Shown: in pieces, positions 1 through 64,000 of the stretch | Numbering within the stretch: the first letter of the stretch is position 1 | Layout of the letters: every line of letters starts with the position of its first letter | NCBI GenBank assembly: GCA_905178155.1 | Contig: CAJINV010000005.1 | Span: 4,071,556-4,135,555 of the forward strand | DNA from: Amoebophrya sp. A120 | Taxonomy: Eukaryota > Protista > Dinoflagellata | Direction of reading: 5' to 3' | DNA: 64,000 nt | Position numbers and translations under genes: made by a program | The notes under the pieces: model-generated | Told to the model about the DNA's origin: nothing | Database searches by the model: none | The model's input: only the letters and a program-made list of their open reading frames with translations

Positions 1-1609
1 CCTGTCGGACTCCCACTGCAAGCCCTTTCCACCAAGTAGTTTTTTTCGAATCAGACACTGAATTCTTTCTTTCCTCCTGTCCAACACGCCCATATTGCAG
101 TTCTCGTTCGTAGTACTAGTGCCATCGTCTTGATGTTGTTCGCTGACAAGTTCCTCGAGCACCGCCGTCCGAACATGCACGAGATCTCCAATATGCAGGG
201 TTCGCTCGAGTTCGGGTACAACAGGAGCCGGGAATGGCAGCCGCATTGTTCCACCTCTGCTCGCAACAGCACCAGCGGGGCTTTTGAACACCCGAGTGAA
301 GCGAGCGCGGTGCGAGAAGTCGGATTTCTGCACTAGATCGCCCACCAAGCGTCGCCGCTTTTTGTTCCTTTTGTCAGTCACTTTCGGCCTTGCGGTGCCT
401 TTACTTATTTTCAGCAGTTCTTTTTCCTCCTTTTCTTTCTGCTTCTTGAGCTTCAGCTGCTCTCGTCGCCGAATACGTTGCACCGCGCCGCTCTCGGGCT
501 GACGCGTGTTCCATTTCACCGCCGGGACGACCATATTCATATTCACATCAGCTTGTTCCCAGCGTCTGCTCCTTGAGCCGGCCACAGATTTCAGTTCGTC
601 GTGGTCATCTTCTGCCCCCGTCCAAGCTTTCAACGCATCTGCGGAACAATTGGAAAAAATGCGGGACGCCTGCGCGTGAGGCAGCAATAGCGCGGGCGGG
701 CAGTCGTCCGCTGTTTTTTCCGGTTCATGTTGTTCCCGGGGGCGTGGGAAGCTCCGCAGATTTTGTTGAACTTTGCCTTCTTGAGAGTGGTTGCTGCACA
801 ACGCTGTGGAAGAGAGCATTTGGCTCTGTTCGTGATATGCATCAAGCGCCTTGGCTGCAGAGTCGTGATCTGGAAAGTACACGTAGGCAGTTCCGCGACA
901 GAACCCGTCTGCATCCGTCAGAACCACACAACGCTCCACAACTTCATCTCGCCCGGGGAAAATGTAGCGCCGTACGCTCTTTTCTGTCGCAGATGAGGGC
1001 AGGTCGCGGACCACCAAAGACCTCAGACGCTTGTTTATTAGGCCGGTGCTGGCATCTTCCGGCGGGATGTTGCCGAAGCTTCTTGTTGAGCCCTTTCGTG
1101 GTCGCAAGAGCTCGCCGTTGGCTAACGCTGACCCACGTTTTACGCCGTCTACGGCAGAAAAATAACGGCTTGAGCACTTTTCTTCTTCCAGAACCAGCGG
1201 CGATCCTTGTCTCGCGGCCAGAGCGGGCAGGTCGGCCCGCGCTCCCTCTCCATCCCCGCCTCGACACTTTTTCATTATTTTCCCGCTTGCTCGTCCAGGT
1301 TGAGTATTTTTCGAGGTTTTGTCGTCCCTTTCGCGCGTCGGTAATGAAGAAGTTGCGCCGCCCTGGCTTTGCGGTGCACATGATCCCAGCTGCGTGCGGC
1401 TGCTTGTACAGCTAGTTGTAGTGTTTGAAACTACCTTGTTCTTCTGGCGGGTGCTTGAGCTTGTTTGATTCGATGAAGCGGCATTGTTGTGCGCGCCCGC
1501 GTTCGGAGGTCTCGGCTTCGCCACAACGTAGCTCGTTGAAATCCACGCGTCGAGATCGTCAAGATCGTCCGGCATCGTGCTTGCTGTCTGAAGAGTGGAC
1601 TCGCTATTG
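1..1609 (-). CDS. RRM (RNA recognition motif) protein, runs off the left window edge
   Basis: Stop-free minus frame from about 1609 (ATG at 1575; possible upstream exon in ORF 1620..1856) to position 1. It is missing from the ORF track because it has no stop. Encodes RSLVVRDLPSSATEKSVRRYIF...DADGFCRGTAYVYFPDHDSAAKAL (RNP2 and RNP1 motifs, about 835-1030). Confidence 0.75.
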
Positions 1610-2861
1610 CTAATAAAATCTAACAGGCTGAGTGCAGCCGCGTTAGGCTGAGTGCAGCCGCGGCAAAGAAAATGTCAAACTCATACGTAAAGTAATTTTT
1701 TGAGTTTTGACCGCCGGTATCCAAAAGTACTTGAGTCGCCCAGCACATCCGGATCGCCCTTTCGATTCTGACTCTGAGGGTAAACGAAAGCCGCGCCTGT
1801 GGCTTGTTATCATTGGAAATGGAATCTTGTTCTTCACGCCGCACATTTGATTTCATATTTTCTGCTACTATACTTTTCGATTTGTTCGAGTGCTACTATC
1901 ACAAGTGGCGTCCTCGTCATCTCAGAACGAGTATCTTTATGATCATCTCATCTGCCACCTTCACGCCCGAAAAGATAGTGACATTTTTGCTTTTCGCCGT
2001 ATAACAATCATATATCATTTCTCCGGAGTTACTTCTGATCATCAAGCCTCCGTTGTGATTTTGTGCTCTTATACACTGAGAAGAAGTATAGAAATTTTGA
2101 TCATCGGTCATCAATTTATTTCACTACAACTTCTTGGCATCTGGATCTACTTCGCTTCAGGTTTATTTTTCTGTGGACAGCAAGATCTTCCTAGCACGGC
2201 ACAACGATGGATTCTTTTTTTCTGATCGTAGGCCACCAGTTCAAAGAAGTTGTCTCGTTCTCGTGGTGTTCGATTTTGGACAAGAAAACTACTCATAGAA
2301 GGAGGTAATCAGCGTCATTCCGTGATCTCTTGCTGTTTCTTCGTTGTCGTGTTGGTTCATTCCGAAAACTCCTCGGCTCAACTTCACCTTCAGTCTCAGT
2401 GCAAAGAAACACGCGCCTCCACACAACCTAGGTCTTGGTGTCGTGCGGCGAAAGCCGTCTACGCTGCTCGCTGCAAGAAAAAAGTCGGGACCACAAGGTC
2501 TGGTGCTGCAATGAATCATGAAACAAACGCAACTCTTTAGAGAAACAGAAACTAACTGACACGCTTAATATAAGTATCAAGAACTGGTGTATAGTAGTAA
2601 ATCGTGCACTGCTTATTTTTCGATGATTTTCTGCATCTTTACGTTCATTATCATTACTGAGCCATAAAAGGAACTGCGATCATGCAGCTATTCCACGGGT
2701 ACTGCAAAAAGAAAGTTCACTTGGCGTCGATTGGTAGACTGTACTGTACTAGTTGCCCAGAAGTAGAAGAAGGAGGCACCTTCAGTAGAACTAGAGGAGG
2801 GACAAGAAGTAAGAGGTGGTGGACGTCGACGTTATAAATCTATAATAATCCGCATCCGCTC

Positions 2862-5800
2862 CTACACTTGTTCTTCCTGGTCTCTGCAGGCCGCCAGGTG
2901 TCTCAACCTGGCGTTTAGCTGCTGTGTTTGCGGATCAAACTCCCGCGCCGCGGAAAGCAGGTCCGCCTCTATTTGGGGGATGAGCTCGTCCGCAGGGTCT
3001 TCATCTTCGCGGAGTTTCATCGAGGCCTTGGGAGAACCCGACTGCGATGCCACGTAGTCACTCAATTTCTCTCGCACACTATCCAATAGCGTCTCTGTGT
3101 TCACGTTGCGCATGCGGCACGATTCTGTTGCAAACGTCGCAGCACCGCTGAGGGGCGGGAGAACTGGCGGATAGGAGGTGGAATGATCCGGAAGCTGATC
3201 GCTGCTGTGGTCCTGTTCGGCACTACCAGCTTGCAGGAGCGGGGTCCCTGATCAAAGTTCGATTTCTTTGCGGTGGGGACTGCTCAGCACAACGTGGTTA
3301 GCACCGAGACAAGCAATAATGTTACTGTTACATATAGTTATTACTACGATGGGAAGGAGATCCATAACCACGAACCCAATGTGATGGATGCCGTATATAT
3401 AATCATGGTACGGCCACGGCGTTATCTGTTGAAGTGACATCCTTGAGAGCTCGTTGTACCACATCACGAACATCCATAGCAGAGTGCTGGTTCTTACCTT
3501 TGGCATTCGGTGTGGGTTCCTTTAGTTTTTTGTGTGCACCGCGAGGACGAGCAGCTGGGTGTGGAGGTGGTCCACCAGTTGTATTAATACCGTCGGATTG
3601 CGTATGCGACCTGAAATCGCGAATTTCCGCGTCTGACTGCACCGTCGTTGAGGATATCGAACCGTCCGCGTTGAAGTATAAAAGCGGCCGGTTCTTTTGC
3701 GGCTGCCGCTGCTCGCTGCGCTGCGAATTGTCTTGCTCGGAAGGAGCTCCCACGTATTGCTGTGAAGCTCCTCTAGCATTTTGCTTGTGGTTTTGACCCT
3801 GCTTGTTTTGATTCATCGTGGTCTTCGCGTAATGCACTGCATTGTCGTAAAGTTGCGAGGTGGGATTCAGGTGCTGCACCGGGACGAACTCTTGTGGCGG
3901 AGCCGGACTGGTGGCACTTCTGTTGGTCGAGATAGCTGGGCCAGCTGCGGCAGGCGATTGATTCGTTAATATCTTCCGCGACCGACTGCTGCTGCTATCC
4001 ACTGCTAAAAACATGTCCGGTGGACCTGCAGGGATGCGACCTTGTGATGCGGATTTCACATCACACAAAAATTTGTCATGCGAGGAAACCAAAAGTTGCA
4101 CAATTTTTGCCACCGATGAAAGAAGGGCTTTGTGATGCGAATCTTTGCGCTGCATTGCAAGAAAGAAACCTTCTCAAAGCCTGTAAAAATGCTAGGGCGT
4201 ACATGCCAGATCCTGCTTGTTCTGGCTCAGGCAAAAGCTGCATCACAAACCTCTGCATCCTTCTAGACCCAGACATATTTCTTGCAGTGGATAGCTGCTG
4301 CTACTGGACGATTGCAGCTGTTGCTGCGTCGTCCAGAGACCGTGCGTATCAAGTGTAAAAATGTCTGGGTCTGGAAGATTCTGAGATTTGTCGTGCATGT
4401 TTTGCATGACCCAGGATGTCTGTAATGCGCGACCGCGCATCACAGGTTTTGAGCTGGCTTCCTGATGCCTACTCCGCATGAGAAACGCCATCCCCGCGTA
4501 GCACAAACTAGACTCCTCTTGCTGGTCATGCAATACAGATTTTTCTAGAGTCCAAAGTTAGCATCACAAGTTCCAATCTTCCAGACCCAGACACTTTTAC
4601 ATTTGATAGTGCGTCATTCGTGTTCTCTCTGCGCCGTCCTCGTCGCCGAGCCCTACTGCTCTCTTGGGACGACCACCTCCCGGAGAACTACCTCCAACTG
4701 GAACTGCAGCATCGGTGCCGGTGCTGGTTGATGACACAATTGTCTCATGCTGGTGGTGGTGACGATGATGGTGCTCATGTTCTTGACGATGTCCGCCCGA
4801 AACTGCCACGCTAGTAGCATCGTCACCGTGCCCGTGGTGGTGGTGGTGATGATGCCGTAGCTGTTCATCTTGACCAGAAATCGCAGTTCTACTCTCGACA
4901 ACTGCACCTGCACCCCCCACGACCTGGGGGTTGTAAGATTGGTGGTGATGGTGATGATGTGTAGCGTGCATGTTCATCGCGCTTCCGTCCACCGAGGTAA
5001 CATGCTGCATCGCGGTGTCTAGGGGATTTTTCATGCCAATCTGCGTCATCATAGTTGTACTGCTGCTCGTCGCCGACGCTGACGCTGTCGCACCCCCGGC
5101 GACAGAAGACGACGGCCGCTGCTTGGGGCTGTGCCGCACCATCATCGGAGAGCCGCCGCTCGCCGGGCTGTAACTGAGAGTAGACGAGGCCGCGGCCGGT
5201 CCGCCCGCAGGAGAAGCATGGTAAGAACTCGTTGGACCAAAAGGGCTGGGACCGCGAGGTTGGACGACAGCGCTTTGTTCTTGTTGCTGTAGGTGATGTT
5301 CCTGATGATATTCTAATTGCCCCCCTGGCCCTGCGACGCGTGCCATAATTGCAGTTCCACCTGGCGCGGCGGAGCCAGCGAACTGTTGAGTTGTGGCACT
5401 CGAAACCCCGCCGCGGCTAATGCTTGATGAAGTGCCACCGCCTACCACATGGTTACTCGGGTTCTTGGCAAGCAGGTTTAGGTACTGCTGCCCGAGGGTC
5501 AAGCCTGGCCCTTCTGGGCTGCGGGCTGTCGGCGTCGTGGGAGAAAGCTGAGGGCCTCCAGACGTGGAAATCAAACTTCCGGGTGACGCGGCAGCGGCCA
5601 GACCACCAGCCCCCGGCGGCGCGAATAGGGTTCCCGTGCCCGTCGTTCCGGCAGGGTAGTGGACTCCCTCCAGCCAGTAGTTGCCGCTCAGCCTACGGTT
5701 GTCGTCGAGCAAGGGCTGTGCGAGCAGCTGCTTCACTTTTGACGGAATCTTCTTGTATCGCGACGGCTGGGTGAACGCGCGATTCAGGTGGGAAATCGAC

Positions 5801-7124
5801 GTTGAGCCCGGATTCCACCGGTGGCAATCGCTGCTGTTCACGACACCCAGTCCCCGGCTCCCAATGTTCATGTTCGGGAACTCGTTGGCAAATGCGCTGT
5901 TGCCCGGGCCACGCATGTGGATATTGAACTTGGACTGCCGGATCTGCTGTAGAGATGCGAGACTCAAGCTCAAATTCTTGTTCACATTCAACATCTGCTG
6001 CTCCATCTCGATTTTCGAAACGTTGGCACTCGTCAGCTGCTCGTCGTTGTTGTAATCGTGCAGGTAGCTGCGGCCCGCTGCAGTCGTGGGCGATGCGTGG
6101 TCACCTGCGCTTTTGCTCAAGTACTCCGAGGCGAAGTAGTGCCGGTCCATGCTGCGCCTGGTCACGTCGACCGTGCTGTAGGATTGCGCCCGCTGGTGCG
6201 GTTTGGGTGCACGTTGCAGCACGACCCCGCACGCAGTTCGGCTCATGCGCATCTCCGAAATCGATGCACCTGCGGTTGTGATATAGGGTCTTCGCGAATT
6301 ATGCGAAGACTAACCACATGGATCATTTTCATACTCAGACTGAAGATCAGCAACAAGGTTTTTCACCATTATTTCTCATACTATTGGCATACCGGCGCTC
6401 GCCCCCGCCTCTGGGTCCACCGGGGCTTGCCGTTCCAAGTCGCGGACGGCGTACTCGAGATTTGCGGACACAATCTGCATGAGCTCGAAGAAGACCGCAA
6501 GAGGAAGCCCGTCGTGGTACCGTCGGCGCAACAGGATATCTTGCAGGAGCGGCGACTTGCTCAGGACCTGGTGAAACTGTTCCTCGGTGACTTTCTGGCA
6601 TTGTAGCACAAAGCGACATCCTGCTTCCAAGGCGTCCGCCTGTTGCTCCTCCGACTCTAAAACACCATTTCGAGTCGGCACGTCGTAGGTTTCTAAAGTT
6701 CGCGTTTGTGAATGATGTTCAAATCTTCATTTGTTAATATACGCTCACGCTGCAAACCCAGACATTCATGTTAACAAAGGCAAAGCACGCAGCTACTAGC
6801 TTGTAGGTGGTTGTATCATTCATCCACGACCTCCCGCTCTATGTTTCACGAGAAGAAAAACTGAAATCGTCAGAGCCGCGATCATCCTTGTTCGGGCTGC
6901 AAAAAGTGTATCAATTTCAACGAAGTGGAAGTACCGAAAATCTGCATCAGCCGCTGGTAGTTGAATCTTTTTGCGGCCGTCGCTGTGGTGCGCGGTGACG
7001 CGGCGTATACTGATTCTCTTGCATTGCGGTGGAAGTCTGGAGAATTCTTCAAACTCTGCGCCGCCACAACGACAGGCGAGTAAGCGCCGGCGCTCCAATT
7101 ATTTTGGGTCAGCATCATTTTCAT
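2862..7124 (-). CDS. Large low-complexity His/Gln/Gly-rich protein of unknown function, multi-exon
   Basis: ORFs 6882..7124, 6376..6681, 4597..6252, 3403..4155 and 2862..3113. Removing introners 4347-4608 and 3996-4293 (+5 nt each) gives ...RMTH|GLWTTQQQLQSSSSSS|SSRSRKILTNQ... Outer exon joins are not verified. Confidence 0.6.
3996..4293. mobile_element. Introner, diverged family 1, non-canonical intron
   Basis: TIR TATCCACTGC.../...GCAGTGGATA; TSD GCTGC at 3991-3995 and 4294-4298; frame restored. Confidence 0.9.
4347..4608. mobile_element. Introner family 1
   Basis: TATCAAGTGTAAAAATGTCTGGGTCTGGAAGA ... TCTTCCAGACCCAGACACTTTTACATTTGATA; TSD GTGCG; frame restored. Confidence 0.95.
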
Positions 7125-8008
7125 CTACTCGGCAATATTATACTTTCACGCAAACCGCTGTAGACGAAGCGAGGAAGAAGAACTCTGTCGGGTATACAGA
7201 AGCTGCATCAGCACTGCGACTGCGTTGATGTTGATGATAGTGAACCACGAAGACTGCAGCGGAGCGAAGTATTTAGTGTTGTGCAGAAGAAACTGATATA
7301 TAAAATCATGACCACTTGTTCGACTTGCAACAAAAAAAGGCTACTATGAGGGTGATTACGTTGCCAGAATCAGATCGATGAGCACCACGAGACACGGTAA
7401 ATTGCGAAGCAAAGTGTGCCGGAAACGCGTACGCGACGAGAACAGGGATCGAACCGGCGTGCCTGCATGCTGCAGGGCACTGTATTTTACCTCTCTCAGC
7501 TACTTAGCTTCGTTCTTCAGGCTAGTAAGTACGATTGATCAAAAATTTGTAGCTCTAGTAGCATTGCGTTTGACATGGTGCATCATGCTGGTGATGTGAA
7601 TCTGTATCCCGCTGTGAGAATGGTACCTCTCCGAACTCTCACAAGCTCGCGAACGCGATCTCGTTCACACTCAACATTGGTTTGACGTGTAAAAATTACG
7701 GTACCAAAGCAAAACCTAGACGAGCTAGAAATAAAGCAGACGGGCCCGCCATGCTAACCTTTTCATGCGACTCTCGAATCACCTCCACGTGCGAAACAAA
7801 GCGGTTGCGAACATATTTGAATTTCTGCAGTACTCGCTTCGCACTCAAAGTGGTGCTTACACGGGCTCGAAGACCCGGCTGCTGCGGCGCATGCCATGCT
7901 GGCAAAGTACAGCCCAGACGTGGTGTCGCTGGCTGAGTTGATGTTCAAGTTTTTTCTCTTCGCGTTCAACAAGATCAGAGAAGAATCTCGATGCATTGGT
8001 CGTGACAG

Positions 8009-11000
8009 TCATCCCGCAGACAGGTGACTGCTCCCACCACCTGGTACGCCGGGCGGCAGCATGGAGGACCCAGCAGGTGGCCCACCTTGGTGCCCGGCAC
8101 CAGCGCCTGCAATGTTGCCGCCTGCGCCCCCACCGCCCGGCGCTCCGTAGGAGGATGCTCCTGCGCCGGCACCCGTGCTTCCGGCACCGCCCCAGCGTAT
8201 GTACTCCTCGGTCTCCGCAGCCTTGTATTCTTCGCTGAGGGATAGGACCACCTCTTTGGATTCGTCGAATTCGTCCAGGGACTCGGAAAACATGGGCTCC
8301 TGGCGGTAATTTTCCAGGAACGCGTTGCGGGACCGGAGCTTGTCGTACTGCTTGATGCAACGATCGTATCGTACGAAAAAAGTGTTTCACTGTAAGGATT
8401 TTGCAATTTCTGCATCACAAGTTTGCTCTACATCACAGAGAAAATTTGCCATGCTAGATTCCTAAGGGAAAAGACAGCTAAAAATCCATTGTCTTGCATG
8501 TGTAGCAAGACAAACACTTCTCAGATACAGTTTCTGCATTACAAGTTCACAGTGAAGCAGTTTTTTCTTGCGATAGATCGAACAGGCCCGCGATCGCCGT
8601 GTGGTTGGCCAGCATCAAGCCCGAGACCTTGTTCTGGTGCTGTACGTAGGGCGACTGGCGGGAGAGCGCCACCTGGATGCTCGCAGGGCCCCACCGGATG
8701 AACTTCGCTAATTTGCGCTCCCGAATCCGCTGCAGCGACCGGTGTACCTGCGTGGGGTCTACTTCGCCCTGGATGATGTTCAAAATGCTGATGTACACAC
8801 CGCGTCTCGTGCTGCATATGGAGGCGTCAGAATTGAAATTGACAAAGTTGAAAAATTTGTGATGCATAAAACCGATACCAGTTGGAAGCCCAATTTCCAA
8901 GCGGCGCATGACAAATCTCGACGTCATCGAAATCCAGTTTGTCATGCTGTTTAGTGAAAGAAGGCATCCTTTGTCATGCTACTTTAGCAGCTCTACCCCA
9001 AACCCGAAACAGGCTCACAATCGGCCTCACTTGCAATCCCTGCAGGACAGTCACTTCTAGCCTTGCATTTTATGCATCGCAGATTATTTCAAATTCAACT
9101 TTGTCGATTTCGATCCTGACACTCCCATACTGCAGCTGACCATGATATTCTTGGCGTGGAGCAAACGCCGCATCACGTCCAGAACCGTGGTCTTGCGGAC
9201 CTGGTGTACGTTTTTCCGATATTTCTCTGTCAGTGTCGATGTCATCATAAAGATCATGATATCTATGCATGATCTTCCTGTTCGTCTACTTAACAAGTAG
9301 CGCATGACATGAGATTCAATAGAGCAGGTCGTGGTTGTGGATGACACCTGTCCTTCTTGCTAGACATAGTTATTTCCATGCTTGTTTGCGCAGGCGATAG
9401 GAAAAGCCAACACCTCCACCTCCGGCCCCACCCGGTCAGAATGAAATAAGTAGAGCTGGACTGATACTAACATGACTCACCAGAGGACTACGTCATTGTA
9501 TGCCTGCCGCGAACAACACGAGCACTGCCTTGTCACTGCGTACCGATCGATGGTTGTGGTTCTTGTACAGTTCTGCTAGAAAGAGTGTGCATGCATGGAA
9601 ATAAGCAACAAAATTGAATAAAATCAAAATCTTTGCTACCGCGGTTATTTGTCGGTCAATCATGAGTGGAGTATAGCCGGTCATGAGGAAATGGCACCGC
9701 GGGGTTGGGATCAAAGAAGCCACTATCCCGACGAGATCGTTATTCATGTACGATGGATATCGCAAGGTGGTCGTTGAGGCGGCCATAACTGAAAGAATGA
9801 AGTATATTATATTTGTATACCAGAAAACTCAAACTTCTTTGTATGTGCTTCTGCTTTCCCGTGTGATATGGCTCCATAGACGGTCGAATAACAAGAAAGG
9901 AACTTGTTTTTTTAGTTTTCATTCTCAGCTTCAGCTTTAATACTGCAATCAATGAATGAATTATGAACAATATCATCCACTGCAACAAGCATGAGCAGAG
10001 ATTAGGACCTCCTGCTTCTACCTGTGGAAACTAGTGTGTTGGTTTGTGCGAAGGTTGGGTTCTGGAGCTTCAAGCGATCCACTGCAATCCGATTCAGTGC
10101 CGTGTTGTCCAGAACCACCACGCAATCGGAGTTCAATGCGAGGCGCTTCAGCGTCAGAACGCTGTTATACGGTTGCACCACAACGTCGGAGGTTTCGCTG
10201 GACAACAGCGGAAATACCGAGTACGTCATTATCAACTTCTTCGGATACCTGTGGTGTTGTTGAGGACGAAGGTAAACGGCGGGAACTAAGTGGAATGGCT
10301 TTCGGCGGGCGCGCGTCAGCATCGCATCTTTCGACAAAGAGAAAGACGAAGTTCGCCCGCACTCTTGCATGAAACAGCTGCATTTCAAAAAATGTAGGCT
10401 GCAGCTTGAGCTTCAACTTCGTGCTCCATAGAAGGACATGAATGAATCATGTCGCAGTCGCATAAGAATCGTAGTTAATATAAAAAGTTTTCGAACACGA
10501 ACTACATGCTGATCCCCATCCGTTCCCGTTGCCCTTTGAAAGTAGCCACACTATATTACCAATAAGCTTCAGCTTTTCTTACCCGCAAGGACCGCAAGAC
10601 TAAACAAGAATTTTAGAAGAAGCGAATAGCACGGGCACGGGGACAGACCAGAACTTCTACAAGAATAAAACAAAATTATTTATGCGACGTCTCTCGCTCG
10701 TGCTCCCACCTTACCTGTCGTTTATGTTTTCCAAAATGTGCGACCCCATGCCGGAACCGGTGCCACCTGCGATGCGGTGTCCAATGCAATTATGCCCGCG
10801 TATGGAGCGTTGCGAAGCAAGGTTTTTTTTGTGATGCAGGTGTGTGGATGAAATGGACGGCGCGGAAGTTCTCATACAGGGCCAAGCATGAGGAGAAAAA
10901 ATTCTGACGCGGCGGCTGTGCGCTACCGTAGCACACATCAGCCACCGTGTGCGTAAGGCGTAACAGTTATGCTTATGCATGACGCACGAGAAACTACGAC

Positions 11001-11919
11001 TATGTGACAATCAAGGGAGTCAGGCTCTACTTAACTTGCTCGCGCCCTTCATTGATATGCACGACAGACACAGAGCCATACGTCCTGCCAGACAAGCATG
11101 ACACAAATCTTAGAAGACTGGCGGGACCACCTGCATCAGCGACTGACGATATCCAGCCAGCCAGTCAAATCTTGCAATCTTCCAGACTCAGACATATTTT
11201 GATTTCATACGGAGTGGATCAGGACGAAACCTTCGAGGCTGTCACTTCCGTCCGCCTCCCGGTCGATCATGTCGAAAATCTCTTCGCAATGTTTCTCGCC
11301 GGAGTGGAAGCCTTTTGCCTGATCATGGCGAATAAAAAAAGTAAAAGCAAGTACAACAAAATCGATTCTGCTCGTGCGCTACCGCCTCTTTCAAAGCCAT
11401 CACGCTGATTGCGTCTACTTGCAGAGGAACAGATAGAAGAGATGAGACGAGATGTGACTATTTCATTCTCATGCTGTGCGAGAAATGCGCCATCATGTGC
11501 GTCAGGTGCGGCGCAACCTGATCTTAGGCCACCTGCATGTTTCGGTGAACAAGCACAGATTTATTAATAATCCAAAACAAGAACAACTTATTTTATTTAG
11601 ATACCCAATTATTTCCTGCACCGCCACCCTCCTTACTGATGAAAATGTTCTCCGGGTTATACAGATCTGCATAGGACGAGTTTTGTATTGCATTGATGAC
11701 GCGCGGCTCGAGGTCGATGAGCAGTGCCCGCGGAATGTATTGCTCGTCATCCGCTTGGTAGAAGAAAACGTCTTTCCGATCGTCGGCCAAGTGCGTCGCG
11801 TAATCCTCCAAAATCCCCTTTTGGTTGATGCCATGCTCCGCGCAGAGCGTCTTCCAAAACTCCATACCAATCTGGTTCCCACATTGTCCCACCTGGAGCG
11901 TAATGATTTCTCGTGGCAT
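8009..11919 (-). CDS. TUBG1: Gamma-tubulin, 8 exons
   Basis: [18 protein letters not shown]..., GGGAGNNW|AKGF, HS|[13 protein letters not shown]|[14 protein letters not shown]|[48 protein letters not shown]|[23 protein letters not shown] introns at 11319-11604, 10249-10714, 9789-10021 and 9201-9639. Non-canonical introns at 10774-11210 and introners 8817-9129 and 8367-8575. Confidence 0.97.
8367..8575. mobile_element. Introner family 3 in gamma-tubulin
   Basis: TATCGTACGAAAAAAGTGTTTCACTGT ... ACAGTGAAGCAGTTTTTTCTTGCGATA; TSD GATCG; removal gives GLFD|RCIKQY. Confidence 0.93.
8817..9129. mobile_element. Introner family 2 in gamma-tubulin
   Basis: TATGGAGGCGTCAGAATTGAAATTGACAAAGTTG ... CAACTTTGTCGATTTCGATCCTGACACTCCCATA; TSD CTGCA; removal gives MVSCS|TRRGVY. 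Confidence 0.95.
10778..11209. mobile_element. Decayed family-1 introner forming a GT..GC intron of gamma-tubulin
   Basis: Right end TCTTCCAGACTCAGACATATTTTGATTTCATA, left end TGTCCAATGCAATTATG. The intron required to give HS|IAGG (10774-11210) is exactly element+5. Confidence 0.65.
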
Positions 11920-13449
11920 GGTGGGCTGCTACTTACTTCTCGCAAGACCTCCGGGTTGTAACAAAGCTGAAGGCCGCAACCGTGGAGCAGTGACTACCTC
12001 GGGCGGTTCCTTTCCGTGGTAGTGTGCGTGAGGAATCTGTTTGGATTCGTGAAAAGTTCTATGATGTCCTCCTTGTGGTCGTGGCTCACTGCACGCCACG
12101 CAATGGCATAATATCCGTCCTATTGACTCCTTCCGCGTACTACTAAATGCTGGTTGGGTTCTAGTCGTGCGCTTGTGGTCCGCGTACGTATTTCAAACTG
12201 GTTGGAAAGGCTCAACATGGCATGCCGAATTCGGGAGCGTCACACGTAGGAACGTGATACAGTGAAGCCCGGCTGTAGCGAAAACTCGCCTTCCATTGGT
12301 TCCTACATTTTCATCACGTGACCTGAGAGTATAGAAGTTTTACTTTTTGAGCTATAGCGCAAATAAAAATCTGAGGATGACACTGTGCCTGATTAACAAG
12401 CCACTACGTCAATATATTTCTTCACTTTTTCTGGTATAATGCCGTACACTAAAAAATGTGCGGAGCGAAGATGATCAGAGCCCGGTACGCAATTATTGCA
12501 GAGACATACGATGTCAAAGGTACGGCAAGGTATGAGATCCTCGGGTGAGAGTCATAGTAAAGAACGCCTCTGAAGATCGATACTTGAAAGAAAAAATCGC
12601 AAGCAGACAGATCTTCAAAAACGATGAGGCACGCATCGCGGGGACAACTTGACGGCAGAGTCGAGGAGATCTATTTTGACGAAGAACTTTATTTGTCCGT
12701 CACAGCACACAAATATTAACGCGAGCACACGACACGTCACAGGACAATCATAATCGTAATTCACAGCACATCCGACTCGTCCCGCAACAAATCTGCAGCA
12801 TTGGTTTGCTGTGTAGCTTTCGCGATCAACTTGATTTCGTTCGGGTGCCACTTCATCTGCTTTCTGATGTTACGAGGAAGACCATGCACAACAAATTAAT
12901 ATACTTAAACGAAGGTCCTTCTCCATCGATCTCGTCTACATGTTCATGCGTTTTTCGCAACGCGGCAGCATCATAATAAGTGCAGCAGACGTAGAAGTAT
13001 ACTCCTGGACGAATTGTAAGCTTGATACACCATGCGCGTCTCGCCACATCGTAGTGTAAGGAACATGTCTGGCGAATTCAGTGGAGCATCGCAGTTTGCG
13101 CCCTGCTTCTCTGGCGTAGTTGCGCAGCCACGCTACTTCTTTTGTTCTTGCATGGCTTGTTCCTTCCTTCTTGGAACGAAAGTTGTGAGGTGGCGCGTCA
13201 ACGAGTATGGCAGCTACAACTTACTACACACGGTAAAGGCATGTCGTCCCTGCGCCTGCGGCAGACACTGACAGGAGGCTTTTTTTCATTCTCCTGGTAA
13301 ACCAAAATGTTTTCGCGTCACGGTCGCCGTTGTAGTCGGAAGTAGATCCACAGGGCACGGGAAGTATGTATGTGGATCACGACGGATCCGGACCCAAATG
13401 AAAAATGAGTATAGTAATTCAGTGTTTGTTCGCCCCTCAAAGAACCACG

Positions 13450-16177
13450 TCAGCAGGTGAAAAAGCCATAAGCGGCGTACAGTAGGCCGACAAAGCCGGT
13501 GTTTACGTAGTTCCAGCTGCTGGTATTCATGATGTACATGGCGAGGAGTACGCATATGAGGGCGTACATGCCTTTGATGCACGGGAAGCGTTGTACGAGG
13601 GTGATGGCCAGGGGGATAAACCCGAGCGAAAACTGGATCAGGAAATAGGCCTGCGGCATCGGTTCCGCGTACGAGCCCAGCGACAGGTAAGATAGGTGCG
13701 GGCTGCGCAGGGTCGCTTCCACCACACTCGCTATGGGAGCCGCGCTCGTGTCCGGGAGCCTTTGCGCGGTGATGGGAAGGTAGACGAGCGAAGCGGTCTG
13801 CAGGGCCAGCATCAGCAGAAACGTGCGCTCTTTCTGGAACAGCGTCCGCGTGAGGGGCCACGTCTGTGCAATTTTATATTTCTTTTTTGCCTACTTTACC
13901 AGAGTTGCTTCGAGTTGGAAAGTCGTGCGCAACAAGGATCAATATTTCAGAATTTTTGCATCGGAAGCACGATTGTTTTCGCTTTTCTGTATATTGAAAA
14001 GGAACGAAAAAGTTCAAAAAAATGATGATTTGCACATTCATTGGCTACGTCAGTCAGCTCTAAAAAAAAATAAATACGCTGGGATAGCGGATGACGTAGA
14101 CAACTCCGAGAACTAGGCCAAGAGTGTACTTGCCCAGGGTTAATGGCCATTGTGCTGTGAAGAGAAGTATCAAATGTAAAAGTGTCTGGGTCTGGAAGAA
14201 TGCAACTTGTCATGCTAAATCTGAAGCATGCAAAAATCTGTGTTGCATGATTGCCAAAAGTCGTCCAGTTTTGACCAAGTCGTGAGGGAGTTTCTCATGC
14301 AGGATAGGCATGAGAGAGATCGCACAGAATCTGTCGTGCTAGGTCCTGCATTCCAGGCCTCATGGGTCATGGAAAAGCTGCATGACAAATCGCGCATTCT
14401 TCCAGACCCAGACATATTTGCAATCCATAAGAAGCAGCATGAGGAGGAGCCAGCCGTGCCATCGGGGTTCGACAGTGAAGGTCTGCATTTGAAGAAACTC
14501 ATCGCGAATCTGTGAGGGCGCGATTTTGGGATTCTGAAAGTGGTACAGGCACTGCAGGCATACTAGCGTCGGCTCGATGCCTCGCAAGATGGGAATTGGG
14601 CTGAGACTATCGACTGCAAGAAAGGGTGTCTTGGACAGCAAAATAATATACTCAATTTATTTCGGTGGAGTTGAAGATATCGATCATTATCGTGACCATG
14701 AACAAGGACGACCCCTGTTTTCTGCATCTTGAGATGACTGCTTGTTCAAAGTCCACTTACTTTCTGCAAGAAGATCACGTTCCGACATAATTTCTATGTC
14801 CAGTAAAAAATGAGGACTGTGAACAAATCTATCACTTTTGGCGTTCGGGAGCGAAGCCCTCAGCTGAAAATGCATTTGCACAAGCCTTCCTCCCTACATG
14901 AGCTGTAAATCTGCTGAACCAACTGACATCCTTGTGTTCGATACGCCCCGCCTTCAGGGGTAACGGAGAGCTCAAAATCCGTCAGCCTGAAGTAACTCTG
15001 GAAAGCAACCATGGCAGCGTGCAGAACGTATACAAGGGGAAAACGATTTTGCCACCGTAATCTACTTGCGACGTCATGCACCGAGTCCCGCAAGACCAAG
15101 AGCAAGACGCGCACGTTCTTCATAGCGTGCGCGTTCCCGCCAGTAAAAACCTATTCGATAGCCATACACTCATGATTTGCCTTAAGGGCGGCGCACTGCA
15201 GATTTTCTCTCTACTGACACAAGCTAGTCCTAGTTCGTTGCATTTCGTGGTCATGATGATGGTGTCATGGGTAGAATTTGGGTGTCGTGAGACAAGAATT
15301 ACGGTGGTGCACGTGCAGTATCTGTGTGCGATAAACCCAGAAACCGCTTCAAAAAAGTACTGGTTCCGATAAGCGATTCATACGTGTACCTGTGGCAGTT
15401 GTGTACAAGTTTTTCTGTTCCTACAAATTTCCATGGATTTTGATTTTCTATTTTAATGGACTGTCTGTGATGGTTTCCCAGCGCACGTGCTGCTGCTGGT
15501 ACAACTTTGCACCCCCATGCTGGTGTCGAGAATTGCGACAGTTGTTTTTCTATCGCGAGAGATGAAACCTGACTAAGTACAACTAGCTCAGCAATTGAGT
15601 TTAGTGTGCACGAAAGAAAACAATATTGTAGTCCAGCAAACAACAAACAAAAATGAAAATTGTTCTATCTTTATCTTTTTCATTAGCATTACCCGAATAT
15701 AATGAGCATGCTCCCGATGAGGCACGTGCGCAAAAAGCCCGAGTACGGAACGAACCAGTGTAGTATTGCGCTTGTGATCAGTTGGTTGTTACTGCTGTAG
15801 GCGCCACTGGTCGGTGCTGCGGCGTTAGGTGTTGCGCTGGTATCGGCGCCGCCGCGTGTTGTGCTTGTTTCTGGTCCCCGCCCCGTTGGGGAGCTGACGG
15901 CGCGACTTAGGGAGTCCAGATTTAGAACCCATCCCCTGCTGGTGTCAACATAGCCATACCAGTCGAGCCACCAAACACCCCACATCATCAGGAAAAAGGA
16001 GAAGCAGAAGGGCGGCGCTTTTTTGGTTCGGCTGAACACATGCATCAGAGTAAACACGCTCTTACAGCAGTCTTTGCAGAACTGGGCCGGGCCCTTCTCT
16101 GCAGCCGGGTTCCGAACTGCCGACATAGGTTTTCTTTTCGCAGTTACGCTGGAATAAACAGGTTTGAATCTCGACAA
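13450..16177 (-). CDS. Multi-pass membrane protein of unknown function, multi-exon
   Basis: Hydrophobic ORFs 15689..16177, 14860..15123, 14360..14641 and 13450..13812. Introner removal gives WHGWLLLMLL|LFTAQWPLTLGKYTLGLVLGVVYVIRYPS, then GT-AG intron 13864-14077 joins in frame to TWPLTRTLF. Confidence 0.65.
14168..14429. mobile_element. Introner family 1 (right end of TATGG type)
   Basis: TATCAAATGTAAAAGTGTCTGGGTCTGG ... CCAGACCCAGACATATTTGCAATCCATA; TSD AGAAG. Confidence 0.95.
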
Positions 16178-17323
16178 TCTGTAAACAAAGGGGCTGCGAA
16201 TTCTGGTCGGAACAGAAATACAAGCTGCCTGAACAAAAGTAATACAACACGTCCTCGCATCTTTTACTTCTTACCTTGTTGGTGGTGGAGAGAAACTAAC
16301 CCTCGCGTCCCACGGACCCATGAGGGCAAAACTGGGAGTCTGAAAATGTATTTGACTGCTTGCGAGGAAAACGAGAAATAGATCACCTTATCTATACACA
16401 GCAGCTGCAGATCAGCCATGCCCTTTAACTCTACTATCGATGTCGGCTTCGGCAGATTGACATTGAAAAAATAGCATTCGATTCGGGCCCACTTGCTTCG
16501 GACTTGAATCCTTTTTATTGTACTAGATCTTATTCATTTACTGTGCTCCAGTTTCTGCAGAGCGGGCCCGGGGGCGTGAGGCTTATTGCAAAATCTAATG
16601 TTTCTTCGATCTTGTTTCCCGGCCAAATACAAATTCGAACACGATGCGCGAAAGAGGCCAGTACAAAGTCGGTCTCTTTGAGGAGGTCGAGAGCCCACCG
16701 AATGTTGTAGCCCTTCGGAGGCGGGTGCTTCTTGTGGAGATGAAGAAATAACATCGTAAAACTCCATATCCAATCGATGACAACCACAACTTCTTTTACT
16801 TGCATAATTTCCTGCAGAAAGTGTATAACTGCAATGGCACAACTGCAACTAACAATACTACTACTTACCCGACAGGCGGGCAGTTTGTAGGCAGAAGCCT
16901 CTCTTTTAGGCAGGGTATGCTGCGCATACGAAAAACGTTTATGATTTGTCCGTAGCGTCATAACACACACGAATATACAAAATACTTGTGTCGCAGTCCT
17001 AAACGTGGTGCAGGATTAGGGAAAGCAAACTCTAGTAAGTGGACTTCGAGTTGCGAACAATGCGTGCATGAATTACATTCTACGGAAGACGAAGAACTAT
17101 GCAGGGTGTGCAGAAAAAGAAAAGGAAAGCTTTATACTGGGAAAATTAACGAAAAGATGATGTATGTATGGTGAATGTGGCGCTGGTGCAACGAACTCGA
17201 ACTGCTAGTGCAACTGCAAGTGAATCATGTGATTAAACTGGGTATGACATGGAAATGGTGACACAAAAAAATCCGAGTTAACAGTGTGTGAACGCGGGCT
17301 GCTCGCTTCGGCTTCTTACTTTT

Positions 17324-19093
17324 TTACCAGATAAGAATGAGGTACACCAGGAACCACTCGCCTTTCTCCAGGGTACTGATGTTCTATAACCCTCTCAGGT
17401 GTTACAATCTCAAACGTTACAATAGAATATGGAAATCTGTGATGCAACAAGACTGCACGATCTAGCCAACTTTCATAGGATTGCGCATGACAAGTTCTGG
17501 AGTCCCAATCCGCACTACAATCTGGCGACATTTGTATTGCAGAAAGTGAAATGCTGTCCGAGTCTGTCATGTTCATCATGCAAGACAAATCTCAGACTCT
17601 ATTGCAACGCTTGAGATTGTAACACCTGAGCGGGTTATATGTTCACCTCGTTCTTCTTCTTCGGGAGCTTGTCCGTGAGGTATGCAATGGCGTCCTTTTG
17701 AAAGGCGATGGTGTCCTGATCCAACTCGGCTTATTACAATGAAAAGTGCCCCCATCCCCGAACTTGGAAGCGTTTGCATTGCAAACGTTTCCAAGTGAAA
17801 CATTCGCCCTCTTGCATCTATCAGCATCACAGGTTTCCAATCGTGAATACGAAAAGCAAAAATTTGTATTGCAAAAGACCCCAGCAAGAGCGGCGGTTGT
17901 CATGCAAGCGATGCGATACTTACACGCCTAGACTCTGCATCGGAAAGATTCATACTCCTTTCATGCATGACAAAAAGTTTTCATTTGGAAACTCCGCATC
18001 ACAAATTTTTGCAAATTCAGGGGTGGGGGGCACTTTTCACTGTAATACGGTTTGCCCCTTCTTCGGACTCGCTTCCCGCTCCTCGATTTTCTCCAGTGCC
18101 TTCAACAGCTTGCCCCGCACCCCGTCTTCCGTTTTATTACAGTGAAAAATGCCCCCACCCCCAAAGTTGCAAAAATTTGTGATGCGAAGATTCCAAATGA
18201 AAACTTTTTGTCATGCATGAAAGGAGTATGAATCTTTCTAATGCAGAGTCTAGGCGTGTATCGCATCGCTTGCATGAGAAGCGCCGCTCCTGCTGGGATA
18301 TTTTGCAATACAAATTTTTGCTATTCGCGATCGGAAATCTCTGATGCTGATAGATGCAAGAGGGCGAATGTTTCATTTGGAAAAGTTTGCAATACAAATG
18401 CTCCCAAGTTTGGGGGTGGGGGCATTTTTCATTGTAATACGTTTCGCGTTGGATTTTCTGGGCCTCCTTGATGAAATTCCGGTACATCTTTCGTTCCGCC
18501 TCCTGGTCAATGTTCGTGACGCCGTACTTGCACCGAACCACGATTTTGTCATCCTCCTCGTCTATCCACTCGAAAATCTGCAGCAGCGCACCCCCAGTGT
18601 CAACGAGCACGAACCGCAAGGCGTGAGTAATGTAGTCGCAGCCGTCCCTCTATCAAATTGAAAAACTGTGCCCCCGCCCCAGTAGATTTTATTTCAGAGA
18701 GCGTTTGTACTTCCAAGCCCCCACGACCCTTGATGGTGGAAAAACAAACTCGCAGCCCTGTGCAAGTAGTACTATGTCAGCAACGCGACTTTTCCTCCCA
18801 GAATAATCAAATTTTGCGCTGCCCAGAATAATCAAATTTTGTATTGCGCAGCGGTTCAACATCGTTTTCGTTAGCGATGTCTGTAATAAGGTGAGAGCCG
18901 CGCAACAAGCCTGGTCGGATTCTGGACCGAATCGAAACGAATGAATTTAGTATAGATACATCACATTCATGAGAAAGAGATTCTTCATGTGGAAGCTCTG
19001 CAAGGCAAACACTTCTTCTTTCTGGGGATGCGGAACAACTTTTCAGTGTGATAGGACCGCCATCATGCGCTTCTTCGTCGCTTCATCGTCCAT
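17324..19093 (-). CDS. Hypothetical protein split by four introner-derived introns
   Basis: Reconstructed MDDEATKKRMMA|RDGCDYITHALRFVLVDTGG...KIQRET|EDGVRGKLLKALEKIEEREASPKKGQT|ELDQDTIAFQKDAIAYLTDKLPKKKNEVN|ISTLEKGEWFLVYLILIW*. It may instead splice on into the coding-like ORF 16530..16970. Confidence 0.7.
17385..17639. mobile_element. Introner family 6
   Basis: TATAACCCTCTCAGGTGTTACAATCTCAAACGTTACAATAGA ... TCTATTGCAACGCTTGAGATTGTAACACCTGAGCGGGTTATA; TSD TGTTC. Confidence 0.93.
17732..18047. mobile_element. Introner family 4
   Basis: TATTACAATGAAAAGTGCCCCCATCCCC ... GGGGTGGGGGGCACTTTTCACTGTAATA; TSD CGGCT/CGGTT (1 mismatch). Confidence 0.93.
18135..18439. mobile_element. Introner family 4, inverted relative to 17732-18047
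   Basis: TATTACAGTGAAAAATGCCCCCACCCC ... GGGGTGGGGGCATTTTTCATTGTAATA; TSD CGTTT; interior is a close reverse complement of the neighbouring copy. Confidence 0.95.
18651..19053. mobile_element. Decayed family-4-like introner, now a GT-AG intron (18650-19057)
   Basis: Ends TATCAAATTGAAAAACTGTGCCCCCGCCCC / GGGGATGCGGAACAACTTTTCAGTGTGATA. No TSD match, but the in-frame GT-AG intron is exactly element+5. Confidence 0.75.
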
Positions 19094-21256
19094 CCTCGAG
19101 GATTCGGATTCTTGCACCCAAAGCCGCGTGGATACAGTTTATGGCCTGGACAAAAGAGCGAGCAATTGTATCTGGCACGTGATGTTGCAACTTACTCGGC
19201 AGCAAGCACTACGACCACAAGCAACGGGAGAGCGCAGCCGGCTCCGTGGAGTGCCGGTCTTTCTTTCTAGCAACTCAGCTGGTACGCGAATAAAACACTA
19301 CAATCTTATCAATTTACGCGCCTTGGGTAAAAGCTGTAAAAAATAGGGGAGCAACTTGGGATGGTGTGAACAAGGGCAACTGTAATTGGGTAATATTCAA
19401 TTTCATTTACAATTGTTTGGAGGCTACAGTTTCGGAGTCGTACATAATTCGGGTCCCACTTGTAGTTGCACGTCGACCACGACCTTGTCAGAGCAGAACG
19501 AAATCGGGTGTAGTACGATAAAATAATGTTTCCGCACGAGCGAGACGATGACTTTAATTCGTAGTCAGACACGTGTTGGAAGAGCTCAAGAATTTACGTC
19601 TGTGCGAACAGTGTAGGCCTTCCTTTTGTTCCTTCTCCACGCCTGTCTTATCTACAGCTGTACCTTTCAGTTTCATCTTCTATCTGATTCCGTTTCCGTC
19701 TATGTTGATGTTCCTTTAGGATTACGACCGAACCGGAGAGGAGGAGAGATACTACTTGTACGTGGGGCTATATTCGAACGGCGTGTGACCGCACGATGAA
19801 CACGTTCTTGCTGAGGAAAGCGATAGCGAGAACGAATTTTACCGCGATACGGACATAGACACTGAATCATGTGTCTTTGTCACGACGACCTTGGTGAACT
19901 CTGCTGTCAAGAGCGACAGCACAGTGGCCGCGGGTCGCGAATTACGATCACGATGACGAGGGTGATTTATGTACTGGAAAAGACCAAAATTAAAGCACAG
20001 AGAAGTTTTGAACTTTGTTGAAGTTAAAAGAGAGAGAATGACGTAGGTGGAGTACGTAAATATGAATAATGTGGCCACATATTAATCTAGACTACTGCGA
20101 TGCGCGTATTGTGGGGGCTGGGGACTTCTGCCCTCAGGGTCCCGCAGGCTCTGGCCGGGTCGCTGTTCTGACCTAGAACATAGGCAACCCGGAGCCTGTG
20201 GGTGCTCGCGTAAGTAGAATCAAGGTCATGCGAATGGCACACCGAGGGTGCCGGCTCACTACCATTCGCTGAAACTACTACCGTCCGCAACCAACTACTT
20301 TCGCGCAATTAGAATGACTATAGTCTACTTATAGTGTGTATGTATTTCTATAGTGAGTATGTGAAAATGAAAATGATGTAAAACAAAAACCAGAATGCCA
20401 CGCACTAGAGCGAAGCATTTGCGAAGGTGTACGGATCTATGTGTGTCATGCTTGATCATGTAATTTGTGATGCGTGGGATCGAAACTGGTGCATTTTCAA
20501 ATTTAGTAGAACAGATCTTTTCTCGATCCCAATCTGTCCATTGCGAAGCTGAAATTAGATCTTTATGAGATAAAAGCTACAATTTGATCTAGAGTGTAAT
20601 GCTGGAAATATGAATGTCAATTTTGTACCACTTGGTATTTTTTAAAAAATAAAATAAGAATATAAGTGGGGAGATTACTCCACCCAAGGTAAATACTAGT
20701 ACACTTCTCACGCATATTTACAGTTGCCCAAAGAAAGGCGAAGACGACGAGACTGGGAACATGCATGCATATACAATGTCTGAGCCTAAACTTCGGGCTA
20801 CAGCAGTACGGGCGTTTATTTCACTCAACTTGTTCCCTACACGCTGCGTAAGCGCAGCCCTGGTTGCAAGACAAAGCCATTTTTTGTATGAAATTTAATT
20901 AGAATTAGAGCACGATGACGCGGGTGAGGCACGGGAGCAGCAGCGGGTCCTGGCGCTGCAGCGGCTCGTGCTGTTGCAGCAGCTTCTCCTCTGTGGCGGC
21001 CCCCGCCCTGCTCGCCAAGTCGTTGGCGAAAGTTCACCGGGCGGAGTTTCATGAGTGCCGCGCCTATCGTCCCGCGGATAATGTTGCGGGCGTCGCGTGT
21101 CTTCAGCCCATGGTCCACGTACAGCTTATTTTGGACCTCCTTACTAGTGATCTGATTGTCCCGGCGGTACATCCCGGCTCGCTTGAGCGTACTGTTGCAC
21201 GACAGAGTTGGACGAGGGTGTTTACAGTTTGCATGGACGGAGGACCGATTAGCGCT

Positions 21257-21334
21257 GCTGAGGCGCATTCTCCTAGCGCAGGAGATGTTTTTACAGCCGA
21301 GTCATATTCTCCTAGTGCAGGAGCTGTCTTTACG
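21257..21334. repeat. 39-bp tandem duplication
   Basis: GCTGAGGCGCATTCTCCTAGCGCAGGAGATGTTTTTACA followed by GCCGAGTCATATTCTCCTAGTGCAGGAGCTGTCTTTACG. Confidence 0.8.
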
Positions 21335-22992
21335 TCTCACAAGCGGATGCCAACCAACCGATTATCCCTGCTAGGGTGCCAGCTACACTCGCACCGATTC
21401 TTTCCGACTACTGTGCTTTGGTTAGTTCGCAGTCGAACAATTGACTACAAGCTGGTAGCCCCCCTTCCCTGCAAGGGCGGGGACGCGATAGACACACGAC
21501 GAGTTCGGTGAGCACCATCCTAGGTGCGGGGTAGCTAACCGTCGCAGGTAGGACGAGCGTCAAGAGCGACAGAATTTTGCTGATCGGGCAAAATTGTATC
21601 TATCCGAACGGCTACGCCTACAAATTTCAATCGATCCCCATAAGCCGGAGCAAGGGGATAAGACTCAAGGAATTCGGCCACTGGGCCCCAGTCTCGGCCA
21701 CTCTCCTTTACTTTCTTATCTTGCACGCTACTAGTACCTGGTCGATACCTCTCGCAAATTCTTAGCGAGGCAGGGAAGGTCGTCACAAAATTCAGTTTTC
21801 ATCCCGAATGCTTACACTCCCAACACAGAAATATCCCGACGGCAGTAGTTGCGCGGGAAACAGCGGAAACCGATTGCGATGCTCCCAGCGCATTGAAGAG
21901 CGGGAACTTTATCTATCAGCAGAGGGGGCGGATGGTTTCACCATCATCATCTTCAAGCTGAAGATGTAGCCAGGCTCGACACCTTGGCGCAATCCAGGTC
22001 GCCTGAGCCGGGCTGAGCCGGGCTGAGCCTTTTCGTGCCTTCTTTCAAAGCCTAGCACCAGCAGAGGCAACATCTTGCACAGCGGTGCTGATGTCCTTCA
22101 TGCTGGGCGTGTTTGGTTCAACTTTTACAACAGATTCGAGACCGACAAATCTGGTTCGAAAACAGAGCGAGCTACTTCTGACACTTTTCTTGCGTCAGAA
22201 TTCTTCATCAATCTCAGAGCCTCAGCTGCGAGACCCGCCGATGTTGTCGGCAGCTTTTCCTGCAGTACTCCCCGCAGGTGGTCTCGCTTGACTTGTGGCT
22301 TGTTTCGTTCCACCAGCACACCCTGCTGGCATATTTGCGAGCTTGCTGTAGTTCACCGCTAGCTTGCACAACCTGAGTAAAGTTTGTAAAACACCCCAAG
22401 GAGCAGAGTCGAAACCTGTGTTGCATCTAGTGACTAGCTTGCACTTACAAGGAGCTTCCTATGGAAGGAGCTTTAGGGTGCGTGAACCCAGCATCTTATG
22501 AAGATCCCACGCTGCGGAGATCTTTCCGATCGCCACGCGGAACCTCGAATGGGGACCTTCGGTAATGATCTCAGACGAGAACCTAAAAAGACCTCGCGAC
22601 CACAAAGTGATCTTCTGTTGGTTGAGAGAACCAATCCAAGACCCAGGATACAGAATTAGAGCACGATGACGCGGGTGAGACACGGGAGCAGCAGCTGAAG
22701 GCAGGCCCGCGGGCGGCCGCCGGCAGCCCCGGCGAGTAATAAACTGCTTGGTCTGTGCCCCTCTGTCCTTCCTCGGCGAAGCTGTCGCGCGCCGGCAGAC
22801 CGGCATGAGAAAGCCGACCAAAGCCGTGAAGGACCCTCTTCTGCGGCTTTTTCGCATACGTATTTGTGCAGGGAGGGATCACCTGCCGCCCGTCTGTCTC
22901 TACCTCTGCCGAAGCTCTTTCTGGCCCGAACCCATATCGCCAACGGAAGTCTATAAGCCTATAAGCCTACTTCGTGTCGCCCGTTGCAAAGT

Positions 22993-23280
22993 GGTCTGCG
23001 AATTTTCAAAATTTTATTTTTTATTGGCTGCGAAGGTATGCAAGGCTCGACCGTCTCAACAATTCTACCCTGTTTTTGGCTGCAAAGGTCCGCGGAATTT
23101 CAAAGTTTTATTTTTATCGGCTGCGAAGATCCGCGAAACTTTAAAGTTTTATTTTTATCGACTGCGCGGGTCCGCGAAATTTCAAAATTTTATTTTTATC
23201 GACTGCGCTGGTCCGCGAAATTTTAAAGTTTTATTTTTATTGGCTTCAAAGGTCCGCGGGGTTTTGGCTTTCTATTTTCT
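22993..23280. repeat. 41-bp minisatellite
   Basis: Units resembling CGCGAAATTTCAAAATTTTATTTTTATCGACTGCGCTGGTC start at 23091, 23132, 23173 and 23214, with a partial at 23255 and a degenerate unit near 22997. Confidence 0.9.
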
Positions 23281-24587
23281 TCGAAGGTCTGCAGAAGTCA
23301 TCAGTCCTGCCTATTCGACACCTTCCGCTTTCTTCTTGGTGATGTGTCCACTTATGCCCCATCCTGCTCACGGTAGCCCTTTCCCTGCGTCGATTACCCG
23401 GGCCCGCGGGTCGGCGGCCTTTCGGGGGAGGCAGGGCCCAAGCCCCCTCGGCTTCCGCGGGAGCCGTAGCTTCGATCATATACTAGTAGTACTCTCTTGG
23501 TACTACTACGCCCATCAAAGCGGGGGCGATCATCAGCCAGACAATATTAACAAATTTAGGGCGTCGTCTTCTACTGCTAGGTGCAACTACAGATGGAGAA
23601 AATGAAGATGAGCGTAAAGATAGTATACAATAATAGCTTGCTTGGTGGCGGTCCACGGCAGAGTTGGCAGCCTCCTTTTGGGGCTGCGTCGTGCTGTCCA
23701 CGAAGCATTTGGTGTTGCTTCTGCCCCCACCTTGTTGGGTTCGCTGTTTTTGCTATAATAATTCCTTTCTTCGCTCCCTGTTCCATCCTGCCATCAACAT
23801 CATCAGCACCATCGCCATCGTCCTACCTTGTCTCCCGGTAATTGAAGCTCATAGACGTGGAGTCGAGACTACGGATTGTTCGCTCCGTCTGTCGTGCACA
23901 GCTTTTTCTTTCGGAGGCCCCCGTCGCCCAGAGGGCATGTCCTATCCCCGGAGAAAAGCTGCGTTCGCTCTCCTCTAAATGTACCTGCATGCATCGGCCC
24001 GGGCTTCTTGAGAAGCTCCGAGGCCGTTTGCTGCGTGCTGCGCTTGTCCTGATGGATAACGACAGCAGCGCCCCAGGGGCCGCCCGCGTGGAGGACGCGC
24101 ATGCAGGAATTTTTGGCCCCCTAGATGCCACTTGTCCGTGGCATCCCCTATCGGCTAACGAACTATATTCGACCATCAAGAGCCCACAATTGTTGGCAAG
24201 TGACGGCAAGGGACCCCGATGACGCCGGAGCCCTCGGGGGGGGCCCAAGTGGGGGGGGTAAAATGGTCGGCCATTTTGCGAGCATACCATGCGGTTTAGA
24301 GTTCGTTTTAGGATGCTTTCTGGACCTCAGGTCCCGAAGTTCCTAGGGTCCCCTAAAGGTCCCTAACCCCTAACCTATAAAGTGCTGTATTACGATCACG
24401 ATGACGCGGGTGAGACACGGGAGCAGCAGCAGAATGCATGCGTACATATTACGGAAAGCACATTGACAGGCAGTCGCGGACACAAATGAAATACATCATC
24501 GTCGGTAAATTCCTTTGTCCAGCAAAGACCGGGGTTTGTCTCATATCGACAGTATAATTCTTGTTCATCTATTTGCGGCTAGTAATG

Positions 24588-24814
24588 CTAATCGCCTTTT
24601 TTCACGTTTGCGTTTTCGAATAGCCAATGGTCATCCTCTAGTCGAATTGCCTCGCGACGAAAACCGTCCATAAAGAGCGCAATCCGCTGTCTCTGCTCCT
24701 CCTCGGTAAGCTGTGCCACTGGCTATCGAAGCAGTAAACCACACCACTGCGCTAACGTGCCTCGTCGTGAAAGGAAAAAACAGAGGCAGGAAAAGGTGGG
24801 AAAATAGGAAATGC

Positions 24815-24880
<66 letters not shown>

Positions 24881-25443
24881 CAAAGAGATCCTTCCTTTTA
24901 TTTTCATTCTACCTGTAGTACCTAGCATCCAGAACCATGACAAAAACATATAGTACTGATAGGCCTTGCAGGACAAAGGCGCAGTGATGCCGTCGCTCCT
25001 TCGTTGGTTACCTGTTCCGGATCGAGTGACACTTGCGCCACTTCATCGGCCCGAGCATGTTTCCCCCGTCTGCCATAGGACGCACTTGACGGACCAGCCT
25101 TTTTTCTCTGATTTCCTACGGGTCCCGTGGAAGCGAATCCCGTCGAGGACGACACGACAGAGGTTGGCACGGCGTGGAACTGCGACTGGGATACTGGCTG
25201 CGAAACAGCAGCCGTGGCATTTGCCGAAGTCGTCGACTGGTCGCCCGCTCCTGGAGCTCCGCCTGCAAGCGCTGCGCTGAAAGCAGTGAAGATTGGCAAG
25301 GAAGCTGGGCCTTGGTACTCTGGAGCTGTTTCTGCAATCATATCTTGCTCATTCAAAGACGCAGAAGTGCCACTGCCACCAAACGCAGATGACCCGATGG
25401 AAGCCGATGAGCCACTTACTTGCTCGCCTGGTGGAGAATACAT
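24588..25443 (-). CDS. Two-exon hypothetical protein
   Basis: ORF from ATG 25443 to ...VSLDPEQ, GT-AG intron 24711-25011, then LTEEEQRQRIALFMDGFRREAIRLEDDHWLFENANVKKGD* in frame. Confidence 0.65.
24815..24879. repeat. (GA)n microsatellite inside an intron
   Basis: About 32 GA units with one interruption. Confidence 0.97.
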
Positions 25444-26099
25444 GTTGCTGCTTTGCCTTCACTCACCTCTGGGTGGTCCTTTGATAATCAATGCAAATGA
25501 AATAGATGAAGACAGTCGGAAAAACAAAACTCTATCTCTATTGCAAAAAACGTCAAAATGGGTCCTTCGGGCTGAAGATCTAGATCAACAACGTCCAGCG
25601 GCCTCTAGAATAAATACGTTCATCAAATCAAGAAAGTGCCATATCAAACAAACGAGAACGTGACTTGTGCGATCGCGTCACAGGTCATCTTCACAACTTA
25701 GGATTTTTTCATGATCCTAAACTTGGTCAGAAAGTTCAAAACAATCAAAACGCAGTACATTTAGTGAAGCCTGCGGATAACCACGTCTGTCAACAAGCAT
25801 TGCCATTTTAATCGCCAGCCCCAGCGCCGCGGCGAGTGTTCTCAGACAAAGTATATTGTCGTCTCTTTCTGTACGTTCATCGGCCACGCTCAATGAATAC
25901 GCCTCCGTAGTTTTTCTTTCTTGCTGGCGGACTGGAGGCGCAACCAGCCAGGAACATACATCGATACTATTTTTACGCACATTATCTAATCTATCAACAT
26001 GGTTTTTCTCTTACTCTTCTCGTAGCATTCAAAGCAAACAAGCAAGTAACCCTTTACTCTTTCCTTATCCTTTCCTCATGGGAACAAGGTCCAAGAACT

Positions 26100-29000
26100 T
26101 CATGCTTGATATGAGGACCGTGCTGAGGCTCCGGAAGCGCTCCGTGGTCTCGTCGCAGAAGGTTCACAACGATGAACCGTTTGACCCACAACAGCGGCAG
26201 CACTCGCATCGCCGTCCACCACGGAACAAACGCATGCAGCTGCTTGAGTACTTTGTTCATCACCGAGCACCACGGAACTTCTTAGCTGGCACGAAAGTTC
26301 ATAAGGTTGAATTTGGGCACCGATTCGAACATCTCCACCATCGAGCCGGCGTATCAAAGTGCACCACAACTAAACTTACATCTTCCGCGGTCATCATTAC
26401 ACGCAAAGTTGCAAAGAGCCAACAACTTCTGTCGCAGCAGTTTTTTTTTCTTTTCTGCGCGCCGGCACTGCATAAGTAATTGCATGACCAGCACCAGGGG
26501 ATGAAATCGAAGTGCAAGTGATACAACAACTGTTACTAGGATTCAAGTCCTCCTACAAAATCGAGCGAAAGGAGAGAGGGTGTAAGAATTCTTGTTATGC
26601 ACTCTGATATGGCGCGATCGTGCAGCTCGCTGGACCCTTTTGCGATGGCGGTCTGACCCATGTCCCACATGTCCCCCATGCGGCCTTCCATGAGGTCCAC
26701 GTCATAGGAAAAGTGCAGATATGGATTGTAAAAATGTCTGGGTCTGGAAGATTGCAACTTGTCATGGTAAATCTGAAGCATGCAAAAATCTGTGTTGCAT
26801 GAGTGCCAAAAGCTGTCCACTTTTGACCAAGTTGGAACGGAGTTTCTCATGCAGAATAGGAATGCCAGAGGCTTCGCAGAGTCTGTCATGCTAAGTCCCG
26901 CATTCCAGACCTCATGGGTCATGGAAAATCTGCATGACAAGTCTACACTCTTCCAGACCCAGACATTTTTACATTTGATAGCAGATACTGTTTGCCGACC
27001 CGAAAGGGCATGATGGACTTGCCCCCCCGCCGGGCCAGGATGGACTGGCACTCTTCCTTGCAGAAGTGCGACTTCTATCAACTGTAAAAATGTCTGGGTC
27101 TGGAAGAATCCAACTTGTCATCCTGATTTTGGATTCTAAAAAAATCTGTATTGCATGAGCAGCAAAGAGAGTCCAAGTGTTGCTACACGGAAAGAGCATT
27201 TGCCATGCGATGTAGGCATCAGGAAGCCCTCACAAAATCTGTGATGCTAGGGCATGCATCACAGACATCAGGAGTCATGCAAAACGTGCATGACAAACCT
27301 GGCAATCTTCCAGACCCAGACATTTTTACATTTGATAACTTCAGCGTGACCACGGGGTTCGTGTTCTCGAAGTTGAAGCCCAGTTTTCGCTCCACGTCCC
27401 TGCATATCAAATGCAAAAGTGTCTGGGTCTGGAAGGTTGAAACTTGTGATGCGCATTTCACAACACAGAAAAATCTCTCATGCATAGGCAGCAAAAGTTG
27501 CCCATTTTCTGTCACCAAAGTCAGAGACTTGTCATGCGGATTCTGCATTGCGAACGCTTCTCGAGACCTGTGATGCTAGAGCTTCCATGCCAGACCTTCT
27601 GTGTCATGCAAAAGCAGCAGGATTCTTCCAGACCCAGACATTTTTACATTTGATACTGAAATGCACCCCGTCTCCCTCGGCTTGCATCTCGTGGCTGACC
27701 TGCCGGGGGTATCAAATGTAAAAATGTCGGGGTCTGGAAACTTGTAATGCTGCGTTGGGAATAGTGAATGCTCTGTAATGCACAGGCACGCATGAGAAAT
27801 ATCTGCGCTGCTTTGTGTTGCGTTTTTCGCATGAGAAACTGCGTTTTTGCATGACAGGCAAAAGCGTCTCTTCTTGGACACACACCACAAACTTTTTTAT
27901 CATGCCAGACAAGCATGACAAGTCTCGCAATCTTCCAGACCCAGACACTTTTACATTTGATAGGGGGCGCACCGCAAACCGCAGCAGGAACAGGTAAAGC
28001 CCAGCCGCTGTGAAGAAGTAGCCTAAAAACTTGTCCAGCGGGAACCTCGAGGCGGCGAGGATGTCCGCAATCTTATCCTCCTCCTCCGGGGTCAGATGCG
28101 TGTCGCAGAGAAAAGAGCTAGCACGGCACAATAAATTGATGCAAAAACAAACAGATACATGAAAAGATCTGCGCTGCATAGCATAAACACCCCCCTCGTC
28201 AGGGCATTTTACAATCAAATGATCCCCTACCAGCTTTTTTCTTTTTGATAGTGTGAGAGCTTGATTTGTAACTGGTTAAAAAACTTCTCGGTTCGGTACT
28301 GCCACCACGGTATGCTGCCAGCGAGGAACCCGATGATGACGGCGAACATCTCTAGTGACACCACGGAAAGCCTATGGAAGCGTCAGGATTGAAATCGTCA
28401 AAGTTGAAATAATTTTAATTTGTGATACATAAAATGCAACCCGCAAAGCGCCTGTCTTGCAGAGTAGGCAAGGGAGGCATATTGCAAGCCTGTTGAGGGG
28501 CAGAAATAGAGCTGCTAAAGTAGCATGACAAAAGGCGTCTTCCTTACCCAAACAGCATTACAAACTGGATTTAGGCACCACCAAACTTGTCATGCGCCAC
28601 TTGAAAACTGGGCTCCAACTGGCATCCATTTTATGCATGACAAACTATTTCAACTCTGTCTCTGACGATTTCAAACCTGACACATCCATAAAGCCGCGCG
28701 CTCGTGTAGAAGGTCAATTTCGACGACATCAGGTGCAAATATTTCTGGCTGAAATACATCCACACGGCCCACAGGATCAGATTCCAAAACAGCAAATGTA
28801 TGAATGTCGGGCAGGCCAGGTATGACCTGTCAAGATCGATTGTTAGCAAGGATCTTCTTATTTCTTAGGGCGGTTGATTTACTTACTTATTTGTTTCTTC
28901 AGTTCGATCATCTTCAACCAGCAGCCACTTTGGGGCCTTGAACCTTTGATGCCGCGCCCAGGCTGCACAGGGAAAAAGAAAAGATAAAGAAGATATTTCA

Positions 29001-32000
29001 TGACGCAATTCCGTTTTTAAGCAGAAGGACGCCACCCGAGGGAGGTTTTGAAGGAGTTATATATGTTTATGAAGTGAGAGTGACAAATAAACTACACTTA
29101 CATCAGCACACAGCAGAGCGGTAGTGTGAAGTTGACCGCGTAATCCCAGGCGAGGTAAACCATCGGCGGCTCGCAGTGCAGCTCTGCTTTCCTGACCTCT
29201 TGAATACGGGCTGACCATACGTCGTCCGTGAAGGGAATAAACGAGTTATACAGCCGCAACAGCCGTCGCAGGACGTAACCGGTGAGCGGCCAAAGCAAAT
29301 ACGGCATCAGAAAAGTGCCCGGTACCAGAAGCTGTAGTCGAGAAATTTATTGAGTAACGCATCTTCAAAGTCAACATGATATTGCGCACAATTATCTCCT
29401 TATCATGCCTGGATCTGGAAGTTCTTAGCCAGTTAGTTTTAGTTGTGAGCTGCTTCGTCAGCCAAATAATTCTCAAAATTATATTTTAGCTGAATTTTGT
29501 TATCGTCTTAGCAAAAACATGTTTTGAGGTCGAAGCAAAATAGGAGACAGAAGTAATGCTTTGCTTTACCTCATACAGTTGCTTGCCCAAATAGGTTTCC
29601 TCTCCTAAAGCGTCCTTGTCTCGCTGCTCGGCCTTTTCGCCGAAAAACACTTGGCCAAACACGATATAGACAGAAAAGCCGGTGTTCAGGACAAAAAGTG
29701 CGGAATAGCTGATCATGACCACAAGCCACTGCGACCTGCGGTAGCGGAAGGGGAGGGCGACAGCGATGTACCAAAACATGAGTCCAACCACACCGTTGCC
29801 ACTGGAAAAAAGGATCTATCCTGCGCAAAAGCGCACTTGCTACCCAAACCAGTACCAGATCGTTTTCACCTAAATTTGCATGCCCAGGATGTGTCAAGTC
29901 GTGGGTGGCCCGCCCACGAGAAGCATTTTGGTGCTTGGAGGACGTTTGTCATGCATTGAGGAAGCAATCAGACTGCGCAACTTGTTGACGTAGCTTCACT
30001 AGTACCCATTCACGACCGCACTGCCAGTTTGCACGGGTCATGTTGCGCAACTACAGGCAAAACTTCTCGACTCGTGACGCGAAGTTTCCATCTTGACCAT
30101 GCTGGTGTTGAGGGTACTACGTATTTACACGAGATAGGATCCCAAGAAAGGTCATGGCCCATCCCGAGGGCACGTTCGCAGACTCCTGCAAGGAGTTGAG
30201 AATAAAGACGATCGCCGGCGCATACATCAAGAGACCGTACAACACAATCTGGATCACGAACCGGATCGGGCCGCCTATCCAACTTTCGTAGAAGGACTTC
30301 GATGTGTCGAAGTTGCCCCACAAAATGTCGCCTGGTTCCACGTTGTGCTATCGTGTAGAAAAAAACTTTAATCACGTAAAAAGAATTAGAATTACATTTT
30401 ATGCTACAACCACATGCAAAATATAGTTGGTTGTGTCTTGCAAGAAGTGCACGGTTTGATTCTCAGCATGGAACAAGGGACCCAACCATCATCCCCGCTG
30501 GCCGCGTATCCTCGTTCATGCTCTACCCAACGGGATCAACATGATGCTAGCACTTTTCCACGCGATATGTGCCGCTCGAAGATCATAATCGGAAATGCGT
30601 CCTCCAATGCTTTGCGTGTAGCCGCCGCACTGCTGAGAGCGGAAGGCGCGGAGGGCGGTGCTGCAGAGCGGGCACTGCGAAGGCGAATCTCCTCGAGCTC
30701 GGCGGGAGAAAAACGCTCAAATACCTTGCGCTGCTCCGCCTGCAGTCGCTGCACACACACATCCACATCCTTTTCGTAGTCACAAAAACAATACACCGCC
30801 CCCCCGCACTCTCCAGGGAAAAAACCGCGCTAGTAGTGTACCTCTAACTTCTTTTTGGGTGGCAACTGCAGCTGCAGCAACACCACCAGCATGCGCATGG
30901 TGCATGTTCTGCCTCACAAATAAAACCTGCCACACGGCAAAAAATCTTTTATGCGAATAAATATTTGTACGCTAGAAAAAATGCTGCGGTGTTGAAAAGC
31001 TACATTAGGGGTACTCAACTACACAGTTTTTTTGTGTGATAAGGACGGCATTTGCCGCAACTCCTCACGCAGCTCCTCGATCTGCTCCTCCGTAAAATCC
31101 GGCGCAACCAGGCCAACCTGCAGATCCCGAGCGGTTTCTTTGTAGAGGCCACCGCTTCGCGGTCTTTGATGATTCGCAAAATGATTTTTTGAAACTAACA
31201 TAGACATACAACATTCATAATCATTTTCATTGGACAACTTTATTCCGCATAAGAATAAGTATGAGTATCTGCAATACACTGACATATTTCCGCATTTCTG
31301 GATCCCGTTCCTGCGCGGCCAATAGGTCAAGGCTCGGCGCGCCGGCGGGTTGGAGTAAAGCGGATCCCTGGGGGACCGCCGTTGTGAGTCCAGAGCTGTG
31401 GTCACTGAGCTCGGTGGTGACTTCTATCTCTTGCTTTTTGCTCTGTGCCACTGCGTCCCGCAGCTGTTTTCCGGTGGGCGTGAGAAAGCACAAGAAAAAC
31501 TCCTGCAAATACAGCCAGCTCCAGGGAAACCGGTAGTCGGTAATCTGCAGCTCGCGTGCTGAGGCGGAGCCCGTGCTGTTCTGTCCCGACAGAAACTCTT
31601 CCCGTTCCGCATCGTACACAGGTATACTGTGCTCAGGCGATATTACAATCTCTGCGTTTACAATGAAATAACTGTGATAAGTTTGTCGCGTGCTCCTGTC
31701 GTGAGCATCGAAAGCAATGTCTGAGTCTGATAGACATTTTGACTTGTTTCCGTCACTCACATACAAACTTCGGGAGATGAGATCAGGGCGGCAATTTTGC
31801 GATTGCGCTTCCGAGAGTTCTTGCGTTTACGATGCACATCGGTATCAAGAGAGTACAACCGCGACTGAGACTGAGGGGTCAAGCAACCCGATCTGCATGA
31901 GTAGCAGCAGCCAAAGAAAAAAGGAATCTGTAACAGCAGAGCCTGTAACACCAACGCGAGCTGTAACAGTTTTGAGCACCTTCTTGTCCGCGCGGGCAGG

Positions 32001-35000
32001 CCTATCCAAGAACAAAGTGCCACCAATGGGAAACGGGAATGCTTTCACTTTCATGCTTCTCTGGAATGACGTCACGCGCGCGCCAAAATGAAAGTGCTTC
32101 GCTTCAATTTCATCAATACTTATACGAAAAAGCTGCACTTGCGCTGGTGTGCACTCCAAGACACAGAGAGAAACTGCTTTCTTGCTCATGGACGGAAGTG
32201 GGCCGCTTGTAGTTCCGCGCTCCAACCCCCAAATTTGAAATCAGACATAAAGTATTTGCTTTTCTGAAGACCCTGGTGGTGACCACGATCAGGACGGTTG
32301 CAAGGGATACAGCACCTTGTCGCAGATGTCATCCAGAGAGAGCCCGTTTTTGGGCAGAACCCGGTGCTCCTTGTAGTCGTGCGCAAGACTGGTGCCGATT
32401 AGGAGGTTGCGGCTCGGTGCTGAAAGGGTGGTGCCGCTGCTGTGCGGGGAGTTCCGCCGGCTGCTTGCTAGACTGGTGCCGCACTTCTCCTGGAAGAAAG
32501 ACGTCACCTCGTCCAGGTTCAGGGGTACGTGGGTGGGTAACCCTTCCACGATGAAGCAGTAGTCGCTCATATCGGCGTTGTCCGCATCGAACATGCGCTC
32601 CTCCCGCTTCTGAAAACAAGCGAAAAGGAGAACGGCGAGAAAGGTAAACACGATGAGAATCCAACTCGCCTTTTCTGCCAGCTGCGCGAACTCGTACCGC
32701 TGTAGCTCCACAACCTTAAAGTTGCCGGTCTGTGCCCCGTGCGAAACACCCGCGTCGCGCGAGAAGGCCGCAAGCAACTGCTTGGTATCCAAGATAGACA
32801 TCCCCCCGGCCTCGTTTGAGGGTGTAGTACTGGGAGCTGCTGCCACTTCCGACGAGGAGAGCTGCCTTTCTTGCCTGCCATCGAGGAGTTCGAATGGCTG
32901 TGGCAGCTGCAGTGGGTTTTTTTCGCGGCCGATAAACTCTGGTACTACATGTAGTCCCGAAGATACAGTATTTACTCTAGATGAAGCTGTTGCAGCTGCG
33001 GATGTAATAGCTTCTTCTGTTCGCAATGACCGCGTCCGCGTCCCCGCAACGGCCGCGACATTAGCCGGGCCAGCGAGCGTACCCACGGGTGGTTTGTACT
33101 TGTTGAGGCCGTGAAGGTTTTCCAGGTTTGGACACTCGTCCCGGAAGAGTGGCACATTAGACAGCGCGGATGTCACACACAAAAAAGTAGCTAGCACAAC
33201 ATACATTCGATTGGAATGAATGCAAAAATTAGAATTACATTATTACGTCTGTTTTTCTTTTTTTGAAATCATAAAGATAAAAAACAAAAAAAACCGTCAT
33301 CATTGTCATTGGCGAGCCCATACTAGCATCGCTCTTATTTATCTCTTGGCTGCGTTTTGTGTTCATTCTTGCACGACCAATGTGATTATATTATGCTAGC
33401 TTTCTTCTCTACTAGGGTAGTGGACTGGTGCTGGACATAGCCACTAATTCCGTAGCCGACCACTGCCCAGAGACCGATGAAGATCAGCCAATTGTAGTAC
33501 ATCGGTACCCCAACGCCGCAAATGTAGTCGCGATGCATATTGGTCCGGCAGTAGCTGGGGACCTCCGAGCTCACCACTGCGCGCCCGTCGGGATTCTCAA
33601 CGGTCCGCGTAACCGTGGGAAAGCACCGCTTTACGTGATCGGCGGCCGCCTTCACGATAGCGGGCCGGCCGGCCGGACGAAAAAGCTTGATCAGCGTGTG
33701 TGGCAGGCAGATCGCGATGGCCACGAACATAAAATACGAAAAATAGGCAAATCCGTTTGCGTCGAGCATGTAGGTGCAGCTTCCGTCGCTTGCAAGCTTG
33801 TACGCCGGCTCACTGCACTCCTTGCACACTTTCCTACTCATGTTGTCGCACCTGCAAAAAAAAAATTCAGGACTCTTCTACTATTTGTCGAGCATTGCGC
33901 TCGCCCCCGCACCCGGACCTCATAACAAGTTTCGTCCTATTTCTAGTGAAGTATTTTCACATTTAGATTTACGTTGCAAATAAAAAGAAATGATACAAGA
34001 CGCAGCCGACGACCTCGCACACGTTGCAGGTTTGCGTGGTTGCGTCGGCAAATTCAACGCCCTTCAAACCGGAGCCGGCGACGCACTTTTCTTCGGCCAC
34101 GCACTTCGCCACGCATGTATGCAATGCAGATGAGGCAGCGCACTGATACAAAAAAATGAAAATCGCATGACTACACACTACCTCGTGAGCAGAAATGAAT
34201 GCAATTGGTCCCCTATTGATCGTCACGGCTGCGACAATCTAATTTATCGTGACGACTGCGACACTTTTGAAGAGGATAGCAGGGGAAGTACTGCGACTGG
34301 TCTACAAAGTATCCAAGGAAACAACTGTGTCAGTGCAAGTTGAAATTTCTTGCCGTGATAGCGTCCCATTTCTCTATTTGCAATCGTGCTCTACTACCTA
34401 GTGCATGACTATGACAGGAAAGACTGGGACTGCCACGCAACGCTAGAAATACGTGAGCACACATCATACAATGGCGGGCACGAAAAATGTAGCATAGAAA
34501 GAAAATTGTTTGCACTGTTGCGGATTTACACTACGTGACACACGTTTTTTGTTGCATAGGAAGGGGCAGCTGGCGGGGCAGGAACTGACGAGGTGCAACA
34601 CGTCGCTGCAGCTGTTATATAGAGCGGAAGTGACCGTGAGTGATTTTCGTGTCTGTAGTTGCTACTAAATTAATAGCCCGGAGAAACTGAAACATCGCAC
34701 TTGCTATGCAACTTCGCTACTTTGGAAAAAGCACACCAATTCGCAATCAACTCCACGGGTGCTCGAGTAACGTTTTGGATTTGGTTCTTATGGCTTTGCG
34801 CATGCTCTGCATGAGGACAAACCAAAGCGCGTCGCCTGGGTTTTTTCTTACTACTAGGACTTCTAGCAGCAATCAATCTGGAAGATCACTCACTTCCTGC
34901 CCTCCATATGTTTTGGTAGGGGATTGCGCACCGCACTGTGGATTTTCCGTCGGGAAGCAGGAATCCACAGGAGCTCCCCTGGTCGTGTTGCGCAGATGCA

Positions 35001-35308
35001 CTACCGTCATCCTCCGCCGCGCCACCACTGCCCGCGTCAGCGTCGCTCAGTTGCCTCGTCCGCTCAACTACAGCACTAACTGCGGCCTTTCCTCTTTCAT
35101 TTTCGTCTACAGAGACAGACGTTCCAGCGGATGGCCTCGTCCTGCTGGGCGTTTCTGGGGTGGAAGAACGACCGAGGACTCCTGTAGTCGACATTCGCTG
35201 AAGTAGCAATAGCCACGGGAGGAAACTCTTGCTCGCTTTTACCCAGCACCTGCAAGACGAGCCCATTGCTTTCCCGTTTTGGACACCTACCGATATCGTG
35301 GTCTGCAT
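26100..35308 (-). CDS. OSCA/TMEM63 (CSC1)-like membrane channel with Cys-rich N-terminal region, many exons
   Basis: Motifs GVGVPMYYNWLIF, DADNADMSDYCFIVEGLP, EPGDILWGNF and PPMVYLAWDYA, multiple TM segments, and N-terminal SCPASCPF / CNVCEVVGC / CKECSEPAYKL. Removing five introners gives continuous frames. Gene ends are approximate. Confidence 0.7.
26720..26980. mobile_element. Introner family 1 (left end of TATGG type)
   Basis: TATGGATTGTAAAAATGTCTGGGTCTGG ... ACATTTGATA; TSD GCAGA; GKQYL|HFSY. Confidence 0.95.
27076..27337. mobile_element. Introner family 1
   Basis: TATCAACTGTAAAAATGTCTGG ... TACATTTGATA; TSD ACTTC; VTLK|SHFC. Confidence 0.95.
27405..27655. mobile_element. Introner family 1
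   Basis: TATCAAATGCAAAAGTGTCTGG ... TACATTTGATA; TSD CTGCA/CTGAA; GVHF|RDVERK. Confidence 0.93.
27710..27962. mobile_element. Introner family 1
   Basis: TATCAAATGTAAAAATGTCGGGG ... TACATTTGATA; TSD GGGGG; AVRP|RQVSHE. Confidence 0.95.
28373..28690. mobile_element. Introner family 2
   Basis: TATGGAAGCGTCAGGATTGAAATCG ... CGATTTCAAACCTGACACATCCATA; TSD AAGCC; TSARL|SVVSLEMF. Confidence 0.95.
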
Positions 35309-36506
35309 GTTGGCAGGTACTTTTTCAGTACAACCACATCAATGGAACGCTTGTCCAGAGATTCCGACAACTATTTAAGTACTTACTCTGTCACTTCTTT
35401 GCTGTGTACTCTGTACTGTTGCTCGGCTTGTACTCTTAGTGATTCCTCTGCGAGAAACACATTCCTGCTGCTGGTCGGTGCAAAACCGAAGATGCACCGA
35501 CGATGAAGCCGACAATCACGGCAAGGGCAACTCGAATCATGCACACGCATCTGGGGTGCACCTGCACGCATCCCGCTTTAATGAATACGTAGTTATTTGA
35601 GACTTTCTAACGCCAGCGAGGACCGAGATTGCGTCTTTTATTTTGGTTTCCTTCACGTCTTGGAGTGGCCACGCAGGAAGATATTAGTGACACATCTATC
35701 TTCATCATCTCCCCCAGCTCCGTTACATCACTCAAGGTCAACCTCAACACAAGACTGACTCTGGCGACAATAAACGAGTCCACGAAATAAGTGCTCGCAT
35801 CACATACAGGAGCTTCTTACAGCCGCCACACAGCACATGAGCTCACGACCGCTTCTACATCGATACTTTGCGACAGTCCAGCAAGGCGTAGAAAAAATTT
35901 GAAGCTCTAGATGAAAGGACCAAGCACCGTCCGGCAACCACGTCGAACATCAGAGGGCTGCTCTGATCAGTGCCGATACTCCCGCTTCGATCTTGTTATT
36001 TTAATGAGACCCACATCCAGAAACGCGCGGTTATAAATTGTAGTGCGCTGCATGTGCAATTTTCATAGAAGTTCCTCCTTCTCAAGACTACAGATTGAAT
36101 TCTTTTGCGAAGTTTTCGAGTATCTCTTTGTCAGGTCCTTTGACGCCTTGGCTCCTCCCGCATGTATGTTGCGTCTCTCTGGCTGTCTGTGTGTGTGAAA
36201 AGGAATTTCAGTTGTGCGTGGTGCTCAAATCTTTAGGTTTAGTTGTAGTTCCCATGCGGCATAAGTCTCACTGCGCGCGCGCATGGTTCCTTGTGCTTCA
36301 CTTCCACCGGTACTTAGTGCGAATAATGCAGACAACGCGAGGGCGAGCACTTTCTGTTTCTATTTGAGTACAAAAGGAGCGTTGTTGATCTCCTTGCCAG
36401 GCCCGGCCCTGTTGGTCGTGACACAACTCTGCCGCCTAGGGATCGACGGAAAGCAGGGGGATGGGGCTGCGGCAGGAGTCCACCTCGTCCGTTGCCGTTA
36501 TGCCAG

Positions 36507-39500
36507 CTACAGAGCTGCTCGCTCAAGAAAACTTCGCAGCTCGGGCGGGCCTTGGCTAGGTTGTCGCTGCAACTCGCCCGGCTTGCTTATCCTCCGTTCG
36601 TATCAACTGTAAAAATGTCTGGGTCTGGAAGACTCATGCTGTTTTTGCATGACACAGAAAGTCTGGCATGGAAGCTCTAGCATCACAGGTTTCGAGAAGC
36701 GTTTGCAATGCCGAATCCGCATGACAAATGAATCCCCCATTTTGGTGACAGAAAGTGGAAACTTTTTGCTGCCTATGCATGAGAGATTTTTCTGTGATCT
36801 GAAATGCGCATCGCAAGTTTGTATTCTCCAGACCCAGACACTTTTACATTTGATAGTTCGACCGTGTGGTTTGCTGCGAAAGTAGAGCCCCCACGCAGAT
36901 GCGCGGCAGAGGAACCCGCGGCCACGGTCGGCGTTCCAAGCGGCCCGATGGTGAGCAGTGGGGCGGGTGGTCTGTGCTGCTGCGCAACTACGACGGTGGA
37001 GCTCATGTTCTTGTTCATCAGGGAGCGGCCACTATTATAGGTGGTGCTGGTGGCACCACCCAACGCATTGGTGCCGGCCTTGCTTGTGGCCGGGAAAGAA
37101 GAGCAAGAGGTAGTACTAGCTGCACCAGCTGCACTTGTTGTATTGTGCGGGACCGCCAGAACAACCGCTCCTCCCGTGGCTAGTTCAAGTGCCCGACCGG
37201 AATTTTGGAATGGGGCAGGTGGAGCCGGCTTCACGCCTCGAATCGCAGCAGACGAAGAGGGCGCTGCGGAAGTACTGCGCAAGTGTCCAAACCCTATCAC
37301 AGGTTCCCGCCACGGCATCATCAACATGAAAAACAGAAGAACAAACTACGCAGCCACTTTTTTGTAATGTTGTGCACATTGATTCATTCCCGGACAATGA
37401 AAATTGCAATTTCTTCAGAAAGAATGCCCTATCTAACTACTTATCTATCTCGTATCGCTGTATGATGCGACGTTGAAAAGAAACTAATACTAGAGCTAAA
37501 CAAAAGTGCACTTCTCATCTCTAACGTACTTACTTCTAGTTCATCTGACATATCAGTTGCCCCATGCATGCTGGTGACAGTTCTTGTAGTTGTTCCTATA
37601 TACACATTTGCCTATCATCTTGTTCGATTGAGCAGAGCCAGCGGTTACTTGCAGCAATAGGCCGCATAATTTATACAACGAACTGTGTCCTCCACGTGGC
37701 TGGCAAGACTGTAAGAAGAGCTGCATCAAGGTACGCACATTACGGTGGTAAGTAGCAGCAGGCAGAAAATTCTCCATTCACAAATCCATAACCGTGGACG
37801 ATACTGCCACTGGCGCAATTTTGGGACTGTCTGGAGCAACGGCTGCACCAGGTAGACGTGCTTTCCTTTCCGCTTTCCCAGCGGGTGGCGACGGGTTTGC
37901 TGTTGAGCCCCCCGTGTGCACTTGATGGGATCCGAAAGAGCTTGCAGCACCCGATGTAGAAGTAGAGCCCCCCGCTGCTCCGCCCGCTGCCGAGGGCTTT
38001 GGTGCGGGGGCAAGAGGCGCGCCTGGAGGATTCTTGATAACGTGCAGCATCTGTGTCCAGTTCTGTGTGGTGAACTGGGTCATACTCTCATGTAGCGGGC
38101 CGTGCGCCAGGCTGTCGCCGGAGTCTGAGCTTGTGGCCGGGTGCTCCCACTGTAGGTCAACTGGCTCCTTCATAATGAGAAGGTGCTCTTTCGATGACCT
38201 TCTCATCGTAGTACTTTGATGTTCCGTACCAAAACCAAAAGATGGCGTCCCGCCCGCGGCCATACCACCTGGGGGAAGAGACAGCAACCTGTCCTCCTCA
38301 GCAGGTCCTCCCCTGGTCTGCACCACAGGTCGCTCAAGATGCAGTTCTACTCCGGCCTGCCCTTCGGCTACCACGCCGGGTCGTGGTAATGCCGCCCCCG
38401 CAGTCCCATGGATGTGCGACTCGAGAACAGCTCCGTTACTTGTTGTGCTGTTGTAGGTATTGCGGTTCATTGCGGTACCTCCTGAATCACCAGTGTGGTC
38501 CACGAGACTGTCTCCGCTGTGGACTGGGTATAAGAGGCCTCCCTGGTCCTGCACGACGTGGGTAGGCTGCCCCGAGGAGCCAAAACCATGCTCGTTCACA
38601 ACTTGTTCGTCGTCGCCACGAGCAGCTTCCGGACGTGCGACCTGCTGGCAACATGAGGTGACATCGTAGCACCGGAGCGAGTTTCTGGTGCCGTCAAACA
38701 TGTCGGCCAACGGGAGCTTCCCGAGACTGGCCGAACCTTCCAAAAGCCGATTTCGGATGCGGTTAGTGAAGTCTCGAAGTTTGTCCGCTGAAGACGAGGC
38801 AGAGCCGCCAGCTTCCTCCTCCTCCTCACTACCAATAGGCTGCTCGTCGACGCTTTTAGCAGTGATCAAAGCATCGTTCCGGTAATACCAATGCTTCACG
38901 AAGGGTTGTGGCCCCACTAAGGGAACCGGGGGCGACTTTTGTCCTTTTTTCTGGGATCCGACCATTGCGGGGCTCTCAACTCCTTGCTTGATGTAGTCAT
39001 CCTCAGCAGGAGCGGTCATCTTCTTCAGGGTGGCGGCACCGAAGTGGTTTTCTGATTTTGCTCCTTGTAGTCTGGGAGACATGCCACCATGATGAGCCTG
39101 GTCCTGAAGTAACACGCCGCCACCTGCAGCTTCAGACTGCTCGGAGTTCCTTCCATCCGGCTGTTCTGCCGAGTGCTGGGAGGCGACTTGCGGCGTGTTG
39201 TTGCGCCGCTTTTCAAAGAGCCTCATCAGCCTCCCGCTGCCACTCAGAAATTTTCCTTTATCATACTCCCCAGCCTCGAACTCCCCGGCCATGACGCGGA
39301 AAAAGGGATGATAGTAAGCGTGAGCTACCACCGTGAGCACCACGTCTCGCTCGTGTCTCTGGTGTGCCCAATCTTGGTCGAATTTGTGCCGCAAATCGTT
39401 ATATTTCTGGTACATCTTGTCGGGACCTTGCTGCGCCATCAACCCCTTCTGGGTCGTAGCGGTCCCGAGCGCAATCGCGGCCTGGCTGCGGAACAGCTTG

Positions 39501-42500
39501 CGGAATTCGTGAAGCGCCAGAAAAAACAGCAGCGCGAAGGTCGGCACTGCGCCAAACTTCAACAGAAAATGCGCGAAATAGTGCAGGTTGCGCATCGTGC
39601 TCTTCAGGTCGTCGTCGCTCCCCCCGCCGAATAGATCTTCGTCGTCCGCACGTGGGCCAGCAGCTGATGTGGGCCCCTCGTCTTGCATGATCCCTGCTTT
39701 GTCGGTGTTGCTGTCAACTACACTAACCTCCTCGAATACAGAATACAGGTACTGCTTTTCGAGTCGCGAACTGACCTGCGTGCTGTAGTAGAGGAATACG
39801 CTGCCGACGGATAAGGCCGCGACCATGAGCGCAAAGTAGTAAAATCGCAGCATCTGCGTTTCCAGTTCGGATCCCCGCGGGCCGACAGCTCGGCTTTTCA
39901 TCTCGGTCACGTTGCTAAACAATGCGAACAGGAAGCAGTACTTGTCTACTCCGAACTTCGCCACGAACACCAAAAAGGCCAAGAAAAAAGTGAGCCCATA
40001 TCGACTACTACCCCCAGCAGCTTGTTCTAGGGCACCGGATCCGGAGTGTAGAATTGTTCCCGTCCCACCAGAGGACGTCCCGAAGTCGCCGCTGGTGGCG
40101 CTCGTCGTACCAATAAAGCCTGTATTCGTGGCGCCAGAACCGGACGAGCTTGTTCCGCCGGCCGAGCCGGAAGACGGGCCGAAAAAGGGCACGTGGTCGA
40201 GAAGCCATCCGGTGACACCCGTTGCGTGCGCCTCGTGCCGGTTGTCGCGCGCTTCCGCGAGGACGAATACTTCCAGGGGATTGTCGAGCGCCAGTCGCTC
40301 CATCACCCCAAACAGCAGCGCCAGTGTGCAGACAATCGACGCATTGGAAACGAAACGCAGCGTCTCAATCGATTCGCTGGGTTCTTCAATTCACACTCAA
40401 AATCTTCAATTACAATTTTTGCTATTCCGATATCAATGAGGATATGATACGTCCTCCTACTCTTTGGCTTTTTGCCGCAAGCTGCTTTGCGCAAGAAACA
40501 ACCCAGGCACCAGCAAACGGCTACAGGGAGCTTTCACATTTACATGATGAAAAATTCATCGCCCTGGGTAGAATCTGTGTGGTCAAGACCGTGCGGGTGC
40601 ATATCATATGTGAGACTTTCTGCTGGCTAAAACATCGTGCATGTACGCATGGGAAATCCAAAGAAGAAGAACTACTTATTGCTTACTAGAAAGTACGAGT
40701 AGGTCGTCGTCGTCCTTGAGTTGACGGCGAACGGTAAAACTTAATGACCAAGAGGACAAATTGAAATTTCCAGGCGGACGGACGCGCTTGTTTCGTTCTG
40801 ATACACGCAAACGCGTACCAGTAGCCAAAATCAAATGTGTTTCCTGTACAAAAACGTACCCGAACCATAGTCAAGATGTTGAGATGAATTCCGCTAATAT
40901 ACAAATGCTCTTTCTCATGCTGATGCACATGGCGCTACACTTAGCCGTGAGAGCCCTCCTCATCATCATCATCATCATCGAGCGGGCACCCATGCCCAGT
41001 GCCACAGGCTAAGGATCCCCTAGTCCTACCCCGCCGGGGGTGGCACAGCCAGCACTTTTTTAGGAACCTCGTGCCAAGTCGGACGCTACCTTGATCTACA
41101 ACGAGGAAGATTTGGTAGCGGACCGGGTACAACATTTGTACTTGGGATAAGGTGAAGGGTTTGGTCATTTCGAACTTGTCTGCAAGCGTGACGGCGAACA
41201 AGGCGTTCAACTTTTGGTACAGAATTTGAGGCGCCTGCACGGACTGCAGCACCGTTGAAACCATCAAGGTGGAGATCAGGTACTTCAGCGCGAACATCCG
41301 CCAGCGCTCAGCCTGCTTATGAAAGTCGTTGAACAGACCCTGGACTTGCTCGAGCAGGTGGTCCGCGAAGGTGGTCAGCAGCGCCTCCACCGAATCCACG
41401 CCAACGACAGGAATCAAGTATGCCACAGCCGCTCAGGTGGTGCGCCTTCGAAATGGGGCAGGCTGCTCGGGGAGCAGACAATAAACACAATGACCACGGC
41501 TGAAAGAGTAGGGGGTCGACAAATACAAAAAAAAACTTGAAGCGCTGCATCATATTAAGATGCGCTTTACAGCAACAAGGTGACGACCGGTCCTGCCTCC
41601 TCTTCTTAGTCTTACGTTCATCTGCCCTTGGTAGCATATCGCTTTATCAGTGTATCTGTCTGCTCAAAAGGAAAAGGCATGAAAAAACATAGTTGCTTTA
41701 TAGTATTTGTTTCTCCGGTCAAAATTTCATCATGGTGCTCCGACGTGCATACCAAGCATTTGAAGAGCGCCCACCTACGACTGGCATACCAAGATCAAGT
41801 TCATGAACAGAAAGCAGTAGTTCTGAATTTTGAAATTTTTGTTGTGAAGGCCTTTAGAAAGTGAATGAAAAAAGAACTACCATAAAGCGAGAGCACTCTT
41901 CTCCGCCTCTTCATACTTCGGCTGCATCTTCGCGCCTCACAATCCATGTGTTTGTTATCTTTGCAGCCATGTCGGTCTCTGCCTGCTTATGTAAGTACAT
42001 AGCAACTTGCTTCTCGCAAAAATCTGACTCAACATATACAAAATAAAGTGCGCGGATAGAATAAGAGCAGATAGACTCACACAGTCCACTGGAGGACGTT
42101 GCCAATCATCACAAACAGCAGTGTAAGTACCAGGATCAGAGATGATTCAAACTCCCGCTGCTTGCGCCAAAACCGCTGGTAGTGAACTATATGGTACACA
42201 ACGGTGGGAATCACGGCGCCGTTGATGAAAATGACGATCAGGGTGGGCAGATACTGCGCAGACAACGCACTGAGGTAGTAAAGAAAGCCCTGCTCCTGTT
42301 GCTGCTGGCCCACCAACATCTGCTCGTTGTTGTAGTTCATCCCGAACATGCTCGGGCTAATATTACTGGCCTCTAGTGCAGAACCCCCCAGCGGAGTTGC
42401 GGTTGTTCTGTCGCGCACTTCTGACGCTTCTGCGCCCCGAACTTCTACCATGTTGCCAGGAACAACAGCGACGCCGAGAAGCCCACGCGAAAGCGCTGTA

Positions 42501-45500
42501 CTACTACCGTCTCCTGTAGTTGCCAAAGATGACAGAGTCCCCGTTATCTGCGATGCGACGGCTTCCGCCGCCTGCTTGTCGCTCGGAAAAAGAAACCAGG
42601 ACGGGCTATCGTCTTGGAGGTCCGGGGCATCGTAGTCCTTCGATGCGGTCGAGGAAGGAAAAAGACTCCAAGAGGACCTCGTCTCGCTCCCCTGGCTGTC
42701 TGTGCGATCATCCGCAAGGTTCTCCGTCCTTCCGTTTACCGCGAAGAGAAATGGCAGAATTTGGGCCGCAATGCTCACTGGGGTGACCACGAGTGTAAAG
42801 AAAACGAACCCCACCAAAGCGTACACACCGCCTATGATTCGGGACTCCCTATCCGATGTGTCAAGGTTTGACCAATCCACGTCCACCACGTCGGGGGCAG
42901 GTTCCATCCGCAGTTCGTTTTTGATTTCGCGCTCCAGTCGGAGTAGCCGTGCGTGCTGGCGCCGAACCTCTTCTTCGCGGGGTTTCAACATCTTTTTCCG
43001 CACAAGGATCTTTTCTCGTTCTTTCCGGGTGAGGCTGACGTGTTGCAGGTAAGAACTGTGGTCGCGCGCGCGGAAAAACATGCAAGGTCCGGAAGTGAGA
43101 CAGAACGACACCCGGCTGAATATGGCATTCTCAATTGTTACATTCTCAACTGTTACACGGATTTGTCATGCAAAATTGCTATCAGCCTCCACTTGATCAA
43201 GGTGGTTAGCATGGCAAATTTTCGAAGGGCTAAGCAGCATGATGATCTGTGGCAAATCTGTGACGCGAAAGCTGCAATATTGCCACTTTCACTAATTGCT
43301 GTTCTTGCATTACAAATCCATGCAACAGCTGAGAATGTAACGTTTGAGAACGCCATACTGAAGATTTCAGTGAACCAAGAAAAGAAGCGAGCGAAACGCT
43401 CCAAGCAGTCCTGGACTTGCTCCCAGCAACTCATTTCGTCCTCTTCTTCCCCGCTGGTTGCGACACCTCCTGGAAGTTGGACAGCGCTGTGGTCCACTCC
43501 GAGGTCGCCCGCCTGCAGCAGAGGGACTACTCCCTGATGATCTCCTAGGATCAGGGGAGTAGATTTTATGTTGTCCTTGTCGCCGTCATCCAACATCGCA
43601 TTGCCGTCGAGGCGCCGGCTCGAGTGGTCCACCCTGCTTGGATCCGTCGCAGCCCCTGTCATCTCTCCTGCGACGCGAGGACCCCCGGCCGCGAGGGCGC
43701 GACCTGCCGGTGAGTGCGCCGCCCGACCAGCTGGCTCAGCTGCCCGCTCCCCGCGCGCGGATGTCAGTGGAGAGGGATGGTAGTGTGCGCCACGCGCAGA
43801 CATGATGATCTGTGGCGCCGGGCTCTGTCTACCCGAACTGCGCGCGCTCGCGGACAAACGGTCGATGGCGGTACTGTCTCGGTACTCTGTTTCTCCTTCC
43901 CCGGCTCTGTTGTTCGCGGCCGACAAGGCGGCGAACTCTCTGCGGATACGGGCAAAGTAGTCCTCCGTGAAATACTCATCGCGCGGCGGGTCGCAGAGCA
44001 GGTTCTCCTCGCACGCCGCGGCCTGCCACCCGCGGCACATCTCCTGCACTTGTTTCCAATCCGAGTATTTCTTGCGTTTCAAGATGTTCCAACGCTGCAA
44101 GGCCTGTTCCTTGGCCTTGAGACTGTTGAACGTGACAAATGCCCGACCCGTTCCGTAAAACGGCTTCCTCTTCACCAGTTCCTTCAGACTGCGCCTCGCA
44201 GCCTTCGTCTGCCGCCAGTAGTAGCAGTTGCACAGAGCGTAGTACACTAAATTCAGCGGCAACAGGTAGTCGGAGAGCCAGGGTTCGGGCGCGGCGTGGG
44301 TCTTCACCTCTTGCAATAAACCGACCCGGTCATCGTCGCGGGGATCCGGCCCTACTATCTCGGGTGCAAAACCGGCTTCGCGCTCCTCTGCCAGTACTTC
44401 AGTGTCACGTCGTGATTGCGCCCCCTCTTGTTGTTCCGAAGCAGCGATGAGGACCAAATCATTGCCGCTGTCCGTTCTCATCTGGGCAAACGGCTCCCTG
44501 AAGATGTTTGACTTTTGTTCTGTAGTTGCAGAAACGGGCAGAAAAGGTTTGACGGGACTTTCCACACCTGCCAATGCCGTCTTCGTGGTCGGGTAAGGTG
44601 AACTACTCGCTTCGTGTGACGAGGCGCTCCTCTCCGCAGCGAGCGCAGGGCTCTGCAGCTGCTGGCCACCGCTTTTGCTTGCCGGGCTGGAGCTGGCAGC
44701 AGTATGCGGCTTCATCTCGCCCGGACTTTTCAAGGCGAAGTCTTGCTCCGAAGCACGCGGGTCCACGTCGGAGCCAGCCACGCCACCCTCCCCTGACGCT
44801 CCTCCGTTGATAGAATGCTCCACATAAGTCGCTTCTGCTGCTACGGACGGTAGATGCGACTCTTTGCTGCCTTGCTTTGAAACTGTGCTCTTTTTACTCG
44901 ATGAAGACGCAGCTCCTCCGCCTCCCGCGTTCTTATTGGACCCCTTGAAAACAAGCGACTTGCCACCCGCCATTAGTCTACCAAACATGCTGGATTTCTT
45001 TTTCTCTGTGCTGCCCTTATTTGTCCTGGCGCTCAGAGGATGAAGATGTTGACTACTGCTTTTATTTGCCTGCTCACCTCCTGCGACGGCTGAGCCATCG
45101 TTCGACGAAGCTGCTATTTCTGCACCGCTGGTCGTCCCGCGTGTCGTCAAACCCGGGGACAGGCGGTCTGTTGCGTGGCCCACGACGTCAACCTCTTCCA
45201 CAAGTGGCGGCGTGTTGGCTTCCGTCTGCCGAGCGGGAGTTTGATCCCCTGCGTGGCGCGCCAAGTTGTTCTGGTGGGTCGTTTGTTTGTTCCCGCGTCT
45301 CTTGTTGCGTAGAAGTTGTTCATCTTCTGGAGCACAGGAGTCCGCTAGCAGCTCTTCCTGCGAATCGTCTGCGGTGTCCACATTAATCCGAACGTCCAAG
45401 AACTCGTCACTCTGCGCCCGTTCTTCCGAGGTACCGAGTGGCTGATAGCCCCCCTCGCGCGTAGAAGTAGGCCGCCCCCCGCCACCAAACATCGAGTACT

Positions 45501-48500
45501 GAGCAGACCGTGTTGCTTTATTCCGGTCCGTCTCGTCATCAGACGAGAACTCGTCATCGGGGTCTTCCGCAGCACCGCACGCTAATATGCCTTACAAGAA
45601 AAATGGGTCTCCGTCTCATAGGATGCAAACTTGTGATGCGGATTGATTCTGGAGGAACCCGAACGGCCAGAAATCAGTGTGACGTAGCCAGCAAAAAATG
45701 CTGTGCGAGTATTTTTGAGCGCAGGAGAGGGCATCTCTCATGCGCAGGACCAGGCATGGAGAAGCTGGAGCGTCCTCCGAAACCGAATTTGTGTTTGTCC
45801 TCCTCTGTGCGCATTTTTAGAGACCTTCTTGTAGATCGATGCAGATGTTGCAAAATAAACTGCATTTACATAGTACCTGCTTTCTTCCAGCAGGAGACCC
45901 AAACATATTTGCAGTTGATACATGGGCAGCACCAGGCGCAACAATGTCCGAAACCCTCCACCAAGCGTTTGATGGTGGAGCTCTTCTTCTTGGCAGACTG
46001 GTACCAGGAGGCATACACGTTTATCGCAAGAAAAAAGTGTTACAGTTACACACTGTGTTGCAAGACCGGCAACACAGATAACCTCTCTCATGCGGGAAAT
46101 GCTTGGGATCCTTCTTCCTGTTTTCCCTTGTGACCTTCGCATTACAAGTTTTCCCTGCCACACAGAGAAAATTTGTGATGCAGAAACTCCAACAAATGTG
46201 TAACGGTAACACTTTTATTTTTCTCGTGATAACGTTCCGGCGATCCTTGCTATCTTCGTAGTGCCGAAGGGCGTCGTGGGCGTCCGCGAGCGCGGGCACG
46301 ATCTGCACGGAGAGGATGTTATGGGAGCGTCAGGATCGAAGTCGACAAAATCGAAAAATTTGTAATGCACAAAATCGATGTCACTGTCAGTTAGAGATAG
46401 AGCCTCAGTTTCCAAGTGGCGCATGACAAATTTCGGGAGCACCCAAATCCAGTCTGTCATGCTGTTTGGGGAAAGAAGACTGCTCCTGTCATGCTACTAT
46501 GGCAGCGCATTGCCTTTCCCTAAACAGGCTTACAATCGGCCTTATTTGCCTGCTCCCCAATACAGGCCTCCAGTGCCCTACATTTTACGCATCACAAGTT
46601 TTTCGATTTTGTCGATTTCGATCCTGACACATCCATAGATGTTGCGGTAGCCGTAGTCCTGCCGCAGGATGCGACAGAAATCGGAGGCGGACAGCTTTTG
46701 CGCCTCCTGATCCTTTGGCAGGCCCGTGCACAGGAGCGTGTACATCTGCGCGAACTGGGTGATATCCTGCGTAACCCGTCGTCGCTTGTCGTGGTCTATC
46801 AAATGCAAAAATGTCTGGGTCTGGAAGAATGCAAGTTTGTCATGCTTGTCTGGCATGACTCGAGAATCTGTGTTGCACAGGCACGAAAAGGCCCTCTTAC
46901 CTGTCATGCAAAAACGCAGTTTGCCATGCGGAATACGTAAGACATGGCAGCCAAAAAATTTGTCATGCGTAGCTGCGTATTGCAGTGCGTCTATCATTCA
47001 CTTTTAGCATTACAAGTTTCCAGACCCAGACATATTTGCAATCCATATGGTCCTGCTTTATGCGGCGCCCAAAATAGAGAAATAGGAAGAACAGCAACGC
47101 GGACTCGAAAAAAAACAGGCAAAACCCGAACCCAAGCTGCTCCGTGGTGTTTATTCCGCCCACCTGCTGGGTCGTGGTGGCGCCAAGAAGGCGACTCGTC
47201 TGAAGTGATGTTCCGAGGACGACGTCCTGTGCGCTCGACGTGGAGGTCGTGCTGGTCAGTAAAGTTCTGCTGGGCTGCAGCCCGTGCGCAAGAAGGGCGG
47301 CAGTACTCGTATGCTGCAACTGGTCCTCACCGGCCAGGGACATATTCGAGACGACGCCGCGGGCCGCCGCCGCGTCCCGAGGCAGTTCTTGCACCGCTGC
47401 GCCAGCAGGTCCAGTTAGGTCGTAGGTGCTGGTGGCGCTTCCCGAGGTGCCGGTCGTGGCCCCGTCGGAGGAGGACGATCCCGCGAAGGCGCGGGCGGCA
47501 ATTTGCGTCAGCCACAGGGTGAGCTCCCACACATACACACACAACTGCTGCAAAACCACCAGGAAGTACTTCTGCAAGAAGTAGACGAACTGCACAAGCA
47601 GATGGTTGGCGAGCGGATGACCGTGCAAAAAGGACAGCACCCAGTCCAAAACGAACGCGCACCCGAAGGCCTGCGCGAGCCGCCACAAAAAACTCAAGTA
47701 CCCGAGCGGAATGAGGGCGACGGGATGGGAGCGGTCGATAGTGAAGAAAATCTGGAACAGAATCCACTGGTAGGGGCTCTTGAAGTGCTTGTTCAACAGC
47801 TCAAACCGGTTTCTTCGGTGGAAGAACACGGCGGAGAAGTTATTTTGTTCGCCCCCTCCCGTTATCGCGGCCTCCGCCACCTCACCGCCTCGCTCAATCT
47901 TTTCTCCTCGGATCCAGTCCCAGATCTCCTGTTCTGTCGCATCAATTATCCACTTTTTTGATGTTTCTTCTGTGGCCGGTTGATGTTCTCCTATCAAATG
48001 TAAAAATGTCTGGGTCTGGAAGATTGCAACTTGTCGTGCTAAATCTGCAGCATGCAAAAATCTGTGTTGCATGATTACCAAAAGTCGCTCAATTTTGACC
48101 AAGTCGGGAGGTAGTTTCTCATGCAGGATAGGCATTAGAAAGTTCTCGCAGAATCTGTCATGCTGGCTCCGGCATTCCAGACCTCATGGGTCATGAAAAA
48201 AGCAGCATGACAAATCGCGCATTCTTCCAGACCCAGACATTTTTACACTTGATATCTCCGCTCTGGGGCTTATTCACCAGTGTCTGCCGTTCGGCCGGCT
48301 CCTGCGTCAGCGCGGCGTCCGCAGAGTCAAGAATACCTTCCCCAGGAAGCCGTGGCGTGTTCGATTCGCTTGACGGCTTGGAGGATGCGGTCTGGTGCGT
48401 CCCTAAGACACCACCTCCTGGCGAAGTTCCAGCTCCCAGTACAGCGGCCGGGGCGCTCCCGCTGAGTCGCTCCTGTTGCAGGAGCGCACTCGTCGTGGTG

Positions 48501-51352
48501 CTGCCATTCAGAAGTATTGCCGGGCTCGCAGAGATGACGTGACGAGCAGGCGGACTGTGCAACGATGCGCTCGCGGTGTCCTGTTGGTGCTGGTAGTGCA
48601 TCACCTCTTCCAGCTGCGCATCGATATCAAATGCAAAAATGTCTGGGTCTGGAAGGGTTGGAACTTGTCAAGCTAAATCTGCAGCATGCAAAAATCTGTG
48701 TTGCATGATTACCAAAAGTCGTCCAGTTTTGACCAAGTCGGGAGGGAGTTTCTCATGCAGGATAGGCATGAGAGAGATCGCATAGAATCTGTCATGCTAG
48801 GTCCTGCATTCCAGACCTCATGGGTCATGGAAAAGCAGCATGACAAATCGCGCACTCTTCCAGACCCAGACATTTTTGCATTTGATAATCGACCTGCGAA
48901 AACGATCCCTGGCGTGGTCTCGATGACCCGGCCGGTGAGGGGCTGGTCCTACTTGCAATCGCGCCCTTTGCGTGGCCGGACGGGGACGAAGTATTTGGCG
49001 GCTGCTGGGGTCCTCGTGGATGGCTCGTCGTACGGCCCGCTTGGGAGGAAGCAGGAGGCGAACAAGTGCCGCTCTGCGGTACGCCGCTCCCTCCTTTCTC
49101 GGCTTGTCTCGACGAGGACCCCTCTGGCGCTGCCCGGGGAGGCGTCACTCGATGCGCGCCCTCCGCGTAGTAGTACTGCCGAGGGCTTCTGGCGAACGCG
49201 TCGCTATTTGTGTTTTCGTCCGGAGGTTTTGCGAGGACGGGCGCAACTGCGAGATGACGAGTAGACTCAGGCACGAACAAATCATCCGCATTTTTTTCAC
49301 GACTCCTTCCTCCTTCAGTAGCCCTTGCCGATACCGTGTCGGGTGAGCGAGGGGGCGACATAGAAGGAGACGTCGGCGCCACGGCGCCCGTGGCTGCGTG
49401 GCCCTGAAGATGTTGTGCTGGTACTAGTACCTGGGTCATTTCCACGACCGGGGCAACCCCCGACGAGCTGGCAACTACAGCATCTGCATCGCCCTCGTGG
49501 CGAGCGGGGCCTCGGCCTCGCAGCTGCTGCTCCTGGTTCATCGCGCGGCTGCTCAGAAGTAGTGGCTGTCGACTTGTTCCCGGAACTGAGTCGGTTCCCT
49601 CCCCAGGGGACCCACTTCGTCGCGCGCTGTGCATTTCTTGCAGAGGTATACCTCCTCGCGGCTGCTCAGACGATACCGGTGCCGTCTGCTGCAAGTCCGG
49701 GCTGCGGAGATGATCGCTTGGGCGCGCGGTGATCGCAAAGCTCCGGCTATCAAAAAACGCCTTGAACGGGTTCATGAACTTCTCCGCCGTGGTATCAAAA
49801 CGACAATAAATCCCCCTTCCCCATACACAAAACCAAGTTTCTGTTGCTGGATTTGGATCGATTTCCGCGCACAAATAATTTAGGTCTGTACTGCCGTAAG
49901 GAATTGCAACCAGATAGTCAGCCTGGTGTTTCGGAGCATGTTAAAGGTCTAGCAGTGTGACATGACAACCGCCCGCGCAGCATCGTAAGCTAGCCCGACA
50001 GCATGGCAAAGCGCCTCCACGGTGCGGGGCGCACCTCTCCGCTTCCCATTATTTTGCAGGACAAAGCTGATTTCTTGTGACCACAAATCTGCGGAACAAG
50101 CTGAAGTTTTCCGTAATATGCGCATGGGAGGGACGAGAGATGCTTCCTCACGATACGTGGTTTCCGAAAACGAGAAGGACCCAAACGAGCCGGCGTGAAG
50201 CTGCCCGCCGGCGTCCTGCTCGTCCTGAGGAACCGCGGCGTCACCACTGTTGGTTGCCGCAGAAATAGACGCTCCAGGATTTGCCGGGCCGATCTCCCGA
50301 CCCTCCGCCTTTGCTCGGGCGGCGTCTTGTCTCTGGTCCAGCACCATAAAAAAGTGGTTTTCCCACATTTCAATCATGGTCAAGATCAGCCGACGGCGCT
50401 CGCACTCCTGCGGTTTGGAGGGATTCAAATTGAAGATCTGTTCGTATAACCGCAAGATCATAAATCCAAGCGGGGTTGGCGTCCCTTCAAAAAATTCTTC
50501 TTCTGTTGCACTGCTTTTTTTTGCTCCTACTCCTTCTTGCGTTGCATTTTCCTTCTCATCCTTCTTTTCGGGTTGGGACGTGGAAAAATAGCCGCAGCAC
50601 CAACCCTGATTTACGTCGCGGGTCGATAAGCCGTCGTTCGCATTTGTCGTGTTCGCGGTTGCACTTGTTGCAGAAGTGCTGTCTTGTTTCAGATGCTCCG
50701 CACCGACAACGTCGTCGTGCTCAGCGGATGGATTTTCTCCACCGCCAGCTCCGTGAGGACCCGTTGCCGCAGCGCCCGTGGCATCGCCCGTGATGGCGAC
50801 TGCCGCCGAAGACGTGAAAACAGTGGCATGCTGACTCTGCCGGTAGAATTCATCTTTTGCGTAGAATTCATCCGAGGATGCATTGTAGAGTTTGTAGAGA
50901 TTGTTCTTCCTCCGCTTCCACAGGTTACACACGTAGGTTACGATCACAATAATAGCACACACTATCAACTGTAAACGTGTCTGGGTCTGGAAGAATCCAA
51001 CTTGTCATTCTGATTTTGGATTCTAAAAAAATCTGTATTGCATGAGCAGCAGAGGGAATGCAATCTTTGCTACGCGGAGAGGGATTTTGTCATGCGCAAT
51101 AGGCATCGCGAAGCCCTCAAAAACTCTGTGATGCTAGGGCATGCATCACAGATATCATGGCCAATGCAAAACATGCGTGACAAGTCTCAGAATCTTCCAG
51201 ACCCAGACATTTTTACAGTTGATACACACCACGGCGTTGCAAGTAAAAAAGAACAACAAGAACTCGTTGTTGTCATTCAAGTCGAGCATTCCGAGCATGT
51301 TCCTGCCGTCTCCTCGTGCCCGATGGTCCGGCGGCGGTGAGACGTCGCCCAT
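36507..51352 (-). CDS. Second OSCA/TMEM63 (CSC1)-like channel, very long with low-complexity insertions
   Basis: Starts MGDVSPP...FFFTCNAVVC|AIIVIV. Motifs YTLLCTGLP, GTGRAFVTFNS, EPAPDVVDVDWSNL, QYLPTLIVIFIN, FDFGYWYAF and KFGVDKYCF. Nine introner-derived introns restore frame. The 3' exon joins near 37.3-37.8 kb and 40.3-41.0 kb are not fully resolved. Confidence 0.8.
36601..36855. mobile_element. Introner family 1
   Basis: TATCAACTGTAAAAATGTCTGG ... TTACATTTGATA; TSD GTTCG; opposite orientation to its close relative 27405-27655. Confidence 0.95.
43121..43357. mobile_element. Introner, family-6-related
   Basis: TATGGCATTCTCAATTGTTACATTCTCAACTGTT ... AACAGCTGAGAATGTAACGTTTGAGAACGCCATA; TSD CTGAA; TEIFS|RVSFCL. 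Confidence 0.93.
45586..45920. mobile_element. Decayed family-1 introner, now a GT-AG intron (45582-45921)
   Basis: Right end AGACCCAAACATATTTGCAGTTGATA, eroded left end TATGCCTTACAAGAAAAATGGGTCT. TSD lost; the in-frame GT-AG intron is element+5 (CCP|SCGAAED). Confidence 0.8.
46022..46231. mobile_element. Introner family 3
   Basis: TATCGCAAGAAAAAAGTGTTACAGTTACAC ... GTGTAACGGTAACACTTTTATTTTTCTCGTGATA; TSD ACGTT; DRRNV|YASWY. Confidence 0.93.
46320..46637. mobile_element. Introner family 2
   Basis: TATGGGAGCGTCAGGATCGAAGTCGAC ... GTCGATTTCGATCCTGACACATCCATA; TSD GATGT; YRNI|LSVQIV. Confidence 0.95.
46797..47047. mobile_element. Introner family 1
   Basis: TATCAAATGCAAAAATGTCTGG ... TTTGCAATCCATA; TSD TGGTC; IKQDH|DKRRR. 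Confidence 0.95.
47992..48254. mobile_element. Introner family 1
   Basis: TATCAAATGTAAAAATG ... TTACACTTGATA; TSD TCTCC; QSG|EHQP. Confidence 0.95.
48625..48887. mobile_element. Introner family 1
   Basis: TATCAAATGCAAAAATG ... TTTGCATTTGATA; TSD ATCGA; SQVD|AQLEE. Confidence 0.95.
50963..51224. mobile_element. Introner family 1
   Basis: TATCAACTGTAAACGTG ... TTACAGTTGATA; TSD CACAC. Confidence 0.95.
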
Positions 51353-52697
51353 TTCGATGTCGATGCTTTGCTCTTACGGTCGTGCGAGGATAAAAATCAG
51401 CTTTATGGTGCGCCGCAGGCCTTGTCCTGTCCGGTTGGACAGAACACAGGTGGAGCAATGCTCTTCACTCTTTTGCTTTGTGCTCCCACGAGACTGATGC
51501 ATGGATACGCCGAGTTTTGCCGCCCTACTGTTCCTTCATCTTCTTTAGCATGACAGCGCTGGCTTTTCGTGTGGGCGGATCCATACCAAAACTACGCGGG
51601 GGATGCGATTCTGTAAGGTCGCGCCGTCGCGACCCATTTTTTGTAGATCGCCGGTAAGCTTCTTCTGCGTTTCTCATGACATGAGGAAAATTTCCGGCGC
51701 ATATTTTTTTCGTCTCTATTAAGTTCAACAAAAGACAAAGAGGCGCCGATAAAGCACGGGCAGCATGCATTTGATATTTATTTCGCGTCGTGGTCATAAA
51801 CACGTGCATGCATGTAGTTCATCATATGATGGTAACAGAAAAATGACGAGAGCAGGGAGAATCCAGGCCATCCGGGCAGGGTGGATCTCACACTGCTGCG
51901 CTCACTAGCCTCTCCGTGTTGCCTGCAGCTCTACCTTTGCAGATCAAACATACGAAGACACACGCCACGTCTTTGCTTCGCAACGGCAGGAGTCGACTCA
52001 ACCAGTATACTCTGAGTCTGACCTTGTTTAACAAAACAGTAAAAGAAGGAGAAGATGCACGAGACAACCAAATGCACATCATTTTGAAGTACCCAGGGGA
52101 CTGACAATGAAATCTCTATCTCGCCATGCATTTTCATGGAAAAAAAGAAACGCCCACGCGTTCACGATAGCGACATCCTGAGTCGCTGTCTCTCTCATCT
52201 CGTGAAGATAGATACTTGTGTTCTTTTTTTCGAAGCCTAGAGTTTCAGTAGATTATCGAGCAAGAACACTCGAATCTGAAAGAATATATCAATGATTGAC
52301 TATATTAATTTATACATCCGTAGCGTTCTTAAATTAAGAACGGCGTTTTCAACTATGTTCCAAACCCGAAGAGTGATGTTTCAGCGTTCCCTTTGCTTAT
52401 TTCTGCTGTCCGCTAAAAGTAAAACGAAACCATTCCTGGGGACAAATATGTATATGCCTGGCCATTTGGCGCGCTCACGTGGCGGGTAGTACTTTTTCAT
52501 TCTGATGTATTTAATTCATTCTTTTTGTCTACTCCGTAAAACAGAAACGAAGTCGGCACTTTCTGACCAGATCGAGCGCAACTCAACCTCAAAGCGGCGC
52601 AAGTCACCCACCAACAAAGACATGGGATGCGAAAAATGATTGATGGAACGCATTAAGGCCGTTGTCTACTTCCTCCTCGCGCAAACATCGCCAGCAA

Positions 52698-53038
52698 TAT
52701 CCTGTGCAAATGTGCCTAGGGGGTAGGATATTTGCTTCGAAGCTCGAAGCTTTCAGCACAAAAGGCGAAAGTTTGCCACGCAAAAAACGCGAGCTTGCGT
52801 GAAGGACCGAGCAGATTGAAACTTTTCAAAAAGGTCGGCAATTGTCGACCTTTTTCAAAAATTGCAATCTGCTCGGTCCTTCACGCAAAGTCACATTTTT
52901 CTTTTAGAGCTAAATCATTTCTGCTACGCCAGAAGCTGGTGTAGAAGCAGGTGAAGAAGTTGGTGTAGAAGCTGGTGCAGAAGCTGGCGAGTATATTCGT
53001 CAGCTTTTCCTACCCCCTAGGCACATTTGCACAGGATA
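52698..53038. mobile_element. MITE with TAT...ATA ends and 5-bp TSD, apparently intergenic (family 7)
   Basis: Perfect 31-bp TIR TATCCTGTGCAAATGTGCCTAGGGGGTAGGA; TSD AGCAA; internal palindrome 52795-52888; short tandem AGAAGCTGGTGT repeats at about 52931-52990. Confidence 0.92.
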
Positions 53039-53654
53039 AGCAAAGTGCACATGCAACTTCCGAAAATCTTCCATGGATGAAATTTCAAACTCAAGAAGAA
53101 GAAGAAGTCTGTATCTACTTATGACAGGTGCGCGTGCGCACTTGATGACAGAAATATCGCAGAATACCATCCCCAGTATCGTCGTCGCATACCACGTTCC
53201 CTACGTGTCTTCTTCCTACAACCATGAGGGTGTGCTCCGTGCGTTGCGCTCGGCTGCCTCTCATTTCAGTTTCAGACTCAGGACGATGATGAACCATTGC
53301 TTCGTATTCCATGTCGAATCGGTGTAGGTGTTGATCTTCATGTCTTTTCCCCCAGCGCGTCAGGGTCGCCGGAGTCTGGCTCTAGTGGAATTTCCTCGAT
53401 GATCCTTTCTAGCATGTTCAGAGTCTTCGCTCCGGAATTCTTGCTGTTTCGTGCAGAAAATGCCTAGCATATCTTCAAGCGTGACTTTCAGTTTACCCCC
53501 GCCACGCATTGCATGCTGCTCCTGCATAGTAAAATAGAATACTAATCTTCATTGCGCGCAAGGCAGAACTTCCATCGCATGTTTCACTTTATTCAGCCAT
53601 TCATCGCCAACATTTCAACGGAAAAAATACTGATATCATAAAAAAATTCATCAC

Positions 53655-55508
53655 TTACACATACACTGGCTGTTTCCTGCATGATACCGAGTCAAGAAGT
53701 GCCAGCCTGTCGGCTGTGAGGTCGCTCCCAGTCCCATCGCCACCCGTCACTCTACTAGAACTAGCTCTCAAGTTCTGGTGTTGAAGATCACCTTCCTGCT
53801 GCATTAGCCCAGATGTCGTGTCTACGCCGCGAGAAGAGCGAGCGAAGCTCAATCTCCCCATGGCCATTTGTGCGCCTACCGATTTGCCAGTGGTACCGCC
53901 GGAGAAGTGAGACTGTGTGCGCATTTTTCGACTTCGAGGCGAAAAGCACCACGACCAGAGGACGAGCTTGCTCGATTCGTGTTCCTCGAAAAATGCTGGA
54001 GGTTGCATGAATGAATACAATACAACCAAAGATATCAAAAGATATTGACGAGGCGGGGGGATCACGCGGCGTACACACGCTTACTCACAGTCACATAGAA
54101 ACATGAGGCATTATCAACATCATTTTTGTGAGAACAGAAGAGGTGTGCGCTAGTTGTTCATCTTGATGCACAATTTTCTATTTCTTTACGGTCGTAACCG
54201 CAACCAAGATCTTGGTTTGAAATTTTTTCTTGTGGCACGTGGACACTTGTTCAGATTTGATATCGAAAACGGACCGTCGGGGGCGGCTTCAAACTGCGTT
54301 CCTGCTAATCTGCCCTCGTGAGTGGAGGATCGGGCTTGCGATCTGGGATCTGCGTATCCGGAGAAGCACTCGGCGTGGTACCTGGTCGATATGCGGGACC
54401 CGCGTCGCTCGGTGATGGGCTCCCCAACTTGCGTGAAAGGTTTTCGACACTCGCGGCACATGTGGCCCAGGTCACTTCTCTGCGCCAGCCGGTGTATCAA
54501 CTGTAAAAGTGTCTGGGTCTGGAAGATTCTGACACTTGTCACGCACGTTTTGCATGAGCCATGATGTCTGTGATGCATACCCTAGCAATACAGATTTTTT
54601 GAGGGCTTCTTGATGCGTATTCCGCATGACAAATGCCTTCTCAGCGTAGCAAAAATTGCATTCCCTTTGCTACTCGTCATGCAATACAGATTTTTTTGGA
54701 ATCCAGATGCAGCATCACAAGTTGCATTCTTCCAGACCCAGACATTTTTACATTTGATACGGTGCTGATAGTCCCAATACATCGTCTCGTCCCCAGCCCC
54801 AATGGTTGTTTCGCTGCACGCAAGGGAAAATGCCTTCCCCGACGCTGCAACGCTGGGATGCAGCGAGGGCGCTGCTGACCAGGTCGACCTTCGGGTCGTC
54901 GCCACGGATGCCGTGTCGTCTTGTTGTTCTATGCAAAGAAAAAAGTGTTACAGTTACACATTGTGTTGCAAAACACACAAGCGAGACGACTTCTGTCATG
55001 CGCAAAATGCTTGCGAGTCTCGTTTCGTGTGTGTTTAGTTTTGCCTTATGATCTCTGCATTACTCTGTCATGCGGGACAAAGTTTTTATTGTGATGCTGA
55101 ATTCACTACAAATGTGTAACTGTAACACTTTTTTCCTTGGATATGTTGGGTCGCACCGCCAGTAGCTCCTCCGGGGCGATCATCTCCTGAGGCACCCTGC
55201 AGCTCTGCTCCGTCCGGCTCTTCGGGCTGAATGGCTTTGCGCGACGCCGAGGTTGCATTGCCGCGGCCTCGGCGAATAAGGGTCTCGTCCGCCCGAGATA
55301 AGAGCCCACCCCGGCGGGCAGCTCCGGCTCCATGATCAGCATCGGAATTTTTGGACGAGGCGGTGCTCGTCGCGGTCACGGCTTTCGATGGCTTGGAAAA
55401 TCCTTTTTCTTCCAAGAGCTGCTGTTGACGCTCGACGAGCGAAAGCCTTGTTTTTTTCGGATTACTACTAGTCGTTCGGTGGTTTGAAGAAACTTCGTTC
55501 TCAGACAT
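53655..55508 (-). CDS. Protein with CxxC...HxxC zinc-finger-like domain
   Basis: After removing two introners: ...GATQ|QQDDTASVATTRR...YWDYQHR|LAQRSDLGHMCRECRKPF...RYHAECFSGYADPRSQ. The 3' end is uncertain and may extend to about 53.1 kb. Confidence 0.7.
54495..54759. mobile_element. Introner family 1
   Basis: TATCAACTGTAAAAGTG ... TACATTTGATA; TSD CGGTG. Confidence 0.95.
54930..55143. mobile_element. Introner family 3
   Basis: TATGCAAAGAAAAAAGTGTTACAGTTACAC ... GTGTAACTGTAACACTTTTTTCCTTGGATA; TSD TGTTC/TGTTG. Confidence 0.92.
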
Positions 55509-56660
55509 GTTGGCGTCACGTCTTGATTTGATCGAGATTCAACATGCTCTAGCAAGTAGGAGCTTGATGTGGTCACACACTACATCCAATTCATTTCGCA
55601 ACATTATATCGGATATCATAATGAATATGTAGGCAAAGATTCAGATTGTATATTCTAATTGTATATTCTAATTGTCCGCAGGTGATCATAAAGCAAAACC
55701 ACCAGAGGGTGCAACGTCTTCCAACAAATTACGGGGCCCAGAACAGCCAGCTGCCAGAACAGCTAGCTGCGTCGCAGAAGGCGATATCGATGGGTGTAGG
55801 TTATATGAGGTTCTAATCAACCACCCTGATAATGTCCCTGTTCGAAGAAGATGGAGAGTAACAAGGCATCTGTCACAAATACGAACAGAATTTCATGTCC
55901 TGTTCATTATCATCCTGCACTACAACCACCCAAGCCCTACGGTGCTCTCATCATTCGTGCAATTAGATGAAAGTAAAAACAAATACAAGCCACACAACCG
56001 AGTCGCTGGATATCAAACGAGCTAAGTTATTGATTTCACAGGCCACATATGTGTCACGCAGACGTCGACGCGGTGCTGCATCGGCATAGATGCAAAAAGC
56101 TGTCTCCTGCAGCAACAACAAGCGTCGTGGTGCAATTTTGATTTGTGTAGCACACAAAAAAATATTCGCCCAATATTCTTCTACGCAACCACGGCCCCCG
56201 TAGTAGGTGCGTGGAAGTGCAAATCGCATCGTAAGTGTTGGATGTGATTGCTTCGGCCGAAATTGTAAGGTGCGAACTACTCGTGTCCTCTCTGGTACTT
56301 CACAACTCTCAGTACAATTACAATGAACGTGAAGTGTTCCAAAACGTTGATGACGAAGAGTAGTTTGCATTTAGAGTAACACGAAACTGATATTCATACT
56401 TATCGTTAGATTGCGTGCCTGCTGCTACGACTACAAATAAATCGTCTGATTCGCGTGTTGTTCGAAATCCAATTTATTCTGGCTTTCTTCGTATATTATA
56501 AGAATTTTTTATCAGCTCCCTCTAGCGTTTATGAACGAAAAGGAAGAAAGTTGTACAGCTTAACTTGATTCTGACGGTTGCAACGCCAGACCAAGAGAGG
56601 TCCCGTGAAGTAGTTCGCTAGATGAAGGAGCTGGGGACGTCCTTTCTGCGTGCTTTTATT

Positions 56661-59600
56661 TTAGGCGCGGCGACTCTTCCACTGCAGCAAGGCCCCCAAA
56701 TCGTTTTGCACGAGGTGCCTATGGATGCGTCAGGTTCGAAATCGACAAAGTTGAAAGGCTTTGCCACGCATAGAAAGATAGAGATACTGTCTAAGTGGCG
56801 CATGACAAATTTTGGCAGTTCCGAAGTCCAGTCTGCCGCGCTGTTTCTACTTCGGCAAAGAAAACCGCTTCTGTCGTGCTGCTTCAGCAGCCCTACCCTT
56901 ACCCCTAAACAGGCTTGCAATCGGCCTCATTCGCCTGCTCTCTTATAGTATACAGAAACAGATCGTCGGCGGGATGCTTTTTATGGATATGCAAATTTTT
57001 CAACTTTGTGAATTTCGATCCTGAGGATTCCGTAGTGCATGTATTTCCCGTAGTTGGCCTGCCCGCGGGCCATGCCTAGAATCACTCTGGCAGCATCCAC
57101 CCCCTCGCGGTCGTTTAACTTCTTGACGAGTTCGAAGTGCGTCTCCAGGAGCGCAATGCTCTTCTCCGGCTTTTCGACCGCCAGCAGAAGGCCGAGACTG
57201 AGACACGCCTTCGCCTTATCCCGTGTAAAAAAGCGTTTCAGCCCATCGGCAAGATGGTAACTTTGCTACGGGAAGCAGCAACCTTTGGCTGTTGCGCATG
57301 ACCAGTTTGGCCTCGTAGTGCAGTCCGTTTTAGCTAGGTAGTGCATCCGCGTGATAAATCGACTACATTATCCTGGTTCCACATTAAGAGGCAATCCCCA
57401 AATAGCATTGGAACGTGCTCCTCATCATGGGGGTGCGCATGAGAAGATGAAACTTATTTTACTAGGCTTATCCTTATGCATACTGAAACTAATTTGCATG
57501 AAAACTCTGGGGTCGAGACGTTTTTACTCAGGATACGCCTGCGCTTCCAGTTCTCCGGCCTCCGCGGCCACCGTCAGCAGCAGCTCGAGCTGCAAGACCG
57601 CTTCCTCGATATTGCCCGTGGCCTCATACGCCTGCGCCAGTGCCGATCGCGCATTCGCTTCTCCCGCTCGATCCCCTTGTTTCCGACAGATATCCAGGTA
57701 TTGCTGCTGCAACCTGATATGGGAGGGGCCATTGGGAAGTCAACGAGTAGGCGAAAAAAATGATTTGTAATTGTAATTGTAGTATGTCTATGTCATGCAC
57801 TCGCACTGTCACCCACGATAATAAACATCTTCTGCCTTGCCAAGAAGTAGAATGTGCATGTGGGCGTTTTCTATATTTTTGCAGAAATTATTGAAAATAT
57901 TTTGTTTGAGGGTCTGCAGGCCCTGCAGCTGTTCGAGAAACCAAGCAGAAATTTTTGCATCACCCAACACGTGTAAGTACGACGGTCGGTCAAAAGCATC
58001 ATTCTCACAGAAGAATCTCATTGAAAATCACCATGGAGTGCTGAACATCTAAGTTGTATATGCTAAAAGTAGCAGGAGACGAATTTGAAGTGTCCGTAGG
58101 ATCGAAACCAAAGTGAACGGCGGGTGCTGAAACGCATTATGGCAGGAGCACACCGCAAAATCGTACAGAACGCGAGACCCTGACACTAAATGATCTCTGG
58201 AAAGTTTGGTCTGTTGTGGAAGCAAGTGGACTCAACGGGACGGAGGTCGAGGTGTCGATGTTTATAAGTAAGAAGTAGATACTAATTTATGCATGGCAAA
58301 TTTTTTTCTTCCCAAGTTGGCGAGTTCATCCAATCTAACATCTTCATACCTGATGGATTCTCCGTATTCTCCGGACAGAGTTTTCGCCTTGCCGAGTTGA
58401 TGGCAATTCGTGCCCTCGAGCTTACTGTCTTTCGCGAGTTTCGCACAGGCCACGCATTTCTCAAACAGGTCGCATGCGGCACGGACATCGTCGTCGGTGG
58501 GACTATTACTCAGAAATCGATCCGCCTTTCCCAGAGAAAAAAGCACAGGTAGGCCATATTTGTATAATGCAAAAAGAAATACACAGCTAAATCCGTCATG
58601 GGCCGCGGCCCCATAGCATGCTGTTTAGGATATGCAAGATTTTTTGTGTATTAGTATTTATTTTTGCATTTACATAAACAAATTATATCCTGCCTGCTTT
58701 TTTCTGTGTGATACCGCCAACACCTTGTAGACATGGCAGAGCTGGAGGGCGCTCTTTATCTGCAGTGGCAGCGCGTTGCTCTGCGTGCTTAGTTCCAGCG
58801 CAGTCTCGTGGTAGGTCATGGCGTTCTCCCAGTTTCCTAACTTCTCCTCACACGTTCCCAGATTGAGGTTGGCGGTCGCGATGGACTCCACTACGCCAGC
58901 TTCCCCGGCAACCTCCAGACAGCGATGATGAAAGTAGCGGCTTGAGGAAATCGCGTCTTGCTTCTCAAAGAAGTGTATGGATGGCAAATGTGTCTGGGTC
59001 TGGAAGATTGCAACTTGTCATGCTAAATCTGAATCATGCCAAAAATCTGTGTTGCATTTGAGTGCCAAAAGCTGTTCACTTTCGACCAAGTTGGGAGGGA
59101 ATTTCTCACGCAGGATAGGCATGACAGAGGGCTCACAGAGTCTGTCATGCGAGGTCCCGCATTCCGCCCCTCGTGGGTCATGGAAAACCTGCGTGAAAAC
59201 TTTGCACTCCTCCAGACCCAGACATATTTGCAGTTGATAAACTCGGCCAGGCCACTGTACGCGTCGACCGCCAGATGATAGTTTTTTGCGCGTCGGGAAG
59301 TCTCAGCTCGCTCCAAAACGCCTTTTAGGAACCCCAGGTCCACTGGCTTTCTTTCGTGATCCAGTTTTTTGGTGGAAGTGCCATCGTCTTTGTCGGCTGC
59401 TATCCTGAGTAAAAGCGTAGCCACACCAGAGTCAGGATGAGGATTTTGCAACACAAGCCTAGGAGTTTTGTGAGTCACGCATGGCAAGTTGCTCTATGCA
59501 GTGTAGTGCAGGTTAGCAACTGCAGCCGCGTCACAGATTCATCTGCTCATCCTGTTCACAGCATCACAAATTCCAAAACACAATTGGAAATGGCTCTCAT

Positions 59601-59957
59601 GGGGATGCGCATTACAAGAACAAGTCTTCCTGTCTTTGCAAATCTGCATTACAACTCTGGTGTGGGTACGTTTCTACTCAGGATAGCTGCAACAGATTCC
59701 TCATCGGCCTGCGCCATCTTCAGAAGATCCACAAAAGAATCCACGCAACCCTCTACAAGAAGGTCGATGCAGTGGCTTTTCCTATCCTTCCTCTGTTCTG
59801 CGGCGGCAGCGGAACTCTTCTCCGCGGTCTGGGCATCACCCGCGCCGCTGCCGCTCTGCACCGCAGTTGTTCTCCCCGTTGCATCCAGCTGAGAGGAAGG
59901 GAGCGCACCAGTAGCGCGAAATTTCACGCTCGTTTGGTACGCCGCTGGTATTTCCAT
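56661..59957 (-). CDS. TTC29: Tetratricopeptide-repeat protein, TTC29-like (flagellar), 7 exons
   Basis: CIDLLVEGCVDSFVDLL at the N-terminus, TPR helices (ANLNLGTCEEKLGNWENAMTYHE; ARSALAQAYEATGNIEEA) and C-terminal LGMARGQANYGKYMH|LVQNDLGALLQWKSRRA*. All six introns are introner-derived and restore frame. The family call is from memory of the motifs. Confidence 0.75.
56720..57034. mobile_element. Introner family 2
   Basis: TATGGATGCGTCAGGTTCGAAATCGAC ... ATTTCGATCCTGAGGATTCCGTA; TSD GTGCC/GTGCA. Confidence 0.9.
57217..57535. mobile_element. Introner family 5, diverged
   Basis: TATCCCGTGTAAAAAAGCGTTTC ... GAGACGTTTTTACTCAGGATA; TSD CGCCT; EAQA|KACLSLG. Confidence 0.88.
57718..58348. mobile_element. 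Highly decayed introner whose TSD creates a GT-AG intron (57714-58349)
   Basis: TATG...CATA ends and perfect TSD CCTGA (sense TCAG|G); ESIR|LQQQYL. Confidence 0.7.
58527..58713. mobile_element. Short diverged introner
   Basis: TTTCCCAGAGAAAAAAGCA ... TGCTTTTTTCTGTGTGATA; TSD CCGCC; KVLA|DRFL. Confidence 0.82.
58976..59239. mobile_element. Introner family 1
   Basis: TATGGATGGCAAATGTGTCTGGGTCTGG ... TTTGCAGTTGATA; TSD AAGTG/AACTC (2 mismatches); frame restored. Confidence 0.9.
59401..59685. mobile_element. Introner family 5
   Basis: TATCCTGAGTAAAAGCGTAGCCACACCAGAGT ... ACTCTGGTGTGGGTACGTTTCTACTCAGGATA; TSD GCTGC; SVAA|DKDDG. Confidence 0.93.
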
Positions 59958-61133
59958 CTTGTTTTTGAAATTTTAAATCGTTCAACTTGCGCTGAGTCCT
60001 TGAGGGTGCAAATCTATATCAAACTTGCGTCAGCACCCACGGCAGCGGTCTTTTCAGGTACTTGTCTCGCGGCTGTAGTGCGTGCAAGTCGCAGCCGCCC
60101 TTGCGCGGGACGGGAGCTCAAGTGTCGAATAGGGTCCAGCTGAGCGAAGCAACCAAGTATCGGCCGAGCAGACCTCCAGTGCAAACTGCTACTGCCCTCT
60201 CGTTCGCTCACTCACATGATGAGCGTACTATCGCACGACGACAAGAGGTCCTACGCTTGTTCCTTGCGTAGTACACCCACTCTCATCTCTGAGCTCCGAA
60301 ACAGCCGATTTTCTTCTCCGGCACGACTCGATACGAACCAACACGAAACAGGGAAAATAAATATCACCTCAGCAAAAACAAAAAACGCCGTGTCGCAAGG
60401 CGTAGATGACACGTAGGCGATTGAACCCATCCACCAGACGGTGGAGCCCACAAACAAACGGCAACATCAAATCCGTGCGAGCATTTCTTTACAAGAGATG
60501 TAAAAGGCACCGTCGTCAAGATCCATGTCGTTCTTATCAATCTATCTGAAGTTTTCATTTGATTTACTTATTAGCAAAAGAACCGGGGTACGGTTTCTTG
60601 TCCCTTTCGTGAGAGGGGAGTCGTCCCGTGCTCTGTGTGGTCTGGTCATCTCTTCTTGTTTCTCTTCGACGTAGGCCGCGCGCCGTCTGCAGGCCATTTG
60701 TACCAGTGCAACATTCGCGGCATTCAGAATTGTATTGTTGCATCAACACGGCGACCCAAGCCCGATATGCATGACTATGCTCGTCGTTGTATATGTAAGA
60801 TTGGCAATACATGCGGATCTTTAAAATGTATCAAGATGGCTATCATGGGTCTACGTACTGGTGCAGTCTTCCTCGAACAAGAAATACGAGACCTTTTTTG
60901 ACTGCCACAGTATCGTGAAGCGCTCGAACTGAGCTCTGGAGCTCTCTGAGCTGCGGACATCTACCGGCACACTAGGCTAGGCAGTTGCTTCATCAAAAAA
61001 CAAAGAAATCGAGGATTGATCATTGACGTATTCATGACAATTATGAGAATGACAGAAGCAGAACATCACAGCATGTAAGTAGGAGTATCATTTCTGCACC
61101 AATACCAGTCTGAAGCCCGCACCAGACACATCC

Positions 61134-63598
61134 CTACAGCTTGTTGCTGGCGCCATCCCCCACCAGCGTCTTGCCCTTCATTGCTGCAGCTGGCGGTCGC
61201 GGCCCTTTATAGGACTTTAAGAAGGCCTCGATATCGTCGGACCCATAGCCCTTGGCCCGCATGCGCGCGTTTCTGCCCTTCGGATCTTTCGTTTTCAAAT
61301 CCAGGCATCCATCCTGAAACTGACAAATCGCTTCCACAACGGACAACCGGCCGCTCCCCGCCGCGAGCAGGAGAACAGAGAGGCCCTCGCGATTCTTCTC
61401 ATTTATGTCAATCGGGTTCATATCCAAACAAAAAACTTGTACTTGATCACAATACAACATTTTTGCACATTCTTCTTGCGAATACAAAAAGTCCAATTCT
61501 ACTGGTGGCATGCGTACTACTATAAATGCATCAACGTAAAGTATTTACGAAGAAAAAAAAAGAACTTTGTCACGCGAGAGAAATAAATTTCTGAAGATGC
61601 AAGACTTGCAAAAGTGTGAGTACTATGACTGTGTGGTTTTTTCTCGCATAATTCATCAGCTGGAGTTTCTGTTTTTTCCGCAGGATCCTGTGGGAGTGGT
61701 CCTTTTCTGACAGACTTGTGCTCGCCCCGCCGCTCCATCGCGTGGACCATTCCAAAACTTGCTGAATGATGTGTGCGTGACCAAACGCAGCGGCAATGTG
61801 GAGGCAGGTGTTGCCGCGCTTGTCCTGCGCCGAGAGGTCCAGAATGTCATCAGGGTCGTAGGCGGTTTGCTTTTCAACAGATACGTCGTCCCCCTCCCCC
61901 AGATGTTGTTCATCTTCAGTGGCTTCTGTGGTCGTTTCTGTTTCTCCACCCCTTCCAGCAAGAATTGTCGTGGAGGCAGCTGCAGTGTCTGGAGCAGCCG
62001 CGGATGCGTCAGAGCAAACGGTTCTTTCCCAACTGAAGAGAGCGCGCAGCGTTTCGCTCCACTTTCGCTTTTGTCCCTCGTCTGCTGACGAGGCATCCAG
62101 GAGATCGTCAGCCATCATCAGTTCCGCGCATTTGAAAATGGTAGCGACCAGTTCTGTTTCCCCGAGGGCGCAGGCGTGGATGAGCGGAGTGGTGCCCTTT
62201 TTGTTCGCCAGATTCAGCAGCTCCTCCTCGCGGATCTTCCTGCGCAAAACTACATTGTCGAGAAACAAGTCTTGCAATATTTTTCGGCTCCCGTTCCTAA
62301 TCGCGTACAGCAAAACGGAATCTCCGTCACCCTCGTCAAGAAGGGAAGCTTCCTTCCCTAGGTTGAGCTGCAATGAAAGGTCCAACTGCGCCGCCAGGTC
62401 TGGCGACTTGCATATTCGGTCGTAAAATATATCGTTACGGTATCAAAATGAAAAACCGCCCCACCTCCACAGGTGATAGATAAAATAAGTATGTGCGCTG
62501 CGATTGCGAAGTAATTCTGATAACGCCGCAAAAAAAAAGTGGCCCCCTGTACATTGATGCAGCCTTCTTACCGTCAACTTTTCGCGATGGAACCTTTCTA
62601 TCTGACGCACCAAATGCTGAGCAAAAGTTGTCTTTTCCTCTTGCGCTAGGCACCCAGAAGTGCCAGAGCGGCCTTTCCAAAAAAAAGTCCGTCCCACATG
62701 ACATTGACAAAGAGATGGCCCCGCGCCCGCCCTGCAAATGCAATAGAAAAAAATACAACGAAAAATCTCGTCAATGATGATCGTTCGTCTACTAAACCGG
62801 GGAGTTGTACTTATCTAAACGTCCACATAACAAGGTGGTCGTCCATTTTCAGCGAAGAACATTCCACCTGCGTGGAGGTGGGGCCGCACTGTTGGCGTTT
62901 GATATGCCTCCGTGCACCGCAACCATCAGCGGAGATTCGCCGCGAAGCGTCGCCAAGTTCAGGTCGAGCAACATTGGCGGACTATTCTCCACGCTCCGCG
63001 TTTCATCGTCGTGAGACGACGCGGTCGTGAAACAGAAGGCTTCAGCGATTTTCACCTGCCTGAAGAACTCGTCGAGAATCTCTTTTGACGCGTTTTGATT
63101 GGCTAAAATGTGCAATGCGCCCTGCCCCATTTCGTTTTGCGCGTTCAGCACGGTTTTCAGCACGGCCGTACAACCAGAAGACCTTATTTCGCCAGCGCGG
63201 TCTTCTTCATCCTTCGCTTTCTCGAGAATCTTACCGAGCAGCAGTTCAAACACCGCCTTGCAATGCGCCACCGCTGCACTAGGCTCGTCGCACGACTGCT
63301 GACACAGCATGAGCAAGGCACTGTCGCCCCATCCATCCTTCAGGCCCAAGTCGATTTTTGGCGCGCTGGCGAGTTTTGAAACCACTTCTACGGGTAGCTG
63401 TCGCTTGATGGCGTAGTGGAGCGCAGTTTGCCGTCCCGGCCCCGCAGCGTTTACGCCCCCGATGGCTACCAAGGCGTCAGCGGCTTGGAGGAATAGCGAC
63501 GCGTCCTCAGACGTCTCGGCGTCGGAAAAGACTTTCAATTGCTCCAGCTCCGCAGAGGCAATACTCCACTTGCCCTTTTTGTCCTCGAAATCCACCAT
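61134..63598 (-). CDS. Ankyrin-repeat protein
   Basis: GRQTALHYAIK, GDSALLML, GQGALHILA, GESPLMVAV, GTTPLIHAC, GNTCLHIAAAFGH and GLSVLLLAAGSG across ORFs 62849..63598, 61570..62385 and 61134..61511. Confidence 0.9.
62441..62904. mobile_element. Decayed family-4-like introner in the ankyrin gene
   Basis: TATCAAAATGAAAAACCGCCCCACCTCCAC ... GTGGAGGTGGGGCCGCACTGTTGGCGTTTGATA. TSD diverged (TACGG/TGCCT), but removing element+5 gives VHGG|NDIFYDRICKSPDLAAQLDLSL in frame. Confidence 0.8.
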
Positions 63599-64000
63599 AT
63601 TTCTTCACTCCAACAGGTAGACCTACGCCGAATCTTGCACTTGGATATGAATGTTGAGAAAAAGAATGAAAAGTCTGTCACTAAAACTAATGCTAGAAAT
63701 TATAGGGGGAGCAAAACAACAATTATTTCTCGTGGGGAAAATTCTGCATGTGCATGATGGATTGGCCTGGAGCTAGGTACGTAGAGATGCATGGACTAAA
63801 TTGGAACCAATGCCCAAGCTCGAGCCAATTATCCAAACCAGGTTTGTATTTTTCATTTTTATGTTGCACATCTTTCGCTTTGCATTGTGTGTATCTGTAT
63901 TTCTTGACGCGGAGAACCATACAAAGGCAGAAGCCATGGGGATCCTGTTTCGCACCAATTGAACCGGAGACCAGACCTGTTTATTTTTTGCTTCTACCAT

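Follow-up and report, generated by a model that had tools for sequence, protein, structure and literature searches.

A window of 64,000 nucleotides from the dinoflagellate Amoebophrya sp. A120 (contig CAJINV010000005.1, positions 4,071,556 to 4,135,555), which is the whole stretch of DNA analysed here, raises the question of how closely related intervening elements can be removed from genes of a single strand when they are inserted in both orientations. The elements are introners of 210-340 nt with TAT...ATA termini, inverted ends of about 30 nt and a flanking 5-nt direct repeat, and each of the ten coordinates named in an earlier note on this DNA proved to be the first position of a TAT...ATA element bounded by terminal inverted repeats (TIRs). 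In these ten elements, 25-29 of the first 30 nt pair between the ends, and the 5-nt direct repeat outside the TA is perfect in eight and matches at 4/5 positions for 17732 and 27405. The window holds 23 structures with TIRs and repeat, as compared to 0 in each of 20 triplet shuffles. In 144 fetched loci, 293 elements were found, 231 of them with a perfect 5-nt repeat, other repeat lengths occurring in 0-6 elements each. No strand could be called for 65 of the 144 loci because of their shortness, and those whose call was weak or mixed were set aside, so that 182 of these elements were used for orientation relative to the host strand and, together with 30 from the window, make up a set of 212 elements with a host-strand call. 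In the base profile of this set, for which TAT at positions 1-3 was part of the detection rule, A occurs at positions 11-15 in 147-197 of the 212 elements, as in the A120 introner motif, and the profiles of the two element ends are near-identical over 16 nt. The 212 elements include 20 families with at least two members, and such repeated families are likewise known from A120 introners. In five longer elements (457-1031 nt), no stop-free run exceeds 151 codons, and no autonomous partner combining matching ends with a transposase was found in the 144 loci (408 kb) and the window. The interiors of the elements share short palindromic motifs. With their inverted TAT ends, direct repeat, removal at borders other than GT-AG and repeated families without coding capacity, the elements of the window match the A120-type introners as described in text passages of Farhat et al. 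(2021; PMC7789003).

That all host genes lie on the minus strand, as the earlier note had claimed, was confirmed. Removal of the element together with one repeat generated a minus-strand stop-free frame of 144-724 codons within the tested span at 10/10 of the named sites, and when the element was left in, no stop-free frame was obtained at 9/10 of them, 27710 keeping 193 codons. A coding model, whose training set came partly from the same tiles, called the minus strand for 11/11 window tiles. The minus strand also agrees with the GT-AG intron 53522-53687 and with a loose end of nine T at 52308 in one run. Pfam matches on minus-strand frames were obtained for 3 of the 19 exons scanned (Ank twice and RRM), none of them in an element-bearing gene, and the other 16 gave nothing. 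Removal is needed for frames of 914, 1090 and 778 codons, the first being the host frame of the introner at 46022-46231.

The earlier observation that close relatives lie in both orientations was borne out by global alignments of the interiors only, from which 38 nt had been trimmed at each end, and which were used to assign relative orientation. All pairs named earlier came out as opposite, with interior identities of 88% for 17732/18135, 88% for 27405/36601, 85% for 50963/54495, 80% for 27076/54495, 78% for 4347/27076, 77% for 4347/50963 and 70% for 27710/46797. Equal orientation was found for 27076/50963 (83%) and 4347/54495 (75%). According to anatomy and alignment, the large family is represented in orientation F at 3996..4293, 14168..14429, 26720..26980, 27076..27337 (also by frame) and, with its opposite partner 36601, at 27405..27655 (also by frame), and in orientation R at 4347..4608 (also by frame). 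A second family comprises 28373..28690, which is opposite to 8817..9129, 46320 and 56720, and the introner at 27710..27962 is opposite to 46797; these assignments rest on anatomy and alignment as well. Single reading frames hold both orientations, as the 778-codon minus frame contains 3996 and 4347, and 17732..18047 shares a minus-strand coding frame with its partner 18135..18439 (alignment and frame). When orientation was tabulated relative to the transcript for each family, as the earlier note had proposed, the ratio was about 50:50 over the 212 elements and 31:34 in the largest family. Both orientations were present in 14/14 families of at least four members and in 17/20 families of at least two members, and close pairs among the 212 elements were of equal orientation in 91 and of opposite orientation in 90 cases. 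Literature searches over text passages revealed no prior statement on introner orientation in Amoebophrya; in the text passages of PMC7789003 element orientation is not analysed, and the passages on orientation concern genes.

Direct evidence for removal came from RNA contigs of four runs, belonging to one sample of one study, which show joints and not efficiency. The four runs were taken to be RNA, a guess based on the intergenic bins 51666-52269 being at depth 0 in 4/4 of them. Two raw RNA runs labelled as the same species contributed 3 and 2 reads on 20 kb, too few to be informative. In the region 46230-55260, 8/8 catalogued elements were removed with exactly one repeat. These are 46320..46637 of the second family (2/4 runs), 46797..47047, which is opposite to 27710 and lies in a weakly covered gene (1/4 runs), the F elements 47992..48254 (3/4), 48625..48887 (2/4) and 50963..51224 (1/4, depth 4.9), 52698..53038, which was precisely removed from a 3' untranslated part (stop ends at 53338) in 4/4 runs, the R element 54495..54759, the opposite partner of 50963 (4/4), and 54930..55143, with a 4/5 repeat (4/4). 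Likewise, 36601..36855 (orientation R; joint from 36595 to 36856 in run X4, depth 21.9) and 43121..43357 (joint from 43115 to 43358) were removed with one repeat. Among the joints listed for 25900-45899, 2/9 catalogued elements were bridged, and 26352 was joined on one side. Members of the large family were therefore removed from RNA in orientation R (36601, 54495) as well as F (47992, 48625, 50963). Direct joints exist for 4/10 named elements (36601, 46797, 50963, 54495), and for the other six removal rests on reading frames. None of ten RNA-confirmed TIR elements can be read as GT-AG in any register on either strand. The joined form was the main contig form in RNA, and a retained-intron piece (53913-54292) was seen at depth 4 in run X5. 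The donor at 53687 was joined to its paired non-canonical end at depths of 7-42 in 4/4 runs and to a canonical AG acceptor at depths of 6-11 in 3/4 runs. For 40339-42130, a model with one exon had 31 solutions, all of them lacking the expected donor, and the rebuild of the 2056-nt part of a contig (26348-32310) was ambiguous and was dropped.

Read in the direction of the transcript, the cut lies 1 nt before TAT and 4 nt after ATA, as is pinned by old introns in which the repeat has decayed. The non-canonical minus-strand intron 37315..37791, whose junction allows no slide, starts 1 nt before TAT and ends 4 nt after a decayed ATA, and 53443..53687 (GT...GC), likewise on the minus strand, with a pinned junction and a donor also used in a minor form with the canonical AG acceptor 53522, is cut at exactly -1/+4 as well. 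The non-canonical minus-strand intron 53927..54263 allows -1/+4 within a slide of 1 nt, a fourth old intron, 33167-33420, whose position follows from an exact length constraint of 628 nt in a contig, fits this register too, and the register is limited on one side by 54930 and on the other by 26352. The four RNA-anchored old introns all retain U at +2, A at +3 and A at -7, while the +3/-6 pairing is lost in 3/4 of them; U+2/A+3 is donor-like, as in U2-spliceosomal introns. Table S4 of PMC7789003 has T at +2 in all nine top non-canonical classes of A120. A rule of GT or GC donor with AG acceptor does not hold here, +1 being G in 59, A in 43, C in 37 and T in 28 of 167 perfect-repeat elements, with no preference for G beyond the flank composition, and GT-AG is found in the -1/+4 register in 7/167 and in some register in 11/167. 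In imperfect ends the T at +4 was changed more often than its partner A at -7 (8 vs 1 of 192), an asymmetry that was weakened by relaxed detection (10 vs 3 of 235, p = 0.09; 9 vs 2 without one misregistered row). Repeat mismatches showed a weak polarity (p = 0.02 when pooled, 0.29 when single mismatches were taken alone), and their AT-drift polarity (9 vs 17, p = 0.17) did not pin the register. The removal signal is symmetric, and its reading is polarised.

The earlier note had suggested a symmetric signal made of hairpin or palindromic motifs, and the equal stems of both orientations, the matching end profiles and the removal of either orientation support this. An end-to-end stem forms on folding in either orientation (-114 and -113 kcal/mol; z = -8.3 each). 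End pairing is kept in the four RNA-anchored old introns (shuffle p = 0.047, <0.004, 0.053 and 0.003), in 4/4 of which it is stronger on the sense than on the antisense strand, and two GT-AG introns have none (p = 0.94 and 0.70). Among four old introns known from models only, two have the better pairing on the antisense strand; one of the four, 29811, had been entered 1 nt off. In young elements, G-U and A-C mismatches on the sense strand were equally frequent (208 vs 204), revealing no visible selection on RNA pairing.

We lean towards the reading that non-autonomous inverted-repeat elements, inserted in either orientation, are cut precisely from RNA by a modified spliceosome that reads both mirror-image ends. 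Insertion would be strand-blind and brought about by a transposase of the cut-and-paste or integrase type, which would leave the 5-nt duplication. Pairing of the ends in the pre-mRNA would bring the cut sites together, the end read first would serve as N-U-A, a donor-like signal with U at +2, A at +3 and a free +1, and the end read last would provide the A at -7 as a candidate branch point, the acceptor probably being set by distance and not by AG. The intron would take with it one nucleotide from the upstream repeat and four from the downstream one, which means that the coding sequence would be exactly restored, and orientation would cease to be invisible once either end lost one of the two signals. 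Judging from the sequences of four old introns, a branch A at -7 is possible; lying within a 30-bp stem it would require unwinding, which counts against a spliceosome, and so do the free +1 and -1/-2 bases, which to our knowledge are far from any known spliceosome. For A120, the text passages of PMC7789003 report U2, U4, U5 and U6 snRNAs and 83/89 spliceosome proteins, which favours this reading, and state that U1 snRNA was not detected, which again counts against it. A more specific form of it, which we put forward tentatively, is a U1-independent, structure-guided spliceosome for which the inverted ends replace splice-site recognition, pairing defining the intron together with a donor of free +1 and a branch A exactly 7 nt from a rule-free acceptor. 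If so, any TAT...ATA element with its 5-nt duplication would come as a ready-made intron that leaves no scar, whatever its orientation and target sequence. The refuting condition set in the earlier note, a branch point on each strand, cannot distinguish between the models, since with inverted ends the two strands finish in identical stretches of ~30 nt and share whatever branch A lies there.

The main rival, possible though rather doubtful in our view, is a non-spliceosomal RNA enzyme, either endonuclease plus ligase or a second machine as proposed for euglenids, that cuts at fixed offsets from the stem and releases either a circle or a linear piece. The stability of the stems in both orientations, pairing that is kept in old introns and absent from GT-AG introns, the lack of a terminal dinucleotide rule and, as far as the text passages of PMC7789003 go, the missing U1 snRNA would all suit such an enzyme, and the euglenid stem, whose introns exit as circles, also lies nearer the 5' than the 3' cut (+4 with -6). 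However, one donor serves a canonical AG acceptor and a paired non-canonical end, in contrast to Euglena, where part of PMC12501133 describes hybrids as rare. Moreover, U+2 and A+3 agree with a canonical donor and persist where they no longer pair, which also speaks for the spliceosome. Internal branch points on each strand, away from ends that serve transposition only, could draw on the palindromic motifs shared by the interiors, but they are improbable, as unrelated families with unrelated interiors have the terminal pattern alone in common and the acceptor lies at a fixed distance from the end.

Three further explanations were considered. RNA polymerase jumping between the repeats over a DNA cruciform would be orientation-blind and would suit the perfect repeats of young elements, but we regard it as very improbable because repeat-less junctions are exact, a retained-intron piece is present in RNA and the four RNA-anchored old introns favour G-U pairing on the sense strand. 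Template switching of reverse transcriptase across hairpins between direct repeats is a known artefact, young elements have exactly this anatomy and all RNA evidence is derived from cDNA. Nevertheless, three RNA joints share only 0-1 nt (37315, 53443, 53927), the frames of 914, 1090 and 778 codons require removal and the joined form is the main contig form, making such an origin of the joints more improbable still. For removal at the DNA level, which the earlier note had offered as its other option and which would take place in some life stage, the TA-bounded IESs of ciliates provide the comparison, and the transposon-like ends, target duplication, TA termini and orientation blindness recall them; in addition, the window may derive from the DNA-like run X1, which may represent one life stage, contigs drop rare forms, and joints are known only among those listed. 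This idea found no support and is the least probable of all. Gapless single-copy contigs of run X1 (depth 25-27) span 28665-36624 and 36831-43150, contain 30349, 33167-33420 and 37315-37791 and reach into 36601 and 43121, so that in this one DNA-like run introns removed from RNA are present and not absent as IESs would be. Furthermore, both TAs are lost on removal while one 5-nt repeat stays behind, the register of the cut depends on the direction of the transcript, and in RNA alternative acceptors of one donor and the retained piece 53913-54292 occur.

The introner system as such is already known, and a sharper, testable cut rule is added here. Text passages of PMC7789003 describe A120 introners with TAT followed by 7 nt and an A run, 3-5-nt direct repeats, a length of about 240 nt, non-canonical borders, RNA support, co-oriented genes and a hairpin model; they state that more than 60% of Amoebophrya A25/A120 introns lack GT-AG borders, and they leave the removal route open. 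The legend of its Fig. 3 calls the borders variable or unknown, whereas the pinned junctions here place them at -1/+4, and the figures themselves may show the register. Part of PMC12130899 reports TIR-flanked A120 elements with LTR-integrase-like homology and without Ginger termini. The earlier assertion that most introners need strand-specific signals was too strong, as introners with TIRs and target duplications forming introns in either orientation are published for Polarella (bioRxiv 10.1101/2020.10.14.339549) and, via the review PMC10228655, for Aureococcus (Huff et al. 2016). In the parts of both sources consulted, these carry or co-opt spliceosomal-type GT/GC/GA and AG sites. In contrast, the elements studied here need no dinucleotide pair, and they show no bias (31:34), whereas the Polarella/Aureococcus classes described in those parts favour one orientation. 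Nonconventional introns of euglenids, according to parts of PMC11282704 and PMC12501133, resemble the present ones in MITE-like origin, end-to-end stem, TSD-like repeats and a longer 3' cut offset, but their stem pairs +4 with -6 and bears a CAG/CTG motif, and they were shown to leave as circles. The euglenid pairing of CAG at +4 to +6 with CTG at -8 to -6 is not found in our elements, in which the stem starts at +2, paired with -5, and with TAT/ATA. The MITE-derived introns of Fritillaria borealis (bioRxiv 10.1101/2025.08.15.670264, in part) are alike in non-GT-AG borders, TIR origin and precise removal, for which the U2 spliceosome is reported to be necessary, but unlike ours they have fixed AG-AC/AT ends and a conserved U1. 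Harmless insertion without target motif or preferred orientation would explain how the elements came to flood coding sequence. Orientation blindness together with the fixed -1/+4 cut leads to predictions at the level of single nucleotides, namely for U+2, A+3, A-7 and end pairing, and gene finders can use the register to position borders that the 5-nt repeat would otherwise leave ambiguous.

Each of the ten positions named in the earlier note (4347, 17732, 18135, 27076, 27405, 27710, 36601, 46797, 50963 and 54495) is the start of an element of 250-320 nt, with TAT at its start and ATA at its end, a terminal inverted repeat of about 30 nt and, beyond the TA, a flanking 5-nt direct repeat. The window catalogue comprises 30 elements, 23 of which passed a strict test that yielded 0 in each of 20 shuffles. 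Their end profile (TAT, seven variable bases, then an A run) is the one by which the text of PMC7789003 defines Amoebophrya A120 introners, and it makes Amoebophrya A120 the probable host. That paper already describes the elements with their repeats and puts forward a hairpin model; the introner system itself is already known. More-decayed introners, beyond the strict scan, lie at about 18650-19053, 29812-30137, 10900-11209 and 45585-45920, the first being kin of the 17732/18135 family in the same gene.

The earlier report of close relatives in both orientations is real and well supported, as interior-only alignment confirmed every opposite pair (70-88% identity). Taking out the element with one repeat opens the minus-strand frame across all ten named sites, and the frame is closed at nine of them when the element is kept in; a single frame holds opposite orientations at 3996/4347 and 17732/18135. 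A motif scan of another assembly provided 144 loci (408 kb) with the same families (identity up to 96%) and 293 elements. For 182 of these the host strand of the locus was called with confidence, by a method that gave minus for 11/11 window tiles. In these 182 elements plus the 30 of the window, orientation with respect to the host strand is random: the largest family splits 31:34, each of the 14 families with at least four members occurs both ways round, and close pairs number 91 same versus 90 opposite. Same-family pairs inside one locus, a control free of strand calls, were 20 opposite versus 8 same in the fetched loci and 42 same versus 32 opposite in the window; the opposite excess of the fetched loci, absent from the window, is possibly due to chance. 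Longer elements (631-1031 nt; L063 4013-4984, L056 2990-4020 and L042 3094-3724) share their ends with the large family, lack a long reading frame and are possibly nested or internally expanded.

The elements are removed precisely and at the RNA level. Four sets of RNA-like contigs, all from a single sample of one study and with an intergenic depth of 0, skip all eight elements of 46230-55260 together with exactly one repeat. Elements 54495 (orientation R), 52698 and 54930 were skipped in four of four runs, 47992 in three, 48625 and 46320 in two, and 46797 and 50963 (orientation F, an 85% relative of 54495) in one; those with low run counts sit in a gene of depth only 3-6. Both 36601 (R) and 43121 were skipped in one 7119-nt contig. 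A GT-AG reading was obtained for 0/10 of these skipped elements in any register on either strand. Since 52698 lies 3' of the stop codon, reading-frame selection does not account for its precise removal.

The joint of a young element can slide within the repeat, and its position is fixed by older introns with a decayed repeat. At 37315-37791 and 53443-53687, where there is no slide, the intron starts one base before TAT and ends four after the decayed ATA in transcript direction. This -1/+4 register fits within one base at 53927, fits 33167-33420, whose position follows from an exact length constraint of 628 nt, and is bounded from one side each by 54930 and 26352. The cut register is thus fixed and polarised at the pinned sites, and a polarised reading of a symmetric element points to an RNA-level step. 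Four old introns (37315, 53443, 53927 and 33167) retain the +2 U, the +3 A and the -7 A, three of them having lost the +3/-6 pair; the +1 base is free across elements. U at +2 agrees with Table S4 of PMC7789003, which has T at +2 in 9/9 top A120 non-canonical classes, and the text of that paper calls A120 intron borders variable. Among imperfect ends, +4 was altered more than its partner -7 (8 versus 1 of 192; 10 versus 3 of 235, p 0.09, under looser detection), only a hint that -7 is better kept. The two ends of the element at 56720-57034 differ: in transcript direction the 5' one reads TAC and the 3' one is still ATA, and imperfect copies at the fetched loci mostly share this polarity. One locus (L003) holds the sole copy with C at +2, a single case in which a preceding G makes a GC donor; GC is the commonest non-GT spliceosomal donor.

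End pairing is retained in four RNA-anchored old introns, more strongly on the sense strand, and is absent from two GT-AG introns tested alongside. Young stems showed no G-U preference (208 versus 204), and predicted stem energies were -114 and -113 kcal/mol for the two orientations. Donor 53687 uses two acceptors, a major one at 53443, a non-canonical end pairing with the donor, and a minor canonical AG at 53522, with a ratio of 53443-53687 to 53522-53687 of about 5:1 in the RNA-like run X4.

The earlier note had deduced either a symmetric signal or DNA-level removal; the symmetric signal holds and DNA-level removal does not. In the DNA-like run X1, which represents one stage only and from which the window may derive, depth is flat near 26 and single-copy contigs traverse RNA-removed introns and enter 36601 and 43121; excision from DNA is the least probable explanation. 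Scarcely more credible is that the joints are template-switch artefacts, and skipping of the element by the polymerase is only marginally less improbable. Removal through internal branch points is also unlikely, if slightly less so.

We rather favour removal by a modified spliceosome. Insertion would be blind to strand, with a 5-nt duplication; in pre-mRNA the ends would pair into a stem in either orientation, the first end would be donor-like, the last would supply a candidate branch A at -7, and the acceptor would be set by distance. A euglenid-like non-spliceosomal enzyme is a possible but less probable agent; the closest mechanistic parallels, in the parts of these sources consulted, are euglenid introns (PMC11282704, PMC12501133) and Fritillaria introns (bioRxiv 10.1101/2025.08.15.670264). 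Introners of Polarella and Aureococcus, as far as described in the portions consulted, also work in either orientation but, unlike those here, have spliceosomal-type dinucleotides and some orientation bias (bioRxiv 10.1101/2020.10.14.339549; PMC10228655). Orientation blindness, the fixed -1/+4 register and the -7 A are unstated for Amoebophrya in the literature searched and in the parts of the PMC7789003 text consulted. What the analysis adds is a concrete cut rule that opens the splicing chemistry of this system to test.

The minus-strand gene at 25900-35452, spanned by one 4660-nt RNA contig, encodes a multi-membrane-spanning protein, possibly OSCA/TMEM63-like, with no Pfam match in the two exons scanned; many of its well over a dozen introns are decayed TAT...ATA elements. 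A 41-nt tandem array of 4.4 copies (23078-23258) and a stretch of 32 GA repeats (24815-24879) lie in a region where 24073-24152 matches locus L009 at 94%. Minus-strand exons at 1-1674, 61573-62442 and 62852-63604 encode RRM domains and ankyrin repeats.

Follow-up and report, generated by a model that had tools for sequence, protein, structure and literature searches.

In the marine parasite Amoebophrya sp. A120, introns derived from transposons likely share one cut register around their inverted repeats

Inverted-repeat introner elements have been described in Amoebophrya sp. A120 (Farhat 2021, PMC7789003). In the parts of that paper available to us, the elements start with TAT followed by seven freer bases and AAA, carry direct repeats of 3-5 nt (the Fig. 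S19 example has 5 bp), lack an internal transposase and are removed at RNA-seq-validated non-canonical junctions; some canonical introns share the layout, and the border is left 'variable/unknown'. Gozashti et al. 2025 (PMC12130899, available portions) likewise gave A120 families a TIR DNA-transposon origin, with about half of the annotated ends non-canonical. Their automated calls vary by family (co-option of the 5' end, the 3' end or both; target site duplication (TSD) of 2-5), and 21 of 58 A120 rows reveal no common register. Canonical introners of Micromonas, Aureococcus and Symbiodinium (PMC9860276, PMC11282704) are also MITE-like, with TSD and TIR, and are removed seamlessly as the element plus one TSD. 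As far as the accessible text goes, their GY and AG are either brought by the element or co-opted, whereas the Amoebophrya elements use any 5-bp target in either orientation.

Nomura et al. 2025 (PMC12501133, in part) describe fixed spacers between cut and motif for the non-conventional introns of Euglena; these introns also have a paired terminal motif, a proposed MITE origin, GT-AG introns alongside and a machinery that is unknown. They differ in having CAG/CTG, spacers of 3 and 5-6, an exon-start purine and rare hybrids; Amoebophrya has TAT/ATA with spacers of 1 and 4, and no base is significantly preferred where the exon starts; its motif is N1-TAT / ATA-N4 rather than N3-CDG / CHG-N5-6 with an exon purine. 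In C. elegans and human cells, SOS splicing takes transposons with inverted repeats out of mRNA, also from UTRs, and does so without GU-AG (PMC12779559). In the sections of that paper at hand, whose text does not mention Amoebophrya, SOS splicing is imprecise, leaves indels and needs pairing as well as AKAP17A, CAAP1 and RTCB. The dominant junctions in our material were exact (contigs hide rare variants).

We analysed a DNA stretch of 64,000 nucleotides (the window). Its predicted proteins are identical to published Amoebophrya sp. A120 models (P0121, 505/505; P0123, 156/156), and the partial model P0124 spans element 50963 as predicted; the host is therefore Amoebophrya A120. An earlier note on this DNA had linked the elements to the introners of Farhat 2021, and genome and element class are indeed the same. 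The elements are thus published transposon-derived introns, a real but largely known observation whose novelty the note overstated. What is new is that elements with diverged repeats leave one register common to all 14 transcript joints, in which the cuts lie 1 nt ahead of TAT and 4 nt past ATA (register 1, or 1/4); cuts likely fall at that fixed spacing. Compared with the published description (PMC7789003, available parts), register 1/4 fits all joints here and implies a T at +2, and removal can do without the direct repeat. A literature search found no published statement of this register, which Farhat figures S19-S25 may show as the commonest; Amoebophrya was not mentioned in the Roy et al. 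2023 (Curr Biol) preprint, in PMC13326754 or in PMC13149111.

Strict calls required 150-600 nt, a TAT start, an ATA end, an exact duplication of 5 bp at the flanks and termini complementary at 12/20 positions or more. Twenty-five window elements passed, compared with 0-2 in each of 30 third-order Markov simulations (3 in total). With decayed duplications and termini included, some of them exposed by RNA joints, the count rose to 43 candidates, which span 3996 to 62904 and fall in about 11 genes of the minus strand (Table 1). The earlier note had counted 33 elements in 9 genes, which were real but too few, and its minimum of six TIR families was exceeded: at least nine families of at least four copies have window members. 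Element lengths were 187-631 nt. The terminal inverted repeat reads TAT, seven freer bases, AAA, in agreement with the Farhat layout, and the border repeat of 5 bp, exact at 25 window elements, matches the described 3-5 nt. Among 912 TIR pairs in the loci searched, the longest border repeat was 5 in 235, 4 in 5, 3 in 8 and none in 611; in this last group the scan had probably, for the most part, paired ends that belong to different elements. The elements are short, non-coding and multicopy with TIR and TSD, as MITEs (non-autonomous TIR transposons) are, and repeated families are removed from RNA at non-canonical junctions, as expected of A120 introners. Of five long TIR pairs, the three read by eye (in L026, L060 and L063) showed no transposase-like ORF; they enclosed host genes or lacked any long ORF. 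Rfam gave no match in the window, and across 18 exon pieces Pfam named ankyrin repeats as the sole domain. Neither TSD base preference nor avoidance of helix extension was significant.

All 40 coding elements tested hold an in-frame stop (34310, 49793 and 52698 were left out of the count), and the first stops the note had placed at 4597, 9084 and 8547 were confirmed. Its view that removal restores the frame in every case it checked does not extend to 49793-50118, where element plus 5 nt does not do so; its view that all elements interrupt coding exons fails at 52698, a removed element in a 3' UTR. Ordinary GT-AG introns coexist with the elements, four of them in gamma-tubulin. In the giant 51-43 kb gene, unique exons were without RNA-contig cover, and for this reason 45586, 46022-48625 and 49793 yielded no joint; of two homologue searches with this gene, one returned nothing and the other two fragments, neither reaching 49793.

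Table 1. Elements and the gamma-tubulin gene in the window. Element coordinates are the TAT..ATA span; the predicted intron adds 1 nt upstream and 4 nt downstream in transcript sense. Fractions under TSD are matching positions; joints are from runs X1-X4.
Feature	Position	Strand	TSD	Observations
Element	3996..4293	-	exact, 5 bp	778-aa ORF once removed
Element, main 262-nt family	4347..4608	-	exact
Gamma-tubulin coding region	8011..11919	-		505 aa; 4 GT-AG introns + 3 elements; identical to A120 P0121
Element in gamma-tubulin	8367..8575	-	exact	RNA contig coordinates; P0121 identity
Element in gamma-tubulin	8817..9129	-	exact	RNA contig coordinates; P0121 identity
Decayed element in gamma-tubulin	10778..11209	-	2/5	register 1 or 2
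Element, 16.4-13.1 kb transcript	14168..14429	-	exact	exon model not unique (560 solutions)
Element, 156-aa gene	17385..17639	-	exact	matches A120 model P0123
Element	17732..18047	-	4/5	register 0-3 per A120 model
Element, orientation opposite to relative at 17732	18135..18439	-	exact
Element	18651..19053	-	1/5	A120 model permits register 1 or 2 only, not register-4 GT-AG reading
Element	26352..26609	-	4/5	called from sequence
Element	26720..26980	-	exact
Element	27076..27337	-	exact
Element	27405..27655	-	4/5
Element	27710..27962	-	homopolymer	transcript-sense repeat without G
Element	28373..28690	-	exact
Element	29817..30136	-	exact
Element	30349..30567	-	exact
Element at exon/GT-donor border	34310..34558	-	3/5	called from sequence
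Element	36601..36855	-	exact
Element, giant ORF	43121..43357	-	exact
Decayed element	45586..45920	-	1/5	GT-AG in register 1/4; called from sequence
Element	46022..46231	-	exact
Element	46320..46637	-	exact
Element	46797..47047	-	exact
Element	47992..48254	-	exact
Element	48625..48887	-	exact
Decayed element	49793..50118	-		frame not restored by element + 5 removal
Element	50963..51224	-	exact	crossed by A120 partial model P0124
Element in 3' UTR	52698..53038	-	exact	joint in 4/4 runs
Decayed element	53447..53686	-	1/5	unambiguous joint, register exactly 1/4; donor also joined to internal AG
Strongly decayed element	53932..54262	-		downstream end set from joint; register 0 or 1
Element, main family	54495..54759	-	exact	joint in 3/4 runs
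Element	54930..55143	-	4/5	joint in 2/4 runs
Element	56720..57034	-	4/5	joint in 3/4 runs
Element	57217..57535	-	exact	joint in 1/4 runs
Old element	57718..58348	-	exact	decayed TIR; GT-AG in register 1/4; joint in 1/4 runs
Element, one terminus mutated	58527..58713	-	exact	joint in 2/4 runs
Element, main family, orientation opposite to 54495	58976..59239	-	3/5	register 0-2
Element	59401..59685	-	exact	joint in 1/4 runs
Strongly decayed element	60699..61136	-		downstream end set from joint; register 0 or 1; joint in 4/4 runs
Element	61421..61650	-	4/5	register >=1, first intron base T; joint in 4/4 runs
Element, ankyrin-repeat gene	62441..62904	-	2/5	register 0 or 1; joint in 3/4 runs

Joints were read from assembled contigs, which drop rare variants, of four runs of one sample (X1-X4) tagged 'RNA?' and judged to be RNA by their loss of GT-AG introns. 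Two raw-read runs, X9 and X10, contributed 10 and 2 reads. Among the contigs, neither a lariat nor a circle nor any intermediate was seen. The transcript-junction check suggested in the note came out as it predicted: element plus 5 nt was skipped at all 14 distinct introns, among the 15 joints listed (16 were found). At 53447 the donor (53687) was also used with an internal AG, giving a GT-AG intron. This alternative product uses a GT donor and may say nothing on non-G donors. For gamma-tubulin, a transcript-type contig agreed with the spliced model at 5/5 checkpoints, the spliced model equals P0121 (505/505 identity), and the HSI at a junction occurs in 113/118 homologue motifs. On the DNA side, long contigs of the DNA-like run X5, which may be the assembly's own source, run through elements 10778, 18651 and 26352 without differences (among the joints listed, 15 of 348). 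The 5-bp target duplication, the presence of elements in DNA-type and their absence from RNA-type contigs, and the exact length removed are established.

The registers permitted by the 14 joints intersect at 1 only, and 53447 by itself fixes register 1/4. Two joints (53932 and 60699) are circular, the decayed element end itself having been set from the joint, and six of the 14 are really informative; random registers share a common value in 0.4% of trials with all 14 joints and in 5.8% with the 12 non-circular ones. A120 protein models permit register 1-2 at 10778 and 18651 and 0-3 at 17732. The earlier note had removal guided by TIR pairing and the direct repeat; guidance by the repeat was not supported. 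At 53447, 62441, 60699, 53932, 10778 and 18651 the repeat copies agree at only 1-2 of 5 positions and the same length is removed in the same register, so the direct repeat is dispensable for removal. Elements in both orientations are removed. Young copies have strong predicted in-register pairing; 53932, 60699, 61421, 62441 and 57718 have little or none predicted yet are removed, and terminal pairing therefore looks dispensable in decayed copies.

Splice-site signals were scarce. In none of six registers did 30 of the 42 window elements scored read GT-AG, GC-AG, GA-AG or AT-AC, and in register 1 only 45586 and 57718 read GT-AG (2/42), so the set does not have U2-type GT/GC...AG ends. The note's description of removal as non-GT-AG is supported for element plus 5 nt at the RNA level, with these two as exceptions. 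In loci L001-L130, 8/276 elements had GT-AG, in line with their base composition; GT and AG are at chance level and removal needs neither. Register 1 places T at +2 in all 14 joints. The constancy of this T is confounded, since the transposon itself begins with it. The 276 elements had been oriented by a classifier correct for 23/27 window elements, with 14/317 dropped as unorientable. Their termini were about equally conserved (5' mutations 2/1/6, 3' 4/3/4; +2 changed in 2, the A at -7 in 4), with no asymmetry in favour of +2, +3 or -7. G at +1 was not enriched in decayed copies (18/56 vs 87/262), and a purine began the exon in 167/271 (p 0.04, uncorrected) and in 110/187 of the confident set (p 0.6). 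In the available tables of PMC7789003, T is second in 9/9 predominant A120 and 9/9 A25 non-canonical motifs (Table S4); 83/89 spliceosomal proteins with U2, U4, U5 and U6 are reported for A120, and U1 was not found.

We favour removal by a modified spliceosome that uses U at +2 and a distance set by the hairpin (probability roughly 0.55). This reading draws on T at +2 in the 14 joints, the GT-AG product of the 53687 donor and the GT-AG reading of 57718 and 45586 in the same geometry; on the Table S4 motifs and the reported spliceosomal proteins and snRNAs (PMC7789003, in part); and on cuts that sit asymmetrically on a symmetric hairpin and, in contrast to those of SOS splicing, are precise. 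Non-autonomous inverted-repeat transposons would be cut, likely, one base before TAT and four bases after ATA by a spliceosome that keeps U at +2 and no longer requires the first G or final AG. One register would serve all copies, with the terminal TAT..AAA / TTT..ATA motif as ruler and the hairpin assisting in young copies. Since 1 + 4 = 5, elements with a 5-bp TSD would be seamless and able to invade exons. As a guess, branching might occur at the A at -7 or at -5, counted from the 3' end. The elements presumably spread through transposase supplied in trans. More tentatively, at slightly under even odds, A120 may run a second splicing code of ruler type, N-TAT ... ATA-NNNN, read by a U1-less spliceosome that has given up both the first G and the final AG and measures 1 and 4 bases from a palindromic terminal motif; with 1 + 4 equal to the 5-bp duplication, any such transposon would then form a seamless intron wherever it inserts and whichever way round, and the genome-wide invasion would be explained. 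Several observations run against a spliceosome: the hairpin would keep U6 from reaching the donor, U1 was not found, the termini are equally conserved, G at +1 is not enriched, and hybrid products occur in SOS splicing too. Element 49793 breaks the simple rule.

A spliceosome-independent route, in which an endonuclease or RNA-assisted cleavage and an RTCB-type ligase recognise the terminal hairpin and cut at the same fixed spacings, as a precise relative of SOS splicing in animals or of the Euglena pathway, is possible but the less likely of the two. It would fit the lack of selection for G+1 or AG, the removal of both orientations, the equally conserved termini, the strong predicted pairing in young copies and the missing U1 (PMC7789003), together with the fixed spacers around a paired motif in Euglena (PMC12501133) and the triggering of SOS splicing by inverted-repeat pairing (PMC12779559), as far as these sources were available. 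However, SOS splicing is imprecise and leaves indels, five introns with little or no predicted in-register pairing are removed, a GT-AG product shares one of the donors, and in two elements the same geometry gives GT-AG ends. With or without a spliceosome, the register may instead vary among copies, the common value being a coincidence of few informative joints. Only 6/14 joints are informative, chance is 5.8% without the two circular ones, 49793 does not fit, the published sites are called variable (PMC7789003, in part), and register 0 for some copies with 1 or more for others is compatible joint by joint; we nevertheless consider it unlikely, given 0.4% with all 14 joints, the agreement of three protein models and T second throughout the Table S4 motifs.

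The remaining explanations have very little probability. Self-splicing of the group II kind, with the hairpin setting an adenosine near the 3' end beside the 5' cut, would suit the A found seven bases from the 3' end in 43/43 window candidates and a 5' cut one base off the helix end; it is highly improbable in view of lengths of 187-631 nt with no internal structure conserved across families, no Rfam match in the window and the removal of unpaired decayed copies. Marginally less credible still are two others. DNA excision would resemble that of ciliate IESs, in which the element is removed with one repeat copy; the length removed here matches, and X1-X4 could hold DNA. Against it, among the joints listed, contigs of X5 (possibly the assembly's own source) cross three elements and so retain them, and X1 is missing the four GT-AG introns as well and has no cover over 19.0-25.0 kb. 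Reverse-transcriptase template switching across a hairpin at short direct repeats is a known recipe for false joints (PMC13149111, in part); but joints with 0-1 shared bases keep the same geometry, the essential gamma-tubulin frame needs its joints, and every tested element holds an in-frame stop.

For the removal of these published elements, a fixed 1/4 register gives specific tests, namely the lariat branch site and the bases to mutate. Such a register would account for the previously unremarked T in second position in all 18 predominant motifs of Farhat Table S4 and for harmlessness in exons being limited to elements with a 5-bp TSD, and it would correct A120 intron annotation. If removal is spliceosomal, the splice-site rules of Amoebophrya would rank with the most relaxed on record; otherwise it would have a precise transposon-removal pathway parallel to that of Euglena.

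A search with the first gamma-tubulin exon of the window returned Amoebophrya proteins, in a cluster that includes A120 protein P0121. The spliced gamma-tubulin model from the window was identical to P0121 over 505 residues, and a second spliced gene model was identical to A120 protein P0123 over 156 residues. A third A120 protein model crosses element 50963 (elements are named by their start coordinate) as predicted. A120 gene models derive from transcript alignments and are not independent of RNA. Farhat et al. (2021; PMC7789003) described RNA-seq-validated non-canonical introns in A120, with 8-20-nt inverted repeats starting TAT and 3-5-nt direct repeats. Non-canonical introns of transposon origin are therefore not new, either in kind or for the A120 genome.

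A scan for TAT...ATA elements (150-600 nt, exact 5-bp flanking duplication, at least 12/20 terminal complementarity) yielded 25 in the window, compared to 3 in total from 30 Markov simulations. Adding decayed copies gave 43, all within minus-strand genes. Terminal pairing in 271 elements was 96-99% at positions 1-3, only 51-77% at 4-7 and 95-97% at 11-13; this short end helix followed by a loose region could mean differing left and right transposon ends. One family of ~254 nt (42 copies; loci outside the window plus 27710 and 46797) was oriented 11:31 relative to inferred transcription, with other families near even.

An earlier note claimed that these elements are not translated through and that deleting the element plus 5 nt restores the frame. 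All 40 coding elements tested contained an in-frame stop, and the stop coordinates in that note were correct on recheck. Deletion opened long frames, for example of 2017 aa over seven junctions in a giant gene, and of 426 aa across six and 603 aa across three junctions, but the rule failed at one site in the table.

Coordinates and properties of individual features
Feature	Position	Strand	Observation
First GT-AG intron of gamma-tubulin	11319-11604		Starts G then TAT; A-/T-tracts near element positions; possibly an old element turned canonical, like 45586 and 57718
Gene-free stretch	19900-24450		48-nt unit at 20908, 22659, 24394 (spacing 1751, 1735); no cover in run X1; probably a further repeat or what remains of a retroelement
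Tandem array in gene-free stretch	23000-23290		41-nt unit
Element 34310 and adjoining GT-AG intron	34143-34559		Element exactly on exon/GT-donor border; register 1/4 removal restores donor of GT-AG intron ending near 34143; cysteine-rich frame would take either two splicing steps, one nested in the other, or a splice of hybrid C-T...AG type
Giant gene	37800-51350	minus	Very large, membrane-protein-like; no Pfam match in pieces scanned; public A120 model seen spans just first 155 residues
Frame exception	49793-50118		Frame would need 3, 6 or 9 bases removed beyond element + 5; RNA cover absent
Alternative GT-AG product	53521-53687		Donor of element 53447 with AG inside element; in one of four runs, depth 10 vs 29; would change C-terminus
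Insertion in L026, a locus outside the window	3001-3972 (of L026)		972 nt; 20/20 terminal complementarity; exact duplication; no long ORF inside; host gene, by eye, presumably RNA polymerase II largest subunit

Removal was evident in RNA-type contigs. A 2193-nt contig from run X1 agreed at 5/5 coordinates with the gamma-tubulin model, from which the three elements and all four GT-AG introns have been taken out. Between 45400 and 63100, four runs of one sample (X1-X4, labelled 'RNA?'; assembled contigs, which mask rare variants) gave 16 joints; of the 15 shown, 14 each belong to a different intron and the remaining one uses an alternative acceptor. In each of the 14 introns the start is a TAT-type terminus and the length skipped is element + 5, as the earlier note had proposed; at 53932 and 60699 the strongly decayed downstream end was set from the joint, making the length rule, not the upstream constraint, circular there. 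Removal without GT-AG was also borne out: GT-AG, GC-AG, GA-AG and AT-AC were unavailable in all six registers (nt between upstream cut and TAT) for 9/14 introns. Contigs of the DNA-like run X5 passed unbroken through three elements, and excision from DNA is very improbable.

An intact duplication lets the cut slide across six positions, while diverged copies make sliding impossible. The joint at 53447 was unambiguous, one base before TAT and four past the ATA-equivalent. Allowed registers were 0 or 1 at 53932, 60699 and 62441, at least 1 at 61421 and 0-2 at 58976, and the intersection over joints was 1; random registers shared a value in 0.4% of trials (5.8% without the circular cases 53932 and 60699). 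Protein models narrowed the register to 1-2 at both 10778 and 18651, and to 0-3 at 17732; an equal-length GT-AG reading was available at 18651 (register 4), but the model does not use it. In Farhat et al. (2021; PMC7789003), the Fig. 3 legend calls splice sites variable and the border unknown, and predominant 5' motifs in Table S4 are N-T in 9/9 for A120 and T-T in 9/9 for A25. Among 21 of the 58 A120 rows tabulated in Gozashti 2025 (PMC12130899), families are assigned differing registers, whereas one register fits our joints. Variation between copies, which cuts across the catalyst readings, is a doubtful alternative.

Guidance by the direct repeat, also claimed earlier, was not supported: its copies agree at just 1-2/5 positions in six introns still removed, and the repeat is not needed. 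This also argues against template switching, and such an artefact is highly improbable. Evidence for the fixed register and the dispensable repeat comes from one window, with six informative joints and three protein models; neither was stated in the literature searched, though both may be touched on in Roy 2023 and the supplementary figures of Farhat et al. As to guidance by TIR pairing, young copies are predicted to pair their ends in register, but five removed copies are not. Orientation does not matter for removal; the main family was oriented 64:54 relative to inferred transcription, and joints exist for both orientations (54495, 58976). At register 1, 276 elements from 130 loci outside the window had GT-AG in 8, GT in 90 and AG in 23, matching composition expectation. 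Decayed copies showed no enrichment of G at +1.

We favour a modified spliceosome as catalyst (probability about 0.55), given U at +2, a donor common to an ordinary GT-AG product, two elements with GT-AG in the same geometry, the asymmetric precise cut and a nearly complete A120 spliceosome. However, +2 doubles as the transposon's first base, terminus conservation lacks strand asymmetry, and U1 is not among the components reported (Farhat et al. 2021, PMC7789003). Hybrids also arise in SOS splicing (PMC12779559), where inverted repeats trigger removal. A cut-and-ligate pathway is the main rival, though an unlikely one; SOS splicing is described as imprecise, whereas removal here is precise. 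Euglena non-conventional introns are described as having a fixed-spacer code, with machinery unknown (PMC12501133). Self-splicing is scarcely credible.

These results show insertion into DNA with a 5-bp duplication, followed by RNA-level removal of element + 5 with no junction-sequence requirement. Cuts may be placed by a ruler at 1 and 4 nt from the terminal motif, which would make elements with 5-bp duplications seamless.

Follow-up and report, generated by a model that had tools for sequence, protein, structure and literature searches.

Introners are usually pictured as hairpins that join the two ends of one intron. What, then, selects the right partner when two introners of one family lie side by side in opposite orientation and each end could also pair with an end of the neighbour? 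This question is raised by a gene in the 64,000-nucleotide stretch of Amoebophrya sp. A120 DNA analysed here (the window), in which two such elements, A and B, enclose a short coding exon. The introners of this strain have been described as repeated, hairpin-forming, non-GT-AG introns with terminal repeats made of TAT, 7 nt and an A-run, bordered by 5-bp direct repeats, and 29,850 elements were counted (Farhat et al. 2021, PMC7789003). According to the same source, more than 60% of Amoebophrya introns are without GT-AG and U1 snRNA is apparently absent, the mode of splicing being posed as an open question. Its searched text holds no treatment of adjacent copies, orientation or skipping (the words "adjacent" and "skipping" each occur 0 times), and a search of open-licence PMC and bioRxiv brought up no Amoebophrya paper that deals with inverted neighbouring introners, with skipping or with circles.

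Two inverted introners enclose a coding exon

The host gene is encoded by the minus strand at 17320-19093 (ends approximate) and has five exons and four introners, called U, B, A and D in transcript order. Its strand was set by a codon score and by the public protein, strand calling from ORF length being unreliable and leaning to the plus strand. Read across the RNA joints, the encoded protein (P0001) comprises 156 residues and matches a public record of Amoebophrya sp. A120 without a single difference; in the gene model of this record, A and B are already spliced out. The sole other protein match, an AT5 protein at 77%, is gap-free at all four insertion sites; no Pfam family above the cut-off and no Atlas match above TM 0.36 was found for the host protein.

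Element A, the transcript's downstream intron, occupies 17732-18047 (316 nt) and B, the upstream one, 18135-18439 (305 nt); both are minus-strand introns and each has TAT...ATA terminal inverted repeats matching at 19/20 positions. B belongs to the family of A and has the opposite orientation. Indeed, when A is aligned with the reverse complement of B, 280/316 columns are identical (88.6%), with 25 substitutions, 11 gap columns and longest perfect runs of 48 and 34, as against 62.9% identity in direct orientation. The alignment bears out the coordinates and the opposite orientation proposed in the initial annotation, which had also called the two elements near-identical; the likeness is real, but its degree is ordinary for the family. 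A 22-nt terminal-repeat motif has four matches in the window, namely the four ends of A and B, and 0 in 100 shuffles.

The flanking duplications (TSDs) are as earlier described, CGG[C/T]T for A and CGTTT for B. The outer copy of A, CGGCT at 17727-17731, matches the inner one, CGGTT at 18048-18052, in 4/5 positions, and the inner copy's letter is kept in the mRNA; the outer CGTTT of B at 18440-18444 and its inner copy at 18130-18134 match 5/5. Between the two elements lies a spacer of 87 bp, a length previously ascribed to the exon itself. In the mRNA the exon contributes 82 nt, because one TSD copy departs with each intron. This coding exon maps to 18049-18130 on the minus strand, with borders that can slide within the duplications, and specifies residues 83-109. 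The AT5 ortholog retains the exon, and 23/27 of the residues are identical.

The exon is retained in RNA and each introner leaves separately

Runs X1, X3, X6, X7 and X9 were compared with the window, and joints were read from assembled contigs, which drop rare forms. X1 has the properties of DNA from this strain (even depth of about 27-fold, kilobase pieces with 0 differences), with A and B at high copy and U single-copy; X7 sampled the same material at lower depth and has no spliced joints. In X6, one 1006-nt contig at depth 10.4 carries 4/4 joints of the gene, skipping 260, 321, 310 and 408 nt, and the listed exon pieces contain 0 other letters. In X3, a single contig of 2454 nt (depth 163) spans all four joints, and its length equals the computed joined length. 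X9, a wild metatranscriptome from a separate study, contains the two joints that border the exon, at depth 2.6. Where differences are listed within A and B, they stem from other family copies. The exon is included and each intron precisely excised on its own in contigs from three RNA runs and two studies. The initial annotation had named a silent gene as the case against its reading; the RNA joints in X3, X6 and X9 show that the gene is expressed.

No joint that skips the exon or goes back at it was present in X6 or among the 15 rows listed for X1, X3, X7 and X9. As to the suggested check of inclusion against skipping, inclusion is assembled in three runs and no skip appears among the listed joints, while rates are not derivable from contigs. 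Inclusion is therefore the assembled form, for which contig data give no share, so that appreciable skipping is possible. If the exon were skipped, the reading frame would change after residue 82, and the protein would terminate after 27 other residues and lose its conserved C-terminal half.

Upstream of the start codon, the X3 contig continues for about 1.5 kb (19100-20576) without any joint. This extension crosses a low-copy repeat (DNA depth 55-130) and may be either an extended leader or read-through out of the adjacent co-oriented gene.

A neighbouring intron supplies the cut register

In the RNA joints, exactly five flanking nucleotides depart with each of the four introns; for instance, the skips of 321 and 310 nt correspond to 316+5 for A and 305+5 for B. 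The position of the cut is fixed by U, the first intron (18651-19053, minus strand), whose terminal repeats match 15/20 and whose flanking 5-mers match 1/5. Its joint, 18646>19055 in X3 and X6, does not slide and places the excised stretch exactly at 18647-19054, with one cut a single base before and the other four bases after the terminal repeat (-1/+4). Splicing of U thus needs no TSD matching. The -1/+4 register rests on this one informative intron of the four, the others permitting it among 4, 6 and 7 options. Under this register, A is excised as 17728-18048 (joint 17726>18048) and B as 18131-18440 (joint 18129>18440), each with five flanking nucleotides and each with its joint in X3, X6 and X9. 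D, the last intron (17385-17639, minus strand), is of a different family, has a perfect 5-bp duplication and is removed as 260 nt, with the joint 17378>17639 in X3 and X6.

None of the possible cut registers, four for A and six for B, gives GT..AG, and the canonical ends of U2 introns are absent. A preference for introns starting with GT was considered, A and B both having GT at -1, and was rejected: the base at -1 is evenly distributed (G4 T4 A4 C3) in the 15 elements of confident strand. A preferred cut register may already appear in figures 3 and S19-S23 of PMC7789003. U, single-copy in the DNA run X1, looks old, and non-slidable introns of its kind can give the splice register genome-wide.

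Predicted folding favours a duplex that would skip the exon

The fold of 17720-18450 supports the A:B duplex of about 300 bp that had been proposed to loop out the exon, with a predicted energy of -508.8 kcal/mol, 289 A:B pairs and z = -40. Folded separately, the two introns reach a predicted -243.8 kcal/mol, so that the nested duplex would be favoured by about 265 kcal/mol. When the whole pre-mRNA is folded, U forms 15/20 and D 19/20 of their own terminal pairs, and A and B 0/20. Since A and B keep none of their own pairs, a finished, equilibrated pre-mRNA spliced by end pairing would skip the exon. The 35-nt ends taken alone do not discriminate between partners, with -52.8 and -50.0 kcal/mol for the own pairings, -48.1 for the outer and -51.2 for the inner one.

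The RNA contradicts this prediction. Because the duplex is predicted to be far stabler and yet the exon is kept in RNA, equilibrium pairing is excluded as the chooser of splice partners, and the usual picture of a hairpin joining intron ends cannot hold at equilibrium at this locus. Folds of the growing transcript behave differently. The predicted probability of B's own stem is 0.99 up to 133 nt past the end of B and 0.00 from 138 nt, at both 37 and 20 C; in these prefixes, the terminal stem of B prevails as long as no more than about 46 nt of A have been made, and at 51 nt it has disappeared. With B removed, A is predicted to form 19/20 of its own terminal pairs.

A and B are independent insertions of one abundant family

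A and B carry all five marks of A120 introners that were tested: a terminal inverted repeat of 8-20 nt (19/20 in both), a border direct repeat of 3-5 nt (5/5 in B, 4/5 in A), TAT followed by seven variable bases and at least three A at all four ends, repetition in the genome, and non-canonical removal from RNA (joints in X3, X6 and X9). The repetition is evident in DNA run X1, where bins reach summed depths of 16,000-20,000 as against about 27 in unique DNA, and 27 contigs of the DNA run have other flanks at the end of B. A metagenome scan gave 47 loci with the terminal motif and 39 full elements, 31/39 with a perfect 5-bp duplication.

In one metagenome assembly, 25 copies are at least 80% like A. 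The identity of A and B, 0.886, compares with medians of 0.886 and 0.912 to these foreign copies and is equalled or exceeded by 13/25 and 22/25 of them. A clade of A and B is rejected by the tree (p-AU 0.0007; 0% of 200 bootstrap trees), which omitted the 11 loci lacking a full element and 14/39 full metagenome elements (less than 80% identical to A). The two are therefore not sister copies, as their mutual identity is no higher than the family level. Local duplication or gene conversion between them was likewise rejected, since at none of the 11 checked variant positions do A and B share a private departure from the family majority. Collectively, these data show that A and B are two independent insertions.

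A covariation of ends at repeat position 15, which is G/G in A and A/A in B, was not borne out by the 27 copies compared (14 A/A, 10 A/G, 2 G/A, 1 G/G). In a search for a further inverted pair, none of the 34 metagenome loci with a long hit contained a second one, and neither an empty-site allele nor an ortholog nor an exon match was found in the metagenomes. Elements whose terminal repeats are similar also lie side by side in another Amoebophrya-like assembly, at distances of 70 and 38 nt (L004:10-722 and L035:65-722).

Competition between outer ends is general, the long duplex is not

Scanning the window for TAT...ATA elements gave 35 candidates, or 31 after removal of four nested or cross-paired ones, as compared to 0-1 in three shuffles. 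The 31 elements are 209-403 nt long, and all have TAT...ATA ends, as the scan required; perfect flanking 5-mers are present in 25/31, cases that the scan favours. Of the element pairs, 10/465 are at least 85% alike, three of them in opposite orientation, and the 16 neighbour pairs less than 800 nt apart include one such opposite pair (A/B) and one direct. The direct-orientation control is provided by the same-family neighbours 47992-48254 and 48625-48887, which are 91% alike with outer ends matching 19/20.

Irrespective of orientation, outer ends match at 17-19/20 positions in 5/16 neighbour pairs. Competition between outer ends, on which the initial annotation had built its argument, thus exists, but it is not caused by the opposite orientation, since both ends of an element are alike and four further pairs match at 17-19/20. 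Such competition is general, and the long duplex alone is special to A/B: the predicted gain from joint folding is 229-242 kcal/mol for A/B and 3-29 kcal/mol in the other four outer-end-matching pairs. A rough estimate from the 29,850 elements suggests about 70-140 inverted neighbour pairs in the A120 genome.

Other parts of the window are also rich in introners. Eight of them lie within 4.2 kb at 26352-30567, including four consecutive elements at 26720-27962 that share one terminal repeat and are separated by 95, 67 and 54 nt; their wrong outer ends match no less closely than the right ones. A canonical GT-AG intron (3247-3497, minus strand) resides in the same gene as introners 3996-4293 and 4347-4608, and the 48-nt exon between these two is kept in X3. 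At about 11100-11210, a partnerless end resembles the terminal repeat of the commonest family and possibly belongs to a truncated or composite element. Apparently intergenic DNA contains a 41-bp tandem repeat of 4.4 copies (23078-23258) and (GA)32 (24815-24879).

How the splice partner could be chosen

Since the exon is kept despite the predicted duplex, removal or locking of the first intron likely follows its synthesis almost at once. We favour an explanation by timing, to which we give about an even chance: B would be excised or committed within about 135 nt of further transcription, before A can invade it. Co-transcriptional order, already suggested in the initial annotation, is thus the most plausible way out as judged from equilibrium folds of transcript prefixes. 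B, transcribed first, would fold on its own ends and would be cut out or locked by protein before enough of A had been transcribed to invade it; once B was gone, A would pair its own ends and be spliced separately, and the exon would be saved. The machinery would read the base of the terminal stem, and late transcripts would occasionally yield a frameshifted skip together with an 82-nt circle.

Yeast spliceosomes reach 50% spliced at 45 nt past the acceptor (PMC6548502); a window of about 135 nt is sufficient on this scale. On the other hand, Euglena nonconventional introns are reported to be removed later than spliceosomal ones, perhaps post-transcription (PMC6221363), which counts against timing. 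A search for RNA-level selection on terminal stems gave a null result, with 30 G.U-compatible against 27 A.C changes (p = 0.40), strand calls in this test being noisy (5/31 called plus, at least one in conflict with other strand evidence). It follows that the stems may serve transposition and not splicing. A more far-reaching proposal, which we find rather unlikely in its entirety, is that the machinery ignores splice-site sequence and TSD alike, sets its cuts at -1/+4 relative to the base of the terminal stem, acting within about 135 nt of further transcription, inverted neighbours serving as a clock and late transcripts giving the skip and the 82-nt circle. If this is true, the frameshifted skip and the circle would be the first direct products of an unexplained splicing route.

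The initial annotation had also considered the differing TSDs as a barrier to skipping. A machinery that accepts only two ends with the same flanking 5-mer would fit the match of 5/5 in B and 4/5 in A as against 3/5 in the skip pair, the exact loss of five flanking nucleotides with each of the four introns, and the perfect 5-mers of 25/31 window elements (favoured by the scan) and 31/39 metagenome elements. We nevertheless consider such guidance very improbable: U is spliced exactly at a 1/5 match, below the 3/5 of the skip pair, the five bases that stay in its mRNA code for residues that are conserved in AT5, while drift is seen in the removed copies, and a fixed -1/+4 cut suffices for scar-free removal. 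Moreover, two direct repeats in an RNA are unable to base-pair with one another. The neighbouring intron U thus both argues against TSD matching and supplies the cut register. It is scarcely credible that one element was flipped between its near-symmetric ends during assembly, in which case there would be no duplex. The internal orientation of A rests on the window assembly, no DNA piece among those listed spanning this element, but the symmetry of the ends extends no further than about 25-35 nt, and diagnostic positions distinguish them. In addition, an X1 DNA piece (18414-19995, 0 differences) confirms the right end of B, its end type and its flank, family pairs occur in both orientations in the window, and long reads were used for the A120 assembly (PMC7789003).

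Skipping or back-splicing could be frequent, as with inverted Alu pairs, and remain hidden if the frameshifted mRNA were degraded and the 82-nt circle escaped poly(A) libraries. In animal cells, this architecture drives the circularisation of exons (PMC4201285); the skip is out of frame here, minor forms are lost from contigs, and the nested duplex has its predicted advantage of 265 kcal/mol. We judge this improbable in view of the listed contig joints, which contain no skip or go-back form, and of the included form in X3, whose depth of 163 is like the 159 of the stretch's other well-covered gene, although contig depths cannot rank genes. A and B have also been resident long enough to acquire private changes, and their duplex is not eroded faster than the family average. 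A further possibility, which we doubt but take seriously, is that the single-stranded terminal motif (TAT, seven bases, A-run) is recognised by proteins or by an altered spliceosome lacking U1, and that the nearest 5' and 3' ends, about 200-400 nt apart, are then joined; the duplex would be held open by helicases or RNA-binding proteins, and timing would be secondary. Exons of 54-110 nt, however, bring a wrong 5' end near each 3' end, the Euglena signature has paired motifs at a fixed distance from the cuts (PMC12501133), and U, single-copy and with its duplication decayed to 1/5, still pairs 15/20, which suggests that pairing outlasts mobility. Reading of the motif by proteins would agree with the null G.U/A.C asymmetry, with the TAT...ATA ends (required by the scan) and the 209-403 nt lengths of 31/31 window elements, with the absence of a base preference at -1, with the presence of most spliceosome proteins and no detected U1 snRNA in A120 (PMC7789003), and with late removal in Euglena (PMC6221363).

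As a natural experiment, the A/B locus rules out one simple model and makes a second less likely, and it points to a cut register and to a time window. Inverted pairs let models based on timing, pairing and proteins be separated with existing RNA reads.

Comparison with known systems

As elements, A and B are no different from the A120 introners described in PMC7789003. That source reports splice sites that are variable relative to the hairpin, whereas here U fixes -1/+4. The A/B pair resembles inverted Alu pairs (Liang and Wilusz 2014, PMC4201285) in that like repeats in opposite orientation flank a short exon and could form a long duplex; complementary repeats on both sides of the exon, the IRAlu-type mark, are present. 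Unlike the Alu pairs of that report, A and B are whole introns with their own terminal repeats and without GT-AG sites, and no circle or skip is found among the listed contig joints.

Euglenid nonconventional introns, as reported in PMC12501133 and PMC6221363, are alike in being transposon-like, with paired ends and slidable direct repeats. In both systems, the cuts are asymmetric at a fixed distance from the paired motif, N3/N5-6 in Euglena and N1/N4 here (PMC12501133). The euglenid motif is CDG/CHG, that of A and B is TAT/ATA, the lineage is different, and the signature N3-CDG...CHG-N5-6 given in PMC12501133 is absent from the A/B ends. The late removal reported for euglenids (PMC6221363) is also the opposite of the timing proposed here. 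The longer overhang is on the 3' side in both U (1/4) and Euglena (3/5-6; PMC12501133), with a difference of 2-3 nt in unrelated lineages; speculatively, this shared bias may be a convergence on a stem-end cutting geometry.

A and B also have the marks of MITEs: they are short, too short for a transposase, high-copy, occur in either orientation, and have terminal inverted repeats and a target duplication of fixed length. Unlike MITEs, introners are removed scar-free from RNA. The locus is a chance product of an abundant family and represents a known class of element, not a new system.

Follow-up and report, generated by a model that had tools for sequence, protein, structure and literature searches.

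The element at positions 27710-27962 of the window (the 64-kb stretch of Amoebophrya sp. A120 DNA analysed here) lies in a minus-strand gene between two copies of CCCCC. The initial annotation presented it as an intron that is the cleanest test case that boundary sequence is irrelevant. The focal intron is real, spliced and of a known class, being one of approximately 30,000 elements of a described kind; the part worth following is a register rule, according to which the cut would be fixed relative to the terminal hairpin of the element.

Removal of the focal intron

The host gene, the focal intron and the adjoining exons have the following window positions:

26282-35308, minus strand: host gene, approximately 1334 codons, 20 introns (16 TIR-type and 4 GT-AG), predicted start codon
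28827-29101, 29332-29569, 31118-31277 and 33852-33996, minus strand: GT-AG introns of the gene, all starting GTA
27964-28096, minus strand: upstream exon, ending ...AVRP (contig piece 27963-28096)
27706-27963, minus strand: focal intron, 258 nt; in the proposed register, C TATCAAATG ... TTTGATA CCCC (CT...CC)
27657-27705, minus strand: small downstream exon, 49 nt, kept (side=49 at joints 27399 and 27704)

Removal was followed in assembled contigs from X5, X6 and X7, three putative RNA runs of a single sample, with RNA status guessed by the tool and strand not shown. Each of the three runs contains one contig with the joint 27704->27963, in which 258 nt are absent (with a 5-nt slide) and no letters differ from the window. 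As the initial annotation had proposed, this joint connects AVRP to RQVSHE in an open frame, and neither of the two outcomes named as evidence against it, a different junction or skipping of the small exon, was seen in the three contigs. In the DNA-like run X1, the joint has a depth of 0 and the insert is retained: X1 contigs cross both ends of the element (27632-27737 and 27938-28399), which rules out an assembly artefact. Exon skipping is ruled out by the small exon in three contigs (contigs do drop rare forms), and silent retention is ruled out since the retained intron, while in frame, contains a stop.

The X5-X7 contigs lack all 20 introns of the host gene. Because the four minus-strand GT-AG introns are among those missing, these contigs behave as spliced RNA, and we infer that X5-X7 are spliced RNA and X1 is DNA. 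It is extremely improbable that the joined contigs are themselves DNA (from a retrocopy, or from a strain without the insertions) and that removal is not RNA splicing: such a reading can draw on the guessed RNA status of X5-X7, but it is opposed by the loss of all 20 introns with no differences from the window, by an X1 depth of 0 at each of the 12 joints listed for this gene, and by an unbroken X1 contig over 28665-34900.

Joining across all 20 joints (17 taken from contig tables and three deduced from side length, bin depth or a loose end) produces a single open frame of 1344 codons. Between the focal intron and the stop lie four introners, one more than originally counted. The length of 54 nt originally given for the small downstream exon includes both repeat copies; it is 49 nt if the two flanking introns share one register. 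Two other very short exons of this gene, 31966-31998 (33 nt) and 34279-34305 (27 nt), are situated between long hairpin introns and are also kept in contigs.

In the raw RNA runs X21-X23, which carry the same species label, the unique exons of the host gene are uncovered and 215 reads fall partly on repeat. Approximately 200 raw X21 reads over 26727-26804 are 90-95% alike and represent an approximately 85-nt piece of the family with one TIR and unique flanks. This piece appears to be half of an element at a different locus and to remain in the RNA, as expected if removal needs both ends.

The predicted host protein is long, with multiple membrane passes and a cysteine-rich N-terminal part. An Atlas search with one exon gave RSN1_TM/PHM7_cyt (OSCA/TMEM63) clusters at 0.86-0.89, with unnamed top matches and a recognition value of 1854 that is below the reliable level, so that membership of the OSCA/TMEM63 family is a weak lead. 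Pfam searches with single exon-sized pieces (7 and 4) gave nothing over the cut-off. Of the 22 elements outside the gene (3996-59685), 17 have their best post-removal frame on the minus strand, which fits a cluster of co-oriented genes.

Structure and origin of the element

The components of the focal element are as follows:

27710-27962, no strand assigned: core of the non-autonomous TIR element, 253 nt; longest stop-free frame 84 codons
27933-27962, minus strand: 5' TIR arm, begins TAT; supplies intron +2 T and +3 A
27710-27739, minus strand: 3' TIR arm, finishes ATA; supplies -7 A and -5 A
27963-27967, minus strand: upstream CCCCC copy, likely target-site duplication; 4 bases exonic and 1 intronic in the proposed register
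27705-27709, minus strand: downstream CCCCC copy; 4 bases intronic and 1 exonic in the proposed register

On the plus strand, the core starts with TATCAAATG and finishes with CATTTGATA. The flanking CCCCC copies described for the sense strand are present as annotated (GGGGG at 27705-27709 and 27963-27967 of the plus strand). The 30-nt TIR arms (TAT...ATA) are complementary at 28 of 30 positions, and the TIR reads TAT CAAATGT AAAA, or TAT followed by seven variable bases and at least three A. The element is predicted to fold to a terminal stem of 28 pairs (-101.1 kcal/mol, z -5.94, equalled by 0/200 shuffles). Since the same TIR family has 13 copies in the window, 11 of them with a perfect 5-nt flanking repeat, this structure is not due to chance. 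Taken together, the TAT...ATA families comprise 25 elements with perfect 5-nt repeats in the window, and these repeats represent 24 distinct 5-mers (plus strand).

Flanking repeats of constant length and variable sequence are the pattern expected from target-site duplication by DNA transposons. The focal element combines TIRs, a duplication of fixed length and variable sequence and an absence of coding capacity, all features of a MITE or non-autonomous TIR DNA transposon. Based on these results, it is likely a non-autonomous DNA transposon with a 5-base duplication made on insertion. A search of the whole window for Rfam structured RNA families (group I/II introns, snRNAs) returned 0 matches at the gathering score. 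Two further arrangements were also observed in the window: a loopless 59-nt palindrome (52783-52900) inside the element 52698-53038, and three clustered TAT...ATA elements at 17385-18439, where 17732-18047 is related to 18135-18439 and the two have mutual long inverted arms.

Terminal dinucleotides

Sliding the junction through the repeat gives six sense-strand registers for the focal intron: CC-TA, CC-AC, CC-CC, CC-CC, CT-CC and TA-CC. On neither strand is any register GT-AG, GC-AG or AT-AC, in agreement with the initial annotation, and the terminal dinucleotides of U2 and U12 introns are thus absent. The description of the locus as the cleanest test case does not hold, as this property is common: 920 of the 1024 possible 5-mers (90%) placed around a TAT...ATA core yield no canonical register, and 13 of the 16 non-canonical introns of the host gene also have none. 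The CCCCC homopolymer contributes nothing new by itself. With a perfect homopolymer repeat and six equivalent registers, the focal intron is the least informative on the position of the cut, and RT-PCR would be blind to its register.

A proposed fixed register in the host gene

An imperfect repeat reveals the register of the cut because the mRNA carries the base of one copy at each differing position, whereas a perfect repeat hides it. Imperfect repeats flank 10 of the 16 elements of the gene, and these were used as the informative set, with k defined as the number of upstream repeat bases kept. Among these neighbours are the following:

31999-32310, minus strand: introner, unslidable; 1 nt + core + 4 nt removed, GT...CC; joint 31998->32311, both=0, three runs
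30806-31042, minus strand: introner, GTCCT/GTGCG; 3 or 4 kept; joint 30805->31043, both=1
33167-33420, minus strand: introner, TCCAC/TCCGC; 4 or 5 kept; adjacent contig pieces
34306-34559, minus strand: introner, CTTCC/CTTTG; only 4 kept; junction deduced from depths, which give 27-nt and 57-nt exons with the frame open
28097-28251, minus strand: degenerate introner, CACAC/CGCAT; 2-4 kept; joint 28096->28252
27401-27656, minus strand: introner of the same family as the focal element, TTCAG/TGCAG; 2-5 kept; joint 27399->27656, both=3
26348-26610, minus strand: introner, CGCCA/CGCCG; 0-4 kept; joint 26347->26611, both=4

The allowed values of k in the ten introners are 0-4, 2-5, 2-4, 3-4, 1-5, 4, 4-5, 2-5, 4 and 1-5. 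A value of k=4, which corresponds to removal of one base, the core and four bases, is compatible with all ten; two introners allow this value alone, and 4 is also the single value common to the 3-4 and 4-5 cases, an independent pointer to it. For elements with registers chosen separately, a common register would arise with a probability of 0.027 over all ten introners, of which three have joints deduced from bin depth, side length or a loose end. This value becomes 0.082 when the seven joints taken directly from the contig tables are used, and 0.186 when the 32003 element (31999-32310), whose repeat copies agree at 2 of 5 positions, is left out. Other elements of the window with imperfect 5-nt repeats are 58976-59239 (two positions differ), 54930-55143 and 17732-18047.

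For all 16 non-canonical introns of the gene, the removed length equals the core plus 5, and only one of the allowed registers has the form N-T-A ... A-N-A-N-N-N-N. In this register all 16 share +2 T, +3 A, -7 A and -5 A, +4 varies in two elements and -6 in three, and +1 and -4 to -1 are mixed. Save for the two unslidable junctions, the constancy of +2 and +3 is partly by construction, as cores were anchored on TA ends. A donor with +2 T and a +3 purine would be present in 16/16 in the proposed register, which for the focal intron is read from its neighbours, and the four GT-AG introns of the gene all begin GTA, matching the +2 T and +3 A of the introners. The proposed irrelevance of boundary sequence can thus be retained for position +1 and the last four bases, but not for the four constant positions.

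Published data are consistent with the same register. In Table S4 of PMC7789003, T is at +2 in 9/9 of the top A120 non-canonical sites, while 9/9 of the top A25 sites begin TT and A25 IRs begin TTA and two purines. The +2 T of this table provides independent support, to which an aligner preference for GT, AT or CT starts may contribute. No statement of a fixed Amoebophrya register was found in the literature searched; the Fig. 3 logos and Figs S19-S23 of PMC7789003, and Roy et al. 2023, may show it.

The strong form of the initial annotation, in which the cut floats inside the 5-nt repeat and every register gives the same mRNA, fits the six equivalent registers of the focal intron and the description in PMC7789003 of sites that vary relative to the hairpin, and the P values that oppose it are modest. 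We nevertheless consider it improbable, since all ten informative neighbours agree on one register, two of them with no slide, and +2 T is present in each of the top A120 sites of Table S4. The preferred reading is that of a cut at a set distance from the terminal hairpin, one base upstream of it and four bases downstream, for which this small test, with the register extended from neighbours, is suggestive. The focal intron would then span 27706-27963 (CT...CC), leaving the downstream exon of 49 nt.

Relationship to described introners

Farhat et al. 2021 (PMC7789003) reported 29,850 copies of introner elements in Amoebophrya A120, with 65% non-canonical introns; the text describes no clear splice signature and border positions that are variable or unknown, and gives the cognate transposase as not found in A120. 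The elements described there resemble the focal element in having an IR made up of TAT, seven variable bases and an A-run, a hairpin, border repeats of 3-5 nt and a length of approximately 240-260 nt, and in forming many families that lack a terminal signature and are mixed with GT-AG introns in one gene. Against that description we see no difference of kind; the imperfect repeats of the focal gene point to a single register with constant +2 T and +3 A. Having non-GT-AG ends supported by putative RNA contigs, a TAT TIR with an A-run, a border repeat and a repeated hairpin family, the focal element fits, by its features, the described A120-type introner class.

A second comparison was made with 22 of the 58 A120 rows of Gozashti et al. 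2025 (PMC12130899). In these rows most families are classed as "TIR DNA" of unknown superfamily, and many are similar to the focal element in length (250-320 bp) and TIRs (30-70 bp). GT makes up approximately a quarter of the annotated 5' sites of the large families, AT between a seventh and a quarter, and other dinucleotides approximately 45%; the GT and AT shares speak for +2 T, again with a possible contribution from aligner preference. The automated calls differ by family (co-opting both sites, co-opting the 5' and carrying the 3' site, or carrying the 5' and co-opting the 3' site), and the rows give no single register; the focal element was compared with them by description.

Possible mechanism of removal

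The TIRs, the repeat and the exact, frame-restoring removal of 258 nt are direct observations. We consider it probable that they reflect a TIR element which duplicated 5 bases, which is missing, along with one copy of the repeat, in the likely mRNA and which is cut at the 1+4 offset. Insertion by some transposase or integrase would duplicate 5 target bases, and the cut would follow in the register N|TA ... A-N-A NNNN|, fixed relative to the terminal hairpin. Because the repeat sequence is random while the register is fixed, the terminal dinucleotides would be random (CT...CC in this case), and the TIR would always supply +2 U and +3 A, like the GTA donors of the same gene. As the TIR is symmetric, an element would splice in either orientation. 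Copies in the opposite orientation (71-80% inner identity) fall in long minus-strand frames once removed; judged from these frames rather than from RNA, ends-only and orientation-free splicing is likely.

The least certain step, and a speculative one, is the cutting itself, likely the work of a host spliceosome whose requirements at +1 and for a 3' AG are relaxed; the hairpin would bring the intron ends together, and the branch point may be an A at -7 or -5. A spliceosome is favoured on two grounds: two strains that differ in their TIRs both have U and A at the canonical donor positions in this register, and 5 of the 16 spliced elements keep the four key bases despite broken pairing at +3 or +4. 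Two points count against it: the predicted hairpin pairs +2 to +4 with -5 to -7 and would hide these bases from snRNAs, and U1 was reported as not found in A25 or A120 (PMC7789003). A related Amoebophrya strain is described as having mostly GT-AG introns and U1 (PMC12005148).

The main rival to a relaxed spliceosome is a Euglena-like separate system. It accepts the same element and register, and assigns the cut to a hairpin-measuring nuclease and a ligase, as proposed for Euglena, with +2 U and +3 A constant only through the need of the transposase for TAT...ATA. Such a system would suit the strong terminal stem, the report of U1 as not found and the absence of both a 3' AG and a polypyrimidine tract, with random bases from -4 to -1, and the Euglena introns have such a design, a paired motif with fixed spacers (N3CDG...CH'GN5-6; PMC12501133). 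The nonconventional introns of Euglena are also alike in their MITE-like origin, terminal pairing and free terminal bases, but they differ in the CDG/CH'G motif, in spacers of 3 and 5-6 nt, in the purine after the intron and in belonging to an unrelated lineage (PMC12501133, PMC11282704). The euglenid pattern N3-CDG ... CH'G-N5-6 | purine is absent here, where TA(Y)...A-N-A is found with spacers of 1 and 4 nt. We regard this system as unlikely, although the strongest competitor, because the 5 of 16 elements with broken +3/+4 pairing (a small, post hoc set) retain +2 T, +3 A, -5 A and -7 A, because only the proposed register, out of six, brings T to the canonical +2, and because most spliceosomal proteins plus U2, U4 and U6 are reported present.

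That a spliceosome could adopt such introns has a precedent in Fritillaria borealis, in which a U2 spliceosome has been retuned for transposon introns (PMC13326754). Those introns are likewise transposon-derived with TIRs and a TSD and are removed by a relaxed U2 spliceosome; they differ in that the preferred ends AG-AC and AG-AT and U1 are kept, while the present introns vary freely at +1 and over their last four bases (PMC13326754, PMC11282704).

Returning to the relaxed spliceosome, we tentatively propose, as a possibility short of an even chance, that one hidden code, N-U-A ... A-N-A-N4, supplied by the TIR rules tens of thousands of Amoebophrya introns. A U1-less spliceosome would read +2 U and +3 A, use the A at -5 or -7 as the branch point and measure the 3' cut by distance without an AG; A25 would obtain the same +2 U and +3 A through its TTA TIR. 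If so, insertion at any site and in either orientation would create a perfect intron.

Implications for intron annotation

How A120-type introns are recognized has been a standing question since 2021. Under a fixed 1+4 offset, introns said to have "no splicing signature" would follow a definite code, which can be checked with public genome and RNA data. The offset would also fix the annotation of borders and pinpoint both intron ends and the adenosines that are candidate branch points, providing a handle with which to tell a relaxed spliceosome apart from a second, Euglena-like machinery.

Some introners of the host gene are prone to misleading calls. Those at 30345-30568 and 34614-34909 read AT...AC in the proposed register purely from their repeats, and annotators could take such cases for minor-spliceosome introns. 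For 31618-31965, one slide gives GT..AG on the plus strand though the host gene is on the minus strand; with introners of this type, motif-guided aligners could choose the wrong strand and call the intron canonical.
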